A stretch of 64,000 bases of DNA. Origin: a virus. Its lineage: Duplodnaviria > Caudoviricetes. The DNA lies in the IMG/VR virus record IMGVR_UViG_3300031998_000003, positions 160,001 to 224,000 of that record. The stretch is one strand, 5' to 3'. The notes under the pieces are model-generated. The model made no database searches and was not told the DNA's origin. It saw nothing but the letters and a program-made list of their open reading frames with translations. Positions 1 through 64,000 of this stretch are shown here, in pieces. The stretch's first letter is position 1; every line of letters starts with the position of its first letter. Both the position numbers and the translations under genes were made by a program.

Positions 1-240
1 TCGCGTGATGTATTCGAGGAATGTATGAACCGGTGGGGTCTGTATCTCATGATCTCTGCGACAATCTTCCCGTTGGTTGCAGCAATCTATGCGGCGGGTG
101 TTCACATTGCGTTGGAAACGAAGAAGCCTGTCAACATGTACAACTGGTTCACAATCACTCCGCGTCAGGATGACAAGATTATCCTGACACCGCTTGCGTC
201 TATTAAGCAGGGTCTGAAAGACGACAACAAAAGAGGTTAA
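1..240 (+). CDS. 3' end of a gene beginning upstream of the window; hypothetical protein
   Basis: Frame 1 is open from base 1 (SRDVFEECMNRW...) to TAA at 238-240, followed directly by a hairpin. Confidence 0.7.
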   Translation, partial: SRDVFEECMNRWGLYLMISATIFPLVAAIYAAGVHIALETKKPVNMYNWFTITPRQDDKIILTPLASIKQGLKDDNKRG

Positions 241-243
241 TGC

Positions 244-265
244 ATGAGGCGCTTCGGCGCCTCAT
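244..265 (+). terminator. cUUCGg tetraloop hairpin (terminator or processing/stability hairpin)
   Basis: ATGAGGCGC-TTCG-GCGCCTCAT perfect 9 bp stem; U-tract is weak. Confidence 0.6.
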
Positions 266-286
266 TCATAAATTCTTAAAGGAGGT

Positions 287-637
287 ATGAAAATGATTCT
301 CTCTATCAATTTGCAATCTTCATCGTTCTCGAATCCACCTGGAAAACATGCGGACACGATGGAGGAAGCGATCGCAACAGCATTCCATGATAAGTTCAAG
401 GGTTACAAAGACTACAAGGACAACAACGTTCTGGTGAACTTTGAACATGCCGAGGGTGATCAGCCAGCATCAGTATCCGTGTTCATTGATATCGATGGTT
501 GTACAGAACTGAAAAGTGTCTTCATGCGATTCCAGCAGGCGTTTGTGGATTATATGCATCGGACATATATGAGCAAATTCCAGTCAGAAGCAGAAGCAAT
601 CATGCCGGTTGATCCAGAATCTGGTTCGGTGGGATGA
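287..637 (+). CDS. hypothetical protein (116 aa)
   Basis: AAAGGAGGT SD; stop overlaps next start (ATGA). Confidence 0.75.
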   Translation: MKMILSINLQSSSFSNPPGKHADTMEEAIATAFHDKFKGYKDYKDNNVLVNFEHAEGDQPASVSVFIDIDGCTELKSVFMRFQQAFVDYMHRTYMSKFQSEAEAIMPVDPESGSVG

Positions 638-894
638 ATGGTTCCAGATGGGCCGTCTCGATAATGGATGACGATTGTGAAGACTTGATCATCAAAATGT
701 TTGATACATTCAAAGAAGCCTTTGCATATCTACGTATCAGATATCCATATATGTATTCGGTCGAAACAAACAAGTACCGATATATCTATCAGACAGACCG
801 CGGATCTAATATCTATGTCTCTATATGGGACAGAAAGGAGCTACCCTATGTATATCGTCGTCGGACTCGGAAACTGCGGCAGCCAAATCGTTAA
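634..894 (+). CDS. hypothetical protein (86 aa)
   Basis: ATGA coupling to upstream ORF; overlaps 5' end of the tubulin gene. Confidence 0.6.
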   Translation: MNGSRWAVSIMDDDCEDLIIKMFDTFKEAFAYLRIRYPYMYSVETNKYRYIYQTDRGSNIYVSIWDRKELPYVYRRRTRKLRQPNR

Positions 895-1921
895 GGCGGC
901 AGCTCTTTCCGAAAAACTTGCAGCCGACTCCAAGTTCTATGCAATCGATTCAGTCACATCATCGTTTGACATGAAGTCTTTGAGTAACGTGACACCGCTT
1001 CCGATTATCTCGGATGAAAATACCGGTTCTGGTCGTTCACGTGAACGTGGTTCTGAAATGATGCAGATGCATCTGTCTACTCCGGAATTCACAACGCTCA
1101 TACGTGATTGCGGTGAAAGCAAATCCCCTGTTATTCTCATTTCATCAACTGCTGGAGGCACCGGTTCTGGTGCAATTGTTCCTCTATGCAAAAAGATCAT
1201 CGATGAGAATCCGGATATCACATTGATTCCGATTCTCGTTGTTCCCGCAATGGACGATCCGATTGCATATCACATGAATACCGCTGACCTGATGGCTGAG
1301 ATGGGTGAAATCGGTATCAAGACATATTGCGTGTTCCGTAATAAGTCTAAAACGAGCAACTACACTGAAATCAATCAGGAGGTTGTCACTGCAATCGAAA
1401 TCCTTCATGGCAAATGGTATGGTGCAACAGATGTTGATTCCGTTGATGATACCGACATGATCAGAGTTTGTTCAGTTCCTGGTCGCTTGATCATTGTTAA
1501 AACTGAGGCAACGAATACGCAGTATCTGAAACGGCTCATCACCGAAAAGGTTTTGAACGGCAATCAACCATGGTCTGACCCGTCGAACAACTTTTCAATG
1601 CTGGCTATCTCTCTGAAGAGTGGCTTTGCGAATGGTGACATTGATGATGTATTCGATGATATCAAATCACGGTGTCTTGGATGCCTTGATACATTCAAGA
1701 ATCCGATTCAAACAGACGACTCGACAATGGTTGCAACATGCATCATCTCTGGACTTCCGAATGTGAAACTCAGAGAGATTGATTTGAATGATTATCAGGT
1801 TGCATCCGGCATTTCTGATGGAGTTAAGAAATCGACAAGACCCGACTTCATGAAGAAGAATACTTCTGTTAAGAAGTCTACACTCGGATCGATTCGCGGT
1901 CATAAGATTTCTAACGAATAA
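848..1921 (+). CDS. tubulin/FtsZ-family GTPase (PhuZ/TubZ-like), 357 aa
   Basis: VVGLGNCGSQI nucleotide-binding loop, GSGRSRERG, tubulin signature STAGGTGSG, T7-loop-like SVDDTD; SD GAAAGGAG at 833-840 supports ATG 848 rather than 701. Confidence 0.9.
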   Translation: MYIVVGLGNCGSQIVKAAALSEKLAADSKFYAIDSVTSSFDMKSLSNVTPLPIISDENTGSGRSRERGSEMMQMHLSTPEFTTLIRDCGESKSPVILISSTAGGTGSGAIVPLCKKIIDENPDITLIPILVVPAMDDPIAYHMNTADLMAEMGEIGIKTYCVFRNKSKTSNYTEINQEVVTAIEILHGKWYGATDVDSVDDTDMIRVCSVPGRLIIVKTEATNTQYLKRLITEKVLNGNQPWSDPSNNFSMLAISLKSGFANGDIDDVFDDIKSRCLGCLDTFKNPIQTDDSTMVATCIISGLPNVKLREIDLNDYQVASGISDGVKKSTRPDFMKKNTSVKKSTLGSIRGHKISNE

Positions 1922-2005
1922 GATTTCTTTGTGAAGATATATACATAATTTGTGTGATATCTGATACACAAGGATATCTAAAAAATCATAAGGAGGAACA
2001 TCCAA

Positions 2006-2908
2006 ATGTACGTACAAAACTTTCGCGAGGACCAGATCAGTTTTCTCGATAGTGTCGAACGCTATCTTGAAAAGGCTGGTATCAAGGTCCAAGCGATGGC
2101 ACCTCAGCAGCGTCTGGCAGTTATGACCAATGCTCGCAACACATTGTATTCATACGATGCCCAGATCATCGGTGACGTCGCTCGTCGTATCCTCAGATCC
2201 AATCTCGACAATGATACGGATGCACAGGCATTTATGCTGGCATTCTACTATCATGCTCAGGATCCTGCATTCATCACAATCGTGATGAAGTATCTCGAGC
2301 AGAGAAATGATCCGAGTCTGAATGGTGTGGTCGGTGCAGTTCTTCTGAAGGTGAGTGCGCAGTATATTGCGGAGCATAAGCCGAAGGATAAGAAGGACAA
2401 AAAGGACGACGAAACCACCGATGAGATCAAGGAGATTCGTCATATCCAGGCTGCAATCGAGCGTCTGCTCGGTACTGTTGCTGACACAGTTGTTCTGACA
2501 TGCGGAAACATGGCACATCACGAAGCACTCTTTGTCGCGGCATGCCTCGCGATTAACAGTGAGCAGACCATTATCGAGTTGGTGAAGGCTGACCTTCCGG
2601 TAACAGCTGTCATCTTCGATAAGATCATCACTGATCCGAGTTGCATCATCAAGGGTGCACTGCTTCTGAAGAAGAGCGATCTTCCCACGAAGCTCAGCGC
2701 AAACCAGACTGCATTCCTCAACTCTATCAAGAACTGGTTGTTCAAGAAGTTGAATGATACAGTCGAAGACGCTGTACTGCTTTATACCTATTTGGTCGGA
2801 GTATACGGTTCTGTGAAGCCCGATTTGTCTCCGCTGTATATCCAGATCAAGGATTGCGGAACAAGCTATCCGAATCTGCTTACTGTGGCCAAGCAAATTA
2901 CAAATTAA
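2006..2908 (+). CDS. hypothetical alpha-helical protein (300 aa)
   Basis: AAGGAGG SD; long ORF with biased codon usage. Confidence 0.85.
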   Translation: MYVQNFREDQISFLDSVERYLEKAGIKVQAMAPQQRLAVMTNARNTLYSYDAQIIGDVARRILRSNLDNDTDAQAFMLAFYYHAQDPAFITIVMKYLEQRNDPSLNGVVGAVLLKVSAQYIAEHKPKDKKDKKDDETTDEIKEIRHIQAAIERLLGTVADTVVLTCGNMAHHEALFVAACLAINSEQTIIELVKADLPVTAVIFDKIITDPSCIIKGALLLKKSDLPTKLSANQTAFLNSIKNWLFKKLNDTVEDAVLLYTYLVGVYGSVKPDLSPLYIQIKDCGTSYPNLLTVAKQITN

Positions 2909-2923
2909 GGAGGAACTCGAACC

Positions 2924-3457
2924 ATGGCACAAATTCAAAAGAATCCTATTAAGGAGATCAATCCCGATGTTATCAATCTGATCAAGCCGATCGTTGAAAC
3001 CATGACCCGTAATTACATGGTTGAGCAGCAGATGAAAGGTCAGGTTGGTCCGAATCAGCCGGAGATGCACAAAGCTGAGAAGCTGCGCTGCGTTCACCTG
3101 ATCTGGAAGGGTCTTGAGCCTGAGCCGGCAATGTACATCACAACCGATGATAAGGGCGAGCGCCACATGAAGTGCTATCTCTGCCAGCGTGAAATCGGTA
3201 TGAACTTCGATGACACTGCTATCAAGAAGCTTCTGGATGCACGTACTGTCATCGAGCAGGTGATGTTCTATGGCATGATCAATCACATGCAGGCTGACAA
3301 AGTCGAGATGCTGATTCAGATGAAGTCCATCATTCCGTATATCGCACAGATGGCACAGAACCTGAATAAGTTTGTTGCGAAGGATGACAGCTATCAGGAT
3401 TCCATCGGCAACGTCGGTCGTGAGTATCGGAATTCCATCACTAGCGGCGGATTCTAA
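2924..3457 (+). CDS. hypothetical protein with possible Zn ribbon (CxH...CxxC), 177 aa
   Basis: AAGGAGG SD; RCVH...KCYLC. Confidence 0.85.
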   Translation: MAQIQKNPIKEINPDVINLIKPIVETMTRNYMVEQQMKGQVGPNQPEMHKAEKLRCVHLIWKGLEPEPAMYITTDDKGERHMKCYLCQREIGMNFDDTAIKKLLDARTVIEQVMFYGMINHMQADKVEMLIQMKSIIPYIAQMAQNLNKFVAKDDSYQDSIGNVGREYRNSITSGGF

Positions 3458-3489
3458 TTGCGATTCTGAGCATTCGAATGTTGAGAAAG

Positions 3490-3536
3490 TGGAATACGGG
3501 GGCAGAAGCCCCCGTATTCCATTTGTTTTTTTTTTT
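3490..3536 (+). terminator. intrinsic terminator between convergent genes
   Basis: TGGAATACGGGGGC-AGAA-GCCCCCGTATTCCA 14 bp stem followed by a long T tract. Confidence 0.9.
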
Positions 3537-4776
3537 AGTTTGTACACAACTGCATTGTCGTGGTGGCGGTCATCAGATCACCAGTTGTATTGGAGAACAT
3601 ATTAATGATGTACTTTGCGCGATATGCATCATTGATACTCATACCACGGATTGGTGATTCAAATACCAGATTGAATCGAGAGTTTGGATGGAACAATCCG
3701 ACATCAAAACCAGAACCCGACAAGTCAACTCGAGTAATCTGTTCGTTCAATCTAGCAGCCTGTTGAATCGATACATTACTTCTGTCCATTTTATGAAGGA
3801 TATTCGTTTGTTCGATCTTGTTCTCAACGGAATTGATATCAGTTGTCTCGAATAATCTCGTCAATGGTGTATGATTTGTTTTCAACGTCATAATGTTTGT
3901 GTCAGACATAATCTCAGGATTTAGGATTCGTTCTATATCCGTTTCAGAAATGACAGATACTGACGTCGCAATTGTTTGCATTTTGTATCCACCGTCTGTA
4001 TTGAACATACCACTGATATCTGTGTTCTGCTTTGCAGCCTTTACGTAAATTGGTATTGTGGTGGTTCCGTTGGATGACACGGTTGAACACAGATACATTT
4101 TGTCTATGTCGCCATAAAGTATGCCGCCGTATTGATAGATACCGTAATATCTATCAAAATACGAAAATGCATCGATTGCCGATAGATTTGGTATCAATAT
4201 CTGGTCATAACGGTTCTGGTTCTCAATGGGATCCATCTGAACATTTGAAATACCGCAACGTCTGAAAATATCTTGAATGACCGTTTCTAATGAAACATCC
4301 CGGTATATAGATTGGGCTCGTTGTTTCATCTGATGAATCTGCGTATCGTTATATCCATATATTTCGAACTTAACTTTTTTTGATGCGTTCAAGAGCGGTT
4401 CTCCTGAATTGGATGTATCAATCTGATATTCATCAATTTTCGATGTCGGGATATTCTTGTTTTCAATATATCCCTTCAGCTGTAATGAAATACTGGTTGC
4501 TGGAGCAACAAGTGTTGTTTCTTTTGTATCCGTATTCATCTTGTATACACCTGCATCCAAGTTTCCTCTGATCTGGAGATTATCAGGAGATTCATTGATT
4601 TCTTGAATCACAGATAGATCTGCTTGGAGACGGAATCTGATGATTGGATATGTTGCGGTATCATATCGGTGAATCATCGCAATTGATATGATATCTGAAG
4701 CCGGAAGCTCAACAACATTGTCGTTTATGATCAACGCGGCAGTCAATTTGTACATTGTGCTATAGACATCTGCCAT
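3535..4776 (-). CDS. virion protein, putative baseplate hub (gp27/Mu gp44-like fold)
   Basis: 413 aa; LETVIQDIF...QILIPNLSAIDAFSYFDRYYG pattern and beta-rich ends resemble hub proteins; GAGGTG SD; function is inference. Confidence 0.5.
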   Translation of the reverse strand: MADVYSTMYKLTAALIINDNVVELPASDIISIAMIHRYDTATYPIIRFRLQADLSVIQEINESPDNLQIRGNLDAGVYKMNTDTKETTLVAPATSISLQLKGYIENKNIPTSKIDEYQIDTSNSGEPLLNASKKVKFEIYGYNDTQIHQMKQRAQSIYRDVSLETVIQDIFRRCGISNVQMDPIENQNRYDQILIPNLSAIDAFSYFDRYYGIYQYGGILYGDIDKMYLCSTVSSNGTTTIPIYVKAAKQNTDISGMFNTDGGYKMQTIATSVSVISETDIERILNPEIMSDTNIMTLKTNHTPLTRLFETTDINSVENKIEQTNILHKMDRSNVSIQQAARLNEQITRVDLSGSGFDVGLFHPNSRFNLVFESPIRGMSINDAYRAKYIINMFSNTTGDLMTATTTMQLCTN

Positions 4777-4806
4777 TAAAAATCACCTCTTTGATTTTAG
4801 TCGCCG

Positions 4807-4824
4807 ACCCTTTTATAAGCCCGT
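4807..4824. promoter_or_regulatory. pair of overlapping divergent late-type promoter motifs (AC-N6-ATAA on both strands)
   Basis: + AC-CCTTTT-ATAA 4807-4818; - AC-GGGCTT-ATAA 4824-4813; they share the TTATAA palindrome between divergent structural genes. Confidence 0.55.
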
Positions 4825-4866
4825 ATGTCGTGTCGGGAATTTCAAAATATGAAAGGAATGAACATT

Positions 4867-5820
4867 ATGATCGTTTTCCAAGAAAGTGCTTTTGATCTTC
4901 CAAAACTGTCACAATCTTCGTTGTTCATAAAGTTTGATGAACAAAGTCAGCTGTCACAAAAGATGCGTGAAGCGATTGCAAATCCGGAAGCTTACGTGAA
5001 ACCGGAAACCATGAAAGAGATCATGGCATTGGTTCGGCTAAACGGTTCCAAGTTTGCAAAACTCGCAGCTGATAAATTCGAGAATGGCAAACTGAAGATC
5101 ATTTATGAGAAGGATAATCCACGTGTGTCATCCGTACTCCCGTTCCTCGTTCGAGGCATGAAAGACGGTTCTGTCGTACCGTATGTATTCGCTGATAAGC
5201 TTGTGTCAAACATACAATCTACAAGCGAATACTATAACCTGATGGCTGTGATGGAAGCTGCTTTCTTTGCGGCTTCTATGACGAAGAGTCCTTCTCAGAT
5301 CCTGCTCAACAGACAGGTCGTATTAAACTTGTGTGAATTGTACATCTATCTGTGGTTGATGCCGCTTGAACAGAGATTGTACATGAAAGGTGACAATCTC
5401 ACCAAGGCGGAAATATACATCATCTCGTATTTCTATCGCATGATCGATGGTGATCGTGCATCGGCTGAATCGATTCCGTTCAATCGTTTTCTGCGTGATC
5501 GCGTTCCGGAATCTGTATTGAAAGCAATGGTTGCTGAAGTGCAGGGATTGGAATCTATGGCGATCGAGAATCTGATCGGTCTTATTCAAAATTTGAATCC
5601 TGTTCGTTACAAAGATTTGAAGTCAACATTCATGTCTCATTTCCAAGCTTCATGCGGTGTTCCGCTTATCTTCGCTCTTGAGAATCCACAGTATCTGTTC
5701 TTGCTGCTGACATCGTCTTATTACAAGACAAAGATTACTGCATATGCATTGAACAAGACTGCGTTGGAAACTTCCAGAAAGTGTATGAAGAGTCTCAGTG
5801 GAATTGACCTGAACTATTAA
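4867..5820 (+). CDS. hypothetical protein, probably virion/head associated
   Basis: GAAAGGA SD favours ATG 4867; begins MIVFQES (possible head-protease site); first gene of the portal operon. Confidence 0.75.
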   Translation: MIVFQESAFDLPKLSQSSLFIKFDEQSQLSQKMREAIANPEAYVKPETMKEIMALVRLNGSKFAKLAADKFENGKLKIIYEKDNPRVSSVLPFLVRGMKDGSVVPYVFADKLVSNIQSTSEYYNLMAVMEAAFFAASMTKSPSQILLNRQVVLNLCELYIYLWLMPLEQRLYMKGDNLTKAEIYIISYFYRMIDGDRASAESIPFNRFLRDRVPESVLKAMVAEVQGLESMAIENLIGLIQNLNPVRYKDLKSTFMSHFQASCGVPLIFALENPQYLFLLLTSSYYKTKITAYALNKTALETSRKCMKSLSGIDLNY

Positions 5821-5840
5821 TCACTGAGGAGGTGAAATAA

Positions 5841-7988
5841 ATGCCTCAAAAGAATGATATTGTCCAAACAAACAATGGAATGAACGTTGTCAATCCGGGT
5901 GCAACTACGACAACTACCACAACTACTACGACTACCACACCAACAAAACCAAAGGTTGACATTGTTCAAACAAATGATGGAACGAATGTCATCAATCCCG
6001 GAACAAACACACAGTCTACTACGACAACTACTACCACAAACCCACTACCGACGTATACACACAGCGGTGGAGGTGGATCTTGGGAACCGGCTGATACATC
6101 GTTGGTGATGACAGGTTCTCCTGGAACAGGGGCAAAGCATCATGCTGCTGCAACAACAAGTCTTTCGTATAGTTCTCGTGTACTGACACCTGCAGATCAT
6201 TTGCCAAAGAAAGTATTATTTTGGGATATCTCAAAACATGGGACACCGACAAATGATGCTCAATTTGAGCACGCGATTGAAACATATATAAACCCATGGG
6301 ACTTTGTTGCAGCACAAGGTGAAACTATCAACAAAGTGAAATATGATGCTAGCAGAAATGTATACATCGTTCCGTTTGATCCTGCTATTGCGCATTTCAT
6401 TCAAACAGATGTTCCAATCCAGGCTCACGGTAATGGTGAATATGATCAATATCGTCTATCACCTAGCAACAAACCAACTGATACCAATTTACCACCGACA
6501 ATATTCGGAAACAAATTGAACCTGAGAATCCCTCAACAGATTCTTGGGGATAATACTGTGGCCCGTGAAATAACATTCCGTGGAAGTTCAACAGATATCA
6601 CGGATAATATTGCTGGTGGAAACTTTATCCGACTTGTGAAAGGTACTGCGAGCCTTGAGAATATCATTGTTCCAAAGCATCGTAATTTCCAACCATATGC
6701 TTGGGCACACGAACGAGTTCGTGCAAAGTTCCTGAATGGTAGCATGAATGATGGTGATACGGATGTTAGTGAAAGCTACATTACACCCGAAGATGAATTT
6801 GGTGCGAGTGCAGATCAAGCGTCGCCAAAACAAACATTATCGCCATTGCATCCTTTCACTCGAATATATCCGGAGATAGCGCATCGAGCGATCTGGACAT
6901 CGTATAATCGTACGAAATTACCAATTGCTGATATTGAGCACCGGAAAGCATTTCGTCACATATTCATCTCCAGACCGGAATGTTACATTTGTTGCACGAA
7001 AGGTAGTGGTGAGGCTGGTGACAATCGGCTTTCCCAACAAGCCTTCTTTGATGAAGAATTCCATTCATCGTATATGAGATATCCACATGTATCAGAGATG
7101 TTATCTCCGGTGTATGTTTGTCAAGCACCCGGTGATGATCCATTTGCGAACTGGAATTATCTTCTGACAAACCGTGTTCAAGGTCTGAGTGTAGCAGCAA
7201 CATCTCTCGGTGTTCGAGAATCTGTCACTGCAGCAACAAGAGGAGTTCAGATCACACCTGGTACGATTATCACATCAAACAACGGTGGTACATTGGATCT
7301 TCAATTCCGTGATACAAAGTACATGGATGTATACGAAATGATTCGCATGTGGATGTGGTATATTCACAAACGTACCACGGGTGAATTCTTTCCACCATTC
7401 AATGGATATCGTTTCCAGAATAACTGGGGACAAATGTCTGCAGGTAGTGCTTTCGTGAACGGATACAGAGTGTCTCACCCGTTAGATCGAGCGCTTGAAT
7501 ATTGTGCGTCATTGTACGATATTGTCGTTGACGAAACTGGTACGAACATTCTGTATTGGTGTAAATATTACGGGATCTTCCCAGTATCAGTATCGAATGC
7601 AATGTTGACAAACGACAAGAACAGTGCGCTTGCATCGGAAGCAACAATCACAACAACGTTCCGGTACCAGTATAAACTCGAGAATATCTATCGTACATTA
7701 TGTGAGTTTAACTATAATGCTGGAATGGATGACGCATTGATTCGTGATGGATTTGAAGACTCCGGTTCATTCATTAGTCGTAGATGTTATTTCGGCGCTG
7801 GTGGAATGTTTACTGGAACACCGTTTATCGTTCAACAGAAAGTTGGAAAACGGAATCCGTTGAATCCGTCTCAACGAGCAACCTATCAACCAAGACTGTG
7901 TTTCCGTCTACCGAAGGGTCAAAGCAGTGTTGACTTTATGAACGTCGGTTTGACCAGAAACAATGAATCTGCTGATGGAATCTATTAA
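5841..7988 (+). CDS. virion structural protein with C-terminal tail-tube-like fold (baseplate/tube initiator type)
   Basis: HIFISRPEC...LDLQFRDTKYMDVYEMIRMWMWYI...YWCKYYGIFPVSV pattern typical of tube-fold proteins of jumbo myophages; GAGGAGGTG SD. Confidence 0.6.
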   Translation: MPQKNDIVQTNNGMNVVNPGATTTTTTTTTTTTPTKPKVDIVQTNDGTNVINPGTNTQSTTTTTTTNPLPTYTHSGGGGSWEPADTSLVMTGSPGTGAKHHAAATTSLSYSSRVLTPADHLPKKVLFWDISKHGTPTNDAQFEHAIETYINPWDFVAAQGETINKVKYDASRNVYIVPFDPAIAHFIQTDVPIQAHGNGEYDQYRLSPSNKPTDTNLPPTIFGNKLNLRIPQQILGDNTVAREITFRGSSTDITDNIAGGNFIRLVKGTASLENIIVPKHRNFQPYAWAHERVRAKFLNGSMNDGDTDVSESYITPEDEFGASADQASPKQTLSPLHPFTRIYPEIAHRAIWTSYNRTKLPIADIEHRKAFRHIFISRPECYICCTKGSGEAGDNRLSQQAFFDEEFHSSYMRYPHVSEMLSPVYVCQAPGDDPFANWNYLLTNRVQGLSVAATSLGVRESVTAATRGVQITPGTIITSNNGGTLDLQFRDTKYMDVYEMIRMWMWYIHKRTTGEFFPPFNGYRFQNNWGQMSAGSAFVNGYRVSHPLDRALEYCASLYDIVVDETGTNILYWCKYYGIFPVSVSNAMLTNDKNSALASEATITTTFRYQYKLENIYRTLCEFNYNAGMDDALIRDGFEDSGSFISRRCYFGAGGMFTGTPFIVQQKVGKRNPLNPSQRATYQPRLCFRLPKGQSSVDFMNVGLTRNNESADGIY
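5853..6040 (+). repeat. duplicated DIVQTNxGxNVxNPG + poly-Thr unit
   Basis: NDIVQTNNGMNVVNPGA-T12 and VDIVQTNDGTNVINPGTNTQS-T7. Confidence 0.85.
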
Positions 7989-8011
7989 AATATGAAAGGA
8001 GGTAGATTCAA

Positions 8012-10396
8012 TTGCCGACACAAGAAGAACGTAATCAGGAAATTTTGATTCATGGCCTGATGAATGATGTCGTTGGATCCGACATACAAATTTCCGCCGA
8101 AGATCTCGGTAATACGATTCAAGAAATCTTGAAACAGTATAACCTGTCGACAGATCTGTCATTCATCGAACGCGTTGCAAAATTGAAGTTCCCTGATAAG
8201 GATGACAATCTCTCTTGGGAAGAAATCCCGAAAGAGCTGCAGGACGCGGCGTTTCTACCTGTAACGACAATTGCTGATATCGCACTCAGACAGGATATTG
8301 ATATGGTTGTATCTCAGATCCCTGAGTGGTATAATGCATTGATTGTTACCCGTGACGCAATCTGTGAAGCTGATGTTGTTGATGGCAAACTTGCCAGAAA
8401 CATCGTGTTTGATAAGACGAAATTAACTGATCTCGAGCAACAGAACGTCATATCCAAGATCGAAAATCTGGAAGAGAAATACGGTCTACATAAATTGATC
8501 AAGAACCACATCGTGTACAATACGTTGATGTACGGCGAAGGATATTTGTATATTATTCCATATGCAAAGGTCTTCGAGGATTTGTATAAGTACCGTCTTA
8601 ATTCATCCAGTAAGAACAACGGAAGAAACTCCGTTGCAAACATGTTCGATACTTCTTCTGCTTTACGAGGATATGGCTATGGTGAATCTGCCGTTGAGAA
8701 AACCCTGAAGGATGTCATCGTTCAAGAATCTACTGAACCAACATCCAAAAAGGACAAGGAAGCCGGTGGAAAGAAACCGAAGCCAAACGCAATCTTCACT
8801 GAAGCTGAGATCATGGATATTATTCCGGGATATCATGCAAAACAATCTGATCAGAAGAATGTTAAGGTTGATCAAAAACGTGATGCTGAATTCGATCAGT
8901 ATTCCGAATATGTCGCACGTAACGTCAGATATATCGGCGATGATATTGCGGTTCCGGTTATTGAGGAATCTGCACATGATCTTCGCGCTGTTTATGATGT
9001 CAAATACGGTGATACGAATCCGGGATATGTTCAAGAGGCGCATGATGTATTTGAAAGAGTCATGGAGTCTGGTGGTAGCAATATCTACACAGCTCAGCTC
9101 GATAATGAGTTTAGGGGTATCAAGGGCGTATACATGAAGATACTCCCGGCAACGAAGATGATTCCGATTCGTATCGACAGAACCGTTGTTGGATACTATT
9201 ATATCTCAGACCTCACCAGACCTGATCAAACCGGTGATCGTCGAAACTCAGGTCTTTCTGGATATACACTACGATCTCCATCTGTTGGATTCGACACATT
9301 CTCCCCCGACAGAGCATTTTGCGAGAAGCTTGCATCCAAGATCATCAGTAACTTCGATTTGAAGTTCATGCGTGATAATACCGCACTTCACCAGCAAATC
9401 GTTGCGATTCTGGAAGCGCATAAGTTCAATGAATCCATGATGCGGTTTATTTTTATTCCTGCAGAACATGTGTGCCAATGCACAATCAATGAAGACGGCG
9501 CTGGTAAAGGTCACTCCATGCTTGAAGGTGGTTTGATCAATGCGAGAATGTACATGTTCCTGAAACTGTACTCCATTCTGTTCCAAATCAATAACTCCGG
9601 TGTTCGTGTGTATAATCTACACTCATCTGGTATTGATAAGAACTACAAAGCTGCGGTTCAGGAGATCATGCGTAAGTTTGCTGCAAGACGCATTTCGGTT
9701 AATGACATCTTCAATTACAGAAACTCCGTTACAAAGGTTTCTGGTGGATCAGAACTGGTTATGCCTGTTGGTCCTGATGGCAAACCGCCATTGACATTCG
9801 AAACGATCAATGCTTCCGAAGCTCCGATCAATACAGATCTTCTTGATAATCAGCGTGCTGAAGCTTTGAATTCCACACCTGTTCCTGCGATCATGGTGCA
9901 GAACGGTGGTGTGACCGAGATCGAGTTCTCGAAGGAAACTGAACTCGCAAATACACGTTTCGACAGTTTTGTTTCTTCTACCAAACTCGATATGAACCCG
10001 GATGTCACGAAGATCTATAAGAAACTCGCAATTTGGGATTCTGATATCGATCCTGAAATTATCCATGATATGAAGTTTATGTTCCGTATGGCGACATCCA
10101 AGAAAATGGGTATCACTGCAAACAAGCTGAACGATTTCGAGAAGCTTGCAGATGTTGCTGTATCAATCTTCTTGACACAAAAGGAACAGACTGATGCGAA
10201 GGGTAATAAGGAAGATATGAACAACGTCGTTCGTGAATTCAAGAAACAGCTTCTCGGTAAGTATGTTCCGGACATCGATATCGAAGATATGGAGAAGATG
10301 GCAAATGCTGCGCGTAATGAAGCAAACAAGAAAACTTTGAATGACGCAAACACGAAAGAAAACATGCTGAATGATGCAGAATCCGAGGAGGTGTAA
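8012..10396 (+). CDS. portal protein (phiKZ/AR9 type), 794 aa, TTG start
   Basis: AAAGGAGGT SD; TLMYGEGYLYIIPY, KMIPIRID..VVGYYY, ELVMPVGPDG..LTFETI...LNSTPVPA segments resemble jumbo-phage portals; lies near terminase. Confidence 0.7.
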   Translation: MPTQEERNQEILIHGLMNDVVGSDIQISAEDLGNTIQEILKQYNLSTDLSFIERVAKLKFPDKDDNLSWEEIPKELQDAAFLPVTTIADIALRQDIDMVVSQIPEWYNALIVTRDAICEADVVDGKLARNIVFDKTKLTDLEQQNVISKIENLEEKYGLHKLIKNHIVYNTLMYGEGYLYIIPYAKVFEDLYKYRLNSSSKNNGRNSVANMFDTSSALRGYGYGESAVEKTLKDVIVQESTEPTSKKDKEAGGKKPKPNAIFTEAEIMDIIPGYHAKQSDQKNVKVDQKRDAEFDQYSEYVARNVRYIGDDIAVPVIEESAHDLRAVYDVKYGDTNPGYVQEAHDVFERVMESGGSNIYTAQLDNEFRGIKGVYMKILPATKMIPIRIDRTVVGYYYISDLTRPDQTGDRRNSGLSGYTLRSPSVGFDTFSPDRAFCEKLASKIISNFDLKFMRDNTALHQQIVAILEAHKFNESMMRFIFIPAEHVCQCTINEDGAGKGHSMLEGGLINARMYMFLKLYSILFQINNSGVRVYNLHSSGIDKNYKAAVQEIMRKFAARRISVNDIFNYRNSVTKVSGGSELVMPVGPDGKPPLTFETINASEAPINTDLLDNQRAEALNSTPVPAIMVQNGGVTEIEFSKETELANTRFDSFVSSTKLDMNPDVTKIYKKLAIWDSDIDPEIIHDMKFMFRMATSKKMGITANKLNDFEKLADVAVSIFLTQKEQTDAKGNKEDMNNVVREFKKQLLGKYVPDIDIEDMEKMANAARNEANKKTLNDANTKENMLNDAESEEV

Positions 10397-10402
10397 TAAC
10401 GT

Positions 10403-12523
10403 ATGAAGATTGAGAAAACAACTACAGGTGTTATTATACGCGAACCATCGGATGAAATCAAACGGAAGTGTCTGCAATACTTTTCGTTACCGAATCCAGT
10501 ACGAGAATTCTTCGTCTATTGTAAGAAGGATCCTGATTACGAGAAACTTGTATCATTCATGCGTGATCATGACATCATCTATATCACATCAGGTTTTCTA
10601 AATATCAAGGACAAGGTTATTGAGTCATTGAATGTTTCGTCCGAAAAGCCGATTCAAACACCACGACTCATAACACTTGACATGAATCGTGAACCCCGTT
10701 CTCAACTGCAAAGAGACTGTATCGAACTGCTGACTACAGCAAAAGAGAATAAGATCACAGTCGAGCTGAAACCTGGAACTGGAAAAGCAGAGCCGTATTC
10801 CAGAAAGATCCCGACACCAACAAAAGCCGGTTTTACGTTGATGGGTGATCTGAAGATTGGTGATTACGTCTTTGCTCAAGATGGTACACCGACAAAAGTA
10901 ACGGGTATCTTTGAACAAGGTGAACAAGACATTTATAAAGTGACATTCCAGGATGGTCGTGTAGCATACTGTCATGAAGAACATCTGTGGACTGTGAGAC
11001 GAAATGATTGTTCAACTTGGGAAACGGTCATGACAAATAAGATGGATCTATCTGTGGATAATTTCGCTATTCCCTTATGCGAACCAGTTCAATATAATGA
11101 CAAACCATTTGTCGGGTATGAATGCGGATCTGTGAATGAAACGATATATCATTCAATGAAAGATTCATATGTATGTTCACCACCCAGTCGTATTCAGTAT
11201 CTATTTCAGAGCAGAGGGATTGGAACGGAAGGTGAGTTCCAGTGTGATGAATTGTACGCATACAATATATGGCTTCCAATGTTTTATCAGATGGGATATT
11301 CGGCGTACTATTTGGAGAATACCATCCATTATTCAAAACCGGAATCGTTAAAAATCAAATCTATTGAATTCTCACATCGAGAAAAATGCAGATGTATTAT
11401 GGTTGACAATCCTGAACATCTGTATCTGACTGAAGATTTCATTGTAACTCACAACACGTTCATCGCATGTTACTCTGCTGCAAAGCTTGGTCTGAAGCCT
11501 CTGATCGTTGCTCCGACATCTCTATTGAAGAATCAATGGATTGACAATATCGTAGAACTCGGTATTGACAAATCCGATATTGCAACAAAGATCTGGGATG
11601 CTCCTGACAAGAAGGTTTGTGTTGTTACAATATCCTCCCTGGAAGGAGCAATCCGTGATGACTGGAATGGTCTTCTGAAGACACTGGATGCTTCCGGTTT
11701 CGGTATCAAGGTTATCGATGAAGCACATCTCCATTTGAAGGGAATGCTGAAGTTCGATGCATTGTGTAACATCAAACACAACTGGTACATGTCAGCAACA
11801 CTCGGACGTTCATCAGCAGATGAAGACAGGATCCTGAACCGTGCTCTTGGAGATGCCAAACGGTTTGTTGGTAATGCTGCATATGAAGAATATCAGAAAG
11901 AGTACGTGAATGTCTATCTTCAGGACATCTACTACTACCCATCCAATAAATTATGTGAAGCATGTTTCAAATACGGCTCCAAAGGTTTGATCCGTTCATC
12001 ATACTACAACATGTTGATGACATACCATAATGGTGTTCCGTTTATCAAAAACATCATCACAATGTTGAAGCGTGCGAAATCGATCATTGATTATGATGGA
12101 AAGATTCTACTGTTGGTACCATTGTTATCGATCATTGAACAAGTCGTGAAAGCAATGGATCAAGATCCTTTCTTCAAGCAGTATTCGTATTCTGCAGTCG
12201 ATGGTTCAATGCCATTGTCTCAACGTCGCGAAGCGATGGAATCTGATTTCATTCTATCAACATCTCTTTCCATGGGAACTGGTGTTGATGTATCGAATCT
12301 AGGGGTGGTTGTCAACTTTGACCAATACTCTTCTTCGATCATCGGTGAACAGATCTTCGGACGTCTTCGCGACCGTGGTAAAGAGACATACTACATCGAC
12401 GTATGTGATGTTGTTAAACAGGCCAGAATGTTAACACGATGGGGACAAAAACGTCGTATCTTGATTCCATATTATCCTGGAGCAAAACGTGATATGAAAC
12501 GGTTCCCTGCTATACATTCATGA
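10403..12523 (+). CDS. SF2 (UvsW-like) DNA helicase containing an intein
   Basis: Walker A PGTGK|T (split by intein), LIVAPT..LKNQW, DEAH, MSAT, GTGVD, QIFGRLR. Confidence 0.9.
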   Translation: MKIEKTTTGVIIREPSDEIKRKCLQYFSLPNPVREFFVYCKKDPDYEKLVSFMRDHDIIYITSGFLNIKDKVIESLNVSSEKPIQTPRLITLDMNREPRSQLQRDCIELLTTAKENKITVELKPGTGKAEPYSRKIPTPTKAGFTLMGDLKIGDYVFAQDGTPTKVTGIFEQGEQDIYKVTFQDGRVAYCHEEHLWTVRRNDCSTWETVMTNKMDLSVDNFAIPLCEPVQYNDKPFVGYECGSVNETIYHSMKDSYVCSPPSRIQYLFQSRGIGTEGEFQCDELYAYNIWLPMFYQMGYSAYYLENTIHYSKPESLKIKSIEFSHREKCRCIMVDNPEHLYLTEDFIVTHNTFIACYSAAKLGLKPLIVAPTSLLKNQWIDNIVELGIDKSDIATKIWDAPDKKVCVVTISSLEGAIRDDWNGLLKTLDASGFGIKVIDEAHLHLKGMLKFDALCNIKHNWYMSATLGRSSADEDRILNRALGDAKRFVGNAAYEEYQKEYVNVYLQDIYYYPSNKLCEACFKYGSKGLIRSSYYNMLMTYHNGVPFIKNIITMLKRAKSIIDYDGKILLLVPLLSIIEQVVKAMDQDPFFKQYSYSAVDGSMPLSQRREAMESDFILSTSLSMGTGVDVSNLGVVVNFDQYSSSIIGEQIFGRLRDRGKETYYIDVCDVVKQARMLTRWGQKRRILIPYYPGAKRDMKRFPAIHS
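10787..11455 (+). mobile_element. class-3 type mini-intein (223 aa) with decayed endonuclease region
   Basis: Begins AEPYS directly after GTGK and ends IVTHN before T(+1); block B CHEEHLW, block F CRCIMV, block G THN give the W-C-T triplet; no intact LAGLIDADG motif. Confidence 0.9.
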
Positions 12524-12535
12524 AAGCAAATACAT

Positions 12536-12750
12536 AATGATAATCCCTGCAGGAATGAGGGTACAGGTGTAGGCCACCACCTTCATCTTCCAATGGAATC
12601 ACTGGTATTGAGCTCACCGTGAGATCCATTGGAGGATATGACTCATTCCACATGGATTGCTCTCCCGTCCTTCTGGCTTTTCAAGAGTCATTTTCAAGAT
12701 TCCTTTCGGTTTGTGCGGTGGGGCTTTCGCCCCACCAATCAAATTCTTCT
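12536..12750 (+). ncRNA. candidate structured ncRNA A with own terminator hairpin
   Basis: TAATCC/GGATTG, GGAATGAG/CTCATTCC and 13 bp ATCTTCCAATGGA/TCCATTGGAGGAT stems; G-U pairs favour + strand; ends in GGTGGGGC-TTTC-GCCCCACC (12717-12736); no credible ORF. Confidence 0.6.
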
Positions 12751-12763
12751 TTAACGGTTTAAT

Positions 12764-12921
12764 AATCCGGGGTGTTCTGGTCAACTATGTTGACACCTCT
12801 CTCGTTCAGGGAGTACGTGCCTCCCTGTGCCGCGTGCGGGCGCGGCGGCCTCCGCTTTAACGCCATGTGTGATGTTCCTCCTAAACATACGCGCATAATA
12901 CACCATTCGGCACCCCGGATT
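12764..12921 (+). ncRNA. candidate multibranched ncRNA B with exposed CCUCCU loop
   Basis: Late motif AACG-GTTTAA-TA puts +1 at 12764, the first base of an 11 bp closing stem AATCCGGGGTG/CACCCCGGATT; four internal hairpins; G-U pairs favour + strand. Confidence 0.7.
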
Positions 12922-12929
12922 TCATATAT

Positions 12930-12964
12930 ACAGTGTGGGGCTTCGGCCCCACACTGTGTCTTTG
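12930..12964 (+). terminator. cUUCGg terminator hairpin after ncRNA B (may also stop the convergent terminase transcript)
   Basis: ACAGTGTGGGGC-TTCG-GCCCCACACTGT 12 bp stem. Confidence 0.8.
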
Positions 12965-13002
12965 ATTGCCGAAAAGCACCCCTACTCAGAATTATTTTTT
13001 TT

Positions 13003-15153
13003 TTAGAATGAACCATTAATATCTACAAACCACGATGGAGAGAATCCTTCCTGAGCAGTCAATGAGACTGGTGCACGTTCCTGTTGAGTACGATATTGTT
13101 TGTTATAGTCCATTGGAGAATAACCATATTCATCAACACCGTGTTCTCTGAAATATCCCATCGGATCTTGTGAGATCGTGTCATGTAGGAGCTGCTCTTC
13201 ATATGGTGCAGGTACATCTGGAAGGACCATGTTGTTTACAACAGCTTCAGTGATGTCATCCACGTATTTCTCAATAGCAGCTGTCGCACCTTGGAATGTA
13301 CTTTTTTCTTTAATGATTCCAAAACGCTCAATATGATCACCATAGTACCAAACAAAGATAGCATGATTGTATGCCATGACCATGTCATCATGGAAACCCT
13401 CTGCAGCCTCAATCTTACCAGTCTTTGAGCGTACAAGATTCGTGATATCCTTGGACAAATACTTCGATGTTAGTAAATGTCTATAGTCCTTCACATGAAC
13501 CTTCAACAGATCGAACATGCTGGTTCTGACAGACGGTGTGACATATGTGCCGATATATCCTTTTTCTTTTGAACGACGCTTCATAACTTCTTCTGGAGTT
13601 TCCTTCATGATTGCGTTCTTAGAAATATCCAATCTCGGATCATGATAGAATCTATATTCAATCTGGGTTTCCTGGATTAGATCGACGATTGCCTTACCGA
13701 TAGAATTTGTTTCAACACAGAAGATACCCTTTGGGCACAACTTTGCAATCTCTAGAATAATCCGCATCAGATCAGTTGGTCCGATGAATGGGGAGATTAG
13801 CTCACCGACAACCTGCATTGTATATGGATGAACGATGCAAATCGCTGTATTGTCTCCATTACCACCGGCAGCAACGTCAATACCAATCAGATATGGGATT
13901 GTTGTGTCGAAATACGGTGTAGATGAGTTGATGTCCGGAATCAGGATATCATGTTTATAGACATATAGATGAACCTTCTTCAGCAGAAAGATATCGTAGT
14001 CTGGTTCTCTGACATTCTGAACAATGTAGTCAATATCTTCCTGACGGAACAGTACTGACTTCGAACCACGGTATCTCTGAAGAAGAACACCTCGACGATA
14101 CTCATCCAGTTTATCAAGACGCACTGCTTCATTATATTGTGCTCTTAACCAAGCTTCGTCTTTTCGTAATTGCTTGTAATTGAATTCAATGTAGAGTGAC
14201 GTAACAGGTTGTGGATTACCATTCTCATCAATTGTATGCATACCTGCAAAATACTCTTTGAGCTCCTGCTCCGTGAAGTCATACAATTGTTCTGAGAATA
14301 CTGGTGTCATATCGATCATGTGCTGTGCCGTTCTACCAGTTTCTGTTTCCAAGTCACCAGGAGTCGAAAGCAGCATAACACATGTACGTCCACCTGTCTT
14401 CGCCGCGATTTCACGTCCAGAGATGATAGCAGGCATCGCACCTTCCATAACGGATGCTTGATACGGAATGTACTCCCACTCTTCAAGCATTGCTGCAAAT
14501 ACAGTGAAACCACGCATCTTGTCCTTCGCTTTGACAACAGAGTCTGCTTGAGATAGGATTGTGATGGATGTACCGTGTTCATCATATTTCAAAGACTTTG
14601 TTCCAGGAAGCTTCTGTCGACCATACCATGGATTCATATATGGTGGTAGTGCACAAATATAATCACGCAACATTTCAGCAGATTCCAAGCAACGGTCTTG
14701 TCGAATATGCATCATTGGAATTTCGATATTTTGATATTCAAATACAAACATGTACTCGAGTAATAGTGTACACCAGGTAGACTTATGCGTCTGACGAGGC
14801 TGACATAAGATGACATCGATACTATGGATGAAACACCATATGAGTGCTAGCGATGCACGTGATAGAATTGGTGGTAGTTTACCAGCACCACGAACAGGAA
14901 CTTTCGCAACTTCTCGGAAGAAATACCAAGGGTTCTGTTTACATTCAATACAGACACGGGCAATGTCTTCTTGTGAAATATTTTCATCATATGCATCAAT
15001 ATCTTGAACACCGAGTTCCGGATGTTTTACTTCTAGCATGAAATACCAGTTCTTGATACCGAGAACTTTCAACTCTTGTGCGGTTAACAAGAACGATTTG
15101 TTTCTTGTACCAAAATCATAGTACCGATTTCCGATTCGTCGGATATCGCTCAT
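13003..15153 (-). CDS. terL: terminase large subunit
   Basis: NPWYFFRE, Walker A-like PRQTHKS, Walker B-like AMLEE, LSTPG coupling motif, nuclease IGIDVA, VETNSIG, HDDMVMA. Confidence 0.9.
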   Translation of the reverse strand: MSDIRRIGNRYYDFGTRNKSFLLTAQELKVLGIKNWYFMLEVKHPELGVQDIDAYDENISQEDIARVCIECKQNPWYFFREVAKVPVRGAGKLPPILSRASLALIWCFIHSIDVILCQPRQTHKSTWCTLLLEYMFVFEYQNIEIPMMHIRQDRCLESAEMLRDYICALPPYMNPWYGRQKLPGTKSLKYDEHGTSITILSQADSVVKAKDKMRGFTVFAAMLEEWEYIPYQASVMEGAMPAIISGREIAAKTGGRTCVMLLSTPGDLETETGRTAQHMIDMTPVFSEQLYDFTEQELKEYFAGMHTIDENGNPQPVTSLYIEFNYKQLRKDEAWLRAQYNEAVRLDKLDEYRRGVLLQRYRGSKSVLFRQEDIDYIVQNVREPDYDIFLLKKVHLYVYKHDILIPDINSSTPYFDTTIPYLIGIDVAAGGNGDNTAICIVHPYTMQVVGELISPFIGPTDLMRIILEIAKLCPKGIFCVETNSIGKAIVDLIQETQIEYRFYHDPRLDISKNAIMKETPEEVMKRRSKEKGYIGTYVTPSVRTSMFDLLKVHVKDYRHLLTSKYLSKDITNLVRSKTGKIEAAEGFHDDMVMAYNHAIFVWYYGDHIERFGIIKEKSTFQGATAAIEKYVDDITEAVVNNMVLPDVPAPYEEQLLHDTISQDPMGYFREHGVDEYGYSPMDYNKQYRTQQERAPVSLTAQEGFSPSWFVDINGSF

Positions 15154-15209
15154 AACAAAGCTCCTTTCTGTCGAGATTGTTATATGATCTGTCCGTATAT
15201 AATATTACG

Positions 15210-15248
15210 AAAAAAAAATAATATACACGGGGGCCACGTGGCCCCCGT
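15210..15248 (-). terminator. intrinsic terminator after RNAP beta gene
   Basis: ACGGGGGCC-ACGT-GGCCCCCGT stem; A tract on + gives U tract on -. Confidence 0.8.
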
Positions 15249-15275
15249 ATACAAATTCTGTTTATCCGAGCCTGA

Positions 15276-17492
15276 TTAGGCATATTGCTTGAGTTGTTGC
15301 AGAATTGGTAAGATGCGTGTGAACTTCTCATACATGGACTCAACATATTCACGTTTACATCCTTGGAATAGATCGGTTTCATCAATCATTGAGAAGAATT
15401 CAGTCATATCAACAAACTGATGTGTTTTCTGATACTGCATGAAGTATGAGAACATAATCAGATGGAAGCGTAGTTCAGGAATAGAAACTTCGACTTCCAC
15501 GTTGTTGATCAAGACTTTATGAATCTCATCAATGAATCCAATCGTAGAATAGTTAAAGATGTCAGGTTTCAACTTGATGCCCATGAATTTGAGTGTGTTC
15601 TTCAGATTATCAAGTTGTGGGAACTGGTTGTACTTGGTCAGATCAAGACCCATATCATTCAGCTGGGACATCAGCATCGAATTCTCCATGTACTGGGAAC
15701 CACGATAATATGTCGTCAGCTTCGAGAACTCTTTGACACCAACACCCGCCAGGAAGTTTAGGCTATCGTATTCACCATACTTCACCGGATTGTCGGAATA
15801 GTGTCTCAGATTCTTTGTGAACTGATGCGTCTTAACAGGCTGATCGTACAATGTCGTTCTTCCTGTGGAAATGGCAGACAGCGCTTTTGACGGTTCTTGT
15901 TTCAAGACCCATGTGTACTGGAATCCAACAGGATATTCACCATCGATCTTTACCCAACGATGATGGAGCTTCGTAAAGATCTTATACGGCTTCATGATAT
16001 CAGGATATTTATCGTATGCTTCAAGCAACGCGTCGCGCACACATACTTTGTTGAACGGTTCAATCTGAATGAAGATTCCGTGATCCATAATATCCTGGAA
16101 CACGGTGTTCGGCATTTCCTTGTACACGCGCATAATTTCAGATCCTTCATCCGGTGCAAAGATTGAAACGAAATCGCATACACACGTCATAATTTCGTCT
16201 TTCGTTGCGAGTTTCTCTTTCCACAGATGTTGGATGTGTTGATACATACGATCCTGCATGAATGTCATGGATCCTTCATATGTAGCAAATGCAATGATTC
16301 TGTTCGGCACTGCCAAAGCATTTGCCAACATGTGAATCGGGCGGCCATCGTCAGTCTTTGGCATTTCATCAGTCGGAATGATTTTCGAAATAACGGACTT
16401 GTTTCCGTAACGTCCAACCACCTTCTGACCAACTGCGATGCGCATAGGTTGTAACATTGTGAACTTGATGATGGTATCGACGATGTATTCCTTTGTAACC
16501 CATGCTGAACCGTTCAGATACTTTTCAGCCTGATGATAAATATCCAGCAGAGATGTATCATCTTGGTTCGGGTCCGTAATGATCGTCGAAATGTAAGAGA
16601 AGATATCCGTATACCACTGACGAATTTGTGTTAGATATCGATTGAACTGTGCATCCTCCACCTCAACGTTTGTAAAGATATCGATGTCCACAACAGTACC
16701 ATGTGAGAAATACTTTGTATCGTTCACATGTGGAATCGATGCTTCAGCAAATGTCGAAACATAAGAATTCTCACGAATCGAACACAGCACGTCATTCTGA
16801 ACGTCCTCACCAATATCGGGGAAAGGCTTGTATTCACCGTTCTTGCCGTATCGGTTTAACAGATATGACTTCTTGGATACATTGACGGTTACGATGTCGA
16901 CCATGTCATATTCCAAAGCCTTGGCAGCGTCTTCTGATATCACAAGAGAGTCTTCGGTCAGATCAGGATGTACAGCATATGCCATACGGATATTGCATCC
17001 AGCGCAATAGTTGTCATCGACATATGAAGACGACTGTGCAATCGAAGAACCCTTCGGAAGCACATCACCTTCTTTGATTCCACGGATGTTGTCCTTCATC
17101 CGAAAACCATATCGTTCAACAAGATTGACAGCTGGCTTGTAAATCTTGCACAAGTATTTCCCAGTCTCCAGATTCTTGAAGATATACGCAATCGGAGAAT
17201 ATGGGGAATCTTTAAACTTCACGAATTTCTTCATGAGTTTATAATCCGCTGTTGCACGGACGTCCCAAGATGAACGTTTACCGAATTCATTTTCAGCACC
17301 GGTAAACATCATCGGGAATTCAGGATTCCGGACAACGACACGTTGGGATGTATGTTTTACCATCATTCCGCCACGTGTCGTTGATATCTTTTCCGGAAAA
17401 CCGAGTGCGGACATACCAGTCAATGATAACGGGTTTACTTCCGCACAACGCCGTTCAATATCAGCGGCATTGTTCATGATTTGTCTGGGCAT
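15276..17492 (-). CDS. multisubunit RNA polymerase beta subunit, C-terminal half (probably virion RNAP)
   Basis: EDSLVIS, GQKVVGRYGNKSVISKI (GDKxxGRHGNKG motif), VPNR, KYGEYD (RFGEME-like); virion assignment is inferred from its position in a late-type operon. Confidence 0.9.
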   Translation of the reverse strand: MPRQIMNNAADIERRCAEVNPLSLTGMSALGFPEKISTTRGGMMVKHTSQRVVVRNPEFPMMFTGAENEFGKRSSWDVRATADYKLMKKFVKFKDSPYSPIAYIFKNLETGKYLCKIYKPAVNLVERYGFRMKDNIRGIKEGDVLPKGSSIAQSSSYVDDNYCAGCNIRMAYAVHPDLTEDSLVISEDAAKALEYDMVDIVTVNVSKKSYLLNRYGKNGEYKPFPDIGEDVQNDVLCSIRENSYVSTFAEASIPHVNDTKYFSHGTVVDIDIFTNVEVEDAQFNRYLTQIRQWYTDIFSYISTIITDPNQDDTSLLDIYHQAEKYLNGSAWVTKEYIVDTIIKFTMLQPMRIAVGQKVVGRYGNKSVISKIIPTDEMPKTDDGRPIHMLANALAVPNRIIAFATYEGSMTFMQDRMYQHIQHLWKEKLATKDEIMTCVCDFVSIFAPDEGSEIMRVYKEMPNTVFQDIMDHGIFIQIEPFNKVCVRDALLEAYDKYPDIMKPYKIFTKLHHRWVKIDGEYPVGFQYTWVLKQEPSKALSAISTGRTTLYDQPVKTHQFTKNLRHYSDNPVKYGEYDSLNFLAGVGVKEFSKLTTYYRGSQYMENSMLMSQLNDMGLDLTKYNQFPQLDNLKNTLKFMGIKLKPDIFNYSTIGFIDEIHKVLINNVEVEVSIPELRFHLIMFSYFMQYQKTHQFVDMTEFFSMIDETDLFQGCKREYVESMYEKFTRILPILQQLKQYA

Positions 17493-17524
17493 AGCTGTAG
17501 ACCACCTTTCACGAAATTGTCTTA

Positions 17525-18367
17525 TCAGATAACTGATAGTACCTCACATACATATTTTGTACATTCGGATTCTATACCGCGTTTGAAATCTGAGATTGCA
17601 AATGACAAGACGAGGTATATCGCCAAAATGATGTATATGTCAGTTTTTAAAACAATATTCGTGATCAATCGATTGATGAGATTATCAACATCGATATTAC
17701 AAGGGCTTTCATCTGACATGTAGAATTTGCAAACGCCATTGTAGTCCTGCTCAAAGAACATTCCGGCATCGTACTTTTCAACTTTATCCGGATCAATCTT
17801 GTTGCGTGACAAGAATGTTCGGATATCATTGATCGTGATGTTGTTTACAACGTACTCAATAGCAGGAGTCATGTTCGAGAACATCTGGAGCCGACATGTT
17901 GTAATCTCGTCGATGTATTTGAATAGACAGAAATAGATGTAGATATCATCAACAACATCCGCGAGTGTCACCTTGTTCTGATCAAGTGCCATGATGACTG
18001 GATGTGTTGGGTTCAGCGTGTTTCGAAGTTCATCCATTGTGACACGCTTTGCGATGCGTTCATAATCCGGAAGCTCATCGCGGTTCACAATGAATTCTCT
18101 TGTACGCTTTTTGTCAGTTTCATTGATTCTGATCGGAATTCTCTCTGGGACAGGAATGAAAGCATCGAGCGGGTTTGATTTCAATTCGATGTCCCATGTG
18201 AAATTCTTATAGTATTGCACATAATCATCACGGGAAAGAATTATGTGTTTACCATTGATCAGACCTGCAGCTTCAATGTATCCCTGGCATTGTGCCACGA
18301 GATACGTATGAATCTTTGATCGTTTGGAATTGATCTCATTGACCATTCCCTGCGGTAGTTTGAACAT
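17525..18367 (-). CDS. hypothetical protein (280 aa)
   Basis: GAAGGAG SD; long ORF in operon. Confidence 0.8.
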   Translation of the reverse strand: MFKLPQGMVNEINSKRSKIHTYLVAQCQGYIEAAGLINGKHIILSRDDYVQYYKNFTWDIELKSNPLDAFIPVPERIPIRINETDKKRTREFIVNRDELPDYERIAKRVTMDELRNTLNPTHPVIMALDQNKVTLADVVDDIYIYFCLFKYIDEITTCRLQMFSNMTPAIEYVVNNITINDIRTFLSRNKIDPDKVEKYDAGMFFEQDYNGVCKFYMSDESPCNIDVDNLINRLITNIVLKTDIYIILAIYLVLSFAISDFKRGIESECTKYVCEVLSVI

Positions 18368-18552
18368 CAGAACTCTCCTTCCGGTATGTTTTCTTGTTGT
18401 CTGTTTTTGTTTTTCTCATTATAGTATTTCTCACGTAGTGGGCAATAATTGTCCACTACGTAAGGAAAGCCGTTTCTTTGTATATGAACAAAAATGAAGT
18501 CATTCAATCGAATGATCGTCGATTGAACTGAGATTGAAGATGATTGTATCAT
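18367..18552 (-). CDS. small hypothetical protein (61 aa)
   Basis: GAAAGGA SD before ATG 18552; TGATG coupling to next gene. Confidence 0.45.
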   Translation of the reverse strand: MIQSSSISVQSTIIRLNDFIFVHIQRNGFPYVVDNYCPLREKYYNEKNKNRQQENIPEGEF

Positions 18553-18583
18553 AATTGTATTTCCTTTCAAATAGGATTACCCA

Positions 18584-18880
18584 TTAAGAAAGTTCATCAA
18601 CCATCTCATCAATTGCCGTGCTATCAAATGCTTGGCGTGCTTGTGCAATCGGATTCGAAGGTCCGTTGCTACTTGCAGCTGCCAATTGTTGTTGTTGCTG
18701 TTGATGTTCTTGCTTCTTCTGAAGCTTTCGGATTTCTCGAAGACGGTTTACGAATTTACGAGGCATTCGTAAGAGCATATCAATTGGGAGACATCTATTG
18801 AAGAGGTCTCCCAACTCGATCAGATCGACTCCATCTCTGTCAAGTTTATTTCGGTAGATGACAGCCTCCGAGAAAGCTGG
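18584..18880 (-). CDS. probable -1 frameshift extension (gpGT/gp51-like) of the upstream tail assembly chaperone
   Basis: -1 frame overlaps the 3' end of 18820..20601; no well-spaced SD for TTG 18814; LPIDMLLRMPRKFVNRL resembles the gpT-type motif. Confidence 0.6.
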   Translation of the reverse strand, partial: PAFSEAVIYRNKLDRDGVDLIELGDLFNRCLPIDMLLRMPRKFVNRLREIRKLQKKQEHQQQQQQLAAASSNGPSNPIAQARQAFDSTAIDEMVDELS

Positions 18881-20601
18881 AAAATCAGTGTTCCACCGAT
18901 ATCCGGAATCGGAATACGCTTCTCTTCACGACCACAAGCATCGCACTTGAAGTTCTCCAGATAGAAGTCCATCGGAGAGATGTTTTCAGCAGCAAGCTTG
19001 TTAACCAGTTGGAGGAGGATTGCAGCATCTCTCATGTCGAGGGATGTTGTAATGATCTTCTCAATATCATCCCAGTTGTCATAGCGATATTCAATGCCGT
19101 CGACAATCTTGGAGATTGCGGTAACGAACATCGCGTGTGCAAGCAGGTAAGAATATTCCGGATTGTTGTTGAGATAATCATCAATCTCTTCTTCACCGTT
19201 GAACATGTCACGATCTTCAGGCATGAATCTCTCACGCAACCGATCCATCAGCGGATAACGTCTGTTGATGAAATCATATGCTGACGGACGGTCATCGATC
19301 TCAACGATGTATCCGGTGTTCGGAAGCTTATAACGACGAATCGGGGAATTGAGCTTATTGAAGTGCTCAACTGCAGCCGTTCCAGGAGCGACAGCACCGG
19401 TCTTTTCCCATTCATACTTACCGATCAGCTCATCGTTAACGTGAATCAGTGTACGTGGATTGTACTTGATCTGATGTCTCTTTTCACACTTCGGGTTACC
19501 ACACTTGATCGTGATGGTTTCCTCTTCCTCAGAAGATGCAATCAGGATACCCCACATCAGCAGTTCACGGTCCATATACTTCGTCTTCTTCATGAAGTCT
19601 TCGAAGTCTTTGAAGTCACCGATAGAAACATTGGAAATGTGATCATAGATGATGCTCCACTGCTTCTTATCAGCATCAACACGACTTCCAGATGCAGGAG
19701 ACGAACCGAGCTGAATGAACTCGTAGTAGTTCAGCGGTTTCAACACGAGTCTGTATGCGGACAGCGGAAGTGTCAACGGCGTATCGAATACATCAGACTT
19801 GAACGGAGTGATGATACCATCACGTTGTGAGTTATTCACGATACGAGAACCTTGCAGTTCTTCACGTGTCACCTCAGTCACATAGATGTCAACACGATTG
19901 GTATGTGTCATTTCATTGACGACATTTTCATCAACATTAACCGTTACAGGAGTGCCACTTTCAACGTTGATATTGATTGTTGCCGGTTGATCCTTCGGAT
20001 TGGCCGGTTCTTCTTCCTGAGTAACTTCAGTTGCAGCCTGTGTAGCAGTGTCATTACTTGTATCCGGAGCAGTGTGACGCCAGCTCTTCAGAACAATATC
20101 CTCGAAATTCTGAGACGGTTCATCACCGCAGTAATAGTACTCCGACATCAGTTCGCCCATGACATGCATTCTGAAATCAGGGTCTTCATCTGTCGCGACC
20201 GGAATTTCACCAGATGTGATATGATTTTTCTGAAGGACTTTGTTGATCATGTTGGTAACGATCATCATGTTATTGCCCTGGAAGGCAATGTCCTGAGCTT
20301 GTGCTTCACGGTCATGCGGTTGCGGCGGCATGATCACACTCTTTGAAGCATTCTTCTTCTGAGCGAGCAATGCCTCATATTGTTGCTGACGCAGTTCTGC
20401 TTCCATACGCTCTTCTTCAGCCATCTCAAGTGCGAGATCATTTGTGCCATATTCATCTTCACCTTCAGTAGCAGCTTCCGGCGCTTCGGTGACGGTTTCT
20501 GCTTCAGGTTCTGAGAGAGGAGTGGGTTCCTCAGGTGTAACAATGTTTCCTTCACGACGAGAAATCAGAGCGTCGATCGGATCTACGAACTTGTCACTCA
20601 T
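18820..20601 (-). CDS. tail/baseplate assembly chaperone (T4 gp26-like) with long acidic N-terminal extension
   Basis: Two Zn-knuckle motifs (IKCGNPKC, FKCDACG), LTLPLS, YMDRELLMWGI; AAAGGAG SD. Confidence 0.6.
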   Translation of the reverse strand: MSDKFVDPIDALISRREGNIVTPEEPTPLSEPEAETVTEAPEAATEGEDEYGTNDLALEMAEEERMEAELRQQQYEALLAQKKNASKSVIMPPQPHDREAQAQDIAFQGNNMMIVTNMINKVLQKNHITSGEIPVATDEDPDFRMHVMGELMSEYYYCGDEPSQNFEDIVLKSWRHTAPDTSNDTATQAATEVTQEEEPANPKDQPATININVESGTPVTVNVDENVVNEMTHTNRVDIYVTEVTREELQGSRIVNNSQRDGIITPFKSDVFDTPLTLPLSAYRLVLKPLNYYEFIQLGSSPASGSRVDADKKQWSIIYDHISNVSIGDFKDFEDFMKKTKYMDRELLMWGILIASSEEEETITIKCGNPKCEKRHQIKYNPRTLIHVNDELIGKYEWEKTGAVAPGTAAVEHFNKLNSPIRRYKLPNTGYIVEIDDRPSAYDFINRRYPLMDRLRERFMPEDRDMFNGEEEIDDYLNNNPEYSYLLAHAMFVTAISKIVDGIEYRYDNWDDIEKIITTSLDMRDAAILLQLVNKLAAENISPMDFYLENFKCDACGREEKRIPIPDIGGTLIFQLSRRLSSTEINLTEMESI

Positions 20602-20643
20602 ATTACTTTCTCCTTTATCATGTTATTATTTCAAACAGAAACA

Positions 20644-20698
20644 TATATCATTCAAATGATATCCACCAGGTGTTCCGTATTGAAATTATAAGGGGTGT
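20644..20698. promoter_or_regulatory. face-to-face early-type (+) and late-type (-) promoter motifs
   Basis: + TATATCATT 20644-20652; - AC-ACCCCTT-ATAA 20698-20686. Confidence 0.5.
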
Positions 20699-20705
20699 TT
20701 AAACA

Positions 20706-21431
20706 ATGATTAATTTTAATCGAGAAAAATGCGAAAATCCGATGTTCGGAAAAACGCTGTGGTATAATCAGGATATTGAATTTTGTTTCAACAAAGAAAT
20801 TGTTGAATACGATATGCAGCAGGCTTCGTTGTCAGTTAGTAGACGATTTCATCTTCTAGACGATGATCTCCTTGATGAACTTGAACGTATGCCAAAGAAT
20901 ATCCGAACCAAAGAAGTTGGTTTGATCCAACGCAAAGACAAAGAGTTCTCTGACAATATGATCAATGGTGTACTTCAGACAAGAAAAGAATTCATTGAAG
21001 AAAATCAATTATCAGAAGAAGATATCATTACTTTGCATTCAGACGCGTTGATGTTTATCAAAAAGAAGTCAATAAAAGATAAGATCAACGGCGTCCAGTT
21101 TGTACACAAACACACATGGAACTCATACATCCGATATGGTAAAGTCGAGATGTTCTATGTCGATGGAACGATCGATTATAAAGGTATCCCGAAAGACATG
21201 CTTCAACAGCACACCATGGGCTTGAATCTTCATATATTACGGATCTTCGAAATGATGGAGAACTATGACGATGGGCTGATTCCATATCTGAGGAAATTCC
21301 AGAAACGATATCTGATGAATCAACTTCCAGATTACTATTATATTCCATTTGGACATACTGGTGAATTCAGATCATCAAATCTGAAGCTACTATCATATTT
21401 GGCGAAAATTGCAATTCACGAAATGAGGTGA
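20706..21431 (+). CDS. hypothetical protein with polymerase palm-like acidic motifs (241 aa)
   Basis: IVEYDMQQA (motif A-like) and IITLHSDALMF (motif C-like); function is inference. Confidence 0.6.
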   Translation: MINFNREKCENPMFGKTLWYNQDIEFCFNKEIVEYDMQQASLSVSRRFHLLDDDLLDELERMPKNIRTKEVGLIQRKDKEFSDNMINGVLQTRKEFIEENQLSEEDIITLHSDALMFIKKKSIKDKINGVQFVHKHTWNSYIRYGKVEMFYVDGTIDYKGIPKDMLQQHTMGLNLHILRIFEMMENYDDGLIPYLRKFQKRYLMNQLPDYYYIPFGHTGEFRSSNLKLLSYLAKIAIHEMR

Positions 21432-21435
21432 ATTT

Positions 21436-22101
21436 ATGGTCTATGGATTTAATCTGTATCCATTGAATATCACAATTCGAACAAAGCCCGTATATGTCTG
21501 GACTGAAGATCCTAATATGATGCGATTGTTTATGTTACAACATGGCATTGATCCAAAACTTGCACATGTTAGTATGTCTGATATGACAGAAGAATACAGA
21601 CGTCCAGTTCAAAATATGGGAATATATGAATTGACGATGTGGAAGTTTGGTTCCCGAGATGATAAGACGATCCACAACGTTGTTACAACCCAGGACATCA
21701 TGAATACAATCGTGACAAATGTTGCGATTGATCTATCCGGCGTGATGACACTCGGTGCTGCTGCACTCAGAGGAGATATACAAATCTTTGAGCATATCGC
21801 AAAACTTGTTGAAAGCTTGGATTTCGTATATATCAAAGATGCATTGACTGCAGATGCCGGCGGATGTGACGATGATTATTGGCTGGAAGCAAAAGCAGAT
21901 CGTGCGAAAGAGTATCCTTTCTATGAATCTACTGCCGTCAACCAAGATGATTCATTCCTATATGAACGACTGTATGATACGATTTATCCGGGTATGATTC
22001 AAGCTGTAACACTGGAATCGTATGTAAACATTTTTACCAAAATCTATATTATTGGCAATTCGGATTATGATTGCCCACAAGGAGATGAATTTGATGTCTA
22101 A
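21436..22101 (+). CDS. hypothetical protein (221 aa)
   Basis: GAGGTG SD; operon with neighbours. Confidence 0.8.
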   Translation: MVYGFNLYPLNITIRTKPVYVWTEDPNMMRLFMLQHGIDPKLAHVSMSDMTEEYRRPVQNMGIYELTMWKFGSRDDKTIHNVVTTQDIMNTIVTNVAIDLSGVMTLGAAALRGDIQIFEHIAKLVESLDFVYIKDALTADAGGCDDDYWLEAKADRAKEYPFYESTAVNQDDSFLYERLYDTIYPGMIQAVTLESYVNIFTKIYIIGNSDYDCPQGDEFDV

Positions 22102-22489
22102 ACCGAGTCTAAATGTACGTGAGATTGTGGAATCTCATACACCAAAGAACTACAAGTACTACATCAATATCAAGAGCGATGACACGCTAAAAGAACTTGA
22201 AACTTTGGGATATGATGTTTCCAATCTCGATACAATCAACCGTCCTGAGCTGATCAGACTTGCAATCAATGCGAATTACAAATATTATGGGCGTGAAGTG
22301 GTTGCTAGAGCAAAGGAACCGACAATCATGGAACGTGGTGTGATTCTGAATAAGAAGATGGCAACAAAAACCGACAAGAAACTGGAACAGGTTGGATTGG
22401 CGTTCTTCGATGAATCCGATGTTTCATATGTCGCAATTAAGCTATGCTATGCTTTATTCGACATATATGAAATCTTTATATTGACATAA
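22094..22489 (+). CDS. hypothetical protein (about 131 aa)
   Basis: AAGGAG SD supports ATG 22094; overlaps upstream stop. Confidence 0.75.
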   Translation: MSKPSLNVREIVESHTPKNYKYYINIKSDDTLKELETLGYDVSNLDTINRPELIRLAINANYKYYGREVVARAKEPTIMERGVILNKKMATKTDKKLEQVGLAFFDESDVSYVAIKLCYALFDIYEIFILT

Positions 22490-22529
22490 AGAGATTGGTG
22501 GGGGCGTTTGCCCCCACCAATTCTTTTTT
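22488..22529. terminator. bidirectional intrinsic terminator
   Basis: ATTGGTGGGGGC-GTTT-GCCCCCACCAAT flanked by A-rich and T-rich tracts between convergent genes. Confidence 0.85.
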
Positions 22530-22530
22530 C

Positions 22531-23637
22531 TTAGCGTTGATCCCATGCAGGAGGTGCTGCATACGGATTTGTGATATCCGTAGAGGTTCCATTTGCATCG
22601 GTATAGATCTTGGAGTGATCGCTTGCAGACAGCGTGTGAGATGCCATCTGATCGCGACGCACTGCCTGACCCTGTGCCTGGAAGATCGGAGCATTGCCGA
22701 CAGCAGACTGAACTGCATCGAGGTTCGGGCGATTTCCACCATTGAACATAGCAGTATCGATTTTGGTCGAGTTGGCGTCGGTGAAGAATGCATCGCCAGC
22801 ACCCGGGTTGAGGTTGAGCGAGTTGCCGAAGATGGCGAACTGCTGAACGTATCTGGATGCGAGGTCGTTGACATATGCCGACTGGATGAATTGGCAGCTG
22901 AAGGACAGAGTAACACTCTGAATCTGTGAACCACCAGTTGGGTTAGAGTTGAAGATCTCGTAACCGATCTTGTTCTGCGGGATGCAGCCGAGAGCCATTG
23001 CAGCAGCCTCAACACGTGCACCAGAACGATCCAGTGCAATGACGAGGAATTCTGCAACTTCCCATGCAGGAGACGGTTCGAGTGCTGCGTCGAATGCGAC
23101 ACCTGTCGGTGGCAGGAAGATACGACGTGCAACATTGTTCTCATCAATGCTACCAGCCACAAGACCCTGATAGTGTGTCAAACCGGTGATCTCATCAGAG
23201 ATACCATCAATCCACATGTTGTGGAAGTTGGCGATTGGACGGCCGACAAGTTCAGGAACTGTGATCTGAATTGACTGAGAATTGTTGGTATTCTGCACTG
23301 TCGGAATGTTGATACTTCTTGCAGCGAAACCACCCTGAAGCGGTTGTGATGCAAGCGAGTGATCGCCGAACTGGCACTGAATACCCGTGTTGTAGTATTC
23401 GATGACCTTCTTATACGTTGCGAACTCACGGTTCGTATACGCATCATTTCCATCACCACCGAAGTAGTGCATCAGGAAATACGGTCCGCGATACATAACA
23501 CAGATAACACGGTTTGTTGTCTCGGGGTTGAGACTCCGGAGTGTGTGAATATCCGGAGTCAGTCCGCCGAGCATACCAGTGTATTGTCTCAAGTCGCCGT
23601 TGTATTCACGGAGACCAGTTTGCAGACTAATTGCCAT
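22531..23637 (-). CDS. tail tube protein
   Basis: Immediately downstream of sheath; ITVPELVGRPI..FHNMWIDGISDEITGLTHY and AEFLVIALD tube-type pattern; highly expressed codon bias. Confidence 0.75.
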   Translation of the reverse strand: MAISLQTGLREYNGDLRQYTGMLGGLTPDIHTLRSLNPETTNRVICVMYRGPYFLMHYFGGDGNDAYTNREFATYKKVIEYYNTGIQCQFGDHSLASQPLQGGFAARSINIPTVQNTNNSQSIQITVPELVGRPIANFHNMWIDGISDEITGLTHYQGLVAGSIDENNVARRIFLPPTGVAFDAALEPSPAWEVAEFLVIALDRSGARVEAAAMALGCIPQNKIGYEIFNSNPTGGSQIQSVTLSFSCQFIQSAYVNDLASRYVQQFAIFGNSLNLNPGAGDAFFTDANSTKIDTAMFNGGNRPNLDAVQSAVGNAPIFQAQGQAVRRDQMASHTLSASDHSKIYTDANGTSTDITNPYAAPPAWDQR

Positions 23638-23663
23638 AGCTATTTCTCTCCTTTCTTAAAAAA

Positions 23664-26600
23664 TTAAGATTCCGTACGTCTGTTGACGTTGACGATGATC
23701 GGAACACGGAGGATGAGGCCGCGGAATGTGACGTTCACGATACAGATGACAATGTCACCGCCATCGATGTTGATGTCACGCTTGAACTCGAAGGTGAGTG
23801 TAGAAACGAGGTTGCCGACCCAGTTACCGAACATGGTGGTGACTTCGTCCTGAATCGTCTTGAGAACAGCGTCGTCGTCATACTCAAACAGCTTTTCATC
23901 CAGCTTGTTCTGCAGGAGATATACGAGCTGTGACAGCGTACGCATATTGGATTCCTGGAGCAGATCGGAAGTCGAGGACTCACGATACAGTGTTCTCTGA
24001 GAACGACGAGTGAGGTTGCCGTTGACATCGATAACCCATGCATTACCACCGGAGTTGTAGAGCAGCTCGCGGAGATCCCAGTCGGTTGCATCGATATCCG
24101 GGAAGTAAGACACGAACTCGTCGGAACGAATTGTGGTGTACTTGCCAGTGAACGGCTTGTTGACAGATGTGGACTTGCAGTGACCAATCAGATAGTCAAC
24201 CAGACGCTTTGCATAGGTGTATGCGATACCATCTGCAGAAGATACATAGCCACCGATATCCCAAGATGCGTTCGGGTTGTCGAAACGCTTCTCGAAAGAG
24301 GTGTTAATGAGCTTTGCTGTGACAGCATCTGTGACACCAGCATCCAGGTGCAGAGACAGACCGGAGCCAGGACCGATCGGACGATGGTCTTCCGGAATAC
24401 CCTGATAGATGCGGTGAATCATCAGATCATACATCGCCTGCTTGACGTCGATATCGTCATCAGCTCTCAGGTTTGCAGTCAAGGACTGATCATACATGAC
24501 GGATTCCTTTTCATCCTCAGTGAAGATGGTGGAAGCCTGGATCTTATCCTGAACGCTGTATGTCAGATATGGCAGAATTGTCTGTCCAACGATGGTGTTT
24601 GTACCGCCGTCAAAGAGATACTTTGCAGGCACACGGTTCGGTGAAAGAATACGAGGATCAATCTCGCCTCTGTATGCCTTGACAAGCAGTGCAGAGTAGA
24701 GCCACTTGAACTCGACATCTGACAAACTCTTGTCATCGAAGAAGCCGGTGCTACCATCTTCCAGCTTAATACCGCCACCCTTTGAAGTCATCTCATTGGT
24801 GCCGTATACAGCGGAGTAGTAGTTTGCCGGAACTTGGATGTACTCTTCCTTGGTGATTCTCCAGAAGGAACCCTGAGTTGAAGAGATGATATAACGATCA
24901 ATGCTTTCCGGTGTCGCAGTCTCATCCTGTGCAGGAACGAGGCTGTGCGCCTTGATGCAGAGTGTCAAAGCAGCACCAGATGCAAGCGTAACAGGAACCG
25001 GCTTATGGACAACCTTTGCAAGCGGTTCACCGGAAGAACCGGTACCCTTGTCATAGTATGTCTTGCCAGCAGTGAAGGTTTCATCTGCAGTCAGGCTGTA
25101 CACATGCGTTGAAGCATTGAGTTCATACAGACCGAGCTCATGAGGATTCGTTTCACCAGCCTGCTTGTTGTGAGCGGTGTACTTTGCAGTCGTGTTGGAG
25201 TACACATCTGCGCCGTTACCGATCAGAACGAATCTGAACTGTCCACCCGTCTGAGGAATGATGTCATCACCAGCATCGAGTGTGAGCGTGATACCATCCA
25301 GATAGCCGTTGGTACCATCGGAAGTAGCATCCTCATATGTGAAGCTGTCATGAACACCGCCAGGAACAACTGCTGTGAGGACGTTGCTACCTGCGGTGGT
25401 GGTGAACACAGTTTCAGCACCGTTTGAAGAAACGTATGCGAGGCCGATTGTTGCACCATTCGGGTAGTCAGCTTCCGGAACATTGACCTGATACTTGCCG
25501 ATTTCCTGGTTATTGCTGTTCTTGATGCTGATGTCCTGCTTCTTATGAACATTAGCTCCGGAGCCAGTTGTTGTAACAGGGCCGAAGACAATTGTCTTAG
25601 CAGTATTGAGGTTGAATACCTGATTATCAGTATCGAACTTGTAACCAGCGATAGCAGACTCATCAAGAGTGATGATGTCATACTCAGTTCCCATCAGATC
25701 AGACTTTTCACTGTCGAGAATCATGACAGGAGGCTTGCCGATCGCAGTCTTGTTACCAACAACTGCAGTACGACCGGTTGTTCCGACATTGTCAGAAGTG
25801 ATGTCGTAGTTGTTGACACGTACTGCATTATTGAAGTCATTGTCCTTCAGAATGACAGTAGCACCCGGCTGCAGCCATGCGAAGTCAGTTGCCTCAGTTG
25901 CAATCACATTACCGGAACCGGCAGAAGGCGGTGCCCAGTTAAGATATGCATAGAGATCATTCTTCGGATACTTCCAGACATAGAATGTCCAGTAGGTAGC
26001 CCAGATGTCATCAGACTGCTTTGCAAGATCCTTGATACCAGTAGTGATGCTTGCCGCAGAGATCGGATTATTCGAAACATAGAAGATGTCGAAGTCGCCG
26101 GTCTGGATGCCGCCCTCATCAACTTGCATAACAGCGACGGTTTCACCAGGGTTGACCTTGCCGTCTCTGAGAGCCTTACGAAGCAGCGTACCGAATTCAG
26201 TCGGTGCATTTGTCGACGGAACAAAGATCGTTGCGATCGTAGAAGTTGATGTACTCGCATTGGTTGTTGAGCCATCATCCGGCCACGATTTTGTCTGCGA
26301 ATCGTAGGTGATCAGGCCAGACAAGCTCGTGAGGGAGTTCATCTTGATCGTTGACACAGCGCCCGTATACTGGTTCACAGAAGCAACGACGTAGAAGTAC
26401 GGGTTCATGTTGCTTGCAAGGCCGGAATACAGATAGACATCACCGAGATGAACAGTATCGCCTTCGTCGGTAATACCTGCGGTGGATGTCTCAAGCAGTT
26501 GCTTGTTGATCGTCTGATATGCCTTGGCCTTAGCCTGCTCAGGAGTCAGAGACTCATCGTCTTCCGTCTTCAGAACATAAATTCTGTTGGTCTGCGGGAG

Positions 26601-27650
26601 CTCCTCGATATCAGAAGATCTCATGTCGACCTGGAAGAATGGCAGCTTATAGCCGTCATCAGTACCGTTGTAGATGTAATTACCGAAGATCACATCAAAT
26701 GTATTGATGTTGAGCATGATGTTGACCTTGTTAATGTAGTCCGGTGTCATGACTCTGTTGTTCGGAATTGTCACACCTTCCTCGATCATCTCACTGAGGT
26801 GCTGACGGTAGTCGTTGTAGAGCTCTTCGATTGCAGGCTCGTTCACATATGGAACAACAATCGAGGAACCTTCAACACGGCGCTTAATCTGTACGTTAAC
26901 AGATTCGATTGCGTCCGGACGAGAAGCATTCTCAGAGTTGATCAGAGAAGCCGAGAACTGTTCGATTGTCGCATCGGTCGTTGTATCGATCGTAGAGAAC
27001 ATGTAACGAACGTTCGGCGGGTTCTTGCCCTGATTGGTCTTATCGATGACAGTTGCAAACTTGTTGTAGACTGCACCGCGGCCAGCAGAGATATTGACGA
27101 TGAATGCACGCTTCTTCCATCTTTCACCATTCGGATCGGTGGAAGGCGGATCGGATGAAGCATTCGCATACGACTTGACAATTGCAGCATACAGCCGATC
27201 ACGGTTCGCATAGTTCGCCAGTGCACGATCCTGTGCAAAGCGATCTGTGTTGTAGCGGACGTGGATCATGTTATCAGTGCTATCTTTACGCCATTCAATG
27301 GTGATGATAGAATAAGCATAGGTTGCATCATCCGGTGTCACACGCAGAAGCTTTACAGGGCCACCCTGGCTGATCAATGATACCGGATAAGTCGCTGACT
27401 GACCGAACTTCTTGATGTCGCCAGAGCTCAGAGCTCTCAGGCCGTACGCAACGTTCAGAACATCCGAACGCTTGACATCGATCACGCGTCTGTCTTCACC
27501 CATCGGGAGACCTGTTACGACGATCGCGCCGTACATAGACGGTTCATCAGCAATGACGACCGGGAGATCACCAGTATACGAAGAATTGTCCACAATGTGC
27601 ACGAGCGTATGCGGAAATGGGTACTTCAGACCAAACTTCGTCTCAATCAT
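23664..27650 (-). CDS. contractile tail sheath protein with large central insertion (1328 aa)
   Basis: N-term HTLVHIVDNS, KKFGQ, LLRVTPDDATYA; C-term SQRTL...SDLLQESNMRTL and strand-rich end typical of sheaths. Confidence 0.85.
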   Translation of the reverse strand: MIETKFGLKYPFPHTLVHIVDNSSYTGDLPVVIADEPSMYGAIVVTGLPMGEDRRVIDVKRSDVLNVAYGLRALSSGDIKKFGQSATYPVSLISQGGPVKLLRVTPDDATYAYSIITIEWRKDSTDNMIHVRYNTDRFAQDRALANYANRDRLYAAIVKSYANASSDPPSTDPNGERWKKRAFIVNISAGRGAVYNKFATVIDKTNQGKNPPNVRYMFSTIDTTTDATIEQFSASLINSENASRPDAIESVNVQIKRRVEGSSIVVPYVNEPAIEELYNDYRQHLSEMIEEGVTIPNNRVMTPDYINKVNIMLNINTFDVIFGNYIYNGTDDGYKLPFFQVDMRSSDIEELPQTNRIYVLKTEDDESLTPEQAKAKAYQTINKQLLETSTAGITDEGDTVHLGDVYLYSGLASNMNPYFYVVASVNQYTGAVSTIKMNSLTSLSGLITYDSQTKSWPDDGSTTNASTSTSTIATIFVPSTNAPTEFGTLLRKALRDGKVNPGETVAVMQVDEGGIQTGDFDIFYVSNNPISAASITTGIKDLAKQSDDIWATYWTFYVWKYPKNDLYAYLNWAPPSAGSGNVIATEATDFAWLQPGATVILKDNDFNNAVRVNNYDITSDNVGTTGRTAVVGNKTAIGKPPVMILDSEKSDLMGTEYDIITLDESAIAGYKFDTDNQVFNLNTAKTIVFGPVTTTGSGANVHKKQDISIKNSNNQEIGKYQVNVPEADYPNGATIGLAYVSSNGAETVFTTTAGSNVLTAVVPGGVHDSFTYEDATSDGTNGYLDGITLTLDAGDDIIPQTGGQFRFVLIGNGADVYSNTTAKYTAHNKQAGETNPHELGLYELNASTHVYSLTADETFTAGKTYYDKGTGSSGEPLAKVVHKPVPVTLASGAALTLCIKAHSLVPAQDETATPESIDRYIISSTQGSFWRITKEEYIQVPANYYSAVYGTNEMTSKGGGIKLEDGSTGFFDDKSLSDVEFKWLYSALLVKAYRGEIDPRILSPNRVPAKYLFDGGTNTIVGQTILPYLTYSVQDKIQASTIFTEDEKESVMYDQSLTANLRADDDIDVKQAMYDLMIHRIYQGIPEDHRPIGPGSGLSLHLDAGVTDAVTAKLINTSFEKRFDNPNASWDIGGYVSSADGIAYTYAKRLVDYLIGHCKSTSVNKPFTGKYTTIRSDEFVSYFPDIDATDWDLRELLYNSGGNAWVIDVNGNLTRRSQRTLYRESSTSDLLQESNMRTLSQLVYLLQNKLDEKLFEYDDDAVLKTIQDEVTTMFGNWVGNLVSTLTFEFKRDINIDGGDIVICIVNVTFRGLILRVPIIVNVNRRTES

Positions 27651-27745
27651 TGGATATACTCTCCTTTTCTATAGATTTTTGGTTTGGTTCCTTATGAGAT
27701 AAAACGGGCATGATGAATCGCAAATCATGTGGTTAAACCTCACAA

Positions 27746-27757
27746 TTATCTTTTTGT
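27746..27757 (-). promoter_or_regulatory. late-type promoter motif for the sheath-tube operon
   Basis: AC-AAAAAG-ATAA on - strand. Confidence 0.5.
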
Positions 27758-27789
27758 GTGAAGCTCGATTAAACCGGCGAAATTGGGTA

Positions 27790-27811
27790 TGTGGGGGCCG
27801 AAGCCCCCACA
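27790..27811 (-). terminator. cUUCGg hairpin after 27815..28804
   Basis: TGTGGGGGC-TTCG-GCCCCCACA on - strand. Confidence 0.7.
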
Positions 27812-27814
27812 CAA

Positions 27815-28804
27815 TCACACTGAATCATTTACCGAATCGGTATCTGTATTAATCTCAGATTTGTAGATGACCGGATACTTGTTTTCAAGCTCATCTAGAG
27901 CAACTTTCGACTCAAGATCAACTTCTTTGATTGCGGCGTTTGGTGGTGGATAATCCGGCATTATCTCATTATTTCCATTGAGCGTAACGTATTCTCTGTC
28001 GTTGGGATCATCACCAATCATGACATGAATTTTCGGATTGTCCTTTTCAAATTTGACGGTTTCAGGGACTTCGTCAACTGATACGACATTTTCCAGCATA
28101 TTGGAAGCATCAGCAATACTCGTTTCTGGGTATTGAGAGAGCGGCGGTGACGGGACACTCGAGGGATTTGGCATGTTAAAGATATTATCCACGATTGACT
28201 TTCCAACATCGAATGCGGATGCACTTCTTCCAGGTGTTGCCGTTGCAGGACCACCACCAGCAACAGTTTGTTGTTGTTTGATGCGAAGCTCGGTGATGTT
28301 CTTCTTGATAGCCGCCTGCTCCTTTATAATAGAAAGCATTGCACTTCTAGCACTGGTTGCAGCTTGCATGGCAGCAATCGCATCTTCGTTCAGTCCGTAA
28401 GCACCTTTGTCAGTGTACATCTCCATGGCTTTTCTTTCAAAGACTTTGATCAATTTGGCCTGATCAGCAGCAAGTGTTTTCAGAGAAGCGATGTCAGACG
28501 AGAATATACGGTTCGGATCGATCTTTTCAGGACCGAACATTTCCTGGTTGTAGGTGACATCCAGTGTCGTTGTCGGTGTGTTCCACAGACCACCGACAAA
28601 CGGGTTGATGAATCCGTCCATCGGAATATACTGTGGTATTGCGGAAAACTCATGGAATCTTTCCATGAATGTATTCGGGCTGTATGGTTCATCAGTCCAA
28701 TTACTCGTCTGCTGAGGTTCAACACCGTATGCTGAGGAATCCAGACTTTCGAATGGGCAACTGTTATTCATTATTCCAATTGCATCAAACATTGAAGAAC
28801 TCAT
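27815..28804 (-). CDS. hypothetical protein with central coiled coil (329 aa)
   Basis: GAAAGGAG SD supports ATG 28804. Confidence 0.8.
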   Translation of the reverse strand: MSSSMFDAIGIMNNSCPFESLDSSAYGVEPQQTSNWTDEPYSPNTFMERFHEFSAIPQYIPMDGFINPFVGGLWNTPTTTLDVTYNQEMFGPEKIDPNRIFSSDIASLKTLAADQAKLIKVFERKAMEMYTDKGAYGLNEDAIAAMQAATSARSAMLSIIKEQAAIKKNITELRIKQQQTVAGGGPATATPGRSASAFDVGKSIVDNIFNMPNPSSVPSPPLSQYPETSIADASNMLENVVSVDEVPETVKFEKDNPKIHVMIGDDPNDREYVTLNGNNEIMPDYPPPNAAIKEVDLESKVALDELENKYPVIYKSEINTDTDSVNDSV

Positions 28805-28886
28805 TTCAGCATCTCCTTTCAAAAAAAATAATTTGAATGTTTCCATCCATACTTAAATGTCATTTGCTTCTGATCTTATTATGGTA

Positions 28887-30392
28887 TCATTCCATTTTTG
28901 TCAGACCGTATAGACCATTCAAACATTCAATTTCAATCGGAAATGCTGCATCCATATTTGGTTTTACGCAATATGCTTTTGAATACATCAGCTTCTCAGC
29001 TTGTGCATTTGCTTCTTCGGACCAGATACCTGTGCTCTTGACAGTATCACCGTCATAGTCACCACCAATGTTCTGTAGACGAGAATTTGCCATATTGATG
29101 ACATCAACAAATGACGTGGAAACTTTCATATGTGATGCTTCGGGATTGATGTCAGGATATGTCCGATACACTTCACCCTGAAACTGCACTGGAATTGTGG
29201 TGTTTGTTGATAACACATGAATCTTAGAGAAAAATGCACCAAGATGGTGACCGATCGGATAACGAACTGTGTACATATGTCTGTCAGCAGCGACTGTAGA
29301 ACGATATCCACATAGATAGATCACATCCGTCAACGTTAGTGGACGTGAGATTGTCTCATTCGTTTTCATGTTTAATGCACTGAAAATAATCGGTTTCTTA
29401 TTTTCCGGATCCAGATATAGGATGCGGAATCTGGATCCAGGGTTTCTCATGAAGATCTGAATCAGATCCGAGATCATCTTGTCATCGTAGATATTTTCGA
29501 TATCAGTGCGGTTTACTTCATCCGGATTTGGATGAATGGATACGATGTTATCATATGACAAAAATTGCTTCATGTGGAATTTCACAAATGGTTGGAATGC
29601 AGAGACGATTGTCATCAGCGGATAACCTGTACGAAAAATACCAACCTCTGGAGTATTGGATCTGTATGATGGAGCTGATATAACATTTCTGACAGTTCCA
29701 ACAGTATTCTTTGCCAACAGATTCTTCTGGAAGTAACCATTCTTTGTGCCAACAAATTTGTTGATGTAAGAGTATAGTTCGATCAACGTATCTTGAATTT
29801 GGTTGTTGACACGATGAACTGATGCCGTTGTGTGTGATGTAACACTCTTGAATCCAAGCAGTTTCATGTACAAAGAATTCAGCTCGGACTTTACCTGCTT
29901 ACCATTCTTCATACCACTTGGACGAAATGCCGGTGGTAGCACAAGAACTTTGTCAACAAACAACAACCGTCTTGGACACTTGATCAAAATATCGAGGGAC
30001 GCATCATTACGTGTATTTAGATTTTTCTTAATGTCGATTTCTTCCCAGATATTGTATAGATCACGGAACCCGCTGTATTTGCCGTCTTCAGCTTCAATCA
30101 GTTTTCCATCAATCAGATTGCATCTGATTTCACCATATGCCAACTTACGGATGATACCACCTGACCTGGTGATGATGTTTTTGGCAACATCAGGATTGAA
30201 CACATGAATCGGAAGTTTGATATAACCGCAGCGATACTTCTGCTCTTCTTCAGTCTGACCAAAGATTTCTTCGGAAAAAAGACCATTCGGGTTATATTGA
30301 TTCGGCGTTGAAAACATGACGGCCGATGTGACTTCCTTCAGATTGTTAACCCTGATATCTTGATCGATATCATATAGACCAACAATACGCAT
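28887..30392 (-). CDS. RNA polymerase beta-prime subunit, N-terminal/catalytic part (probably virion RNAP)
   Basis: GLFSEEIFG, GYIKLP..VFNP, VLPPAFRP, RNVIS, VRYP and catalytic GGDYDGD; late motif AC-GGTTCT-GTAA at 30431-30420. Confidence 0.92.
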   Translation of the reverse strand: MRIVGLYDIDQDIRVNNLKEVTSAVMFSTPNQYNPNGLFSEEIFGQTEEEQKYRCGYIKLPIHVFNPDVAKNIITRSGGIIRKLAYGEIRCNLIDGKLIEAEDGKYSGFRDLYNIWEEIDIKKNLNTRNDASLDILIKCPRRLLFVDKVLVLPPAFRPSGMKNGKQVKSELNSLYMKLLGFKSVTSHTTASVHRVNNQIQDTLIELYSYINKFVGTKNGYFQKNLLAKNTVGTVRNVISAPSYRSNTPEVGIFRTGYPLMTIVSAFQPFVKFHMKQFLSYDNIVSIHPNPDEVNRTDIENIYDDKMISDLIQIFMRNPGSRFRILYLDPENKKPIIFSALNMKTNETISRPLTLTDVIYLCGYRSTVAADRHMYTVRYPIGHHLGAFFSKIHVLSTNTTIPVQFQGEVYRTYPDINPEASHMKVSTSFVDVINMANSRLQNIGGDYDGDTVKSTGIWSEEANAQAEKLMYSKAYCVKPNMDAAFPIEIECLNGLYGLTKME

Positions 30393-30436
30393 ATTTCATA
30401 CCTCCTTAAGTGTATAAAGTTACAGAACCGTTTGAT

Positions 30437-30463
30437 CGATGGTGGGGATTTACCCCACCATCG
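30437..30463 (-). terminator. hairpin after small membrane protein gene
   Basis: CGATGGTGGGG-N5-CCCCACCATCG 11 bp stem. Confidence 0.7.
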
Positions 30464-30465
30464 TA

Positions 30466-30711
30466 TCACTTATGGCGCTCGCGCCACCGATCAATGTATT
30501 CAGAAATATCCATATCATTTCTCAGGGAGTACCAGCTAATCAAAAGCATACCAATAAGGCCCGGCCAAATGCCGAATGAATCAATGATATGGTTATTTGT
30601 AAATAGAACAATGAACAGATCTGCGATGATGTAAGCTATCGATATAATTGCGCCGAACCAGCTTACAACGAATCCTACATTCTTCCAGTCGATATGTCGT
30701 TTTGTCTTCAT
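30466..30711 (-). CDS. small two-TM membrane protein (81 aa)
   Basis: AAGGAG SD before ATG 30711; two hydrophobic stretches; early motif TATATCATT at 30861-30853. Confidence 0.7.
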   Translation of the reverse strand: MKTKRHIDWKNVGFVVSWFGAIISIAYIIADLFIVLFTNNHIIDSFGIWPGLIGMLLISWYSLRNDMDISEYIDRWRERHK

Positions 30712-30874
30712 GTAAAACACTCCTTGCTCTGTAAATCATAAACTTGTATTTCAATCGATTTACATATTCACCCATTGAGTACCACCTTCTTTCAATGCAC
30801 GGGTTCATTGAAAAATTGGAATATTCAGGCCCAACCCCTTCATATTCAAAATAATGATATACATTCATAAATAT

Positions 30875-31026
30875 AAAAAAAAATATGTGCGGGCCGAAGC
30901 CCGCACGCAAAAGAATTCTTGGAGGCGTCACATTTCTGTGACAACCCATGGACAACGGAAAACGTAGAAAACATACGTTGGGAATTCTTCACACGGCAAG
31001 TGAAGAAAGGTTCATTTCATGAACTT
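30875..31026 (-). ncRNA. candidate ncRNA C: four short hairpins with C/U-rich linkers plus cUUCGg terminator
   Basis: Late motif AC-AAATTT-GTAA (31036-31025); hairpins GTTCAT/ATGAAC, TTCTTCAC/GTGAAGAA, AACGTA/TACGTT, GTCACA-GAAA-TGTGAC; terminator GTGCGGGC-TTCG-GCCCGCAC + T9; no credible ORF. Confidence 0.65.
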
Positions 31027-31048
31027 ACAAATTTGTCGTCATCGTATG

Positions 31049-31057
31049 TATATTATT
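31049..31057 (+). promoter_or_regulatory. early-type promoter motif TATATTATT
   Basis: Same 9-mer at 36615, 37858, 51361 and TATATCATT at 20644 and 30861(-), always intergenic at the head of a transcription unit. Confidence 0.7.
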
Positions 31058-31133
31058 AAATCGGATAGGGAAGGTGTATAACTTCTAACCGCCTGAACTA
31101 ACTTTTACAAACCATCTATAGGAGGATACAGCA

Positions 31134-33479
31134 ATGCCGAAAATCAAAAACGGTCCAATGAAAGATGATAAGATTACCATTGTTGATTCCGATGTCGAAA
31201 AGATGCGACATCGTCCAACAATGTATATCGCAGCTCTCGGTGAGATGGGTGTACTGCACCTATGTAAAGAGATCATCGATAATAACCGAGATGAATGTTT
31301 GAAGCCGGAATCTCCTGGAGATACTATTAATATTGAGATCACAGATAAGCAGCTTCGTACACGGGATAATGGTCGCGGTATTCCGACGAAGCTGCTCCGG
31401 GTAGTTCATGAGACAAACCAGGCTGGTTCCAATATGACAAGAGCTCACGGTACAACTGCCGGTGAGAATGGAACTGGTACAACTGCAGCACTCGCGATGA
31501 GTGACTATTATGAGGTCACAACACTTCGTCCTCAGGAAAAGAAGAAGCTGACACTGGAATATGTTGACTCGAAGTTGACTGTAGAAGCGCTGGAGGATTA
31601 TAAGGAGAAAGATCATGGTCTGATCACGACTTATCGTCCGTCCAAGAAGATTCTCGGTTATGACAAGATTCCTGTGGATATGCTTGTGAAGTGGATAGAG
31701 GACTTCAAGTTTACATTACCAGCAGACATCAAACTGTTCTACTCCGTTCGTGGTGAACAATTCCAGATCAATCATCGGGCGTTGAATACATACTTTGATG
31801 ATTTCATCCCTGAAGATCAGCGTATGACATCGGCTCTATCATTTACGACGTCTGGAGAATTGAAGGAAGTCTTTGATGATGAAGAGTTCCAGCGTTCATT
31901 CTCATTGGAAGCTGCTATCGTATATTCATCGCCGGATTACCATGGAGAAGACATTCGTAAGAGTTGGATGAATATGATCCACACTTCTCAGAATGGATCA
32001 CATGTCAATGGTGTTGTGAATGGTCTGATCAAATATCTGTCTGAACGTGTGATCAAACGCAACAAGAAGCTGGAAGAAGATGAATCTCTGAAGAGAGACA
32101 TTTTGTCACATCTGCATGTGGTTGTCAATGCGAAGTGTGACTTTGCTCACATGTTTGCCTCACAGGCGAAGAGCACTGTCTTCCCGAGATCATTGACGAT
32201 TGCCATTGCGGATGCAACATATAAGACGTTGTGTGAAATGAACCAGAATCGTCTTGCAGAATATGTTGAGATCGTTCTGCAGAACAACCGTGTTCGCCGT
32301 GAAGGTGAGCGTGTTCGCAATGTGACATCTGAGACAAAGAAGAAGCAATGGAGTAAGAGCGATGCCTATCTCCCGTGTTCTTCGGTAAAGACAGCACAAC
32401 CGAAAGAGATCTTCTTCGTTGAGGGTGACTCGGCATCCGGAAGTATCAATGCAGCACGTGATGCAAAGTATCAGGCCATTCTCAAGTTCAGAGGTAAGAG
32501 TCTGAATGTATGGGATCTGACACTTGATGAGGCTTTGAAGAGTGCTGTATGGTTTGAAGTTGTCAAAGTTCTCGGGTGCGGTGTTGGTGCATCGTTCGAC
32601 ATTAAAAAGCTGAACTTTGATAAGATCATTATTGCAACGGATGCTGACGTTGATGGATATCATATCCGTGTTGGTATCTGTGCATTCTTCCTCAAGTTCA
32701 TGCCGCAGTTGTTTGAACAAGGAAAGATCTACATTGCAGAACCACCACTCTATCAGCTGGCATCTGGTAAGCAAATCTCTTATGTCACATCACAGACGGA
32801 GTATATCGATGTTTGTGTCAAGAGTGTTGGTAACATTGTTCTGAATTTCCCGAACATGCAATTCTCATGCAAAGCAAGAAAGTTCATCACATCTGCATTT
32901 GAATATCTGACACGTTTGAGTGATGTTTCAGCAAAGTTATCTGCGAACAGATATCTGCTGGAGTACGTAGCACATGGCTTCGTCGTTTGGGGTACCGTTG
33001 AGAGATTCATCGAAAACATTGATCAGTGGGTTCGGGATACTTGTAAAGTATTTCCAGAGCTGGGATTTGATCACAAGGCGCAACAAATCTATGCTACAGT
33101 GGATCTTGTGGACCAGGTTATTGTCCTGGACAATAATCTCATGAATGCACTTTCATATGTCATCAATGTCCAGCAAGAATACGGTATGTTCGTTGAGTTT
33201 GATGGAACACGTCTTCCGTTGGCAAAGTTCTTTGAGGTGATCGAACGTAAGTATCCTGTTATCAAAGACAGATACAAGGGCCTTGGTTCCTCGGATGCGG
33301 ATGTCCTGGAGGAGATTGTTATGAATCCAAAGACACGTCACATCTTCCAGCTGGATGCTTCTGATGCAAAGACCATGCAGGTATATGATATGCTTGTTGG
33401 TAAGTCAAAAGATGCAATGAGAGCACGTAAACAAATGATGCTTGACTTTGAATGGCAGCCGTCTGATATTGATACATAA
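31134..33479 (+). CDS. gyrB: type IIA topoisomerase B subunit (GyrB/ParE-like)
   Basis: RHRPTMYI, EIIDN..DE, DNGRGIP, GENGTG, FVEGDSA, RGK.LN, TDADVDG, RYKGLG. Confidence 0.95.
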   Translation: MPKIKNGPMKDDKITIVDSDVEKMRHRPTMYIAALGEMGVLHLCKEIIDNNRDECLKPESPGDTINIEITDKQLRTRDNGRGIPTKLLRVVHETNQAGSNMTRAHGTTAGENGTGTTAALAMSDYYEVTTLRPQEKKKLTLEYVDSKLTVEALEDYKEKDHGLITTYRPSKKILGYDKIPVDMLVKWIEDFKFTLPADIKLFYSVRGEQFQINHRALNTYFDDFIPEDQRMTSALSFTTSGELKEVFDDEEFQRSFSLEAAIVYSSPDYHGEDIRKSWMNMIHTSQNGSHVNGVVNGLIKYLSERVIKRNKKLEEDESLKRDILSHLHVVVNAKCDFAHMFASQAKSTVFPRSLTIAIADATYKTLCEMNQNRLAEYVEIVLQNNRVRREGERVRNVTSETKKKQWSKSDAYLPCSSVKTAQPKEIFFVEGDSASGSINAARDAKYQAILKFRGKSLNVWDLTLDEALKSAVWFEVVKVLGCGVGASFDIKKLNFDKIIIATDADVDGYHIRVGICAFFLKFMPQLFEQGKIYIAEPPLYQLASGKQISYVTSQTEYIDVCVKSVGNIVLNFPNMQFSCKARKFITSAFEYLTRLSDVSAKLSANRYLLEYVAHGFVVWGTVERFIENIDQWVRDTCKVFPELGFDHKAQQIYATVDLVDQVIVLDNNLMNALSYVINVQQEYGMFVEFDGTRLPLAKFFEVIERKYPVIKDRYKGLGSSDADVLEEIVMNPKTRHIFQLDASDAKTMQVYDMLVGKSKDAMRARKQMMLDFEWQPSDIDT

Positions 33480-33499
33480 AAAGAAATGGAGGAACTCAT

Positions 33500-35530
33500 A
33501 TGGGCGAACGGTTTGATTGGATGGTGGATCCCAAGTATTCACTGTTCGAAGATCTTAATGACATCGCAAATACTGATAAGGAAATCACAACGGCAAAACA
33601 AATTCATCAGTTGATCGGAGATCCGATTATCATCGACCGATACAAAGGTCATTTCGATAGTTTGTTTGACAGGTTAGTTGGTATTGCCGAGTTGTGTTGG
33701 GGTCTAATTGATCCCGATACAAACGACAAACTTCAGCGTACACCGATTAAAATCAAACATTCCGTTGATAATAATGATACGACCGATGTGCATGTGATTC
33801 CGCTGAATAGACTGTTGTTCTCGTTATCATTCTTACGTCCGCTGATGCCGTATATCGAAGAAATCAATCTGGATGACTTCCTGCTCAGACGATTTCTGTC
33901 ACAGAAAGATCGTCAGGTCTACCAAGATATGATTGTCCGAATACTACAGAAACACGGTGTCGCAATCACGGATATTCAGGAGAAAATGGCCCGGATGTCT
34001 CTGGATTGGAAGATGCTGTTGAAGGATTTTGCTCAAGCGGATGTTGCAATCTTCACAGCAGAGAATCTGTTCCTGGATCACTATCGTGAGGATGAGACGA
34101 TTCGCGAGATCAACAACACGGAATATCCATCTGACATGCAGACTGCTGATATCGTTGAAGAAAATGCGAAACGTTGGAAAGTACTGGAAGGCATCATGAC
34201 ATTGCGAGGAAATCCGTTCTTCCTCTGTAATAAGTATGTCAAAGTGTTGAAACCGAAGCAAGGTGAAGAGTTGTACATCAACTTCTCTCAGATTCCTGAC
34301 GGCAGAAACATCATTCCGGTTATCATGAACGGAAATGGATTCCGTGCAGGTTATGACAAGCTTCCGGTGTTCTACACAGGTGCGATTGCGTCTCGTGTTC
34401 CCGACATTATGAACAAAGACTACATGGGTATTGCTGGATATTTCAACAGAAATTTGATGATTCTCTCATATGGAACAATTTCTCCGACAGTCTGGGATTG
34501 CGGTTCTCAGAATCCTATTCCGATTGAAATCGATGAAACCATGCTTGAAATGATGGACGGTCGATATTATTATAATCAAAAAGGTGATGGCATTCTGCAT
34601 ATTCTCAAGAAAACCGATAGAGATAAACTCGGAAAGAAGTTGTGGTTCCGTTCTCCATGTACATGTAATCTGAATGAAGACTGCTGTCACATCTGCTACG
34701 GAACACGTGCCCTAAAGGTTGGTGACTTGAAGGGTGGATTCGTGTACACAACGGAGCAACTGACAAACCCCGTTCAACAGAATATTCTGTCGGCAAAACA
34801 TCTGTTGAAATCAAATGCTGAGAAAATCGTATTCTCAACAAACTTCGATAAGTATTTCGTCATGGACATGTCTATCATTATGCCGAAAGACGATAAGAAG
34901 TTTGACATCTATATTCGTGAGGATTATCTGGACAATATCTCTGAACAGTTTACATGCTATATCGGAAAAGATCTGGAACCAGTTACAATTTCCAATTACG
35001 CTTCTATCAATATTCCGGAAGCCGTGTTGGATAAATGTAAAGAAGTTACGATTGATGATGTGTCCTATTATAAGATCACATCGTACAAGATACTTGAATC
35101 CGGTGGTCAGTTCTGTATGATCATTCCGATCAATATCATGATGACACAGCGTTACATGGATATCATGAGACTGTTTGAACTCGACATTACAAAGTTTGAG
35201 AAGGTGGAAGACATTGTTACACGTCTTGCACATATGACACATAACCTAATTCCGATTCTGTCAACACACGGTGAGATTCTGATTGGACATCATCTGCGTG
35301 CAATTGATAACAAGCTTCTTCGACCGAACTGGCTTGTTCCGGATCAGAAGTATCAGATCATGAGACTGAAGACAGTCCTTCAGAATACGGAATCGTTTAC
35401 CACAGCACTTGCATTCGAGCAAACAAAACACCATCTGCTACATACGATCTTCGACGAGAGAAATGCTGTTAAGCGTGTTGGTGTTCGTTCGTTCCATGAC
35501 TACATGTTTGGAGAGGAGTATGCAATTTGA
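33500..35530 (+). CDS. RNA polymerase beta-prime subunit, C-terminal part (probably non-virion RNAP)
   Basis: Bridge helix AGYFNRNL, DCG, Zn site RSPCTC...CCHICYG, trigger loop QNILSAKH, HGEIL; early-type operon. Confidence 0.88.
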   Translation: MGERFDWMVDPKYSLFEDLNDIANTDKEITTAKQIHQLIGDPIIIDRYKGHFDSLFDRLVGIAELCWGLIDPDTNDKLQRTPIKIKHSVDNNDTTDVHVIPLNRLLFSLSFLRPLMPYIEEINLDDFLLRRFLSQKDRQVYQDMIVRILQKHGVAITDIQEKMARMSLDWKMLLKDFAQADVAIFTAENLFLDHYREDETIREINNTEYPSDMQTADIVEENAKRWKVLEGIMTLRGNPFFLCNKYVKVLKPKQGEELYINFSQIPDGRNIIPVIMNGNGFRAGYDKLPVFYTGAIASRVPDIMNKDYMGIAGYFNRNLMILSYGTISPTVWDCGSQNPIPIEIDETMLEMMDGRYYYNQKGDGILHILKKTDRDKLGKKLWFRSPCTCNLNEDCCHICYGTRALKVGDLKGGFVYTTEQLTNPVQQNILSAKHLLKSNAEKIVFSTNFDKYFVMDMSIIMPKDDKKFDIYIREDYLDNISEQFTCYIGKDLEPVTISNYASINIPEAVLDKCKEVTIDDVSYYKITSYKILESGGQFCMIIPINIMMTQRYMDIMRLFELDITKFEKVEDIVTRLAHMTHNLIPILSTHGEILIGHHLRAIDNKLLRPNWLVPDQKYQIMRLKTVLQNTESFTTALAFEQTKHHLLHTIFDERNAVKRVGVRSFHDYMFGEEYAI

Positions 35531-36573
35531 ATAAAGTATCAGTGGGTCCGATCAGTGGCATGCTCAAACCCAGATACAAAGTGATCTCTACACATTTGGG
35601 TGAAATATATAATCCGCTGCACGGGCTGGATGTATTCATCGATTTCAATTCATTCGTTCATAGCATATCCCGATATCAGAAGTATCTTAACTATCTTCCG
35701 TTCTCAGGTCCGGAGGTTGAGGTTGATCTGATTTCGGCATTTCTGACGACGTTAAATCATTGGAAAAACTTCGTGAAGAAATGGGACAATATTCGTGTCA
35801 TCGGATTTCTGAATAAGTTCGAAATGGGACGTCTTTGTGAGGCGTCCCAAATCAAATCGTATTTGGTTCCATACATGAATGCGTTCAAAGCAGATAGAAT
35901 GCAGCAGATTGTTTATTATGTGACAGAGGCTGTTCAGAAGGTACAAACAATTCTGAAGTATGTACCGAATATGTATCTGATCACATGTGATCAATTTGAT
36001 TCAATGATGATTCCGAATATTCTGGATGACTACGAGAAGTCCGGTCGACGTCGTATCATCATTTCCGGTAATCAGTTGCTCACTGGTTATTGTCTACAAC
36101 CGAACACACATGTTTTGTATTCAAGATATGGCAAACAGGGTATGCACCAGCTGTCAGATCTCGTGATGATTGCAAAGTCAATCACGAAGGTTGAAGATGA
36201 TATCGTCGCGGAGTTCACAAAGAACAAAGTCTTCTATAATCTTCTGCTTGTGATTGTTGGTGATTTCGAACGAGGTATCGTTGGTTTGACACAAATGGGA
36301 ATCACGACATTTGCGTATAATCTGTTGAGAGGTATCGAACAAGGTACCATCACAGCAAATCCCAAATCAGTTGAATCATGCCTGCCGATCATTGACAAAG
36401 TATACCATAAGTATGTATTGGATTCATATCCGTTGGTGGATATTGATTCACATACGAAGCTGATTAAACAATCTGCAATAGAAGAAGTCAAAACGAGCAT
36501 GATTGACTTTGTCGATATTGATGGATTGAGAAGTTTATCGATTGATGGATTGAATCTGTTGGAACTGCTATAA
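35527..36573 (+). CDS. FEN/PIN-fold 5'-3' exonuclease (T4 RNase H)-like protein, divergent
   Basis: VFIDFNS, IIISGN, H3TH-like VGDFERGIVGL..MGITT; TTG start overlapping upstream TGA with GAGGAG SD. Confidence 0.55.
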   Translation: MNKVSVGPISGMLKPRYKVISTHLGEIYNPLHGLDVFIDFNSFVHSISRYQKYLNYLPFSGPEVEVDLISAFLTTLNHWKNFVKKWDNIRVIGFLNKFEMGRLCEASQIKSYLVPYMNAFKADRMQQIVYYVTEAVQKVQTILKYVPNMYLITCDQFDSMMIPNILDDYEKSGRRRIIISGNQLLTGYCLQPNTHVLYSRYGKQGMHQLSDLVMIAKSITKVEDDIVAEFTKNKVFYNLLLVIVGDFERGIVGLTQMGITTFAYNLLRGIEQGTITANPKSVESCLPIIDKVYHKYVLDSYPLVDIDSHTKLIKQSAIEEVKTSMIDFVDIDGLRSLSIDGLNLLELL

Positions 36574-36576
36574 CGG

Positions 36577-36609
36577 ACGGGGGCCTCGTGCCCCCGTTTT
36601 GTTTTTCTT
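36577..36609 (+). terminator. intrinsic terminator
   Basis: ACGGGGGC-CTCGT-GCCCCCGT + T tract. Confidence 0.85.
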
Positions 36610-36614
36610 ATCGA

Positions 36615-36623
36615 TATATTATT
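36615..36623 (+). promoter_or_regulatory. early-type promoter motif
   Basis: TATATTATT directly after terminator. Confidence 0.7.
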
Positions 36624-36665
36624 ATATTGGCAATACCCAAATACTATACAAAGGAGAACAAATAT

Positions 36666-37853
36666 ATGGAAGAAAAAATCATGCCCTTTGTCAATCCATT
36701 AATTATCAGAGGGATTGACGGAGTTGTATCACTCATCAGAGGTAAGGCCCTGAAAACATTTGACATTTCTCCGCTGCTGTATAAGGATTCGGCACCGGAA
36801 GTTATGTCAAAATATTTCAAAAGCATACCAACAAGTCTCGTGATCGATCACAGATCAAGCTTCGAAGTTGATCAGAACGAGATTAAGTATGTGCAGCGTG
36901 CAGCCATACTGTCGAAATCTAATGTTGTAGATTTCACATTTTACAGACACACATTGATTATCCTTTCAATGACATCAATGAGGAGTAACGATGGTACCTA
37001 TTATGAGGATTGGATGATTCAATGTCTGAGCAACAAACACGACATCGCGATGACAATCGACTTTATGAAAAAGCTTAACAGGGAAATCAGATACGTTGGT
37101 GACCAAACTGCTAACGAACGATTCTCGATCGTTAAGAGCACGAACAGCATCATCACACAACATAACAGACCAATACGGTCATGGGATAATGTGTTCATCC
37201 CAATTGAAACCGAAACACTGATTCGTGAATCTCTGCATAAGTTCGCGAATTCTGTGAACTGGTATCGGGAACACAAAATCCCGTATCATTTCGGAATTCT
37301 GTTACATGGCAATCCCGGAACGGGAAAGTCATCTGTTGTGCAGGCGATTACACAGGAGATTCCATGTGATGTATGTGTGATCCCGCCTGGTGAATTATGG
37401 AATGCACTTGAGGAAGGCATCTTCACAAATTACAGAGATCTTTATCGGCATCAGGTTATTATCATCGAAGATGTCGACACAAATTGCTTTGGAAGGGAAT
37501 CAGATGACAATTTTGCTATGAAGACGCAGGACATCGGTATGAGTCCGGAACTGCTCGGAAAGCTTCTGAATTATATGGACGGATATGGCTCACCGGATGG
37601 CACAATCTGGATCTTGACAACGAATCACATTGACAAGTTGGATCCGGCATTGGTTCGTCCTGGACGCATTGATCTCAACATCGAGATTGGTCCTGCAACT
37701 GACGAAACATTTAAGAAGTTTATGAAGTTCCATTACGGATACGAAGTTCCTGACACATATCATATCAGAGATGGAATGTTGTTTGGTGATCTTCAGACGA
37801 AAGTTATGCTCGGCTGGACACCTGAACAGATCCTCGATTATTCCAGAATCTGA
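36666..37853 (+). CDS. BCS1-like AAA+ ATPase (395 aa)
   Basis: RSWDNVFI, WYREHKIPYHFGILLHGNPGTGKSS, IIEDVD, LLNYMDG, TTNHIDKLDPALVRPGRID; AAAGGAG SD supports ATG 36666. Confidence 0.88.
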   Translation: MEEKIMPFVNPLIIRGIDGVVSLIRGKALKTFDISPLLYKDSAPEVMSKYFKSIPTSLVIDHRSSFEVDQNEIKYVQRAAILSKSNVVDFTFYRHTLIILSMTSMRSNDGTYYEDWMIQCLSNKHDIAMTIDFMKKLNREIRYVGDQTANERFSIVKSTNSIITQHNRPIRSWDNVFIPIETETLIRESLHKFANSVNWYREHKIPYHFGILLHGNPGTGKSSVVQAITQEIPCDVCVIPPGELWNALEEGIFTNYRDLYRHQVIIIEDVDTNCFGRESDDNFAMKTQDIGMSPELLGKLLNYMDGYGSPDGTIWILTTNHIDKLDPALVRPGRIDLNIEIGPATDETFKKFMKFHYGYEVPDTYHIRDGMLFGDLQTKVMLGWTPEQILDYSRI

Positions 37854-37857
37854 TCTA

Positions 37858-37866
37858 TATATTATT
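37858..37866 (+). promoter_or_regulatory. early-type promoter motif
   Basis: TATATTATT intergenic. Confidence 0.7.
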
Positions 37867-37924
37867 AATGTGCAATATCCGGAATGCAAATTTCTGGATA
37901 AATAAAAACGAAAGGAAAATTACT

Positions 37925-38461
37925 ATGGCAAACAAAAAATCGCAACCAAAGAACTTTGTAGAGGAAGTATTCAACGGGGGTATTAGCGAGGCTGCGAATG
38001 CGACTGCCAAAAGTCAACCGCAACACACTCAACCCATCACACCTGCTGTATCTACTGGTGGATTCGGCACACCGATGATGGTTCCTCAGCCGACATTCCC
38101 GAATCCACAAGCCGCAGCAGCTGTCTTCCAGCAGTACAATGACTGCTGTAAGTCGCTCATTCCTGGGACAACGATCGGAACATATATCCGCTGTACAGGA
38201 GCGGAATTTGTTATCGATAATTGGAAACTGGGTGGTCTGTACCGTATTGAGACAACAGACCACCATTGTGTCGCGTTTCTGACAAAGAAAACACCGGAGT
38301 CTCTGGAGTTTTCATCCGTTGACGACAATGGTGACAATGTTGTCTTTGAGATCAAAGCCAATGATTTGTGCTGTGATTTCCAAGAGAAGACTGAGGGATA
38401 CCCATTTACAAGGATGATTCAAATTCCAACAAACCCTATAGTCATTTACCCGCTCAGATAA
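37925..38461 (+). CDS. hypothetical protein (178 aa), Pro/Gln-rich N-terminal half
   Basis: GAAAGGA SD supports ATG 37925. Confidence 0.75.
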   Translation: MANKKSQPKNFVEEVFNGGISEAANATAKSQPQHTQPITPAVSTGGFGTPMMVPQPTFPNPQAAAAVFQQYNDCCKSLIPGTTIGTYIRCTGAEFVIDNWKLGGLYRIETTDHHCVAFLTKKTPESLEFSSVDDNGDNVVFEIKANDLCCDFQEKTEGYPFTRMIQIPTNPIVIYPLR

Positions 38462-38491
38462 ATAATGCTATTGTAAAGGAGAACATCAAAA

Positions 38492-39223
38492 ATGAAAGAG
38501 AAAAAAATGAACTGGTTTACCAGCCAAAAATTGGCGGCGTGGGGTATCTCCGTGATCCCCCGCCCCGATTATTGGGACAACAAGAACCGAAAGATGACGA
38601 TAGTCATTGATGAGTCGCTCGATGACGACACAATGGTTATTGAGGACGGCATCACCTTCCGGATGTCCGTCTGGGCTGCGGATGAATTTGTTGCAACGTT
38701 AACTGGAAACATTTGTGACAAATTCATGGAAACATTTGTTTCCGCAATCAACTCCTATGCAAAATGGAATATGGTGTTGATTAAAAAGGCTTCTGGCACA
38801 TCGTTCCTGGAGCAGGCCTTTGAAAGAATTCAGTTCGTTCTCGATATATATCACGTCGGAATCAAACGGTTCACCGAGCTTGATTATATCAAGTGCGTTC
38901 GTCACTTCGGTGGTGAGCGCAACTTCCGCCAAATCGTTTGTGACGCAATAAACTATAATCTCGCAGACGAAATGACGATGTGCTTAATCTGCAAGAACTG
39001 CAGATGCAAGCGCAACGGTGAACGCGTTTGCCGGAAAGTATTTGTTCCTGTAGATGAGGGTAATGGCGTTCGTACACTGCGTGTGTCGGCCGATTATCCT
39101 ATCAGCAATAAGTTGAAGGATATCATTCCGACGTTCGAGCAGCGTGAAGAATGCAGCTGTTTCGAACCGAACGGAACAGCAATTATCGACTGGGCAGTCC
39201 GGTTCCGGAACGCCCATTTTTGA
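38492..39223 (+). CDS. hypothetical protein with Cys cluster (CxxCxxCxC...C...CxxF)
   Basis: AAAGGAG SD; CLICKNCRC. Confidence 0.8.
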   Translation: MKEKKMNWFTSQKLAAWGISVIPRPDYWDNKNRKMTIVIDESLDDDTMVIEDGITFRMSVWAADEFVATLTGNICDKFMETFVSAINSYAKWNMVLIKKASGTSFLEQAFERIQFVLDIYHVGIKRFTELDYIKCVRHFGGERNFRQIVCDAINYNLADEMTMCLICKNCRCKRNGERVCRKVFVPVDEGNGVRTLRVSADYPISNKLKDIIPTFEQREECSCFEPNGTAIIDWAVRFRNAHF

Positions 39224-39241
39224 AGGGAGGTTTGATGATCA

Positions 39242-39478
39242 ATGGGAATTTTGTCAGATTTATTGACCGGGGCCGTTACCCGTCCCGGCATCAAAGTGAT
39301 TGACAATAAGTTGGTTACTTTCGAGGGTTTTGATGCGATGCGTCAGAACTCAGATGTTGTTCACGAGATTGTTCCGGACAACAAGAATCAGCCCGGTCCC
39401 ACGAACTTTGCAAACTGGGGACTGGACGAAAATGGTCAACCGGTTTGCATTGATTATCCGGAAGGAGTTGACGAATAA
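39242..39478 (+). CDS. hypothetical protein (78 aa)
   Basis: GGGAGGT SD. Confidence 0.7.
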   Translation: MGILSDLLTGAVTRPGIKVIDNKLVTFEGFDAMRQNSDVVHEIVPDNKNQPGPTNFANWGLDENGQPVCIDYPEGVDE

Positions 39479-39585
39479 TGAGGATTCTCATCAAGGCATT
39501 TTTGTATGCTGCATTCGGCTGGTTGGTTCTCAAGAACTATCAGCCGAACGTGGTGTACGAGCAGACTGTTCATATCAATCGATAA
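39478..39585 (+). CDS. 35 aa hydrophobic peptide MRILIKAFLYAAFGWLVLKNYQPNVVYEQTVHINR (not in ORF track)
   Basis: GAAGGAG SD, TAATG coupling to upstream gene, stop immediately before terminator. Confidence 0.65.
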   Translation: MRILIKAFLYAAFGWLVLKNYQPNVVYEQTVHINR

Positions 39586-39589
39586 GAAG

Positions 39590-39628
39590 AGGGGCGCTTC
39601 GGCGCCCCTACTTTTCTTTTTTCTTTCT
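39590..39628 (+). terminator. intrinsic terminator ending the early cluster
   Basis: AGGGGCGC-TTCG-GCGCCCCT + T tract. Confidence 0.9.
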
Positions 39629-39641
39629 TATAAGGAGTAAA

Positions 39642-39654
39642 AACGACTTCATAA
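39642..39654 (+). promoter_or_regulatory. late-type promoter motif for the tail fibre operon
   Basis: AACG-ACTTCA-TAA. Confidence 0.55.
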
Positions 39655-39677
39655 TACTTTGGAAAGGAGCTGATCGT

Positions 39678-39884
39678 ATGGCCGACAGTCGTATTGATCC
39701 GAAAACACCTTTGATATTTGAAGTTCCTGACGGACAAATTGTTGTCTGTACATGGGCTTATATCGTGAGTCGTATCACACCAATGTTCGATTCAATCACA
39801 CAGTCACTCAATAACTCGAATGGTTCACTCCGAATCATTGAGAGCAAGCTCGCTGAGTGGGCTGAAGACCAGGACAATGCTTGA
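39678..39884 (+). CDS. hypothetical protein (68 aa, MADSRIDPK...)
   Basis: GAAAGGAG SD before ATG 39678; the 39300 start in the ORF track crosses a terminator. Confidence 0.7.
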   Translation: MADSRIDPKTPLIFEVPDGQIVVCTWAYIVSRITPMFDSITQSLNNSNGSLRIIESKLAEWAEDQDNA

Positions 39885-39899
39885 AAGGAGTGAGATAAA

Positions 39900-40334
39900 A
39901 TGGCTGAACAGCAAGAGCAAATCTTTACCGCGTTGATCAATGTTATACAAGAACATGAAAGACTGCTTGCATCAATTGCGGATAAGCTAAGTCGTATTGA
40001 GTCTATTGGTGGAGGTGGTGGATCCGCTTCTATCGAAGATTATGAACCTGGTAAGGTGTACAAGAGAAACACATTACTTGTTGATCGTAATACGGAGACT
40101 GTGTATCGTTCTCTCGCAGAACCGAGCTACACATCAGTATCTGTAGAAACTGATCTCCAGAATCGTAACCTCAAACTTGTTGGTTTCGAATCTCAGATTG
40201 TTTCGTTCGATCACAACCCGTCTCAGAGCGAAATCGATACACTGCCTGATGAGACATTTGTTGCTGTTTATTCCTCTATGGATAAACCGTACAATCCTGA
40301 CATAATCACACCGACATCAAATAACAATTCCTAA
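39900..40334 (+). CDS. virion-associated protein: coiled coil + GGGGG linker + CBM5/12-like module
   Basis: DYEPGKVYKRNTLLV...VYR...SVETDLQNRNL matches repeats in 56291..61372. Confidence 0.65.
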   Translation: MAEQQEQIFTALINVIQEHERLLASIADKLSRIESIGGGGGSASIEDYEPGKVYKRNTLLVDRNTETVYRSLAEPSYTSVSVETDLQNRNLKLVGFESQIVSFDHNPSQSEIDTLPDETFVAVYSSMDKPYNPDIITPTSNNNS

Positions 40335-40353
40335 TTATGTGAGGTGAATTATT

Positions 40354-43167
40354 TTGAGCACGTTATATGGATATAACAATTCTTTGTGGAAAGAAATACA
40401 CCGATTCACATACACCGGAGCACCAGAGAAATTCACCTTGCAACCTGGAACATATCTTTTCCAGTGTCATGGTGCTCATGGTGGACAAAATGTGCCAATA
40501 GCTTCCGACGTAAAACATTCATACCAATATGGCGGTCTCTCAATTGGTATATTAACTCTAGATGAAGAGACTGATTTCTATGCCGTTGTCGGTGGTGATG
40601 GAACCGATGGCTCTAAATCAAACGTCGGTGCCGGTGGATATAATGGCGGCGGTTTTGGCGGATTCAGTTACAGTTCAACTTACTGCAATGGCAGCGGTGG
40701 TGGTGGTGCAACTGATATTCGGTTAAATGTTCCAGAAGACTTTGAACCTGAGGAACCTATTCCAACACCAGGTATCCCCGGATGGTTTAAAGAATATGAA
40801 TATATATCAAACCATGTGTCCAAGCAGGGTTATTTCAATACAGGATATATTGCAAAAGAAAACACTGTGATTGAAGTCAAAGTGTCTACAACTTCACCAA
40901 TCGCTGACGGTTTTGTATTTGGCGCCAGAAATGGTGCTACCAATAGAGAATTCTGCTTACTTCTGAATGAAGGTCCATATTCTGACAAACCAGAAATGTC
41001 ATCATATGTTCATGGTCAGTATATGTCATATGGTTGGTCGACTGGATGGGCCGCGGACCCTCCGACAATATTTGCAGTCGATAATTTGTTTGACGAACAC
41101 GTATACAGAATGTCGAAAGACGGTGTTTGGGTTGATGGTGAGCTCAAACAAACAATCCCACCTCAAACTTACACTGCATCAACCCGACCAATCTTTCTGT
41201 TCGGATGTAATAATGATGGATATTTTGGAAAACAATTCCAAGGTGATCTGTATTACTGTAAAATCTGGGAAGGTGACACATTAGTCCATCATTATGTGCC
41301 GGGAATTGACATGCCTCGTGGTGTCAATTGTCTATATGATTTGTGTACTGGTGGTGCATTGGATCCTTCAGATGTTAGTAAATTTACAGTTGGACCATTT
41401 CCAGTTGAGGACACTCGGCTTCAAAAATCATTGCTTACCAGAATTATGGTTGCTGGCGGCGGCGGCGGTGGAACCATGATGGCACAGCAGACATCAATTG
41501 ATAATTCATTCAACTGTGCAGTTGGTGGTGGTATTGTCGGAGGACCGATCCAAATAAATAAATCGTTATTTGATAATGGAAGGTATGCTTCACAGACAAA
41601 TGGCTATTCATTTGGAATTGGTCAAACACCAGCAAAATCAATAACAACTGGAAATTGTGATGCCGAAGGGCGCAGTGGCGGAGGTGGTGGTTGGTACGGC
41701 GGCTGGGCTTGTACAACCTATAGTGGCAACTATACTTCCGGAAATGGTGCTGGTGGTTCTGGATACGTTTTAACAGAATCATCATATAAACCCGAAGGTT
41801 ATGAAGTTCCAGAGAAGTTTTACATGAGAAACTGGTATATGAAAGCTGGTGCCGCTGAAACTGCATGTGTTATCATCAGTCAGTTGACTGATGATGTTGT
41901 CGCAGGTGACGTGATTAAATATTACCCTATTGGAAAAGGTTGTCGCACATCATTACCAGCCGGAACATATATATTCAAATGCTGGGGTGCAGATGGCGGA
42001 ACTCGATACTCCAGAGCATCTGATGGTTCGTATGCTTGTGGAGGTTATTCACAAGGAACATACATAACACCCAATAGTTTTAATGCGTATATTCACGTCG
42101 GTGGATCTGGTATGAATGATTCACAAATCTCATCCGAATTTGTGAATCAGCTTTGTCCCGATATCAGATACAACGGCGGTGGTGCTCCGGCGGCATACGG
42201 CACAAAGATGACTGGACACTCCGGTGGAGGTGCAACCGATATCAGAATCAATTTTGATTCGTTGTATGCTAGAGTCATTGTTGCAGGTGGTGCAGGTGGT
42301 ACTAGTTATGACGGATATGAAGCCGGTAACGGTGGTGGTGAAATCGGTGGTTCACCAAAATCTGGAGGCGGTACATGCCCGGGCCCTGGAACACAAACGT
42401 CATCACCAATGTCATTAGATTATCCCACGATAAATGGTGGATTCGGTTACGGCGGAAATGCTGGATATAGAAACACATCATACATCGGTGGTGCTGGTGG
42501 TGGAGGCTGGTATGGCGGATCTGGAACAATGCCAATACAAAACTCGAGCAATGCCCGAGGTGGAGCCGGTGGATCCGGATTTGTATTGACATCAGCATCG
42601 ATCGAAAATGTGCCACAAGACTATCTATTGGATGAGACACATTGTTTATCGGAAGCCACAACAACTGTTGGTGGTAATAGATTACCTGCAGGATTTTCAA
42701 AAGCTGAAATTGAGGTTGTACAATCATACCAACAAAAAGTGTTGTGCCGTGATTCAGATGGTATCAAATATCTGGATCAAAATGATCAAACCTGGAAGCT
42801 TCTTCAAACACAAGAACTGACGGTCGCTACATTTTCAGCATATGGTGTTGGAATAATATCATCTGATATTGGTCTTCAGGAAGAATTTGAGATTCTCACT
42901 TGGGATCCGACAGACTCTGTTACACATATCGACATCAATGTTACTCCAAACAAACAAACAGTTCAACAGATTACAGTATCATCACTTCCAATCAAGAAAA
43001 CATATTTTGATTTGGATTATGATAAAACAAAGTTTGACGTAGATCTGAAGGTTGTAAGACACCAAGCAGGTCCAAATACCGAACTCATCACAAATGTGAC
43101 GATTGATAAGCTTGTTCCAACCAATGAAGATACGAAGATATACTATGCGACATATCTGACAAAATAA
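40354..43167 (+). CDS. tail fibre/receptor-binding protein with two glycine-rich (ALK/LTK GRD-like) domains and an inserted LamG/ConA-like domain
   Basis: Two copies of PGTYxFxCxGAxGG...YNGGG...GGGATDIR...RxxVAGGxGG...GGGGGWYGG...GAGGSG(Y/F)VLT; insert YFNTGY...IFLFG...LYYCKIW; TTG start with GAGGTG SD. Confidence 0.75.
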   Translation: MSTLYGYNNSLWKEIHRFTYTGAPEKFTLQPGTYLFQCHGAHGGQNVPIASDVKHSYQYGGLSIGILTLDEETDFYAVVGGDGTDGSKSNVGAGGYNGGGFGGFSYSSTYCNGSGGGGATDIRLNVPEDFEPEEPIPTPGIPGWFKEYEYISNHVSKQGYFNTGYIAKENTVIEVKVSTTSPIADGFVFGARNGATNREFCLLLNEGPYSDKPEMSSYVHGQYMSYGWSTGWAADPPTIFAVDNLFDEHVYRMSKDGVWVDGELKQTIPPQTYTASTRPIFLFGCNNDGYFGKQFQGDLYYCKIWEGDTLVHHYVPGIDMPRGVNCLYDLCTGGALDPSDVSKFTVGPFPVEDTRLQKSLLTRIMVAGGGGGGTMMAQQTSIDNSFNCAVGGGIVGGPIQINKSLFDNGRYASQTNGYSFGIGQTPAKSITTGNCDAEGRSGGGGGWYGGWACTTYSGNYTSGNGAGGSGYVLTESSYKPEGYEVPEKFYMRNWYMKAGAAETACVIISQLTDDVVAGDVIKYYPIGKGCRTSLPAGTYIFKCWGADGGTRYSRASDGSYACGGYSQGTYITPNSFNAYIHVGGSGMNDSQISSEFVNQLCPDIRYNGGGAPAAYGTKMTGHSGGGATDIRINFDSLYARVIVAGGAGGTSYDGYEAGNGGGEIGGSPKSGGGTCPGPGTQTSSPMSLDYPTINGGFGYGGNAGYRNTSYIGGAGGGGWYGGSGTMPIQNSSNARGGAGGSGFVLTSASIENVPQDYLLDETHCLSEATTTVGGNRLPAGFSKAEIEVVQSYQQKVLCRDSDGIKYLDQNDQTWKLLQTQELTVATFSAYGVGIISSDIGLQEEFEILTWDPTDSVTHIDINVTPNKQTVQQITVSSLPIKKTYFDLDYDKTKFDVDLKVVRHQAGPNTELITNVTIDKLVPTNEDTKIYYATYLTK

Positions 43168-43190
43168 TCGAAGAAAGGAGATAAACGTGT

Positions 43191-44600
43191 ATGAGTGAAC
43201 ATCTGTTACCCGTAAAAACAGGACGTGAATCGTTTCCTGTTAAATACAGAAAAATGCACCCGTATAGTTTGGACTGGCGTACGGCTTTGACATGTGAACA
43301 TAATAAGGGTTTGTATATCGCAGTGCAAGCGTTGCGTAGCGCTAATACAAGTCCGTCAACCGGTACAAACGATGGCAGAATGTATGTGTATTATCAGAAT
43401 TTGATCACAAATGATTTTGTTGATATGGGTGTTATTACATGGGAGCAGCTACAAAGCGTACAAGTATTATGGATGCTTGTCGATGACGATTACTTGTATT
43501 TCTCAGTGAATAGTGGCTCAACCATCCTGATATTCAGTAGACGTGCTTTAGCAATTGTCGGTAAATTCAAATATGACACAAACGCATTTGGTGCGTTTGG
43601 TAAAATGGTATGGTTTAACAAACATACCATTGTTATGGCACATCAAGCTGGAATTCTTTTCTTCGATACAATTGCACGAACGTTTCGTTATGTTGGACGA
43701 CCGACTGGTGGTAATTTCACATCATCAGATATTTCTGTTGGTGATAAATTTATCATGATGACATCTGGGTCAAGTTCAGTCAATGCAGTTTTGATGTTCC
43801 GGCTGTCCGACGAATCCTTTTCGACATTTTCATTACAAACATCAAATGTTGCGATGTGTTGTCATGACGGAGTTCGTTTCTATATAGGAAATACACAAGC
43901 ATTATATGTGTATAACGAATATAGTGAAGAAATGGAATCTATTGTTGCAGCACCATGGACGAATGTCCGTTCGTTAAACTATACGAACAGCACATTCTTT
44001 GCGACGACGAAGAATTCCAATCGTGTCTATATTTATGGATTTGATTTCCAATTTGTCATGACAACCAGTCGTCCATCCGACTGGGGTTCCACCTACATGG
44101 ATTATTATATTCTGGATGAAAACCATCAACCGATTCATGTACCATCTGAAGGTGGTGTTATTCCAGAATGGGTGGAGAACACATACTACCAAAAAGAATA
44201 CACATTACAAGACCACAGGTTTATCAATATGCCATGGTCGGTTGGTGATATGTCAGCATCATATCCACTTGAAGCAACGACATTTGAAGGATTCTTCTTT
44301 GTTGCAAAAGAGACGTTATGTAGCATCGACTATTCAGGAAACTCGAAATACAATTTTGGTGAAAAATACGATGTGATCAATCTTGTATTTAATCAAACTA
44401 CAAAATCACAATTCATTTATGATCCGAGATTTATTGTGTTTACCGAGACATATATGACACTGCGTGACGGAGATATCCGATATGCATTTTCAAATTATGA
44501 TGCTGGTGGCGGGTTGACCCTAAAACGAGCTGTTGTAAACAAATCGGATTATAAACATTTCAATTATGCTGTCATGAAGCACATAGAGAATGGAGGTTGA
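43191..44600 (+). CDS. tail-associated beta-propeller-like protein
   Basis: Repeating beta-strand blades of about 40 aa; operon context. Confidence 0.55.
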   Translation: MSEHLLPVKTGRESFPVKYRKMHPYSLDWRTALTCEHNKGLYIAVQALRSANTSPSTGTNDGRMYVYYQNLITNDFVDMGVITWEQLQSVQVLWMLVDDDYLYFSVNSGSTILIFSRRALAIVGKFKYDTNAFGAFGKMVWFNKHTIVMAHQAGILFFDTIARTFRYVGRPTGGNFTSSDISVGDKFIMMTSGSSSVNAVLMFRLSDESFSTFSLQTSNVAMCCHDGVRFYIGNTQALYVYNEYSEEMESIVAAPWTNVRSLNYTNSTFFATTKNSNRVYIYGFDFQFVMTTSRPSDWGSTYMDYYILDENHQPIHVPSEGGVIPEWVENTYYQKEYTLQDHRFINMPWSVGDMSASYPLEATTFEGFFFVAKETLCSIDYSGNSKYNFGEKYDVINLVFNQTTKSQFIYDPRFIVFTETYMTLRDGDIRYAFSNYDAGGGLTLKRAVVNKSDYKHFNYAVMKHIENGG

Positions 44601-44604
44601 TGAG

Positions 44605-47259
44605 ATGGACATTGCAAAACCGATTGATCCCAAATTTAAACGGGCTATGCAATTCGCTCAAAACTTTATGCAAAAACATGGCAAACCGTCGATCTCGAAT
44701 CTTTATGTGATTCAGAGAGTTGATATCGATGGAAATGTCATTGATGAAAAATATGGCATGAACCTGATGACAGACTATGGTCTGACGACATTCTTCGGAA
44801 ATACCCTTCCAGCATTTCCGAAGAATCTGTATGTTGGTCAAGGTGGCGGTGGTACGATGTCATTTGATACTACCACAAACACATTGATCACGCCATTGAC
44901 AACGACAGCTGCAACAAATTCTGACACGGCTATCTATTATAATTTCCCGATGTATTATGACAATACGACGGGCACTGTCACAACTGTCTGTCAATATCTA
45001 GTGTGCTATCTAGATTATAATTTCGACGATTGGTACCAGGACATGTCAATCTATGAATATGGTATCGGTACCGCAAACAATGCTCTCTGGACACATTCAT
45101 GGGTGTATGATAATTTCGGTGGTCTTGGTATGATTACAAAGAAACCAAATGAACGTCTGGTGTTCACCGTTTATCTTTGTATGTCGTATTCGACCAATCT
45201 GATCAATACTGAATGGAATAAGGGTAAATATGTTGTAATTACTTCACCACAACGATTTTTCGCAAATCATATGCGTGAAGATAATTTACAAACATACAAG
45301 CGTTACAGTGTTTACAAATCCCGCGGTAAAACAAATACCCAAACCGCATTTGATGATACTACAAAGAGTCTTGACATTGTATCGAATCTATCAGAAATGA
45401 CAATCATTGCCGGTGACACTGATGAAACTGGTTATGTTGATGGATTCCGTAATATTTCAAGCGGAATGGTTTCATTTGAACGAGCCATCATGAATCCAGT
45501 ATGCACATTTGATACTGTCATGAAACCGGATACAGCATCTGCGGAAAAACCTGAAGGATTCTCTGATACATTTGGAAAAGCTAACTTTCTACCATTCACG
45601 AAACTCACGTTGTCAAAATCATACACGTATAATCCTTCGACAAATCTCTATGATCTAGAAGATACATACACGTATGACCCAAATCGTTGGTATAACGAAA
45701 ACAGCATGGAACATGCCGCGGCAATTACGATGTACTACAGTTATCATGATACTGCCACACCGGTTTATGTGTATATTAACATGAAACCGGATGATCCTAT
45801 TCTACGAGTTGAGGGCAATCTTTTAACTGTGTATGCAACCAATGAATACTGGGATCGGTCGAAATGGGTCTTCATCAACGATTTGTCAACAATTCCGGAT
45901 ACTTGTGATATTCTGGATGGTCAAGGACATCCATTGAATCCTAGATGTATGAAATATTGGATTACATCATCCAACATCGAAGATTTAAAACCGGTTCGTG
46001 CATCACAAAAATTCACATACACTGATGCAAATGGTGACTTCACCTTCCATCATTATTTTTCAACAGTGCCGAAAGGATTCTTTGATGCGGTTAGCTCAAA
46101 ACAGTATCAATGGTTCATGGTCAACAACGTCATCTATACTTTGTCGGATTCAAGAACAACGACTGTGTCTACAAAGACTGGATATGATCAGATTCAATCG
46201 TACACATGTGACTCAACAATTCTAACATTTATATCAAGCTCAGATTCATTTATCATTTCTGATATGACACAATCAACAATATCACCTCAAACAATCCAAA
46301 ACACCGCAGGTATTTCGAATTTGTGGGCGTGTTATCGAACTGATTCAAAGAATGGTCGAGCGATTGTATCTGATTATGCAAATTCAATTTTGCTGAAAAT
46401 CGATTATCGCGATGGAAGTAATGTTGTCCAGACTGGAATCACAAACTGCCCGATCGGATGTGTAATTATCAATACTGAAAATTATGCAATGATTGATTCA
46501 TCGAATCCAAAAACGATTCTTATCAAGAACTTTGATACCGATGCTTCAGTCACATCATTTACTGTGATTGGAAATAATCCAGTATTGTTGTTTGGATATG
46601 GAAATCAGTTGTATGTTTCCGACTGCTCAACATACATGATCATGTGTGATATTGACGCTGGTACAATGACAACATGTGGTGGAAATCTCAATAGTAATTT
46701 CAGTGGAACGAATCGTGCATTACTTCGTGTCGAAGCTTCAACTGATTTCATGATTTTGTATCGGTACGATCAAAGAGATACCAACACATATGCATATGCA
46801 TTTGAGCACGACCGTCCACAGTTGTATCGCTCACTTGGCTTCAATCCAGGTGATTATCGGTCCCATGCACATATCACATTGCATGAACTGAACAAGACTG
46901 CAAATGGTGTAACAACCATTCTGATTATTACAAACAGCTATTGGACATCTTCAGCTGGAAATGGTTGCCAACAACGTGCTTTAGATTTTGGACGCTATAT
47001 GAAATCTGACAAATCCGACACGAATGGTATGCTCGAATTCAACCGTACTGAAAAACGCCGTTGGATTCCGTATGGCGATCATGTTATATGTGAGCAGGAC
47101 ACATTTCCAATTGCAAATCTAATTCCACACAGAATTGTTGGAACGACCGATACTGTTTCGACAATCGATAACATAAAGAATATTCGTGACAAACGTTGGA
47201 CAACAACGGTTTCGAATATTTCTGAATGGCAAGGTAAACCGCCAGGAAATCAAATGTGA
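44605..47259 (+). CDS. tail fibre/baseplate-associated protein, paralog of 47809..51345
   Basis: NLYVIQRVDIDGNVIDEKYGMNLMTDYGL and C-terminal IPHRIVGTT shared with paralog; GGAGGT SD supports ATG 44605. Confidence 0.65.
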   Translation: MDIAKPIDPKFKRAMQFAQNFMQKHGKPSISNLYVIQRVDIDGNVIDEKYGMNLMTDYGLTTFFGNTLPAFPKNLYVGQGGGGTMSFDTTTNTLITPLTTTAATNSDTAIYYNFPMYYDNTTGTVTTVCQYLVCYLDYNFDDWYQDMSIYEYGIGTANNALWTHSWVYDNFGGLGMITKKPNERLVFTVYLCMSYSTNLINTEWNKGKYVVITSPQRFFANHMREDNLQTYKRYSVYKSRGKTNTQTAFDDTTKSLDIVSNLSEMTIIAGDTDETGYVDGFRNISSGMVSFERAIMNPVCTFDTVMKPDTASAEKPEGFSDTFGKANFLPFTKLTLSKSYTYNPSTNLYDLEDTYTYDPNRWYNENSMEHAAAITMYYSYHDTATPVYVYINMKPDDPILRVEGNLLTVYATNEYWDRSKWVFINDLSTIPDTCDILDGQGHPLNPRCMKYWITSSNIEDLKPVRASQKFTYTDANGDFTFHHYFSTVPKGFFDAVSSKQYQWFMVNNVIYTLSDSRTTTVSTKTGYDQIQSYTCDSTILTFISSSDSFIISDMTQSTISPQTIQNTAGISNLWACYRTDSKNGRAIVSDYANSILLKIDYRDGSNVVQTGITNCPIGCVIINTENYAMIDSSNPKTILIKNFDTDASVTSFTVIGNNPVLLFGYGNQLYVSDCSTYMIMCDIDAGTMTTCGGNLNSNFSGTNRALLRVEASTDFMILYRYDQRDTNTYAYAFEHDRPQLYRSLGFNPGDYRSHAHITLHELNKTANGVTTILIITNSYWTSSAGNGCQQRALDFGRYMKSDKSDTNGMLEFNRTEKRRWIPYGDHVICEQDTFPIANLIPHRIVGTTDTVSTIDNIKNIRDKRWTTTVSNISEWQGKPPGNQM

Positions 47260-47274
47260 TGGTGGTGAAAACGT

Positions 47275-47793
47275 ATGTCAGATTTCCATAAATCAAAAGA
47301 AGTATACCGGTATACACCAACAGCGAACGGGGACAAGTTAGTCCCCGTTCGTGGTTTGTATGTATCCGGTTTACACAAAGAACCGTGGTATATTGATCAT
47401 GCGGTTACAGTTACGGGTTTTACTTCAAACGACGGTACAATTGTTCATTATACCCAGCTAAACACATCCGTCTATGATGATTCCGCATTGGCTTTCACCG
47501 GACTGGCAATCGGTGATATATCAGTTGTGAACTATTATCATTCCAGCGCTTCAGCATATGATGATTCTGCGTTAGCTTTCACTGGGTTTGAGATTAGTTT
47601 ACCAGATATGACATCATATGAAACATCAAAAGTATCAGCGTATGATGATTCAGTTTTATCGTTTACAGCCCTATCTGTTGATTCATCGTTAACGAGCATG
47701 ACATATAAGATTATCAGATCGCCACAGAATCCACAACCTACGATCACGTTGAGACAATTCACGTCAACCGATAGCACGATTTCGAGAAATTAA
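47275..47793 (+). CDS. small structural protein with three 28 aa repeats
   Basis: SVYDDSALAFTGL / SAYDDSALAFTGF / SAYDDSVLSFTAL. Confidence 0.75.
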   Translation: MSDFHKSKEVYRYTPTANGDKLVPVRGLYVSGLHKEPWYIDHAVTVTGFTSNDGTIVHYTQLNTSVYDDSALAFTGLAIGDISVVNYYHSSASAYDDSALAFTGFEISLPDMTSYETSKVSAYDDSVLSFTALSVDSSLTSMTYKIIRSPQNPQPTITLRQFTSTDSTISRN

Positions 47794-47808
47794 AGAAGGA
47801 GGGATAAC

Positions 47809-50800
47809 ATGATTAATGTACATGATGATGCTGATCTCCAAAAGCTAAATCGTTTTGTGAAAAATATATCTGATAAGAATGACGTTAATGCAAACTATCA
47901 TAATCTATATTTGATCAGAAAATATGATATGTCCGGTCATGTTATTGATGAAAAATATGGAATGAATCTATGGACTGATCATGGTTTATTCCGTGTCAAT
48001 AATACCGGATCATCATCGAAAACCCAATTTTATTTGATATTTGGCACGGGTGATGTGACACCCGATTTCGCTGATATCACGATGACAAATCTGGCGTTCA
48101 GTGTATATCCAAATATCACGTTATCGATTACCAGATATCCCATGAAATATGATTCTGAAACAGATCTGATATCAGAAGTTTGTACATTTGGATCTGGAAC
48201 GCTTGATTACAATCTCAGCGGTGTATCATCTGACGTTGAAGTTACTCATTTCGGAATCTATACAAATGCTGAATCTGGCCAAAAACTCATAGTTCATTCA
48301 AAAGTATATGATGCCAATGGTATGGAGTCTTCGTTCACGAAACATCCAAATGAAAAAGTTGTAATCACTGTGTATCTGAAAGGATGCTTGTTATCAAAAT
48401 TGATAACAGACGCCTATAACAACGGCATCTATGCATCATTTGTCGGATTTCATTCCACATTGTTAACATTGTATGATTCATCGTATATCCGTATGATGTA
48501 TGATAACGAGCAAACAGCTGTCGGATCTTATTTTTATGGATATATACCTTCTGGTAGCAGTTATAAAATTCCATTTGGTAACGGTGAAACAGTTGATGCA
48601 TCAACCCATGAACGCACCTCGGTCCGTTCACGACAAAGCGGCACCAGTACATTGATTACACATAATGCTCAATATGTATCATCGCTTGCCGTGAACTGGT
48701 ATGGTGGATTGCTGCTACATGCGGATGTCAAAATGTCACAACCTGAAGAAATCACATGTGATTGTGTGTATACTGAAGGAAATCAATCATTTGAGTTCAT
48801 GCGTCCATTCGGATATCCAGCACGTCGAAACAACGCACAATACAATTTTGATTCGTCAAATAGAATGGATGGTTGTATACCTGTTAATGATTTCGTCATT
48901 ACATCGTCATATATGTGGGATTATTCAACAAAAGATTGGACAATACAAGAACAGTTCAGCAATCCCGATCCCGGAAAATATGTATTTGTACCATTCTTCA
49001 AATCTGATAACGATCTAAACGGTGATACCAGGTACACAACATTTTCAAACAATTCATGGCAAGGTGCTTCTAGTCTTTGGATTAACGATGCTGATGGAAT
49101 TGGTGTTGCCGTATTTATCAGAACAAACAAGCACACTAATATTCCGATTAAAAAGTTCATGACCGATGGGACTGCCATGACAGTTTATGGAACGAACAAA
49201 TACTGGGATGGATCGACATATGTAAAGATCCCAACATATGCAAGTGATATTCCCTCAGAATGTCGGAACTTCAAGTATTATTTATTTACACAAGACATCA
49301 GTGCTCGTGCAGAATACATCTATTCTGATCCAGATGATGTTCCGCACATTGTACCAACACGACAGCCGTTCGATATTGACATTCCGGAACTGGAAAGTGA
49401 ATCCAGTAGTTTTAACGGGGGACTTAATCTACTAGCATCAACAACAAACGGATGGATTGCGACATTTGATCATGTTGTATATCCGTATGCCCAAGGTGGA
49501 CCTGTTGTGTATTCACTGATACCGTATGAATTAAATGGGCCTATGAAGAATCATGTGTTGATTGATGTTGAAAACAATATCAATGAAGTCACTTGGCAAT
49601 CTGGTAGATTTGATTCAACCGGAGCGCTCGTTGCAGATTCGTATGCCTGGTATACTGATCAAATTTTCGATATCACTGGATATCAACATCTTTGTTGGCA
49701 AGGCACATTCACCCCAACACAGAATCGCGGTGACAGAATCATCTACTATCTATATGATGCAGATGAGAATTTTATCTCACTTATAAATTCAACCGACACG
49801 ACAAATAGTGTTGGAAATCTGAAAAACGGCATATTTGATAATCTTCCTGATAATGTGAAATATGTCCGCTTTGGATTTTGGAGAAAATATGGATATGGTG
49901 ATCCAGAATCACCAAGTGTCATACAGAAACTATCGTACTGCGAACTATTCCTATTTAAACCGGCACTGAACAAACGTTATGCTACAAAAGATCGGATTTT
50001 AATGACAAATGTTTATCTATGCCATGGTTCGGAGACAGCATATCGACCGGATTCCGGTCATTCCAATTATCCGGGGAAATATTCGCACTGTAATATTCTC
50101 ATTGCAAAGGTCGGTTCAGATCCAACAGTACCACCTGAATTCCAACTTATAAATTTCCCATACCATGTACCGTATAGGCACCTGACAAGTAGTCTCATGC
50201 ACAGTTTTGACGAATATACCGGATTCTATGTTATATCAAGACCAAATACTCAGCGGGGCTCTGATGTTCCAATGAAAGTATTTGGTCTTGATTTATATGC
50301 AATCGATAATGGTACATCAAATCCGTCTGATAATGATGCTGAGATGTTCTATATTGGTGATGGATATGGCTGTAAACTGTGTAAAAAATACAAGTGGTGC
50401 TCATATTTTGATGCAACGAATGCACATATAATCCACGCATATGATCTCGAAAATCGTACAGAAATTTGTACATTCACAATTGACAATACCTATACAATCG
50501 ACGTGTATTCTCAGGTATATAATATCGGACACTACATCTATGTGCCATGTAAAAATGGAAGCAAAGAAACTGTGATATTATGTGATATTGAATCACAACG
50601 CTGGGAAGAAGTTGACACATTTACATCACCAACATTGTATAACATTTCATATCGAAATTTCAATTCCATAAATAACGGCTATTATTGGAATGATGATAGT
50701 GTTTTGTCATTGAATTTTGATCCATGCTGGGCTGGATTTGCAACAACTGGATTCACGGATGGTGATATGATTTCATTAACAGGTTATTATTATTATGATG

Positions 50801-51345
50801 GATCTGTTGTTTATAATGGAACAATTACTTCCGATGAACCTCGTAAATGGAATAAGAGTATTCGAACAACCACTTACGTATCTAAAAGTCAAACATATGT
50901 GGCGGCACCGTGTGGTGTATACAATGATAATACAATAACAGCAGGTGTGACTCGGTTGATTCTAACGGACGACGGGAAACATTTGCTTGGTATTGGACGA
51001 ATATCGAATCCATGGTTATCAGATTCTTACGCAGTATTTGATGTTGGAATGTATATGAATAATGGTCAGTCATATCGATATGGTGACGAGACAGAACCAT
51101 ATTATTACATTCAACAACCAGTATTTAGAACTGCACCGTTAGAAAACTCTGTAATCACATATTTCGATGACGGCATCATTGCATATGCTCCCGGAAAAAT
51201 CAGATGGTCTCCATTGTCATGCTGGTTACCTCATAAGGTGACAGGTACCACATATACCATTCAGGCATACAATAATCCAAAGAATATTTCAGGTGGTTCA
51301 ATTACAATGAAAATCAGTAATCGGATACCAACACTTCCGATTTAA
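47809..51345 (+). CDS. tail fibre/baseplate-associated protein, paralog of 44605..47259
   Basis: NLYLIRKYDMSGHVIDEKYGMNLWTDHGL; C-terminal LPHKVTGTT. Confidence 0.65.
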   Translation: MINVHDDADLQKLNRFVKNISDKNDVNANYHNLYLIRKYDMSGHVIDEKYGMNLWTDHGLFRVNNTGSSSKTQFYLIFGTGDVTPDFADITMTNLAFSVYPNITLSITRYPMKYDSETDLISEVCTFGSGTLDYNLSGVSSDVEVTHFGIYTNAESGQKLIVHSKVYDANGMESSFTKHPNEKVVITVYLKGCLLSKLITDAYNNGIYASFVGFHSTLLTLYDSSYIRMMYDNEQTAVGSYFYGYIPSGSSYKIPFGNGETVDASTHERTSVRSRQSGTSTLITHNAQYVSSLAVNWYGGLLLHADVKMSQPEEITCDCVYTEGNQSFEFMRPFGYPARRNNAQYNFDSSNRMDGCIPVNDFVITSSYMWDYSTKDWTIQEQFSNPDPGKYVFVPFFKSDNDLNGDTRYTTFSNNSWQGASSLWINDADGIGVAVFIRTNKHTNIPIKKFMTDGTAMTVYGTNKYWDGSTYVKIPTYASDIPSECRNFKYYLFTQDISARAEYIYSDPDDVPHIVPTRQPFDIDIPELESESSSFNGGLNLLASTTNGWIATFDHVVYPYAQGGPVVYSLIPYELNGPMKNHVLIDVENNINEVTWQSGRFDSTGALVADSYAWYTDQIFDITGYQHLCWQGTFTPTQNRGDRIIYYLYDADENFISLINSTDTTNSVGNLKNGIFDNLPDNVKYVRFGFWRKYGYGDPESPSVIQKLSYCELFLFKPALNKRYATKDRILMTNVYLCHGSETAYRPDSGHSNYPGKYSHCNILIAKVGSDPTVPPEFQLINFPYHVPYRHLTSSLMHSFDEYTGFYVISRPNTQRGSDVPMKVFGLDLYAIDNGTSNPSDNDAEMFYIGDGYGCKLCKKYKWCSYFDATNAHIIHAYDLENRTEICTFTIDNTYTIDVYSQVYNIGHYIYVPCKNGSKETVILCDIESQRWEEVDTFTSPTLYNISYRNFNSINNGYYWNDDSVLSLNFDPCWAGFATTGFTDGDMISLTGYYYYDGSVVYNGTITSDEPRKWNKSIRTTTYVSKSQTYVAAPCGVYNDNTITAGVTRLILTDDGKHLLGIGRISNPWLSDSYAVFDVGMYMNNGQSYRYGDETEPYYYIQQPVFRTAPLENSVITYFDDGIIAYAPGKIRWSPLSCWLPHKVTGTTYTIQAYNNPKNISGGSITMKISNRIPTLPI

Positions 51346-51360
51346 CTGATTTCCTATCTA

Positions 51361-51369
51361 TATATTATT
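51361..51369 (+). promoter_or_regulatory. early-type promoter motif with no ORF downstream
   Basis: TATATTATT followed 4 nt later by the first stem of ncRNA D. Confidence 0.65.
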
Positions 51370-51372
51370 AAG

Positions 51373-51490
51373 GTGAATACTGACAGAACTGCGCGGTTCC
51401 GGATAAAACAGGTTAGAGTCTAACCAGCCTGCCGGGTGTTCTCCGCCTCTATGAGGTTTATGCCGCGAGATTGCAACTGTCAGTTTTCAT
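51373..51490 (+). ncRNA. candidate structured ncRNA D
   Basis: GTGAA-T-ACTGACAG/CTGTCAGT-T-TTCAT closing stem, CGCGGT/GCCGCG, TCCGG/CCGGG, GGTTAG/CTAACC, GCCTC/GAGGT; G-U pairs favour + strand. Confidence 0.6.
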
Positions 51491-51495
51491 ATTTA

Positions 51496-51650
51496 AAGAC
51501 GCATGGGGTGCAAGCATTTTCATAAGTATCCACAATGTACACGGTTGTGGTATGGAGAATATGCGGTATGGGAAAATATGTGTTCGTGCCTAGACTGGGG
51601 TACAGCATATGGAACCATATTGACAGCCTCATGTGTCTTCATTTTTTTTT
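51496..51650 (+). ncRNA. candidate structured ncRNA E (three-way junction) ending in T9
   Basis: 13 bp AAGACGCATGGGG/CCTCATGTGTCTT closing stem with two long internal arms. Confidence 0.6.
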
Positions 51651-51663
51651 GTAACGATAATGA

Positions 51664-51708
51664 GATTATGGGGGCCGATGGCCCCCATAATCCATTTGTT
51701 TTTTTTTT
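51664..51708 (+). terminator. intrinsic terminator
   Basis: GATTATGGGGGCC-GAT-GGCCCCCATAATC + T tract abutting the convergent stop codon. Confidence 0.9.
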
Positions 51709-54700
51709 AGATTGCGTTGAGCACGATACTTGCGTCATCCAGGACAAACATTTCAGGAACATATCGTTCAAGCTCTTTTGTTGGGAAGTCTTCGATGGTA
51801 TCCCACATTTGAACAATACACTGATAATCAGCATTCATGTAGTTTCCATGCGGGTCTCCCTTTTCGTCAGTGTACCATCCTTTGAACTTCAGATATGCAA
51901 CGTTTGGATGTGACTCCAATTGCTGAATCAGTTGAGAGATGTAGATATTGTTATCCATCGAAATCATATCAACCGGTGTATGAATTGAAGTCAAACGGTT
52001 AAAGTACGACTTAATGATATTTCTGATTTCCTTGAATGTGATTGTTTCCATAGCAGGATTAAACAGATGAACATCGAACTCAAGCTGTACATCCAACGAT
52101 GGCCAGAATAATTCATTCGTATCCGCAGTTTCTGTATCTGTACGAGATTCATAGATCTTTTTACTCACATCAGATGCATACGAGTGAGGATATCCGTATG
52201 TCGCAATTAGTTTGCAATCCAGATAGTTGTTACCCTCAAGACGTTTGAAGATAACCGGCTCAATCGCTTTGTGAATCTGTGTGAATGAGGCAACAAACTC
52301 ATCGAACTTTTCAGAATTCATCAGAGTATGCTGGACGAATGGGACCAACTGAATTTCAATTGCTGAATCAACCGATGTACCAGCATATGCTTCGGATATC
52401 ATCGTCGGATAATTTCCAATCTCCCAAGCGAGTTCAGACCATTCACCTTCAGTCAGATCAGTTGTTGTGAACACACTCTTCAGTTTCACAAGCAGTAATT
52501 CCAGTTTGATATAATGCTCTTGATTTTGAACAGGTGGAATACTTGTTTCAACACTAACATCAGACTGATTGATGGATACTTTCAGACCAGTTCCATCACT
52601 ACCTGAAATACGTTCGGTCATAAGTTGTGTGGTATCACTACCGCCCATCATTTCAGACCAATCATAATCTTCATAATCGACAGTGATTGCAGCTGTTCCA
52701 GTATCCCATTCAATATTGTCACCAACATTTGTCAAAGGTGTGATACTCCATACTGGTCCAGTTTTATCATCAGATGCACTGTTATATCCATCAACGATAA
52801 ATGCACCTTTTGATGTAGCACCATTGGCAAATATAATGCGTACAATATCACGGCTGTATCCTGTACCACCGGCTTCGATATTCACTTTTCCGATCTTATA
52901 CTTAATATTGTATGTACGACGAATGTCATCCAATTTGTTCAACATATCGCCAGCAATCTTTTGTATTCTCGGGAAGTCTGATGTGCTGGAATGATTCAAC
53001 GCATATGCCTGAATGTCAACCAAATTTTCAGCATCATTATCACTGCTGCACAGTTCCATGAATGCATTATAAGAATCGATTTCGTTTTGAGACGGAACAT
53101 GATTCTCACCAAACTTCACGACACTTCGCATTTCTTTGAGTTCCTGCAGCAGCGACATATTGTCGACCTTCCATCGATCCATCAATCGATATCCAGTATA
53201 GTCAGTGTTATCAAGGAATTCAGTTGGATGTAACGGATCGCTTGATTCAAACAATATGGATATTTGAATCTCTGGATTGATTGCATTGATAACGATCTCA
53301 CCGTTGTATGATGTGGGATGCCATGCACCACCGCCGTGATCAACAGATGCAATTTGAATACGATTGTCAGATCCTATAAGCTTATTCAACGGATTTAGAA
53401 TCGCCTCGAATTCAACACTTCCGTCAGAATCAACATTCTTCGGAATCATCTCCAACCAGCCATTTGTATTTCCATTGATACGAGTCTCCAACATAACACG
53501 CATCTTGTTCTGATTCAGTGGAATCTGTGTGTTTACCATCGTGAACATTGGGATGTCAGGTGTGCTCGCAAATGTCGAGAATGGAACACGTGTATACAAG
53601 ACGGATGCCTCACTTGGAACAGGTTTCATCTGCGCATACAATATGATTCCAGGTTCTTCATCTGATGCAATCGTATTGGTCAGATCGAATACCATCACAC
53701 CCGTCTGAGGATCTTCAAAAGGTGTAATGGGAATATCAACATACATTGCGTTATCGATCGTTACAATAACACCGTCGGGATGGCCAGCATCAACCAGCGT
53801 AAAGCTGACGCTTCTGTTTTGAATACCGATTCGGTACAAGTCTTGTTCATTGAATGTCTGATACTTTTCTTTGGTGACATAGTTTGCGTCAACTTTGATT
53901 GCCGTTACATAACCATTTTGAGATGTTTTCAGACGAAGATCATAATGTTGTGAATGTTCAGCTTGTTCAAATACATATGGGTCTGTTCCCGCACCATTGA
54001 CGCTAATACCACTGATTGTGATAGTAGTGTCATCACGTTGGTAGACTTTATTACCATCTTGCATACAGACACCATTGTCACCCCACAATTCAGCCGAACC
54101 GATATATTTATCGTATCCCTGAATGCGCATTGCGGTCAGCTTCTTTGCATTAGTAACAGGATCAACTTCCTCGATCCAGAAATCTGACAGAATGATTTTA
54201 TTTGGATCATTTGTATCAACGACTCTGTCACGGACGCACATATATGTGTTCTCTGGATCGAACAAAATGTATTTATCCTTTGGATTCTGAACAAGAACCG
54301 GAACATTGACTTCATATAACTCAGAAGGACGTTCGAAGTAATTCCACAGTTCTTGATTGAACTGCGGTGTACTGATCATGGTCTTCGTGACTGTAACAAA
54401 TTTCTCTCCATTGATAGTTCCGCCTGTTGATGGTGACACAACAATCTTCAGTCTGTAGTAGTCTTCCATGAAGTTTCTTGTTACTTGGACGAGTGTTGGT
54501 GTTGCGTGATAGATTAGCGCCGTATCATCTTCATCTTGGACATATTCATGATTGGTTGGGACATTTGTTGCAGTTACAACAGAATTGATCCATGGATTGA
54601 AATATCCAATCGCAAATGGATCTTTCTGAATACGGATCCCAAATGGATTCGCAAAGATGAATTTAGATCCGATTGCGAATGATGTCTTAGCTGTTTCGAA

Positions 54701-56137
54701 TTTACCATTCGATCCAAGCAGTGGCTCAACAGTATACTTTCTAGCGTCGCCGCTTGTATACAACCACACAAGTCCTGGTGGAATGATAATTTCATTGGTG
54801 GCATACATGTCACCTTTTCCGTCATCATTCATGTAGAGATACTGATACGGAATCTTTGCATGTAGCGTATTCGTACGGAACACGTTGTCCTCAGCATCTT
54901 TCAATGCGATGTATCCACTCCAGATGCGACCCCATGGATCATCACGGCGTTTGAAGAAGAACGGATATAGTACATTCTTAAAGTGGAATGTGTTGAACCA
55001 TTCTTCTATATCATGATCCGATGAGATCACATTTGCAGTATTATATGCCTCAATAGTTTCACGACGCGTTGTTTCAATCGTGCCAATATTTGTACCCGCT
55101 TTACTTGCCGAAATAACAAACACAGCTTTCATGACATTTCCATTGTTTGAATACTTGCTCGATGATGTGATAACACCCGGTTGTTCATCAGTCTTAAATG
55201 ATGAGAAGTTTGCTGCTTCACCGTGGCATGTGTATACAGTGATCTCATATGATGAATTCAACTTCGGTACAAAGTAACGGGTACCGTTCAGCTGGAACAT
55301 GAATCGGATTGTCTTTGGTGAATCCATGATATAATGAACATATGGTTTCTGATCATTAACATCCGAATGAATTGGGAGAATGTGATCATGTGGGATGTAT
55401 TCTTCTTTACCAGATCCATCAATATACTTGATGTCAAATCCAGCAATATGATTTGTACATGTGATCAAAGCATCCTCGTTTGGAATTCCGTTCGTCATGT
55501 TGTTCACGACGACATGTGTCTCGCGTTCATACTCTGACGCTTTGACGAATAGACACAACCATGTTTCAGATACACGATACAAGATGTATGGATCTTTGTT
55601 TACAGCAACAGAATTCATCTGATCCATATTGATGTATTGCACATTCCACGCCGGAGCGGACGATTGAATGGTTGCTGTTGCCTCACTCTTGTACTGAATT
55701 AGAATGTCATAGTCCAATGAGTACACACTGCCGTTGGATAGATTGAACTTCGTGTTCTTGTCAAGAATGAACTCATACAATCCATTGTCAGAATTGAATG
55801 TTGCATTCGCCATCAAATCTTTGATGCGGAGTTCCAACATGAAATTGCAGCATGACGGAGTTGCATATGAATAACCGATATTGAAGATTGCTGCCTCTGA
55901 GTAAATGGAATCAGCCAACATCGCTTTCGTAATGAATGATTCATTATGATAGAATGACGCAGTAAATGCCATGTTCTCAATTGCTTGTGACATATACTCA
56001 TTAATGATCGAGAACGAGCCTGTATTCAGAATATTCAATGGAATATCTTTGAACACACGTGGCATCAATACGTCTGAAATGTATCGTTTGATTTGAGCAT
56101 CATCCGAATAGTTATTCAGCGTAACTGTATCAGCCAT
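51707..56137 (-). CDS. baseplate wedge protein (T4 gp6-like), about 1476 aa
   Basis: HNESFITKAMLADSIYSEAA..NI, YTCHGEAANF, ISSDHDI, FFKRRDD, NIYISQLIQQLE..PNVAYLKF; AAGGAGG SD supports ATG 56137. Confidence 0.75.
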   Translation of the reverse strand: MADTVTLNNYSDDAQIKRYISDVLMPRVFKDIPLNILNTGSFSIINEYMSQAIENMAFTASFYHNESFITKAMLADSIYSEAAIFNIGYSYATPSCCNFMLELRIKDLMANATFNSDNGLYEFILDKNTKFNLSNGSVYSLDYDILIQYKSEATATIQSSAPAWNVQYINMDQMNSVAVNKDPYILYRVSETWLCLFVKASEYERETHVVVNNMTNGIPNEDALITCTNHIAGFDIKYIDGSGKEEYIPHDHILPIHSDVNDQKPYVHYIMDSPKTIRFMFQLNGTRYFVPKLNSSYEITVYTCHGEAANFSSFKTDEQPGVITSSSKYSNNGNVMKAVFVISASKAGTNIGTIETTRRETIEAYNTANVISSDHDIEEWFNTFHFKNVLYPFFFKRRDDPWGRIWSGYIALKDAEDNVFRTNTLHAKIPYQYLYMNDDGKGDMYATNEIIIPPGLVWLYTSGDARKYTVEPLLGSNGKFETAKTSFAIGSKFIFANPFGIRIQKDPFAIGYFNPWINSVVTATNVPTNHEYVQDEDDTALIYHATPTLVQVTRNFMEDYYRLKIVVSPSTGGTINGEKFVTVTKTMISTPQFNQELWNYFERPSELYEVNVPVLVQNPKDKYILFDPENTYMCVRDRVVDTNDPNKIILSDFWIEEVDPVTNAKKLTAMRIQGYDKYIGSAELWGDNGVCMQDGNKVYQRDDTTITISGISVNGAGTDPYVFEQAEHSQHYDLRLKTSQNGYVTAIKVDANYVTKEKYQTFNEQDLYRIGIQNRSVSFTLVDAGHPDGVIVTIDNAMYVDIPITPFEDPQTGVMVFDLTNTIASDEEPGIILYAQMKPVPSEASVLYTRVPFSTFASTPDIPMFTMVNTQIPLNQNKMRVMLETRINGNTNGWLEMIPKNVDSDGSVEFEAILNPLNKLIGSDNRIQIASVDHGGGAWHPTSYNGEIVINAINPEIQISILFESSDPLHPTEFLDNTDYTGYRLMDRWKVDNMSLLQELKEMRSVVKFGENHVPSQNEIDSYNAFMELCSSDNDAENLVDIQAYALNHSSTSDFPRIQKIAGDMLNKLDDIRRTYNIKYKIGKVNIEAGGTGYSRDIVRIIFANGATSKGAFIVDGYNSASDDKTGPVWSITPLTNVGDNIEWDTGTAAITVDYEDYDWSEMMGGSDTTQLMTERISGSDGTGLKVSINQSDVSVETSIPPVQNQEHYIKLELLLVKLKSVFTTTDLTEGEWSELAWEIGNYPTMISEAYAGTSVDSAIEIQLVPFVQHTLMNSEKFDEFVASFTQIHKAIEPVIFKRLEGNNYLDCKLIATYGYPHSYASDVSKKIYESRTDTETADTNELFWPSLDVQLEFDVHLFNPAMETITFKEIRNIIKSYFNRLTSIHTPVDMISMDNNIYISQLIQQLESHPNVAYLKFKGWYTDEKGDPHGNYMNADYQCIVQMWDTIEDFPTKELERYVPEMFVLDDASIVLNAI

Positions 56138-56176
56138 TAGAAACCCTCCTTGGTTGTTTTGTTTGTGGGTTCGAAA

Positions 56177-56246
56177 ACCCAAATGTAATGTTTAACACCT
56201 AACAATATGGTGTTCGAACAACATTACATCAACGTTTTGATGTAAT
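56177..56246. promoter_or_regulatory. face-to-face late-type promoter motifs embedded in inverted repeats
   Basis: + AC-CCAAAT-GTAA 56177-56188; - AC-GTTGAT-GTAA 56235-56224; ATTACATCAA-CGTT-TTGATGTAAT inverted repeat. Confidence 0.55.
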
Positions 56247-56290
56247 CCTATACTATTATACATGAAATCTATATGAAAGGAGTTTCGAAC

Positions 56291-59200
56291 ATGAGTATGG
56301 ATAAAGTCCAGTTGAAACAGGAAGAACTGTTAGACGGTCAAGTTGTGCTCTCTGACATTAATCCTGTTACAAACACGAAATCCATCGAAGACTCTGCGAA
56401 CGGGTTACCCATGACAGAGACAATCTCGAGAATGTGGTCAGCGATCAATAACAAACTTTCTCGACATGTTAACTCTGTGAATGGTCGAACCGGTGTCGTC
56501 GTTCTGACTTCGGAAGACGTTGGTCTTGGAAATGTTGACAACGTATCATATGAAGAGATCAAACAATGGGTTCTCGATACGTTCGATGAGTTGTTCGGAG
56601 AAGGTCATTTTCGACTGTATGCATCTATCACGGAGGCGAAGGTTGATGCAGCTGCACATGGGAAAGAATACAACAATGTTCCGTTCTATGCAAAGTCTGG
56701 TGAACCGATCACCAAAGATATTGATGGTGTTACTCAGTTAATCCAGGATTATCGTGCATATATCGGTTATTTCGTGTGGAATGCTTCGACCGGTCATGTT
56801 GATATCGGAGATATGAAGGCAATCAACGTTGTCGGTTGGTCGGATAATTCTATTGTCTATGTGAAAGACGAAGATGAAACATTCCGTGGTAACACGACAA
56901 CTCTTCCAATTGGTGGTATCGGCGTAAACATCCATGTGCAAGAAGATGCTTTGTTCGTTCGTAATCCAGATGGAATCAAGAGTGAATCCGGTTTGGCCAT
57001 CGATAAATCTAAAGTCGTTCCGAGAGTCTATTATTTCAGTCAAATATACAGAGGACATGATACAACATACACGAATCCAGAGCATCCGGATAATGTGTAT
57101 ATTAATAGCGCACATAATGGATTTCTGTGGGACGAGGGTCAAGGTGCTTCGTACAAAGGTCCTGAAATATCTATTATGATCGACGGTGTGACTGCCAGCG
57201 GTACACATTATCTTCAATTAGATTCAGCATATCATGTTGCCGACTACCGCGTTGGTGACCTGATTATATGTAATTTCAATGGTGAATTCAGTGATCGTGG
57301 TACTGAATCAGATGTGCGGTTAGTACCGGAACAAAGCGACAAACAATTTGTGTTCAGAAACACGAGCATTGGTGTTATCACATCAGCGCCGTCACTCGAT
57401 CATCCAGACGATCCATACAGCGTGTCCTTCAACGCAATTTTACCACGTGTTGGTTATGGATTGCGTTTGATCGATACACACCAAGACGATGTTGTGCAAG
57501 ATAAAGAAATTGCGTTGTATATCGCCAACAGTGGTAATTCAACTCCTGTGTTTAACGCAACTCCGTTCAATACTCGAAAAGACATGAATACTGAACAGAA
57601 TCCATCTGGAGTAAAAGACCCACTCAGTATTAGCTGGGGTCCACATATCACTGTTCCATGGGATTTTGACGAAGGTGGAAGCTCAGGCAGACGAGTGACG
57701 ATAAAAGGTGGTCTGCTCATGGAAATGGACAGAACATTGTGTATTATGCCAATGAATATGGTCCGCGCCGGCAACCGAGCCACCGATGACGACGGTCCAA
57801 TGGGTGCTGAATACACTTTCATGTTTGATGGTGACCCAGGCGAACGCACGACACGTCCGTACGGATCCCGTATTGCTGGAAACTGGCATCACCCTTATAT
57901 CTATCATGATGATGATGATCCCACCGAAGCTTACAGTAATAACAAAACATTGCTCAGTGTGAATTTAACAAAAATCATACGAGAAGATACAGTCACATCA
58001 CACGGTTCATATCGTTCGTTCTATAATATGTCAGGTCTTCGCGTTGACTGGGGTACTGATGTTGCATATAATGGTGGAGATGAAACGCACAACAATACAA
58101 TTGTTGAAGGTTTACACAATATCACCAATGCATTTAGTACAGAAAATGGACGAAATTATTTCGGTTTGGTTGACGGATATGATAGTGCTGGAAGTCCATA
58201 TAAAACTTTAGTACCAGATTTTCTGGGTAAAGAGAATGGTACTAATTATATGAGATTCAGTGGTGGTATATCTGTAAATATCGGTCGATTTTTGGAGATA
58301 AGGCCTGCAGTCACATATAACTCACAAGAATATTACGACTGCGGTAAAGTTCAACTTCGTGCTGGTCATGGTACTGAGGAGACAACGTGGTATCGAATCA
58401 TGCTAAGACCCGGCGATAGATGGAATGTCAACATATTTATTGATAGACCTTACACCGATTGGAGCAGTTTTATGAAGATTTGGGATGCTGATCCTGAAAA
58501 TACTGATCCAGATTATCAATTCTTCTGTGTTCCAAAATTCGTTGCGAATTTCCTTCTCCAACCCGGTACCAAACACCCAATTGGCTACGATGACTGGTTG
58601 TGTGACGAGGAACCTTTCCTCAGAAACAATATCATCGATGTTCCGACAGTATCGGAATTCGAACTTATCGAAGACAGTTATTTCCCATTGACAGATGAGG
58701 AACCACCAGTGAACTGGTTCGCTGGTACATACACTTCATATTTTGCGAAAGATGCGTCGACTGACACATTCTCTCGTATTGAAGGTATACCGGATCCAAG
58801 ATACACTCCAAGTGGATTGAGAGGTCCGGATTATCACGCAAATAAATATTACAGATTCGCCCCACCTGAATGGCCAGTATCTATTCCAGTTAGTTCATCT
58901 GATGAGAGCTTCGATGCCTACAACGTTACATTCCCGGATGATACGACACAGTCTCCGTTTGATGTTGTTGTTACTGCAAAATACGCTGGTGGCACAAGAG
59001 AATATCATGAGATATTCTTCACGAAACAAGGTGACAAATATGTTCCAGTCAATTTCACAGTAACAGATGTAATTGATGAATATCCGACTCCTGACAGACA
59101 ATTCTCTGGTTATGTGTGGCATAAAACATCACCGGAATTTCAACCTGGAACATTCTATCGGCTGAAACGGAAGCGTGTTGATCCAGAGATTCTTGCCGCA

Positions 59201-61372
59201 GACTACGCAATTGTATGGAAACAGCCGACAAACCGTCTCGGATTTAAACCAGACCGTGAAACGCTTAAGATCAACCCGGATGGATCGGTTGGTGTTCTAA
59301 CTGCTGTGACGCAATACAAAAAGGGATCTGTATATCACAAGAATCAGATGGTTGAATCTGGTGGTAAGGTCTATATCTGTATCAAGGACTATTTGTCGTC
59401 AACATATGACAAAAATGTTCATGACACTGTCATTGCGGAAAACATGCCATCCATGTACACAGATACACCGACATATGTATCACCCGACATGTATGGTGCG
59501 ACAGATGATATCTATTATGCGGAGTCAGTTCAAAGGGATATGGAGCTTGGTTATCTGAGCAACAGATTCTCAATGGAAGCTGTTGTAGAATGGGAAGCGG
59601 GTCAATCATATGCATATGGACAACTGGTTCAATACATGGGTTACCTGTATCTTGTCATCAAGAGCTACGGTGATTACAAGTCAATCTCGATCGAAGATGA
59701 CATCGATAACGGCTATCTGAGCGATGCGTTCAATACTGGTAAACGTAAGATCATGTATTTCCGTGATGTACGTGGAAGAACGTTTGAATTTGACCCAATG
59801 GGTACAATCAAACAGCGCAACAACGAAGAGAAGTATGCGAATGATCCTGCAAAACTGAAACGCATTCGCGAATACGAATACGTGAAGCTTGGCCCTGGTC
59901 TACGTATCACCGGTGGTTCACTCCCGCCCGAGGTTGAATGCAATAGAACAGAACTTAGAGCTTCGCTTCTTGAAGAAGTTGAACGTATTTCCGTTGCAGA
60001 AGAAATCATGTATGCTCGGACACTGGATCCAACATTCGGCTGCTCCTCCAAGTTTGAATATCAAGATAATGCTGTGATGAATGCTGATCCATTTGTACCT
60101 GGTCAACAATATCATCTCGGAAAACTGCTGAGATTCGGTTCATATGTTTATATGTGTATCAAGAACTATGATGCGGATCCTGACAATCAGTATTATGCAT
60201 CAGATTCGGCGGTTACTGACATGGAAAATGGTTATCTGACAACATATGACAAGATCTATGATAATGCCGGAACAATTGAAGGACTCACTTCAATTGAAGA
60301 TGTTATTAACATGGATGAATCGTTCCTTGCAACAATCGAAACCGTTGGTGAGAATGTTGATGAAGCTATTATCAAGAATACTATTTTGAGCAAAGATAGT
60401 ACCTTGGTTGAGCTCCGTACTTTCAAGGCAACACTCGATACAATTCGGATGCAACTTGAAGATCCAAATGTATTCTTCCCGATGAACAAAGAATTCTTGT
60501 TGGATGACTGGAGAACTCTGCAAAATCGTGTTCGTGCGATGGTTCTCACAGCAAACAACAAAAAAGATTCGACAGAGTTGTATCAAGAGCTGGTCCAGAA
60601 ATGGTTTGGTAATGGTTCAACTGTTCAGCCAACATTCAAAGCAATTCAAGCTGCAACCAGTGACTTCATCAAGGTCGAGATTCGTACGCTCGAGTGGTTG
60701 TTTACCACATGGGCTACGAAAGTCAGAAACTCTTCCGAACTTGCTGCTACATTCATCGACGATCAGAACAACAATAAGTGTGACTATTGTGCATGTGGTG
60801 ATTCCGATGTTATCTGCAACCACGAGTGTGCACACTGCACTAAGAATCCTGAGAACAATGAAAACGCTTACTGGGCATATGTCCAAGTTGACGTTGGTGA
60901 TACACATGACGCTGTTGTTTACGATAGCCTCAACACTGAGACACATCGTGAACTCTTCAGAATTCCATATGGTACTCGTACAGTCTGTATTCCACTCAAT
61001 GCTTCTGCTGACTGGGTTAAGGTTGCACTCAACGGACAGGTTGGATATGCTCTCAAGTCTAGCTTCAAATTGGCTCAAGTGTTTAGTCAGGTTCCTGAGA
61101 CAGTCATCACAGCATCTGTCAATATCTTTGACACATATGACGCAACAGGCCGTGGTATCACGCTTTATAATGACAACATGACTGTATCTGATGAGACAAA
61201 GATTGGTGTATTCCATACCTATGTGACAAACATCCCGAGAAGCACGGTACAACCTGATGAACGTGGATGGGAGATTCTGAATAGCGATTGGACGCAGATC
61301 ACTCTCATGAATGATGACGGTAATGGATATACAACTGGCTACGTTGAGACAGCTAGAATGATTTTCACGTAA
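56291..61372 (+). CDS. large tail fibre/adhesin with CBM5/12-like repeats and C-terminal SH3b-like domains
   Basis: VNSVNGRTGVVVLTSEDVGLGNVDN fibre motif; three Y/W-x-x-G-x-x-Y...VY repeats; DWVKVALNGQVGYA SH3b-like segment. Confidence 0.7.
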   Translation: MSMDKVQLKQEELLDGQVVLSDINPVTNTKSIEDSANGLPMTETISRMWSAINNKLSRHVNSVNGRTGVVVLTSEDVGLGNVDNVSYEEIKQWVLDTFDELFGEGHFRLYASITEAKVDAAAHGKEYNNVPFYAKSGEPITKDIDGVTQLIQDYRAYIGYFVWNASTGHVDIGDMKAINVVGWSDNSIVYVKDEDETFRGNTTTLPIGGIGVNIHVQEDALFVRNPDGIKSESGLAIDKSKVVPRVYYFSQIYRGHDTTYTNPEHPDNVYINSAHNGFLWDEGQGASYKGPEISIMIDGVTASGTHYLQLDSAYHVADYRVGDLIICNFNGEFSDRGTESDVRLVPEQSDKQFVFRNTSIGVITSAPSLDHPDDPYSVSFNAILPRVGYGLRLIDTHQDDVVQDKEIALYIANSGNSTPVFNATPFNTRKDMNTEQNPSGVKDPLSISWGPHITVPWDFDEGGSSGRRVTIKGGLLMEMDRTLCIMPMNMVRAGNRATDDDGPMGAEYTFMFDGDPGERTTRPYGSRIAGNWHHPYIYHDDDDPTEAYSNNKTLLSVNLTKIIREDTVTSHGSYRSFYNMSGLRVDWGTDVAYNGGDETHNNTIVEGLHNITNAFSTENGRNYFGLVDGYDSAGSPYKTLVPDFLGKENGTNYMRFSGGISVNIGRFLEIRPAVTYNSQEYYDCGKVQLRAGHGTEETTWYRIMLRPGDRWNVNIFIDRPYTDWSSFMKIWDADPENTDPDYQFFCVPKFVANFLLQPGTKHPIGYDDWLCDEEPFLRNNIIDVPTVSEFELIEDSYFPLTDEEPPVNWFAGTYTSYFAKDASTDTFSRIEGIPDPRYTPSGLRGPDYHANKYYRFAPPEWPVSIPVSSSDESFDAYNVTFPDDTTQSPFDVVVTAKYAGGTREYHEIFFTKQGDKYVPVNFTVTDVIDEYPTPDRQFSGYVWHKTSPEFQPGTFYRLKRKRVDPEILAADYAIVWKQPTNRLGFKPDRETLKINPDGSVGVLTAVTQYKKGSVYHKNQMVESGGKVYICIKDYLSSTYDKNVHDTVIAENMPSMYTDTPTYVSPDMYGATDDIYYAESVQRDMELGYLSNRFSMEAVVEWEAGQSYAYGQLVQYMGYLYLVIKSYGDYKSISIEDDIDNGYLSDAFNTGKRKIMYFRDVRGRTFEFDPMGTIKQRNNEEKYANDPAKLKRIREYEYVKLGPGLRITGGSLPPEVECNRTELRASLLEEVERISVAEEIMYARTLDPTFGCSSKFEYQDNAVMNADPFVPGQQYHLGKLLRFGSYVYMCIKNYDADPDNQYYASDSAVTDMENGYLTTYDKIYDNAGTIEGLTSIEDVINMDESFLATIETVGENVDEAIIKNTILSKDSTLVELRTFKATLDTIRMQLEDPNVFFPMNKEFLLDDWRTLQNRVRAMVLTANNKKDSTELYQELVQKWFGNGSTVQPTFKAIQAATSDFIKVEIRTLEWLFTTWATKVRNSSELAATFIDDQNNNKCDYCACGDSDVICNHECAHCTKNPENNENAYWAYVQVDVGDTHDAVVYDSLNTETHRELFRIPYGTRTVCIPLNASADWVKVALNGQVGYALKSSFKLAQVFSQVPETVITASVNIFDTYDATGRGITLYNDNMTVSDETKIGVFHTYVTNIPRSTVQPDERGWEILNSDWTQITLMNDDGNGYTTGYVETARMIFT

Positions 61373-61396
61373 TGAGTTTAGGAGGGACATTGTAAC

Positions 61397-63016
61397 ATGA
61401 TACAATTCACAATTAAACTCAGACCGGACTTGTATGTGAAATCTGAGAATAACAAGATTACTGTTAAGATTTCGCCAAAAGCGTATAATGGTCTGAAAAT
61501 TGAAGGTGATGGATTGTTCATGGAAGATCAATGTGGGTTCAATGATGATGGATTCATCGACCAATCCGGAGATGGACTCCGGATTGGTTTCGATGGTCCT
61601 TATTCTGAATTGAAAGAAGACGGTAGCTATCCCAAACCGGGAATGATTGCTGCAGATACGGTCGTTCATCACATTTATACCATGAACAGTGACCTGAAAA
61701 CACTGGATGGATATCGGAGCGTGGATTGCATTCTTCCCGGAGATATCATCCGTGTTCCGAAAGCCGCGCTTGTTGAACAGGCTGCACAAGAAGAGCTTGA
61801 TGGTATTGGTGCTGTTGAAGAAGCGAATGAACTAGCTGAGGAAACCACCTCACGCGGTGTTTCATTGACTACAGGATTCAAACCTCGACTCGAAATCCCC
61901 GCAAACACAAATAAGTTCTACATTCTAAAAGGTAATGGAGGATATTCACCATGTATTCCAGGTAGTCCGTTACATCCAAAACTGACTGCTCTGAACAACT
62001 GTGTCGGTTATGCCTGCGGACGTTTCCATGAAATCGATAATCGTACGCAGATGGACTATTATGTTCCACGAAATCCACCGCCAACATTCAGAGATGTCAA
62101 AGCTGCTGGAAAACTGGAGACTGGAACAGAACCAAAAGTTGGAGCAGCTGTATGTTGGACTCACGGTGGCGATAGTGGTCATATCGCCATTGTTGAAAAA
62201 GTTACCAGAGATTCCAATGGAAAAGCTACCACAATTGTCACATCCGAATCTGGATACGGTTGTCAGAATTCATTCTGGACAACAAATCGTGAACGTGGTA
62301 ATGGTGGTTGGGGAAGCACGCTCGTTGGTTTCTTTTATCATCCAAATGTGAATGCTGATGGATATGATGAAGAGACTGGTGAAGATGATGCTAAGACACA
62401 CTATGTTCCAATCAATGCTGTCAAATACAGTGTTAAGGAAGAAAATGGTGCATACTACATCTATGACGGTAGTACGAACACTGGTATTGTCATTGTCAAT
62501 AAGAGCTACAAGCATTCTAAGAATTTCGCAAATGGTGTCAATTCTGAAGCACAAAAAGCACTCAGCGAAATGCAAGCTGCTGCGAAAAGCGCTGGAATTA
62601 GCCTTCCGGTTGCATCTGGTTACAGAAGTTATTCTTCACAGAAATCCATATTCGAGAATTATGCCAAAAGCGAAGGCGGCGGTTCACAAGGTTATACAAA
62701 AGCTGAAGCATATTCAGCAAGACCTGGTCACTCCGAACATTCTACTGGATTGGCATTTGACCTTGTGAAAGCTAGCAGAAGTATCAATGGCTCCAAAGAA
62801 ATGAAATGGATTCTTGAGAATTGTTGGAAGTATGGCTTCATAAATAGATATCCAGCTGGTAAGCAGGATATTACTGGATATGATCGTGAAGACTGGCATG
62901 TCCGCTATGTCGGAAAAGAATGGTCCAAGAAGATCTATGATTCTGGTCTGTGTTTGGAGGAATACTTTGGTCTTCCTTCCATGTATACATCAGACTATGA
63001 TTCATCCAAGTATTGA
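61397..63016 (+). CDS. peptidoglycan hydrolase: CHAP domain + M15B (VanY-like) peptidase, probably virion-associated
   Basis: CHAP NCVGYACGR...PKVGA...GHIAIVE; M15B SGYRSY..Q, ARPGHSEHSTGLAFD, EDWHVRY. Confidence 0.9.
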   Translation: MIQFTIKLRPDLYVKSENNKITVKISPKAYNGLKIEGDGLFMEDQCGFNDDGFIDQSGDGLRIGFDGPYSELKEDGSYPKPGMIAADTVVHHIYTMNSDLKTLDGYRSVDCILPGDIIRVPKAALVEQAAQEELDGIGAVEEANELAEETTSRGVSLTTGFKPRLEIPANTNKFYILKGNGGYSPCIPGSPLHPKLTALNNCVGYACGRFHEIDNRTQMDYYVPRNPPPTFRDVKAAGKLETGTEPKVGAAVCWTHGGDSGHIAIVEKVTRDSNGKATTIVTSESGYGCQNSFWTTNRERGNGGWGSTLVGFFYHPNVNADGYDEETGEDDAKTHYVPINAVKYSVKEENGAYYIYDGSTNTGIVIVNKSYKHSKNFANGVNSEAQKALSEMQAAAKSAGISLPVASGYRSYSSQKSIFENYAKSEGGGSQGYTKAEAYSARPGHSEHSTGLAFDLVKASRSINGSKEMKWILENCWKYGFINRYPAGKQDITGYDREDWHVRYVGKEWSKKIYDSGLCLEEYFGLPSMYTSDYDSSKY

Positions 63017-63027
63017 GGTGAATGTCT

Positions 63028-64000
63028 ATGACTGAATATGAATTTCGCCTTGTCACACAAGTAACACGTGGAGAAGAAGGTTCAGGGTTCATGGGCAACA
63101 TGGTACTGGACTATGTCGTACTTGGATCATGGACCGATACGGATACAGATACTTCAGATACAACCGGTGAATTAAACCTTGAAGTTATGAATTCAGATCT
63201 CGCACGTGAAGCTATGGCAAAAGCCAACACTAGACACGTCAAAGTTATCATACCTGGCGGCATCAATCTTCGCAGCTCACCAAATGATGAGACTGCTGAT
63301 AATATTATTGGAACGATTCCTCTTGATACTGAACTCGATGTTGTATTGTTGAACGAATCCGAGGTATGGGTATCAACAACTTACGATAATAAATCAGGCT
63401 ATATCAAGATTCGTTCCGGAAATATCCCATTCGTTCAGGAGGTTGAAAAGACCAAGGAGATTTCATATTATGAACTCCTGTTGTCAAAACCTGCTGATTG
63501 GGAAACGAATTATACATCATATTTCACGAGAAACATAGATGGCACATTCTCTCCTGTTGAAGGGGTACCTGATCCAGATACACCAGTTACACCAGAAACC
63601 CCGGCGGAAACTCCATCCGAAGATACACCGAGTGATGATCAAAGTGAAACTCCGTCCGAAAATAGCGATGAGACTCCTGCTGAAAATCCTCCTAGCACAG
63701 CTGGAACAGTTGCACCTCCTTGGAAGGAAAACAAATACTATCGTTACATTCAAAATCAGCAGACTGATGGTGAGATCACAACTGGTGCATTGATCAAGAT
63801 CAAACAATCTGCTGAGAATTATTATAACTTACAAGTTGCAATTCCACAGTGGGTCAAAGAACAGAACTGGTATGTTTTGTGTATAACGAACAGCGAGCGT
63901 GTTGTTATTGATGCTTCCGAAGACGGTAAAAATCATATCATGTCACCGGTTCATATCAAAGACTGTGAGCTTATCCGGGCTCCAGGTACATCTACGAACG
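63028..64000 (+). CDS. SH3b-domain cell-wall-binding protein, truncated by window end (not in ORF track)
   Basis: Open from ATG 63028 (GAGGTG SD) to end; INLRSSP...IIGTIP...WVSTTYDNKSGYI SH3b; later IPQWVK...RVVID SH3-like module. Confidence 0.8.
   Translation, partial: MTEYEFRLVTQVTRGEEGSGFMGNMVLDYVVLGSWTDTDTDTSDTTGELNLEVMNSDLAREAMAKANTRHVKVIIPGGINLRSSPNDETADNIIGTIPLDTELDVVLLNESEVWVSTTYDNKSGYIKIRSGNIPFVQEVEKTKEISYYELLLSKPADWETNYTSYFTRNIDGTFSPVEGVPDPDTPVTPETPAETPSEDTPSDDQSETPSENSDETPAENPPSTAGTVAPPWKENKYYRYIQNQQTDGEITTGALIKIKQSAENYYNLQVAIPQWVKEQNWYVLCITNSERVVIDASEDGKNHIMSPVHIKDCELIRAPGTSTN

Follow-up and report, generated by a model that had tools for sequence, protein, structure and literature searches.

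Three ORF-free intergenic blocks in the genome of an AR9-like jumbo phage probably carry independent non-coding RNA genes that run from promoter to terminator, a reading that we prefer with modest confidence in it as a whole. The blocks lie in a 64,000-nt stretch of DNA (the window) and contain five predicted RNAs, A to E. One of them, B, is well supported as a genuine conserved non-coding RNA gene, and it is the only one for which an anti-Shine-Dalgarno (anti-SD) mechanism appears plausible.

Promoters, terminators and folds of the five RNAs

The phage record comprises 248,669 bp (~249 kb). It comes from metagenomes only, and comparison with deposited phages revealed no DNA similarity. In AR9, the late consensus reads AACA-N6-T-A/G, in which transcription starts at the last base (+1), and the early consensus is AAATATATATTAT-N6-G(+1) (PMC5312081). 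The phage studied here uses an early AT-rich motif, TATATTAT-N6-G, which fits ~20 sites genome-wide, and a late motif, AACR-N6-TA. Since these AR9-type motifs are the same as those of AR9/PBS1-type transcription units, transcription start sites can be predicted. The late type precedes B (AACG-GTTTAA-TA) and C (GACA-AATTTG-TA), each one position off AACA, and the early type precedes the D/E unit (ATCTATATATTAT-TAAGGT-G). AAAACG-N6-TAA is also found upstream of protein genes in this genome.

The sequence-only reading had described the blocks as ORF-free in an otherwise tightly packed genome. They contain no conserved ORF, but ~45 further gaps exceed 120 nt, so that the three blocks are not unique. 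As proposed, every unit has a phage promoter motif in front and a G+C hairpin downstream; from sequence alone, each has its own predicted promoter, ends in an intrinsic terminator and is free of conserved ORFs. The prediction of stand-alone structured RNAs under the phage's own promoter classes is supported. Extensive base-pairing, claimed for all blocks, holds for B, E and C, which fold better than shuffled sequence (z -4.8, -5.4 and -3.3), whereas A (-2.1) and D (-1.9) are marginal. A search of the whole window with the Rfam 15 covariance models gave nothing at gathering score, and relaxed thresholds for the three blocks gave chance-level matches only, far under the gathering score, in agreement with the suggestion that the RNAs fall outside known families.

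RNA B and its anti-start hairpin

12753-12764, plus strand: late-type promoter motif of B, AACG-GTTTAA-TA, +1 at 12764
12764-12922, plus strand: RNA B, closing stem P1 and internal hairpins (model R1 matches, covariation, folds)
12864-12882, plus strand: anti-start arm of B, with CAU at 12864-66 and CCUCC at 12877-81 in the loop of hairpin AUGUU/AACAU
12928-12959, plus strand: terminator hairpin after B; an equivalent hairpin lies 3' of B in all relatives

RNA B is ~160 nt long and folds into a closing stem and three to five hairpins. In at least 12 related lineages it lies downstream of the helicase gene, and each genome has a single copy. It follows the helicase stop in L005-L009, L093, L094, L097, L100, L106, L110, L109, L124, L128 and G008, and minimal forms occur in L108, L123 and L145. 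The promoter motif AACG-N6-TA is retained in L005-L008, L093 and L106, and the closing stem starts at the predicted +1. This stem reads GGGGUG/CACCCC, GGAAUG/CAUUCC, GGAGUG/CACUCC or CCAG/CUGG in different variants. The covariation expected of a structured RNA is present: 15 pairs were changed on both sides, compared with 7.2 in shuffles and 1-3 when the partners were slid, in an alignment of 8 related sequences that was fitted to the model and in which B of the window and of L106 stand as insertions for P2-P4. The share of paired cells, 96.6%, likewise refers to this model-fitted alignment.

The four segments that had been described as anti-initiation were all found in place, at 12689-12707 (A), 12864-12882 (B), 31005-21 on the minus strand (C) and 51437-44 (D). 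Judged by the refuting condition set with them, loss of conservation or burial in stems, only that of B stands in full, and that of D stands in 3/4 homologues. All 13 variants of B that were folded place its CCUCC in the loop of a hairpin, on stems of unrelated sequence, and a CAU is found 6-14 nt 5' of CCUCC in all lineages but the GUGUUUUCCUCC clade. Within the hairpin, the 5' arm of this segment takes part in base-pairing.

The pattern CAT + 4-11 nt + anti-SD occurs 4 times in A, B and C together (450 nt), compared with 0.36 predicted from a background of 0.8 per kb per strand in the genome away from real gene starts. This enrichment would also suit translated micro-ORFs on the opposite strands that create the SD+ATG mirror pattern, and the reverse complement of B resembles a genuine phage start region (TTTAGGAGGAACATCACACATG versus AAGGAGGAACACACAATG). 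We regard this explanation as extremely improbable. Opposite-strand ORFs extend over 34 codons at B, 24 at A and, on the plus strand, 20 at C. However, the window and G005 have unrelated peptides opposite B (34 and 17 codons), the ORF has only 4 codons in L097 and L110, its start codon is absent in L005, L006, L008, L093 and L094, and it showed no conservation among the relatives compared. Opposite C, the plus-strand ORF has no SD in relatives and is located 5' of the gyrB promoter. Terminators and U tracts sit on the RNA strands, and E folds far better on the plus strand.

Comparison of start regions across genomes yielded one best candidate target of RNA B, which we call gene X (2006-2908 in the window).

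1991-2008, plus strand: start region of gene X, complementary to B

Here, AGGAGGAACATC is the reverse complement of B 12871-12882. The gene X orthologues in G001, G002, G005 and G007 match their own B, and the complementarity shifts in step over the five genomes. Gene X is the top orthologous group for B (ranks 3/199, 3/238, 2/209 and 1/53), and the cognate B ranked best in 4/4 cross tests. The pairing in G007 consists of 10 bp, a bulge and 8 bp including the AUG; that in G001 also contains a bulge, and the genome has no other AGGAGGAAAACAC site. The lead of gene X over other strong-SD genes is only about two-fold (rank product 0.014 versus 0.032). Its rank in G000 lies between 3rd and 8th and is not first, and in G008 the complementarity is limited to the SD. 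Strong Firmicute-type start regions are expected to match any CCUCC-bearing RNA.

An RNA of this kind might be real and yet work through proteins or ribosomal factors instead of mRNA pairing, which we judge unlikely. The ACCUCCU loop of B and its C/U-rich tracts could mimic the 16S rRNA 3' end: minimal and distant B forms read GAUACCUCCU, which resembles the 16S 3' end, GAUCACCUCCU, and core B RNAs have several such tracts each (CCUUCUCC, GCCUCCYU and UUCCUCCU). Alternatively, B could be a decoy or sponge for a host RNA-binding protein, a nuclease or a defence sensor. For the most conserved stretch of B, GCAUAAUACACCAUUCG, which is invariant and single-stranded, the phage offers no target, and this points to a tertiary role or to binding of a protein. 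On the other hand, CAU recurs at start-codon distance from CCUCC, and the spacer complement in B follows the gene X start region in five genomes; both findings favour RNA-RNA pairing over protein mimicry. The analysis yielded no candidate for a protein partner.

RNAs A, C, D and E

12531-12538, plus strand: TACATAAT box preceding RNA A, perhaps a third class of promoter
12542-12736, plus strand: RNA A, ~175-nt structure and hairpin GGTGGGGCTTTCGCCCCACC (12717-12736), from the fold
12689-12707, plus strand: proposed anti-start segment of A, CAUUUUCAAGAUUCCUUUC
31026-31037, minus strand: late-type promoter of C, GACA-AATTTG-TA, +1 at 31026; ACAA-N5-TAAGTTCAT is kept in 7 lineages
30877-31026, minus strand: RNA C, hairpins H1-H4 and intrinsic terminator (30906-30887, then a U run)
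31005-31021, minus strand: proposed anti-start segment of C, mostly the conserved H1 stem GUUCAU/AUGAAC
30921-30925, minus strand: CCUCC of C (GGAGG on the plus strand), distinct from the proposed segment
31049-31059, plus strand: early-type promoter TATATTATTAA of the gyrB-like gene (31134-33479), outside C
51356-51375, plus strand: early promoter of D/E, ATCTATATATTAT-TAAGGT-G, +1 at 51375, genome-wide motif
51375-51484, plus strand: RNA D, three-way junction with its closing stem from +1
51437-51444, plus strand: UGUUCUCC of D, unpaired in the fold
51497-51649, plus strand: RNA E, long branched hairpin with a 13-bp closing stem, then U9
51664-51692, strand not assigned: G+C hairpin separating the D/E unit from the convergent gene 51707-56182, also in relatives without D/E

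RNA A appears to be a lineage-specific addition, as its only other carrier is the near-identical L106 and L007 has a different unit at the locus. Its fold energy is -55 kcal/mol, and the GAUUCC of its anti-start segment is paired in the minimum-energy fold; the segment is thus present in the sequence but partly paired. The TACATAAT 8-mer forms part of a sigma-70-like TATACA-16-CATAAT match and is also found upstream of gene X (window 1942) and of G000:233110.

RNA C is conserved in seven lineages; in G001, G002, G005, L179, L182 and L185 it occupies the syntenic position and diverges from gyrB. The anti-start segment assigned to it did not hold up: all homologues retain the H1 stem, of which the segment is largely an arm, and the CCUUUC after H1 is not retained. 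A separate yCUCC is present in 7/7 homologues, single-stranded in most folds and variable in position. With this motif, C, a conserved late RNA, may act in the same way as B. The GCCG loop of C, kept on covarying stems, would in turn suit a protein partner.

RNA D, with the promoter motif ATATATTAT-N6-G, has homologues in G001, G002 and G006 in which P1-P3 covary. The claim of an unpaired anti-SD was borne out in part: UGUUCUCC is unpaired, and the homologues read UGUCCUCC, UGUCUCCUC and UGUCCAAC at this site, so that CUCC is found in 3/4 and is absent in G001. The CUCC lies among conserved junction bases, which suggests a structural role. D retains UCUAA, UGUyC and AGAUUGC unpaired while CUCC is dispensable in G001, and these junction bases could also bind a ligand or a protein. 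RNA E lacks an anti-SD motif; its z score is -5.4 on the plus strand and -1.9 on the opposite strand, and its design is repeated in 3 relatives. D and E (51375-51650, plus strand) are found in only 4/24 relatives and would form an accessory early transcription unit, in which E may be a stabilising or terminating module. The start-region comparison across genomes yielded no consistent mRNA target for C or D.

The units might instead be cis-acting or structural DNA or RNA elements that stabilise 3' UTRs, serve as elaborate terminators or insulate convergent or divergent genes from each other, and not trans regulators; we consider this quite unlikely. Gene orientation switches at all blocks; B lies right after the helicase stop, with AACG overlapping the stop codon in several relatives; E resembles a terminator in its long closing stem and U run; and relatives without D/E retain just the shared G+C hairpin. 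Against such a role, B of the window is split from the helicase gene by A and its hairpin and has kept its own AACG-N6-TA. Furthermore, the closing stems of B and D start exactly at the predicted +1, C reads away from gyrB and its strong terminator precedes a next gene with its own late promoter, and the conserved loop and junction sequences exceed the needs of a terminator.

The sequence-only reading had joined the five RNAs into one coordinated anti-initiation system. All five are stand-alone, structured and phage-promoted, and yCUCC is found in each of B, C and D. However, their phyletic spread is unequal (B in at least 12 lineages, C in 7, D/E in 4/24, A in 1), two or three promoter classes are in use, the segments flagged in C lack conservation, no consistent target emerged for C or D, and E has no such motif. 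With nothing tying the units together, a five-RNA riboregulatory system is not supported, and we deem it very unlikely.

Comparison with known systems and proposed mode of action of RNA B

The C-rich-loop sRNAs of Firmicutes (RsaE/RoxS and the hairpins H7, H13 and H14 of S. aureus RNAIII) are likewise structured and terminator-ended and likewise carry several C/U-rich loop or single-strand motifs that pair with G-rich Shine-Dalgarno sequences. However, Rfam gave no match to RsaE/RoxS, B has no sequence relation to them or to RNAIII, and its motif is CCUCC where theirs is CCCC or UCCC. In addition, B comes from a virulent jumbo phage, has its own late promoter and often adds an anti-AUG. Phages P1 and P7 encode the c4 antisense RNA, which acts in trans; its loops pair with the icd-ant ribosome-binding region and block translation. 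As proposed for B, c4 is a phage-encoded trans-acting RNA that pairs with a phage mRNA, but it belongs to temperate phages, matures from a precursor and functions in immunity, whereas B folds differently and carries a promoter and a terminator of its own; the Rfam C4 family found no match here. Species 1 and 2 of T4 (rnaC and rnaD) are stable structured RNAs of a virulent phage that are encoded in the tRNA cluster and processed from its transcript, unlike the present units with their own promoters and terminators. The AR9 study reported antisense transcripts and no stand-alone structured sRNA genes (PMC5312081). The predicted RNAs are new phage sRNA families.

The CCUCC loop of B and the upstream anti-AUG fit occlusion of a start region. 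RNA B would be produced from a late promoter of the non-virion RNA polymerase type and would expose CCUCC in the loop of one hairpin, the 5' arm of which usually carries CAU 6-14 nt upstream. If B is expressed and pairs in the cell as its sequence suggests, the loop would seed on the Shine-Dalgarno of phage mRNAs, with gene X and other strong AAGGAGGAACAC-type start regions as the best candidates. Pairing would then continue via the spacer up to the start codon, so that the small ribosomal subunit would be excluded from the message and translation repressed.

Promoters and structured units in the intergenic blocks

The virus record comprises 248,669 bp with a G+C content of 42%. The window, bases 160001-224000 of this record, also holds many large proteins without assigned function. 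The most over-represented long word genome-wide, ctatctaTATATTATTAAtgtgaata, is present in about 20 copies upstream of genes. It is identical to the early promoter published for Bacillus phage AR9, AAATATATATTAT-N6-G(+1); the late promoter of AR9 is AACA-N6-T-A/G(+1) (PMC5312081). AAAACG-N6-TAA sites lie upstream of several protein genes in this phage. Because these motifs match the AR9 early and late consensus, we conclude that the phage uses AR9-type promoters, and transcription start sites are therefore predictable. The sequence-only reading had placed five structured RNAs, here A to E, in three ORF-free blocks, and the sequences it quoted were found at their positions. No other gaps in the window are as large as these blocks, but genome-wide there are about 45 gaps of more than 120 nt.

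Genes and RNA units in the window
2006-2908, plus strand: gene X, candidate target of RNA B
10403-12523: helicase
12542-12736, plus strand: RNA A
12764-12922, plus strand: RNA B
13003-15153, minus strand: terminase large subunit
31026-30877, minus strand: RNA C, with a GACA-N6-TA promoter that sets +1 (the predicted transcription start) at 31026
31134-33479: gyrB-like topoisomerase subunit
51375-51650, plus strand: RNAs D and E

Fold z-scores against dinucleotide shuffles were -2.1 for A, -4.8 for B, -3.3 for C, -1.9 for D and -5.4 for E, and a G+C hairpin follows each unit. Outside real gene starts, a loose pattern of CAT, 4-11 nt and an anti-SD has a background frequency of 0.8 per kb on each strand; the 450 nt of A, B and C together contain four such patterns, compared with 0.36 expected. 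The earlier reading had recognised no known RNA family, and Rfam likewise gave no match that reached gathering score; the matches at relaxed thresholds were at chance level. A tRNA/tmRNA scan of the window and a blastn search of the first block against deposited phages gave no hits. Judged by their sequences, A to E appear to be genuine, previously undescribed phage RNA genes.

As DNA searches with the blocks gave only short matches in relatives, synteny was used to find the corresponding units. An IMG/VR pattern scan for TTCCTCCT...ACACCATTCG yielded 38 loci, but only five contigs, all already known, were real.

Distribution and structure of RNA B

Relatives were located via the helicase gene in IMG/VR and metagenomes. 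A homologous unit, one per genome, lies directly 3' of the helicase stop in at least 12 lineages, and each consists of AACG-N6-TA, a closing stem that begins at the predicted +1, a set of inner hairpins and finally the G+C hairpin. Changes in the closing stem are compensatory (GGGGUG/CACCCC, GGAAUG/CAUUCC, GGAGUG/CACUCC, CCAG/CUGG, UUUCGGG/CCCGAAA). Since MAFFT with RNAalifold misaligned the inner hairpins, a single-sequence covariance model was used instead. In the resulting model-fitted alignment of eight sequences, 96.6% of cells pair, and 15 pairs are altered on both sides, compared with 7.2 in shuffles and 1-3 with slid partners; this alignment is biased toward structure and treats the window's own helices P2-P4 as insertions.

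CCUCC lies within a hairpin loop in every variant, while the supporting stems are unrelated in sequence (AUGUU/AACAU, GUGUUUUC/GAGAACAU, GGGUCGAU/AUUGAUCU, UGUCAGA/UCAGACA); two loci, L097 and L110, carry two CCUCC in one loop. Minimal forms (L108, L123, L145) are hardly more than GAUACCUCCU and a terminator. Just after the helicase stop they read AACG-N6-TT, then GAUACCUCCUAUAACAC, then the terminator, and their RNA body of about 20 nt resembles the 16S rRNA 3' end. The best-conserved part of B is GCAUAAUACACCAUUCG (12890-12912), which is invariant and single-stranded; a search of the phage genomes found no conserved site complementary to this 3' strand.

A CAU is located 6-14 nt upstream of the loop CCUCC in all lineages except the closely related GUGUUUUCCUCC clade, a spacing expected by chance in about 14% of cases for a single lineage. 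An alternative source of such a start-like pattern, named in the sequence-only reading, would be translated micro-ORFs on the opposite strand. Here the peptides of 34 and 17 codons are unrelated, the ORF shrinks to 4 codons in L097 and L110, and five sequences lack a start codon, so there is no conserved coding. An anti-start-region mechanism for B is reasonably supported.

In the helicase gene, an insertion of 225 aa (10793-11470) interrupts the Walker A motif (GTGK/AEPY...VTHN/TF) and is absent from all relatives. Its last residues are HN, with T next, and its match to Hint is weak and below threshold; by these sequence features it is probably an intein. The helicase match in two relatives, G007 and G009, contains several in-frame stops over about 300 extra nt, which suggests introns or other inserts. 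In a further relative, G002 (L008 5600-6520), B and terminase are separated by an insertion of two small genes that have an early promoter of their own, showing that this intergenic spot accepts insertions. Outside the window, two early promoters at G000:48479 and G000:136380 of this genome precede 60-nt leaders that resemble each other (tgtgaataRagRaataagcat...ccgggta). Related leaders follow B in L006, L007 and L008, and they may represent a further repeated RNA element.

Candidate target of RNA B

Targets were ranked by local alignment of the B reverse complement to positions -40 to +60 of all called genes; whole-RNA duplex scans were noisy. Gene X, which encodes a 300-aa product, ranked 3/199, 3/238, 2/209 and 1/53. 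It forms the best orthologous group, with a rank product of 0.014 versus 0.032 for the next, which is a small margin, and gene X and similar candidates have strong canonical start regions that any CCUCC RNA would match. With the 25-nt arm of B alone, the cognate B ranked best in each of four genomes.

Matches between gene X starts and the reverse complement of the cognate RNA B
Window: gene X AGGAGGAACATC; B identical over 12 nt
G002: gene X AAGGAGGAAAACAC; B identical over 14 nt
G001: gene X AAGGAGGAAACACAC; B AAGGAGGAAAACACA, one bulge
G005: gene X GGAGGAAACATGCCATG..ACAGCC; B GGAGGAAAAATATGCCATGGACAGCC
G007: gene X GGAGGAACAC + CTATTATG; B GGAGGAACAC + two-base bulge + CCATCATG

The G007 match includes an 8-nt part whose pairing involves two G-U pairs, and in the distant G008 the two partners share only GGAGGU. 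The CHAP+VanY lysin gene (61397-63016) ranked second to fourth in this genome only, and its orthologous group falls outside the best groups across genomes; on sequence comparison, gene X is the more consistent target candidate. We also discarded the view that B's full arm is the mirror image of numerous start regions: in G001 the sole occurrence of AGGAGGAAAACAC is B itself, and G002 has one or two. Neither gene X nor the other top candidates received a Pfam, PHROG or Atlas assignment.

Gene X itself appears to be specially regulated, because the region upstream of it (1942-1990) holds a TACATAAT box, a putative promoter, together with a 5'-UTR hairpin that covaries (GAUAUC...GAUAUC; in G008, GUAUCUA...UAGAUAC), and both are present in all seven genomes looked at.

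RNAs C, D, E and A, and significance

RNA C is kept opposite gyrB in seven lineages. It forms four hairpins, H1-H4, of which H1 is GUUCAU-loop-AUGAAC and H2 has a GCCG loop on stems unrelated between homologues, and it ends at a strong terminator, whose minus-strand U tract is clean; the gene that follows has its own late promoter. The single-sequence model of C recovered only one diverged homologue and lacked the power to align the family, so the case for C is built on helix-by-helix comparison rather than formal pair counts. The 'anti-AUG' proposed for C turned out to be the 5' arm of H1, and the adjoining CCUUUC is not conserved. Another yCUCC is found in 7/7 homologues, mostly single-stranded and at no fixed position, and the cross-genome start-region ranking gave no consistent target. 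An anti-start-region mechanism for C is possible.

Between the C terminator and the next late gene lies an 82-aa small membrane-protein gene (30466-30714, minus strand; weak DUF350 match) that relatives lack at that place. In one relative (G005:46956-49368; L083, L085), the gyrB-like gene is broken into a pair of ORFs separated by about 100 nt.

The early motif places +1 of D at 51375, the first base of its closing stem. D and E are present in G001, G002 and G006 and absent from 20 other relatives; those without them keep only a shared hairpin. Three helices of D covary, UCUAA, UGUyC and AGAUUGC remain unpaired, and CUCC follows UGUyC in 3/4 homologues. E is a long branched hairpin with a U run in 4/4, and its fold energy is -57.7 kcal/mol on the plus strand versus -34.2 kcal/mol on the opposite strand. 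RNA A was found only in the near-identical L106, with four base differences, all outside the flagged segment, which is partly paired in the fold; L007 has a different unit at this place. A is preceded by TACATAAT, and the same box precedes gene X and G000:233110. The anti-start-region mechanism is unsupported for A, D and E, and nothing links the five units into the single system that had been proposed.

In kind, B resembles the RBS-occluding sRNAs RsaE/RoxS, RNAIII and P1 c4, but its source is unusual. Phage regulatory RNAs are known almost exclusively from temperate coliphages and prophages, and jumbo phages go unmentioned in a 2025 review of phage-derived sRNAs. A broader scenario, to which we give rather low credence, is that B would act as a dedicated repressor of translation, transcribed by the phage's own late RNA polymerase, its anti-start arm co-evolving with the start of one conserved gene, X, to provide an RNA timing layer for translation in AR9-like jumbo phages, with C as a second member and D/E as an early accessory structured RNA acting on a host factor. 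The result itself is a set of four or five RNA families, so far unannotated, from an uncultured clade of phages of about 250 kb with their own RNA polymerases, and covariance models are now supplied for annotating jumbo phage genomes of this type. For the B family, the mechanism can be put to the test and a candidate target is named, and the finding offers a concrete entry point to the question of whether jumbo phages time translation by RNA.

Follow-up and report, generated by a model that had tools for sequence, protein, structure and literature searches.

The locus between position 12764 and about 12964 raises the question of whether a short intergenic stretch of a jumbo-phage genome encodes a regulatory RNA and, if so, which start regions such an RNA would recognize. 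The window, i.e. the whole stretch of 64,000 nucleotides that was analyzed, comprises bases 160001-224000 of an IMG/VR record of 248.7 kb with 42% GC, which is estimated to be 92% complete. Since the genome encodes split pieces of a multisubunit RNA polymerase and a tubulin-like protein besides the large terminase and a helicase-like protein, it is that of an AR9/phiKZ-style jumbo phage. The locus lies inside the 480-nt gap separating the convergent helicase and terminase genes. According to the initial annotation, it gives rise to a late RNA with an anti-Shine-Dalgarno (anti-SD) loop, whose defining target would be the start region of a CHAP/M15 lysin gene 48 kb away.

As outlined in Table 1, the locus can be described as a closed multi-helix junction followed by a terminator, and the structural part of the initial annotation was largely corroborated. 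The promoter-like motif (AACG at 12753-12756, followed by GTTTAA and by TA at 12763-12764) indeed ends with A12764, the first base of the closing stem P1. The stem itself, described before as 11 bp long, is present but extends over 13 bp. Downstream, the proposed cUUCGg terminator was found as a UUCG-loop hairpin at 12928-12959, for which a terminator call was obtained on the + strand alone. The CCUCCU motif is exposed in the loop of hairpin P5, between the arms AUGUGUGAUGUU (12865-12876) and AACAUACGCGCAU (12884-12896), as had been claimed. Because of its two G-U pairs the fold of P5 is specific for the + strand, likewise in agreement with the earlier description (-8.8 kcal/mol for the hairpin alone on the + strand vs. 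-4.1 kcal/mol on the - strand). For the complete 201 nt of the + strand a minimum free energy (MFE) of -94.3 kcal/mol was calculated (z = -7.66), and none of 200 shuffled sequences was as good; the - strand of the same region gave z = -6.0. The opening of the P5 loop costs 0-1.3 kcal/mol, and the 5' arm of P5 is the complement of the spacer and the AUG of several start regions. Overall, the features of a small RNA (sRNA) gene computed in silico are the promoter motif at +1, the + strand terminator and the lack of a conserved ORF on either strand. Inspection by eye furthermore revealed a possible pseudoknot between GCGGG of the P4 loop and CUCG of the CU-rich stretch.

Table 1 Coordinates of the sRNA locus, its neighboring genes and the two start regions discussed most.
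Feature	Position	Strand	Evidence or remark
Helicase-like protein	10403-12523	+	
Promoter-like motif AACG-GTTTAA-TA, predicted +1 A12764	12753-12764	+	Matches AR9 late consensus except fourth base
sRNA core, multi-helix junction closed by P1	12764-12921	+	MFE, z-score, covariance models, covariation
P1 5' arm AAUCCGGGGUGUU, partner 12909-12921	12764-12776	+	Pairs 6, 8, 9 and 12 changed in a compensatory manner among members
P2 hairpin GUCAAC-UAU-GUUGAC	12780-12794	+	Own lineage: window, L130, L128; absent in L005, L021, L011, L112
Single-stranded CU-rich stretch ACCUCUCUCGUU	12795-12806	+	Kept in window, L005, L130, L128; partly in L022
P3 hairpin	12807-12827	+	Stem maintained with differing sequences in all members
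P4 hairpin, conserved GCGRG loop	12829-12846	+	Loop GCGGG or GCGAG maintained
P5 anti-SD hairpin, loop CCUCCUA 12877-12883	12865-12896	+	CCUCC invariant in or at the loop in 9/9 members
Single-stranded tail AAUACACCAUUC	12897-12908	+	Conserved
Intrinsic terminator, 14-bp stem, UUCG loop, U-rich tail CUUUGAUUG	12928-12969	+	Terminator call
Large terminase	13003-15153	-	
Start region of ORF 2006-2908, best-supported conserved candidate target	1984-2008	+	12-nt exact complement; orthologues match own sRNA
Start region of CHAP/VanY hydrolase, candidate phage-specific target	61376-61399	+	Best raw duplex; accessibility rank 11; not conserved

The element belongs to a family of nine members, comprising the window, six IMG/VR jumbo-phage contigs and two metagenome contigs. 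Relatives were retrieved via the terminase protein, and nhmmer then located the element in five further IMG/VR contigs. The seventh member was a covariance-model match in a 277-kb genome reached via the ORF 2006 protein, and a metagenome scan contributed two close relatives, with four of its ten matches being dropped for lack of a model match. Common to all members are the promoter motif, P1 (AAUCCGG.../...CCGGAUU), P3, P4, P5 with its CCUCC loop and a GC-rich terminator hairpin. Most of them also carry the tail segment CAUAAUACACCAUUCG, with no difference between the window, L005, L021 and L011 and a close variant in L112. P1, P3, P4 and P5 are preserved by compensatory changes, resulting in four covarying helices; the P4 stem, for example, occurs as GCCGCG/CGCGGC, GUUGCG/UGCAAC, UGCCGA/UCGGCA, UCGCCGU/ACGGCGA or CCAUCAU/AUGAUGG. 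The model-based alignment of five members has 90.4% of its cells paired and contains 15 pairs that changed on both sides, a number that was reached by none of 500 shuffles, while slid controls gave 0-6 such pairs. This alignment was fitted to the covariance model, and the hand-anchored helices agree with it; both were used in place of MAFFT alignments of the family, which were structurally poor.

Every copy with readable upstream sequence is located 3' of the same helicase-like gene and on the same strand, following it either directly or after its short ncRNA-1 spacer, and several members have the promoter motif overlapping with the stop codon of the helicase gene. In L005 (3048-6130, compared with 12764-15153 of the window) the large-terminase gene is inverted and the sRNA keeps its place by the helicase gene; its linkage is with the latter gene and not with the terminase gene. 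Searches with the covariance models R1 and R2 recovered a single copy per genome, and no paralogue was found with them in the window's own genome. Inspection of the syntenic site in eleven relatives of the terminase locus that are more distant revealed no homologue. The whole records G001-G004 gave no match with R1 or R2 and G005-G009 none with R1, and among the more distant relatives, one of them a complete genome of 231 kb, no copy was detectable, so that the family seems to be confined to one clade.

Comparison with Rfam 15 yielded no match at the gathering threshold over the whole window, and at E <= 10 the region 12500-13010 gave five weak, chance-level matches, none of them to a 6S model. 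ARAGORN found neither a tRNA nor a tmRNA, and the GenBank phage collection contained no match to the sRNA by blastn and megablast. From its sequence, the locus is best filed as the first representative of an RNA family absent from the catalogues, of a kind that is already known. Pattern searches of IMG/VR produced candidates that were rejected: for the pattern CATAATACACCATTCG the eight matches read were coding or unrelated sequence, several of them encoding an HNTPFE-type motif, and seven extra matches to two P1-pair patterns were all chance occurrences in coding DNA.

With respect to expression, the AR9 paper (PMC5312081) gives the late-promoter consensus as AACA-(6N)-TA/G with the final base as the start site. 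In all nine family members the motif AAC[AG]-N6-TA ends at the first base of P1, with AACG in seven of them and AACA in L022 and L006; the motif of the window is one base off the AR9 consensus, and those of L022 and L006 are identical to it. No overall enrichment of AAC[AG]-N6-TA upstream of genes was observed in three complete genomes (11 occurrences in G0 vs. 13.7 expected from shuffles). Its position relative to start codons is non-random: in the three complete genomes 8/11, 12/16 and 9/19 occurrences lie about 25-32 nt before a start codon. Among the products of the genes behind it are giant proteins, one protein with tail and tail-fibre PHROG hits and an RNA polymerase beta piece. By analogy with AR9, the "late" timing of the sRNA is a reasonable inference. 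Two SD classes were seen in G000, G010 and G011, namely (A/T)GAAAGGAG before about 20-30 genes and AAGGAGGAA before about 70. The GAAAGGAG type is enriched directly behind AAC[AG]-N6-TA in the three genomes (Fisher P = 0.002, 5.5e-5 and 0.048). As a separate observation, a repeated motif, CATATATATATTATTAATATGA, occurs just 3' of the sRNA terminator in L005, L021, L022 and L011 and in intergenic positions in L007, L008 and L015. It resembles the AR9 early-promoter consensus AAATATATATTAT-(6N)-G, and in the window just a shortened form, TCATATATAC, lies between P1 and the terminator.

Concerning the targets, the alignment of the reverse complement of 12864-12886 with 61376-61399, on which the lysin proposal was based, could be reproduced, and the gene at 61397 does encode a hydrolase with CHAP and VanY/M15 domains. 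For the ranking of targets, every start region of 242 heuristically called ORFs was scored. In terms of raw duplex energy the lysin start region ranks first to second of the 242 (-31.5 and -32.7 kcal/mol; top raw hybridization at -31.5 kcal/mol). Its 10 contiguous Watson-Crick pairs including GUUUA are unique among the start regions, and among 200 decoys in which the flanks were shuffled and CCUCCU was kept, only one reached its raw energy. This advantage did not persist when accessibility was taken into account: after opening costs of 10.9 and 10.4 kcal/mol (the latter for the lysin site) the lysin falls to rank 11 with -9.8 kcal/mol, which pairing of the loop alone with any accessible AGGAGG would also achieve. 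Furthermore, a lysin homologue is absent in the complete relative G011, which speaks against a role as the defining target, and the G010 homologue has the start region AAGGAGTGAT, from which the extended complementarity is absent. UAAAC on the 3' side of the window's P5 loop, the source of the GUUUA match, is not conserved among the members either. The lysin is therefore unlikely to be the main target of the sRNA, and a duplex of about 23 nt with 61376-61399 that limits CHAP/VanY hydrolase synthesis appears improbable as the main role of the RNA; at most, the start region at 61376 would add one target specific to this phage. Read by eye, the lysin start region (61360-61400) may itself fold via GUAAUG/CAUUGU, placing the SD in a 13-nt loop.

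The initial annotation had also listed a 12-nt exact match before ORF 2006 and matches of 8-9 nt before ORFs 2924, 31134 and 33500. All of these are present, the former as AGGAGGAACATC at 1991-2002, and the secondary idea that the RNA might repress other AGGAGGAAC-type genes fits the predictions better than the lysin does, with the ORF 2006 orthologues as the recurrent candidate partner. The P5 arm is the complement of the consensus AAGGAGGAACA...AUGGC. Its fifth-best duplex amounts to -28.6 kcal/mol, compared with -21.4 +/- 1.3 kcal/mol for the decoys, none of which reached it (0/200), indicating that the arm is complementary to several start regions and not to one. When accessibility was included, the top candidates were ORFs 73189 (outside the window), -11827, -73280, 2924 and 2006; in the three complete genomes the ORF 2006 family ranked 5, 4 and 5 and the -11827 family 2, 18 and 1. 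However, dozens of start regions already reach about -10 kcal/mol by loop-only pairing and the extended duplexes, with -10 to -16 kcal/mol, hardly exceed this value, so that thermodynamics alone does not single out targets.

Covariation between sRNA and target was analyzed for two complete and three partial relatives that had been retrieved, and G015 was compared as well. In all six phages for which both sequences are known, the ORF 2006 start region is complementary to the phage's own sRNA. The own matches are AGGAGGAACATC in G0 (12 nt), AAGGAGGAAAACAC in G10 (14 nt), AAGGAGGAAAACACA in G13 (15 nt) and GGAGGAACAC in G11 (10 nt), whereas the match in G12 consists of AGGAGGAAA and AUGCCAUG, separated by a small internal loop (9+8), and that in G015 of 10 + 4 nt with a one-base bulge. 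In G0 (tied), G10 and G13 the ORF 2006 match is the longest among all start regions. Differences between the phages, i.e. an AA insertion and a T/C exchange, are carried by both the sRNA and its putative target. In the comparison of own with swapped duplexes only six of 720 permutations were as good (1/24 with one phage per lineage); in G015 the own pair (-20.4) is weaker than a swapped pair (-28.2). A rank-product test of conservation gave P = 0.0025 unconditioned and P = 0.15 when confined to the 12 triplets of orthologues with GGAGG in each member. More generally, GGAGGAAAA follows the SD in 14% of the G10 start regions vs. 1% in G0, and GGAGGAACA exhibits the reverse pattern (7% vs. 0%); both patterns match the sRNA of the respective phage. 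The post-SD motif A2-4CA[CT] precedes the ORF 2006 orthologue in 6/6 sRNA-bearing phages vs. 1/5 relatives without a detectable sRNA, whose post-SD sequences are AAATTTTT, AACATTC, ATTTG, ATTTAG or AAGTAAAA; as the sRNA-bearing phages form a clade, this association is not phylogenetically independent.

A conserved 300-aa protein, present in at least 11 related jumbo phages, is encoded by ORF 2006-2908 (+) itself, directly after the tubulin-like gene. The AF2 model of this protein is confident and all-alpha (pLDDT 87, pTM 0.82). No function could be assigned to it from Pfam, PHROGs, the ESM Atlas or Foldseek against PDB and BFVD; Foldseek returned weak similarity to uncharacterised Myoviridae proteins only and no PDB match. 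For the other top candidate targets the family search gave none.

As judged from the sequence evidence above, the locus likely encodes a trans-acting anti-SD sRNA, for which ORF 2006 and similar start regions appear to be better candidate targets than the lysin. The more specific reading, in which a stand-alone sRNA gene on the + strand (12764 to about 12964) acts by pairing with a few phage start regions, stands in our estimation at about an even chance. According to this proposal, the RNA is probably a product of the phage's non-virion RNA polymerase initiating at the AAC[AG]-N6-TA promoter, would fold as the P1-closed junction and would end at the intrinsic terminator. The P5 loop would then offer CCUCC(U) as a seed, from which pairing could spread into the 5' arm of P5, the complement of the A-rich spacer (AACA or AAAACA); in this phage the predicted complementarity extends to AUG(GC). 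As such pairing would cover the SD, it should block 30S binding and thereby repress translation. The start region of ORF 2006-2908 would be the recurrent partner across the family, and a few other AAGGAGGAAC-type start regions, including those of ORFs 2924 and 33500 and of three genes outside the window, are further candidates.

Several other explanations have to be weighed against this pairing mechanism. The RNA might be a structural or protein-binding molecule, i.e. a scaffold, a decoy or a ligand of a polymerase or ribosome factor, in which CCUCC, GCGRG and the tail make protein or tertiary contacts and the complementarity to start regions is incidental. Such a role is consistent with the nearly invariant AAUCCGG/CCGGAUU of P1, with a multi-helix junction that is more elaborate than most base-pairing sRNAs, and with three conserved single-stranded elements besides the anti-SD for which no mRNA partner is predicted: the target search for partners of the tail, the CU-rich stretch and the P3 and P4 loops gave only chance-level 10-11-mers, so that the GCGRG loop, the CU-rich stretch and the tail may have a protein-binding or scaffold role. 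(The P4 loop GCGRG and the tail AUAAUACACCAUUCG were seen to be conserved in sequence, with no partner found.) We nevertheless consider this explanation rather unlikely, since the complementarity of the arm to several start regions is far above that of the decoys and tracks each phage's own sequences, and since no Rfam family, 6S RNA included, gave a match above chance level even at E <= 10. Still further from the pairing mechanism is the view that the locus is no RNA gene at all, being instead a 35-aa antisense protein (- strand, ATG at 12866), a DNA-level element or a bidirectional terminator between convergent genes. The - strand does read AGGAGG-N10-ATG, and the site does lie between the convergent helicase and terminase genes. 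The antisense ORF, however, spans 35 aa in the window and 17 or 66 aa in L005, is absent in L021 and L011 and comprises 4 aa in L022 and L006. Conservation of this peptide had been named at the outset as the observation that would speak against base pairing; with four of six members having no such ORF or one of 4 aa, the peptide is not conserved, which favors the RNA reading. Moreover, the compensatory and G-U changes fit a + strand RNA, the element still lies beside the helicase gene where the terminase gene is inverted (L005), and the conservation of the loop sequence exceeds the needs of a terminator. Taken together, this renders a non-RNA origin extremely improbable.

A different objection accepts the anti-SD loop and questions its selectivity. 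An abundant loop could titrate any strong AGGAGG-type SD of phage or host and spare late mRNAs with GAAAGGAG, which would make it the RNA counterpart of a T4 RegB-style shut-off of non-late translation. The invariance is limited to CCUCC and the adjacent U-rich bases, and loop-only pairing already reaches dozens of start regions, as would be expected for such a broad regulator. The preference of genes behind AAC[AG]-N6-TA for GAAAGGAG and the identity of these genes, which include giant, tail-related and RNA polymerase products, point in the same direction, and strong predicted targets make up 0/35 genes behind AAC[AG]-N6-TA vs. 7% of the other genes, a contrast that is not significant alone. 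On the other hand, stoichiometric titration requires very high sRNA levels, and the covariation of the arm with particular start regions suggests a specificity beyond that of a pure SD sponge; we regard broad titration as unlikely. A related possibility is a temporal switch, in which the late sRNA would target AAGGAGGAAC-type ribosome-binding sites (RBSs) of non-late phage and possibly host genes and spare AAC[AG]-N6-TA late mRNAs with GAAAGGAG. If the sRNA recognized an RBS class, the phage would sort its own mRNAs by the class of their ribosome-binding site. This switch is hinted at by the two SD classes, not established by them, and its probability is low in our view. Pairing with a few phage start regions remains the preferred reading.

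The Staphylococcus aureus RNAIII and RsaE/RoxS are Gram-positive trans-acting sRNAs that pair C-rich loops with SD sequences. They share with the RNA described here the stable structured fold with its own promoter and terminator, the unpaired C-rich or anti-SD seed loop and, as predicted here, several targets, pairing over SD and start codon and translational repression. In contrast to them, the present RNA is phage-encoded, has a promoter of the type used by the phage's own multisubunit polymerase and has the phage's own mRNAs as candidate targets; it exposes a full CCUCCU instead of UCCC or CCCC and has no sequence or Rfam relationship to them. T4 RegB is an endoribonuclease protein cleaving GGAG SDs of a class of phage mRNAs during a temporal switch. 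The analogy to it is functional only, as the RegB protein cleaves whereas the RNA would occlude, and class selectivity is merely hinted at here. 6S RNA is of similar size and has its 5' and 3' ends paired as a closing stem; unlike the long interrupted rod with a central bubble of 6S RNA, the body of the present RNA is a multi-hairpin junction.

Most of the known regulatory RNAs encoded by phages come from temperate coliphages. Jumbo phages are not mentioned in a 2025 review of phage-derived sRNAs (PMC12197685). The c4 antisense RNA of phages P1/P7 and sar of P22 are phage RNAs whose loops pair around the RBS of a phage mRNA and block its translation, c4 acting within its own operon and controlling the antirepressor in temperate phages (PMC12197685). 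Like c4, the present RNA is phage-encoded and has a loop predicted to be complementary around the RBS of a phage mRNA. Unlike c4, it belongs to a jumbo phage, lies unlinked at a distance of 10-48 kb from its candidate targets and matches no Rfam family above chance level at E <= 10. The late transcription units of AR9 resemble the locus in the promoter motif and the position of the predicted start site, the split multisubunit RNA polymerase genes are present, and relatives have AT-rich, early-like motifs resembling AAATATATATTAT; a difference from the AR9 late consensus is the G at the fourth base in most family members. The AR9 paper (PMC5312081) reports antisense RNAs, and a text search of it gave no occurrence of the term "noncoding".

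The locus represents a conserved, structurally supported RNA family in phages with their own multisubunit RNA polymerases, and it provides a testable CCUCC seed together with a short list of candidate targets. If the proposed pairing holds true, a phage sRNA would exert post-transcriptional control over phage genes in the AR9-like jumbo group and would offer a handle on ORF 2006, a conserved protein lacking a functional annotation beside the tubulin-like gene. If, moreover, the class switch proved true, it would constitute a new viral way of timing translation.

Two further structured stretches were observed in the window. The first, ncRNA A/1, occupies 12524-12750 (+), from the helicase stop codon to the sRNA promoter, and ends with its own GC hairpin at 12716-12738 and a pyrimidine-rich tail, AUUCCUUUC. 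A search by nhmmer gave no homologue of it in G10-G14. In the close relatives L130 and L128 the comparison covers its last 30 nt, upstream of the sRNA, and the L005 spacer resembles it in length and layout. The second is a third candidate ncRNA at 30861-31060 (-), which exhibits GACA-N6-TA, several hairpins and an unpaired GCCUCCAAG and has a UUCG terminator followed by a T9 run at its 3' end. For this candidate nhmmer found matches in G12, G11, G10 and G13 (E = 3e-9 to 0.013), indicating that it is conserved at least in part.
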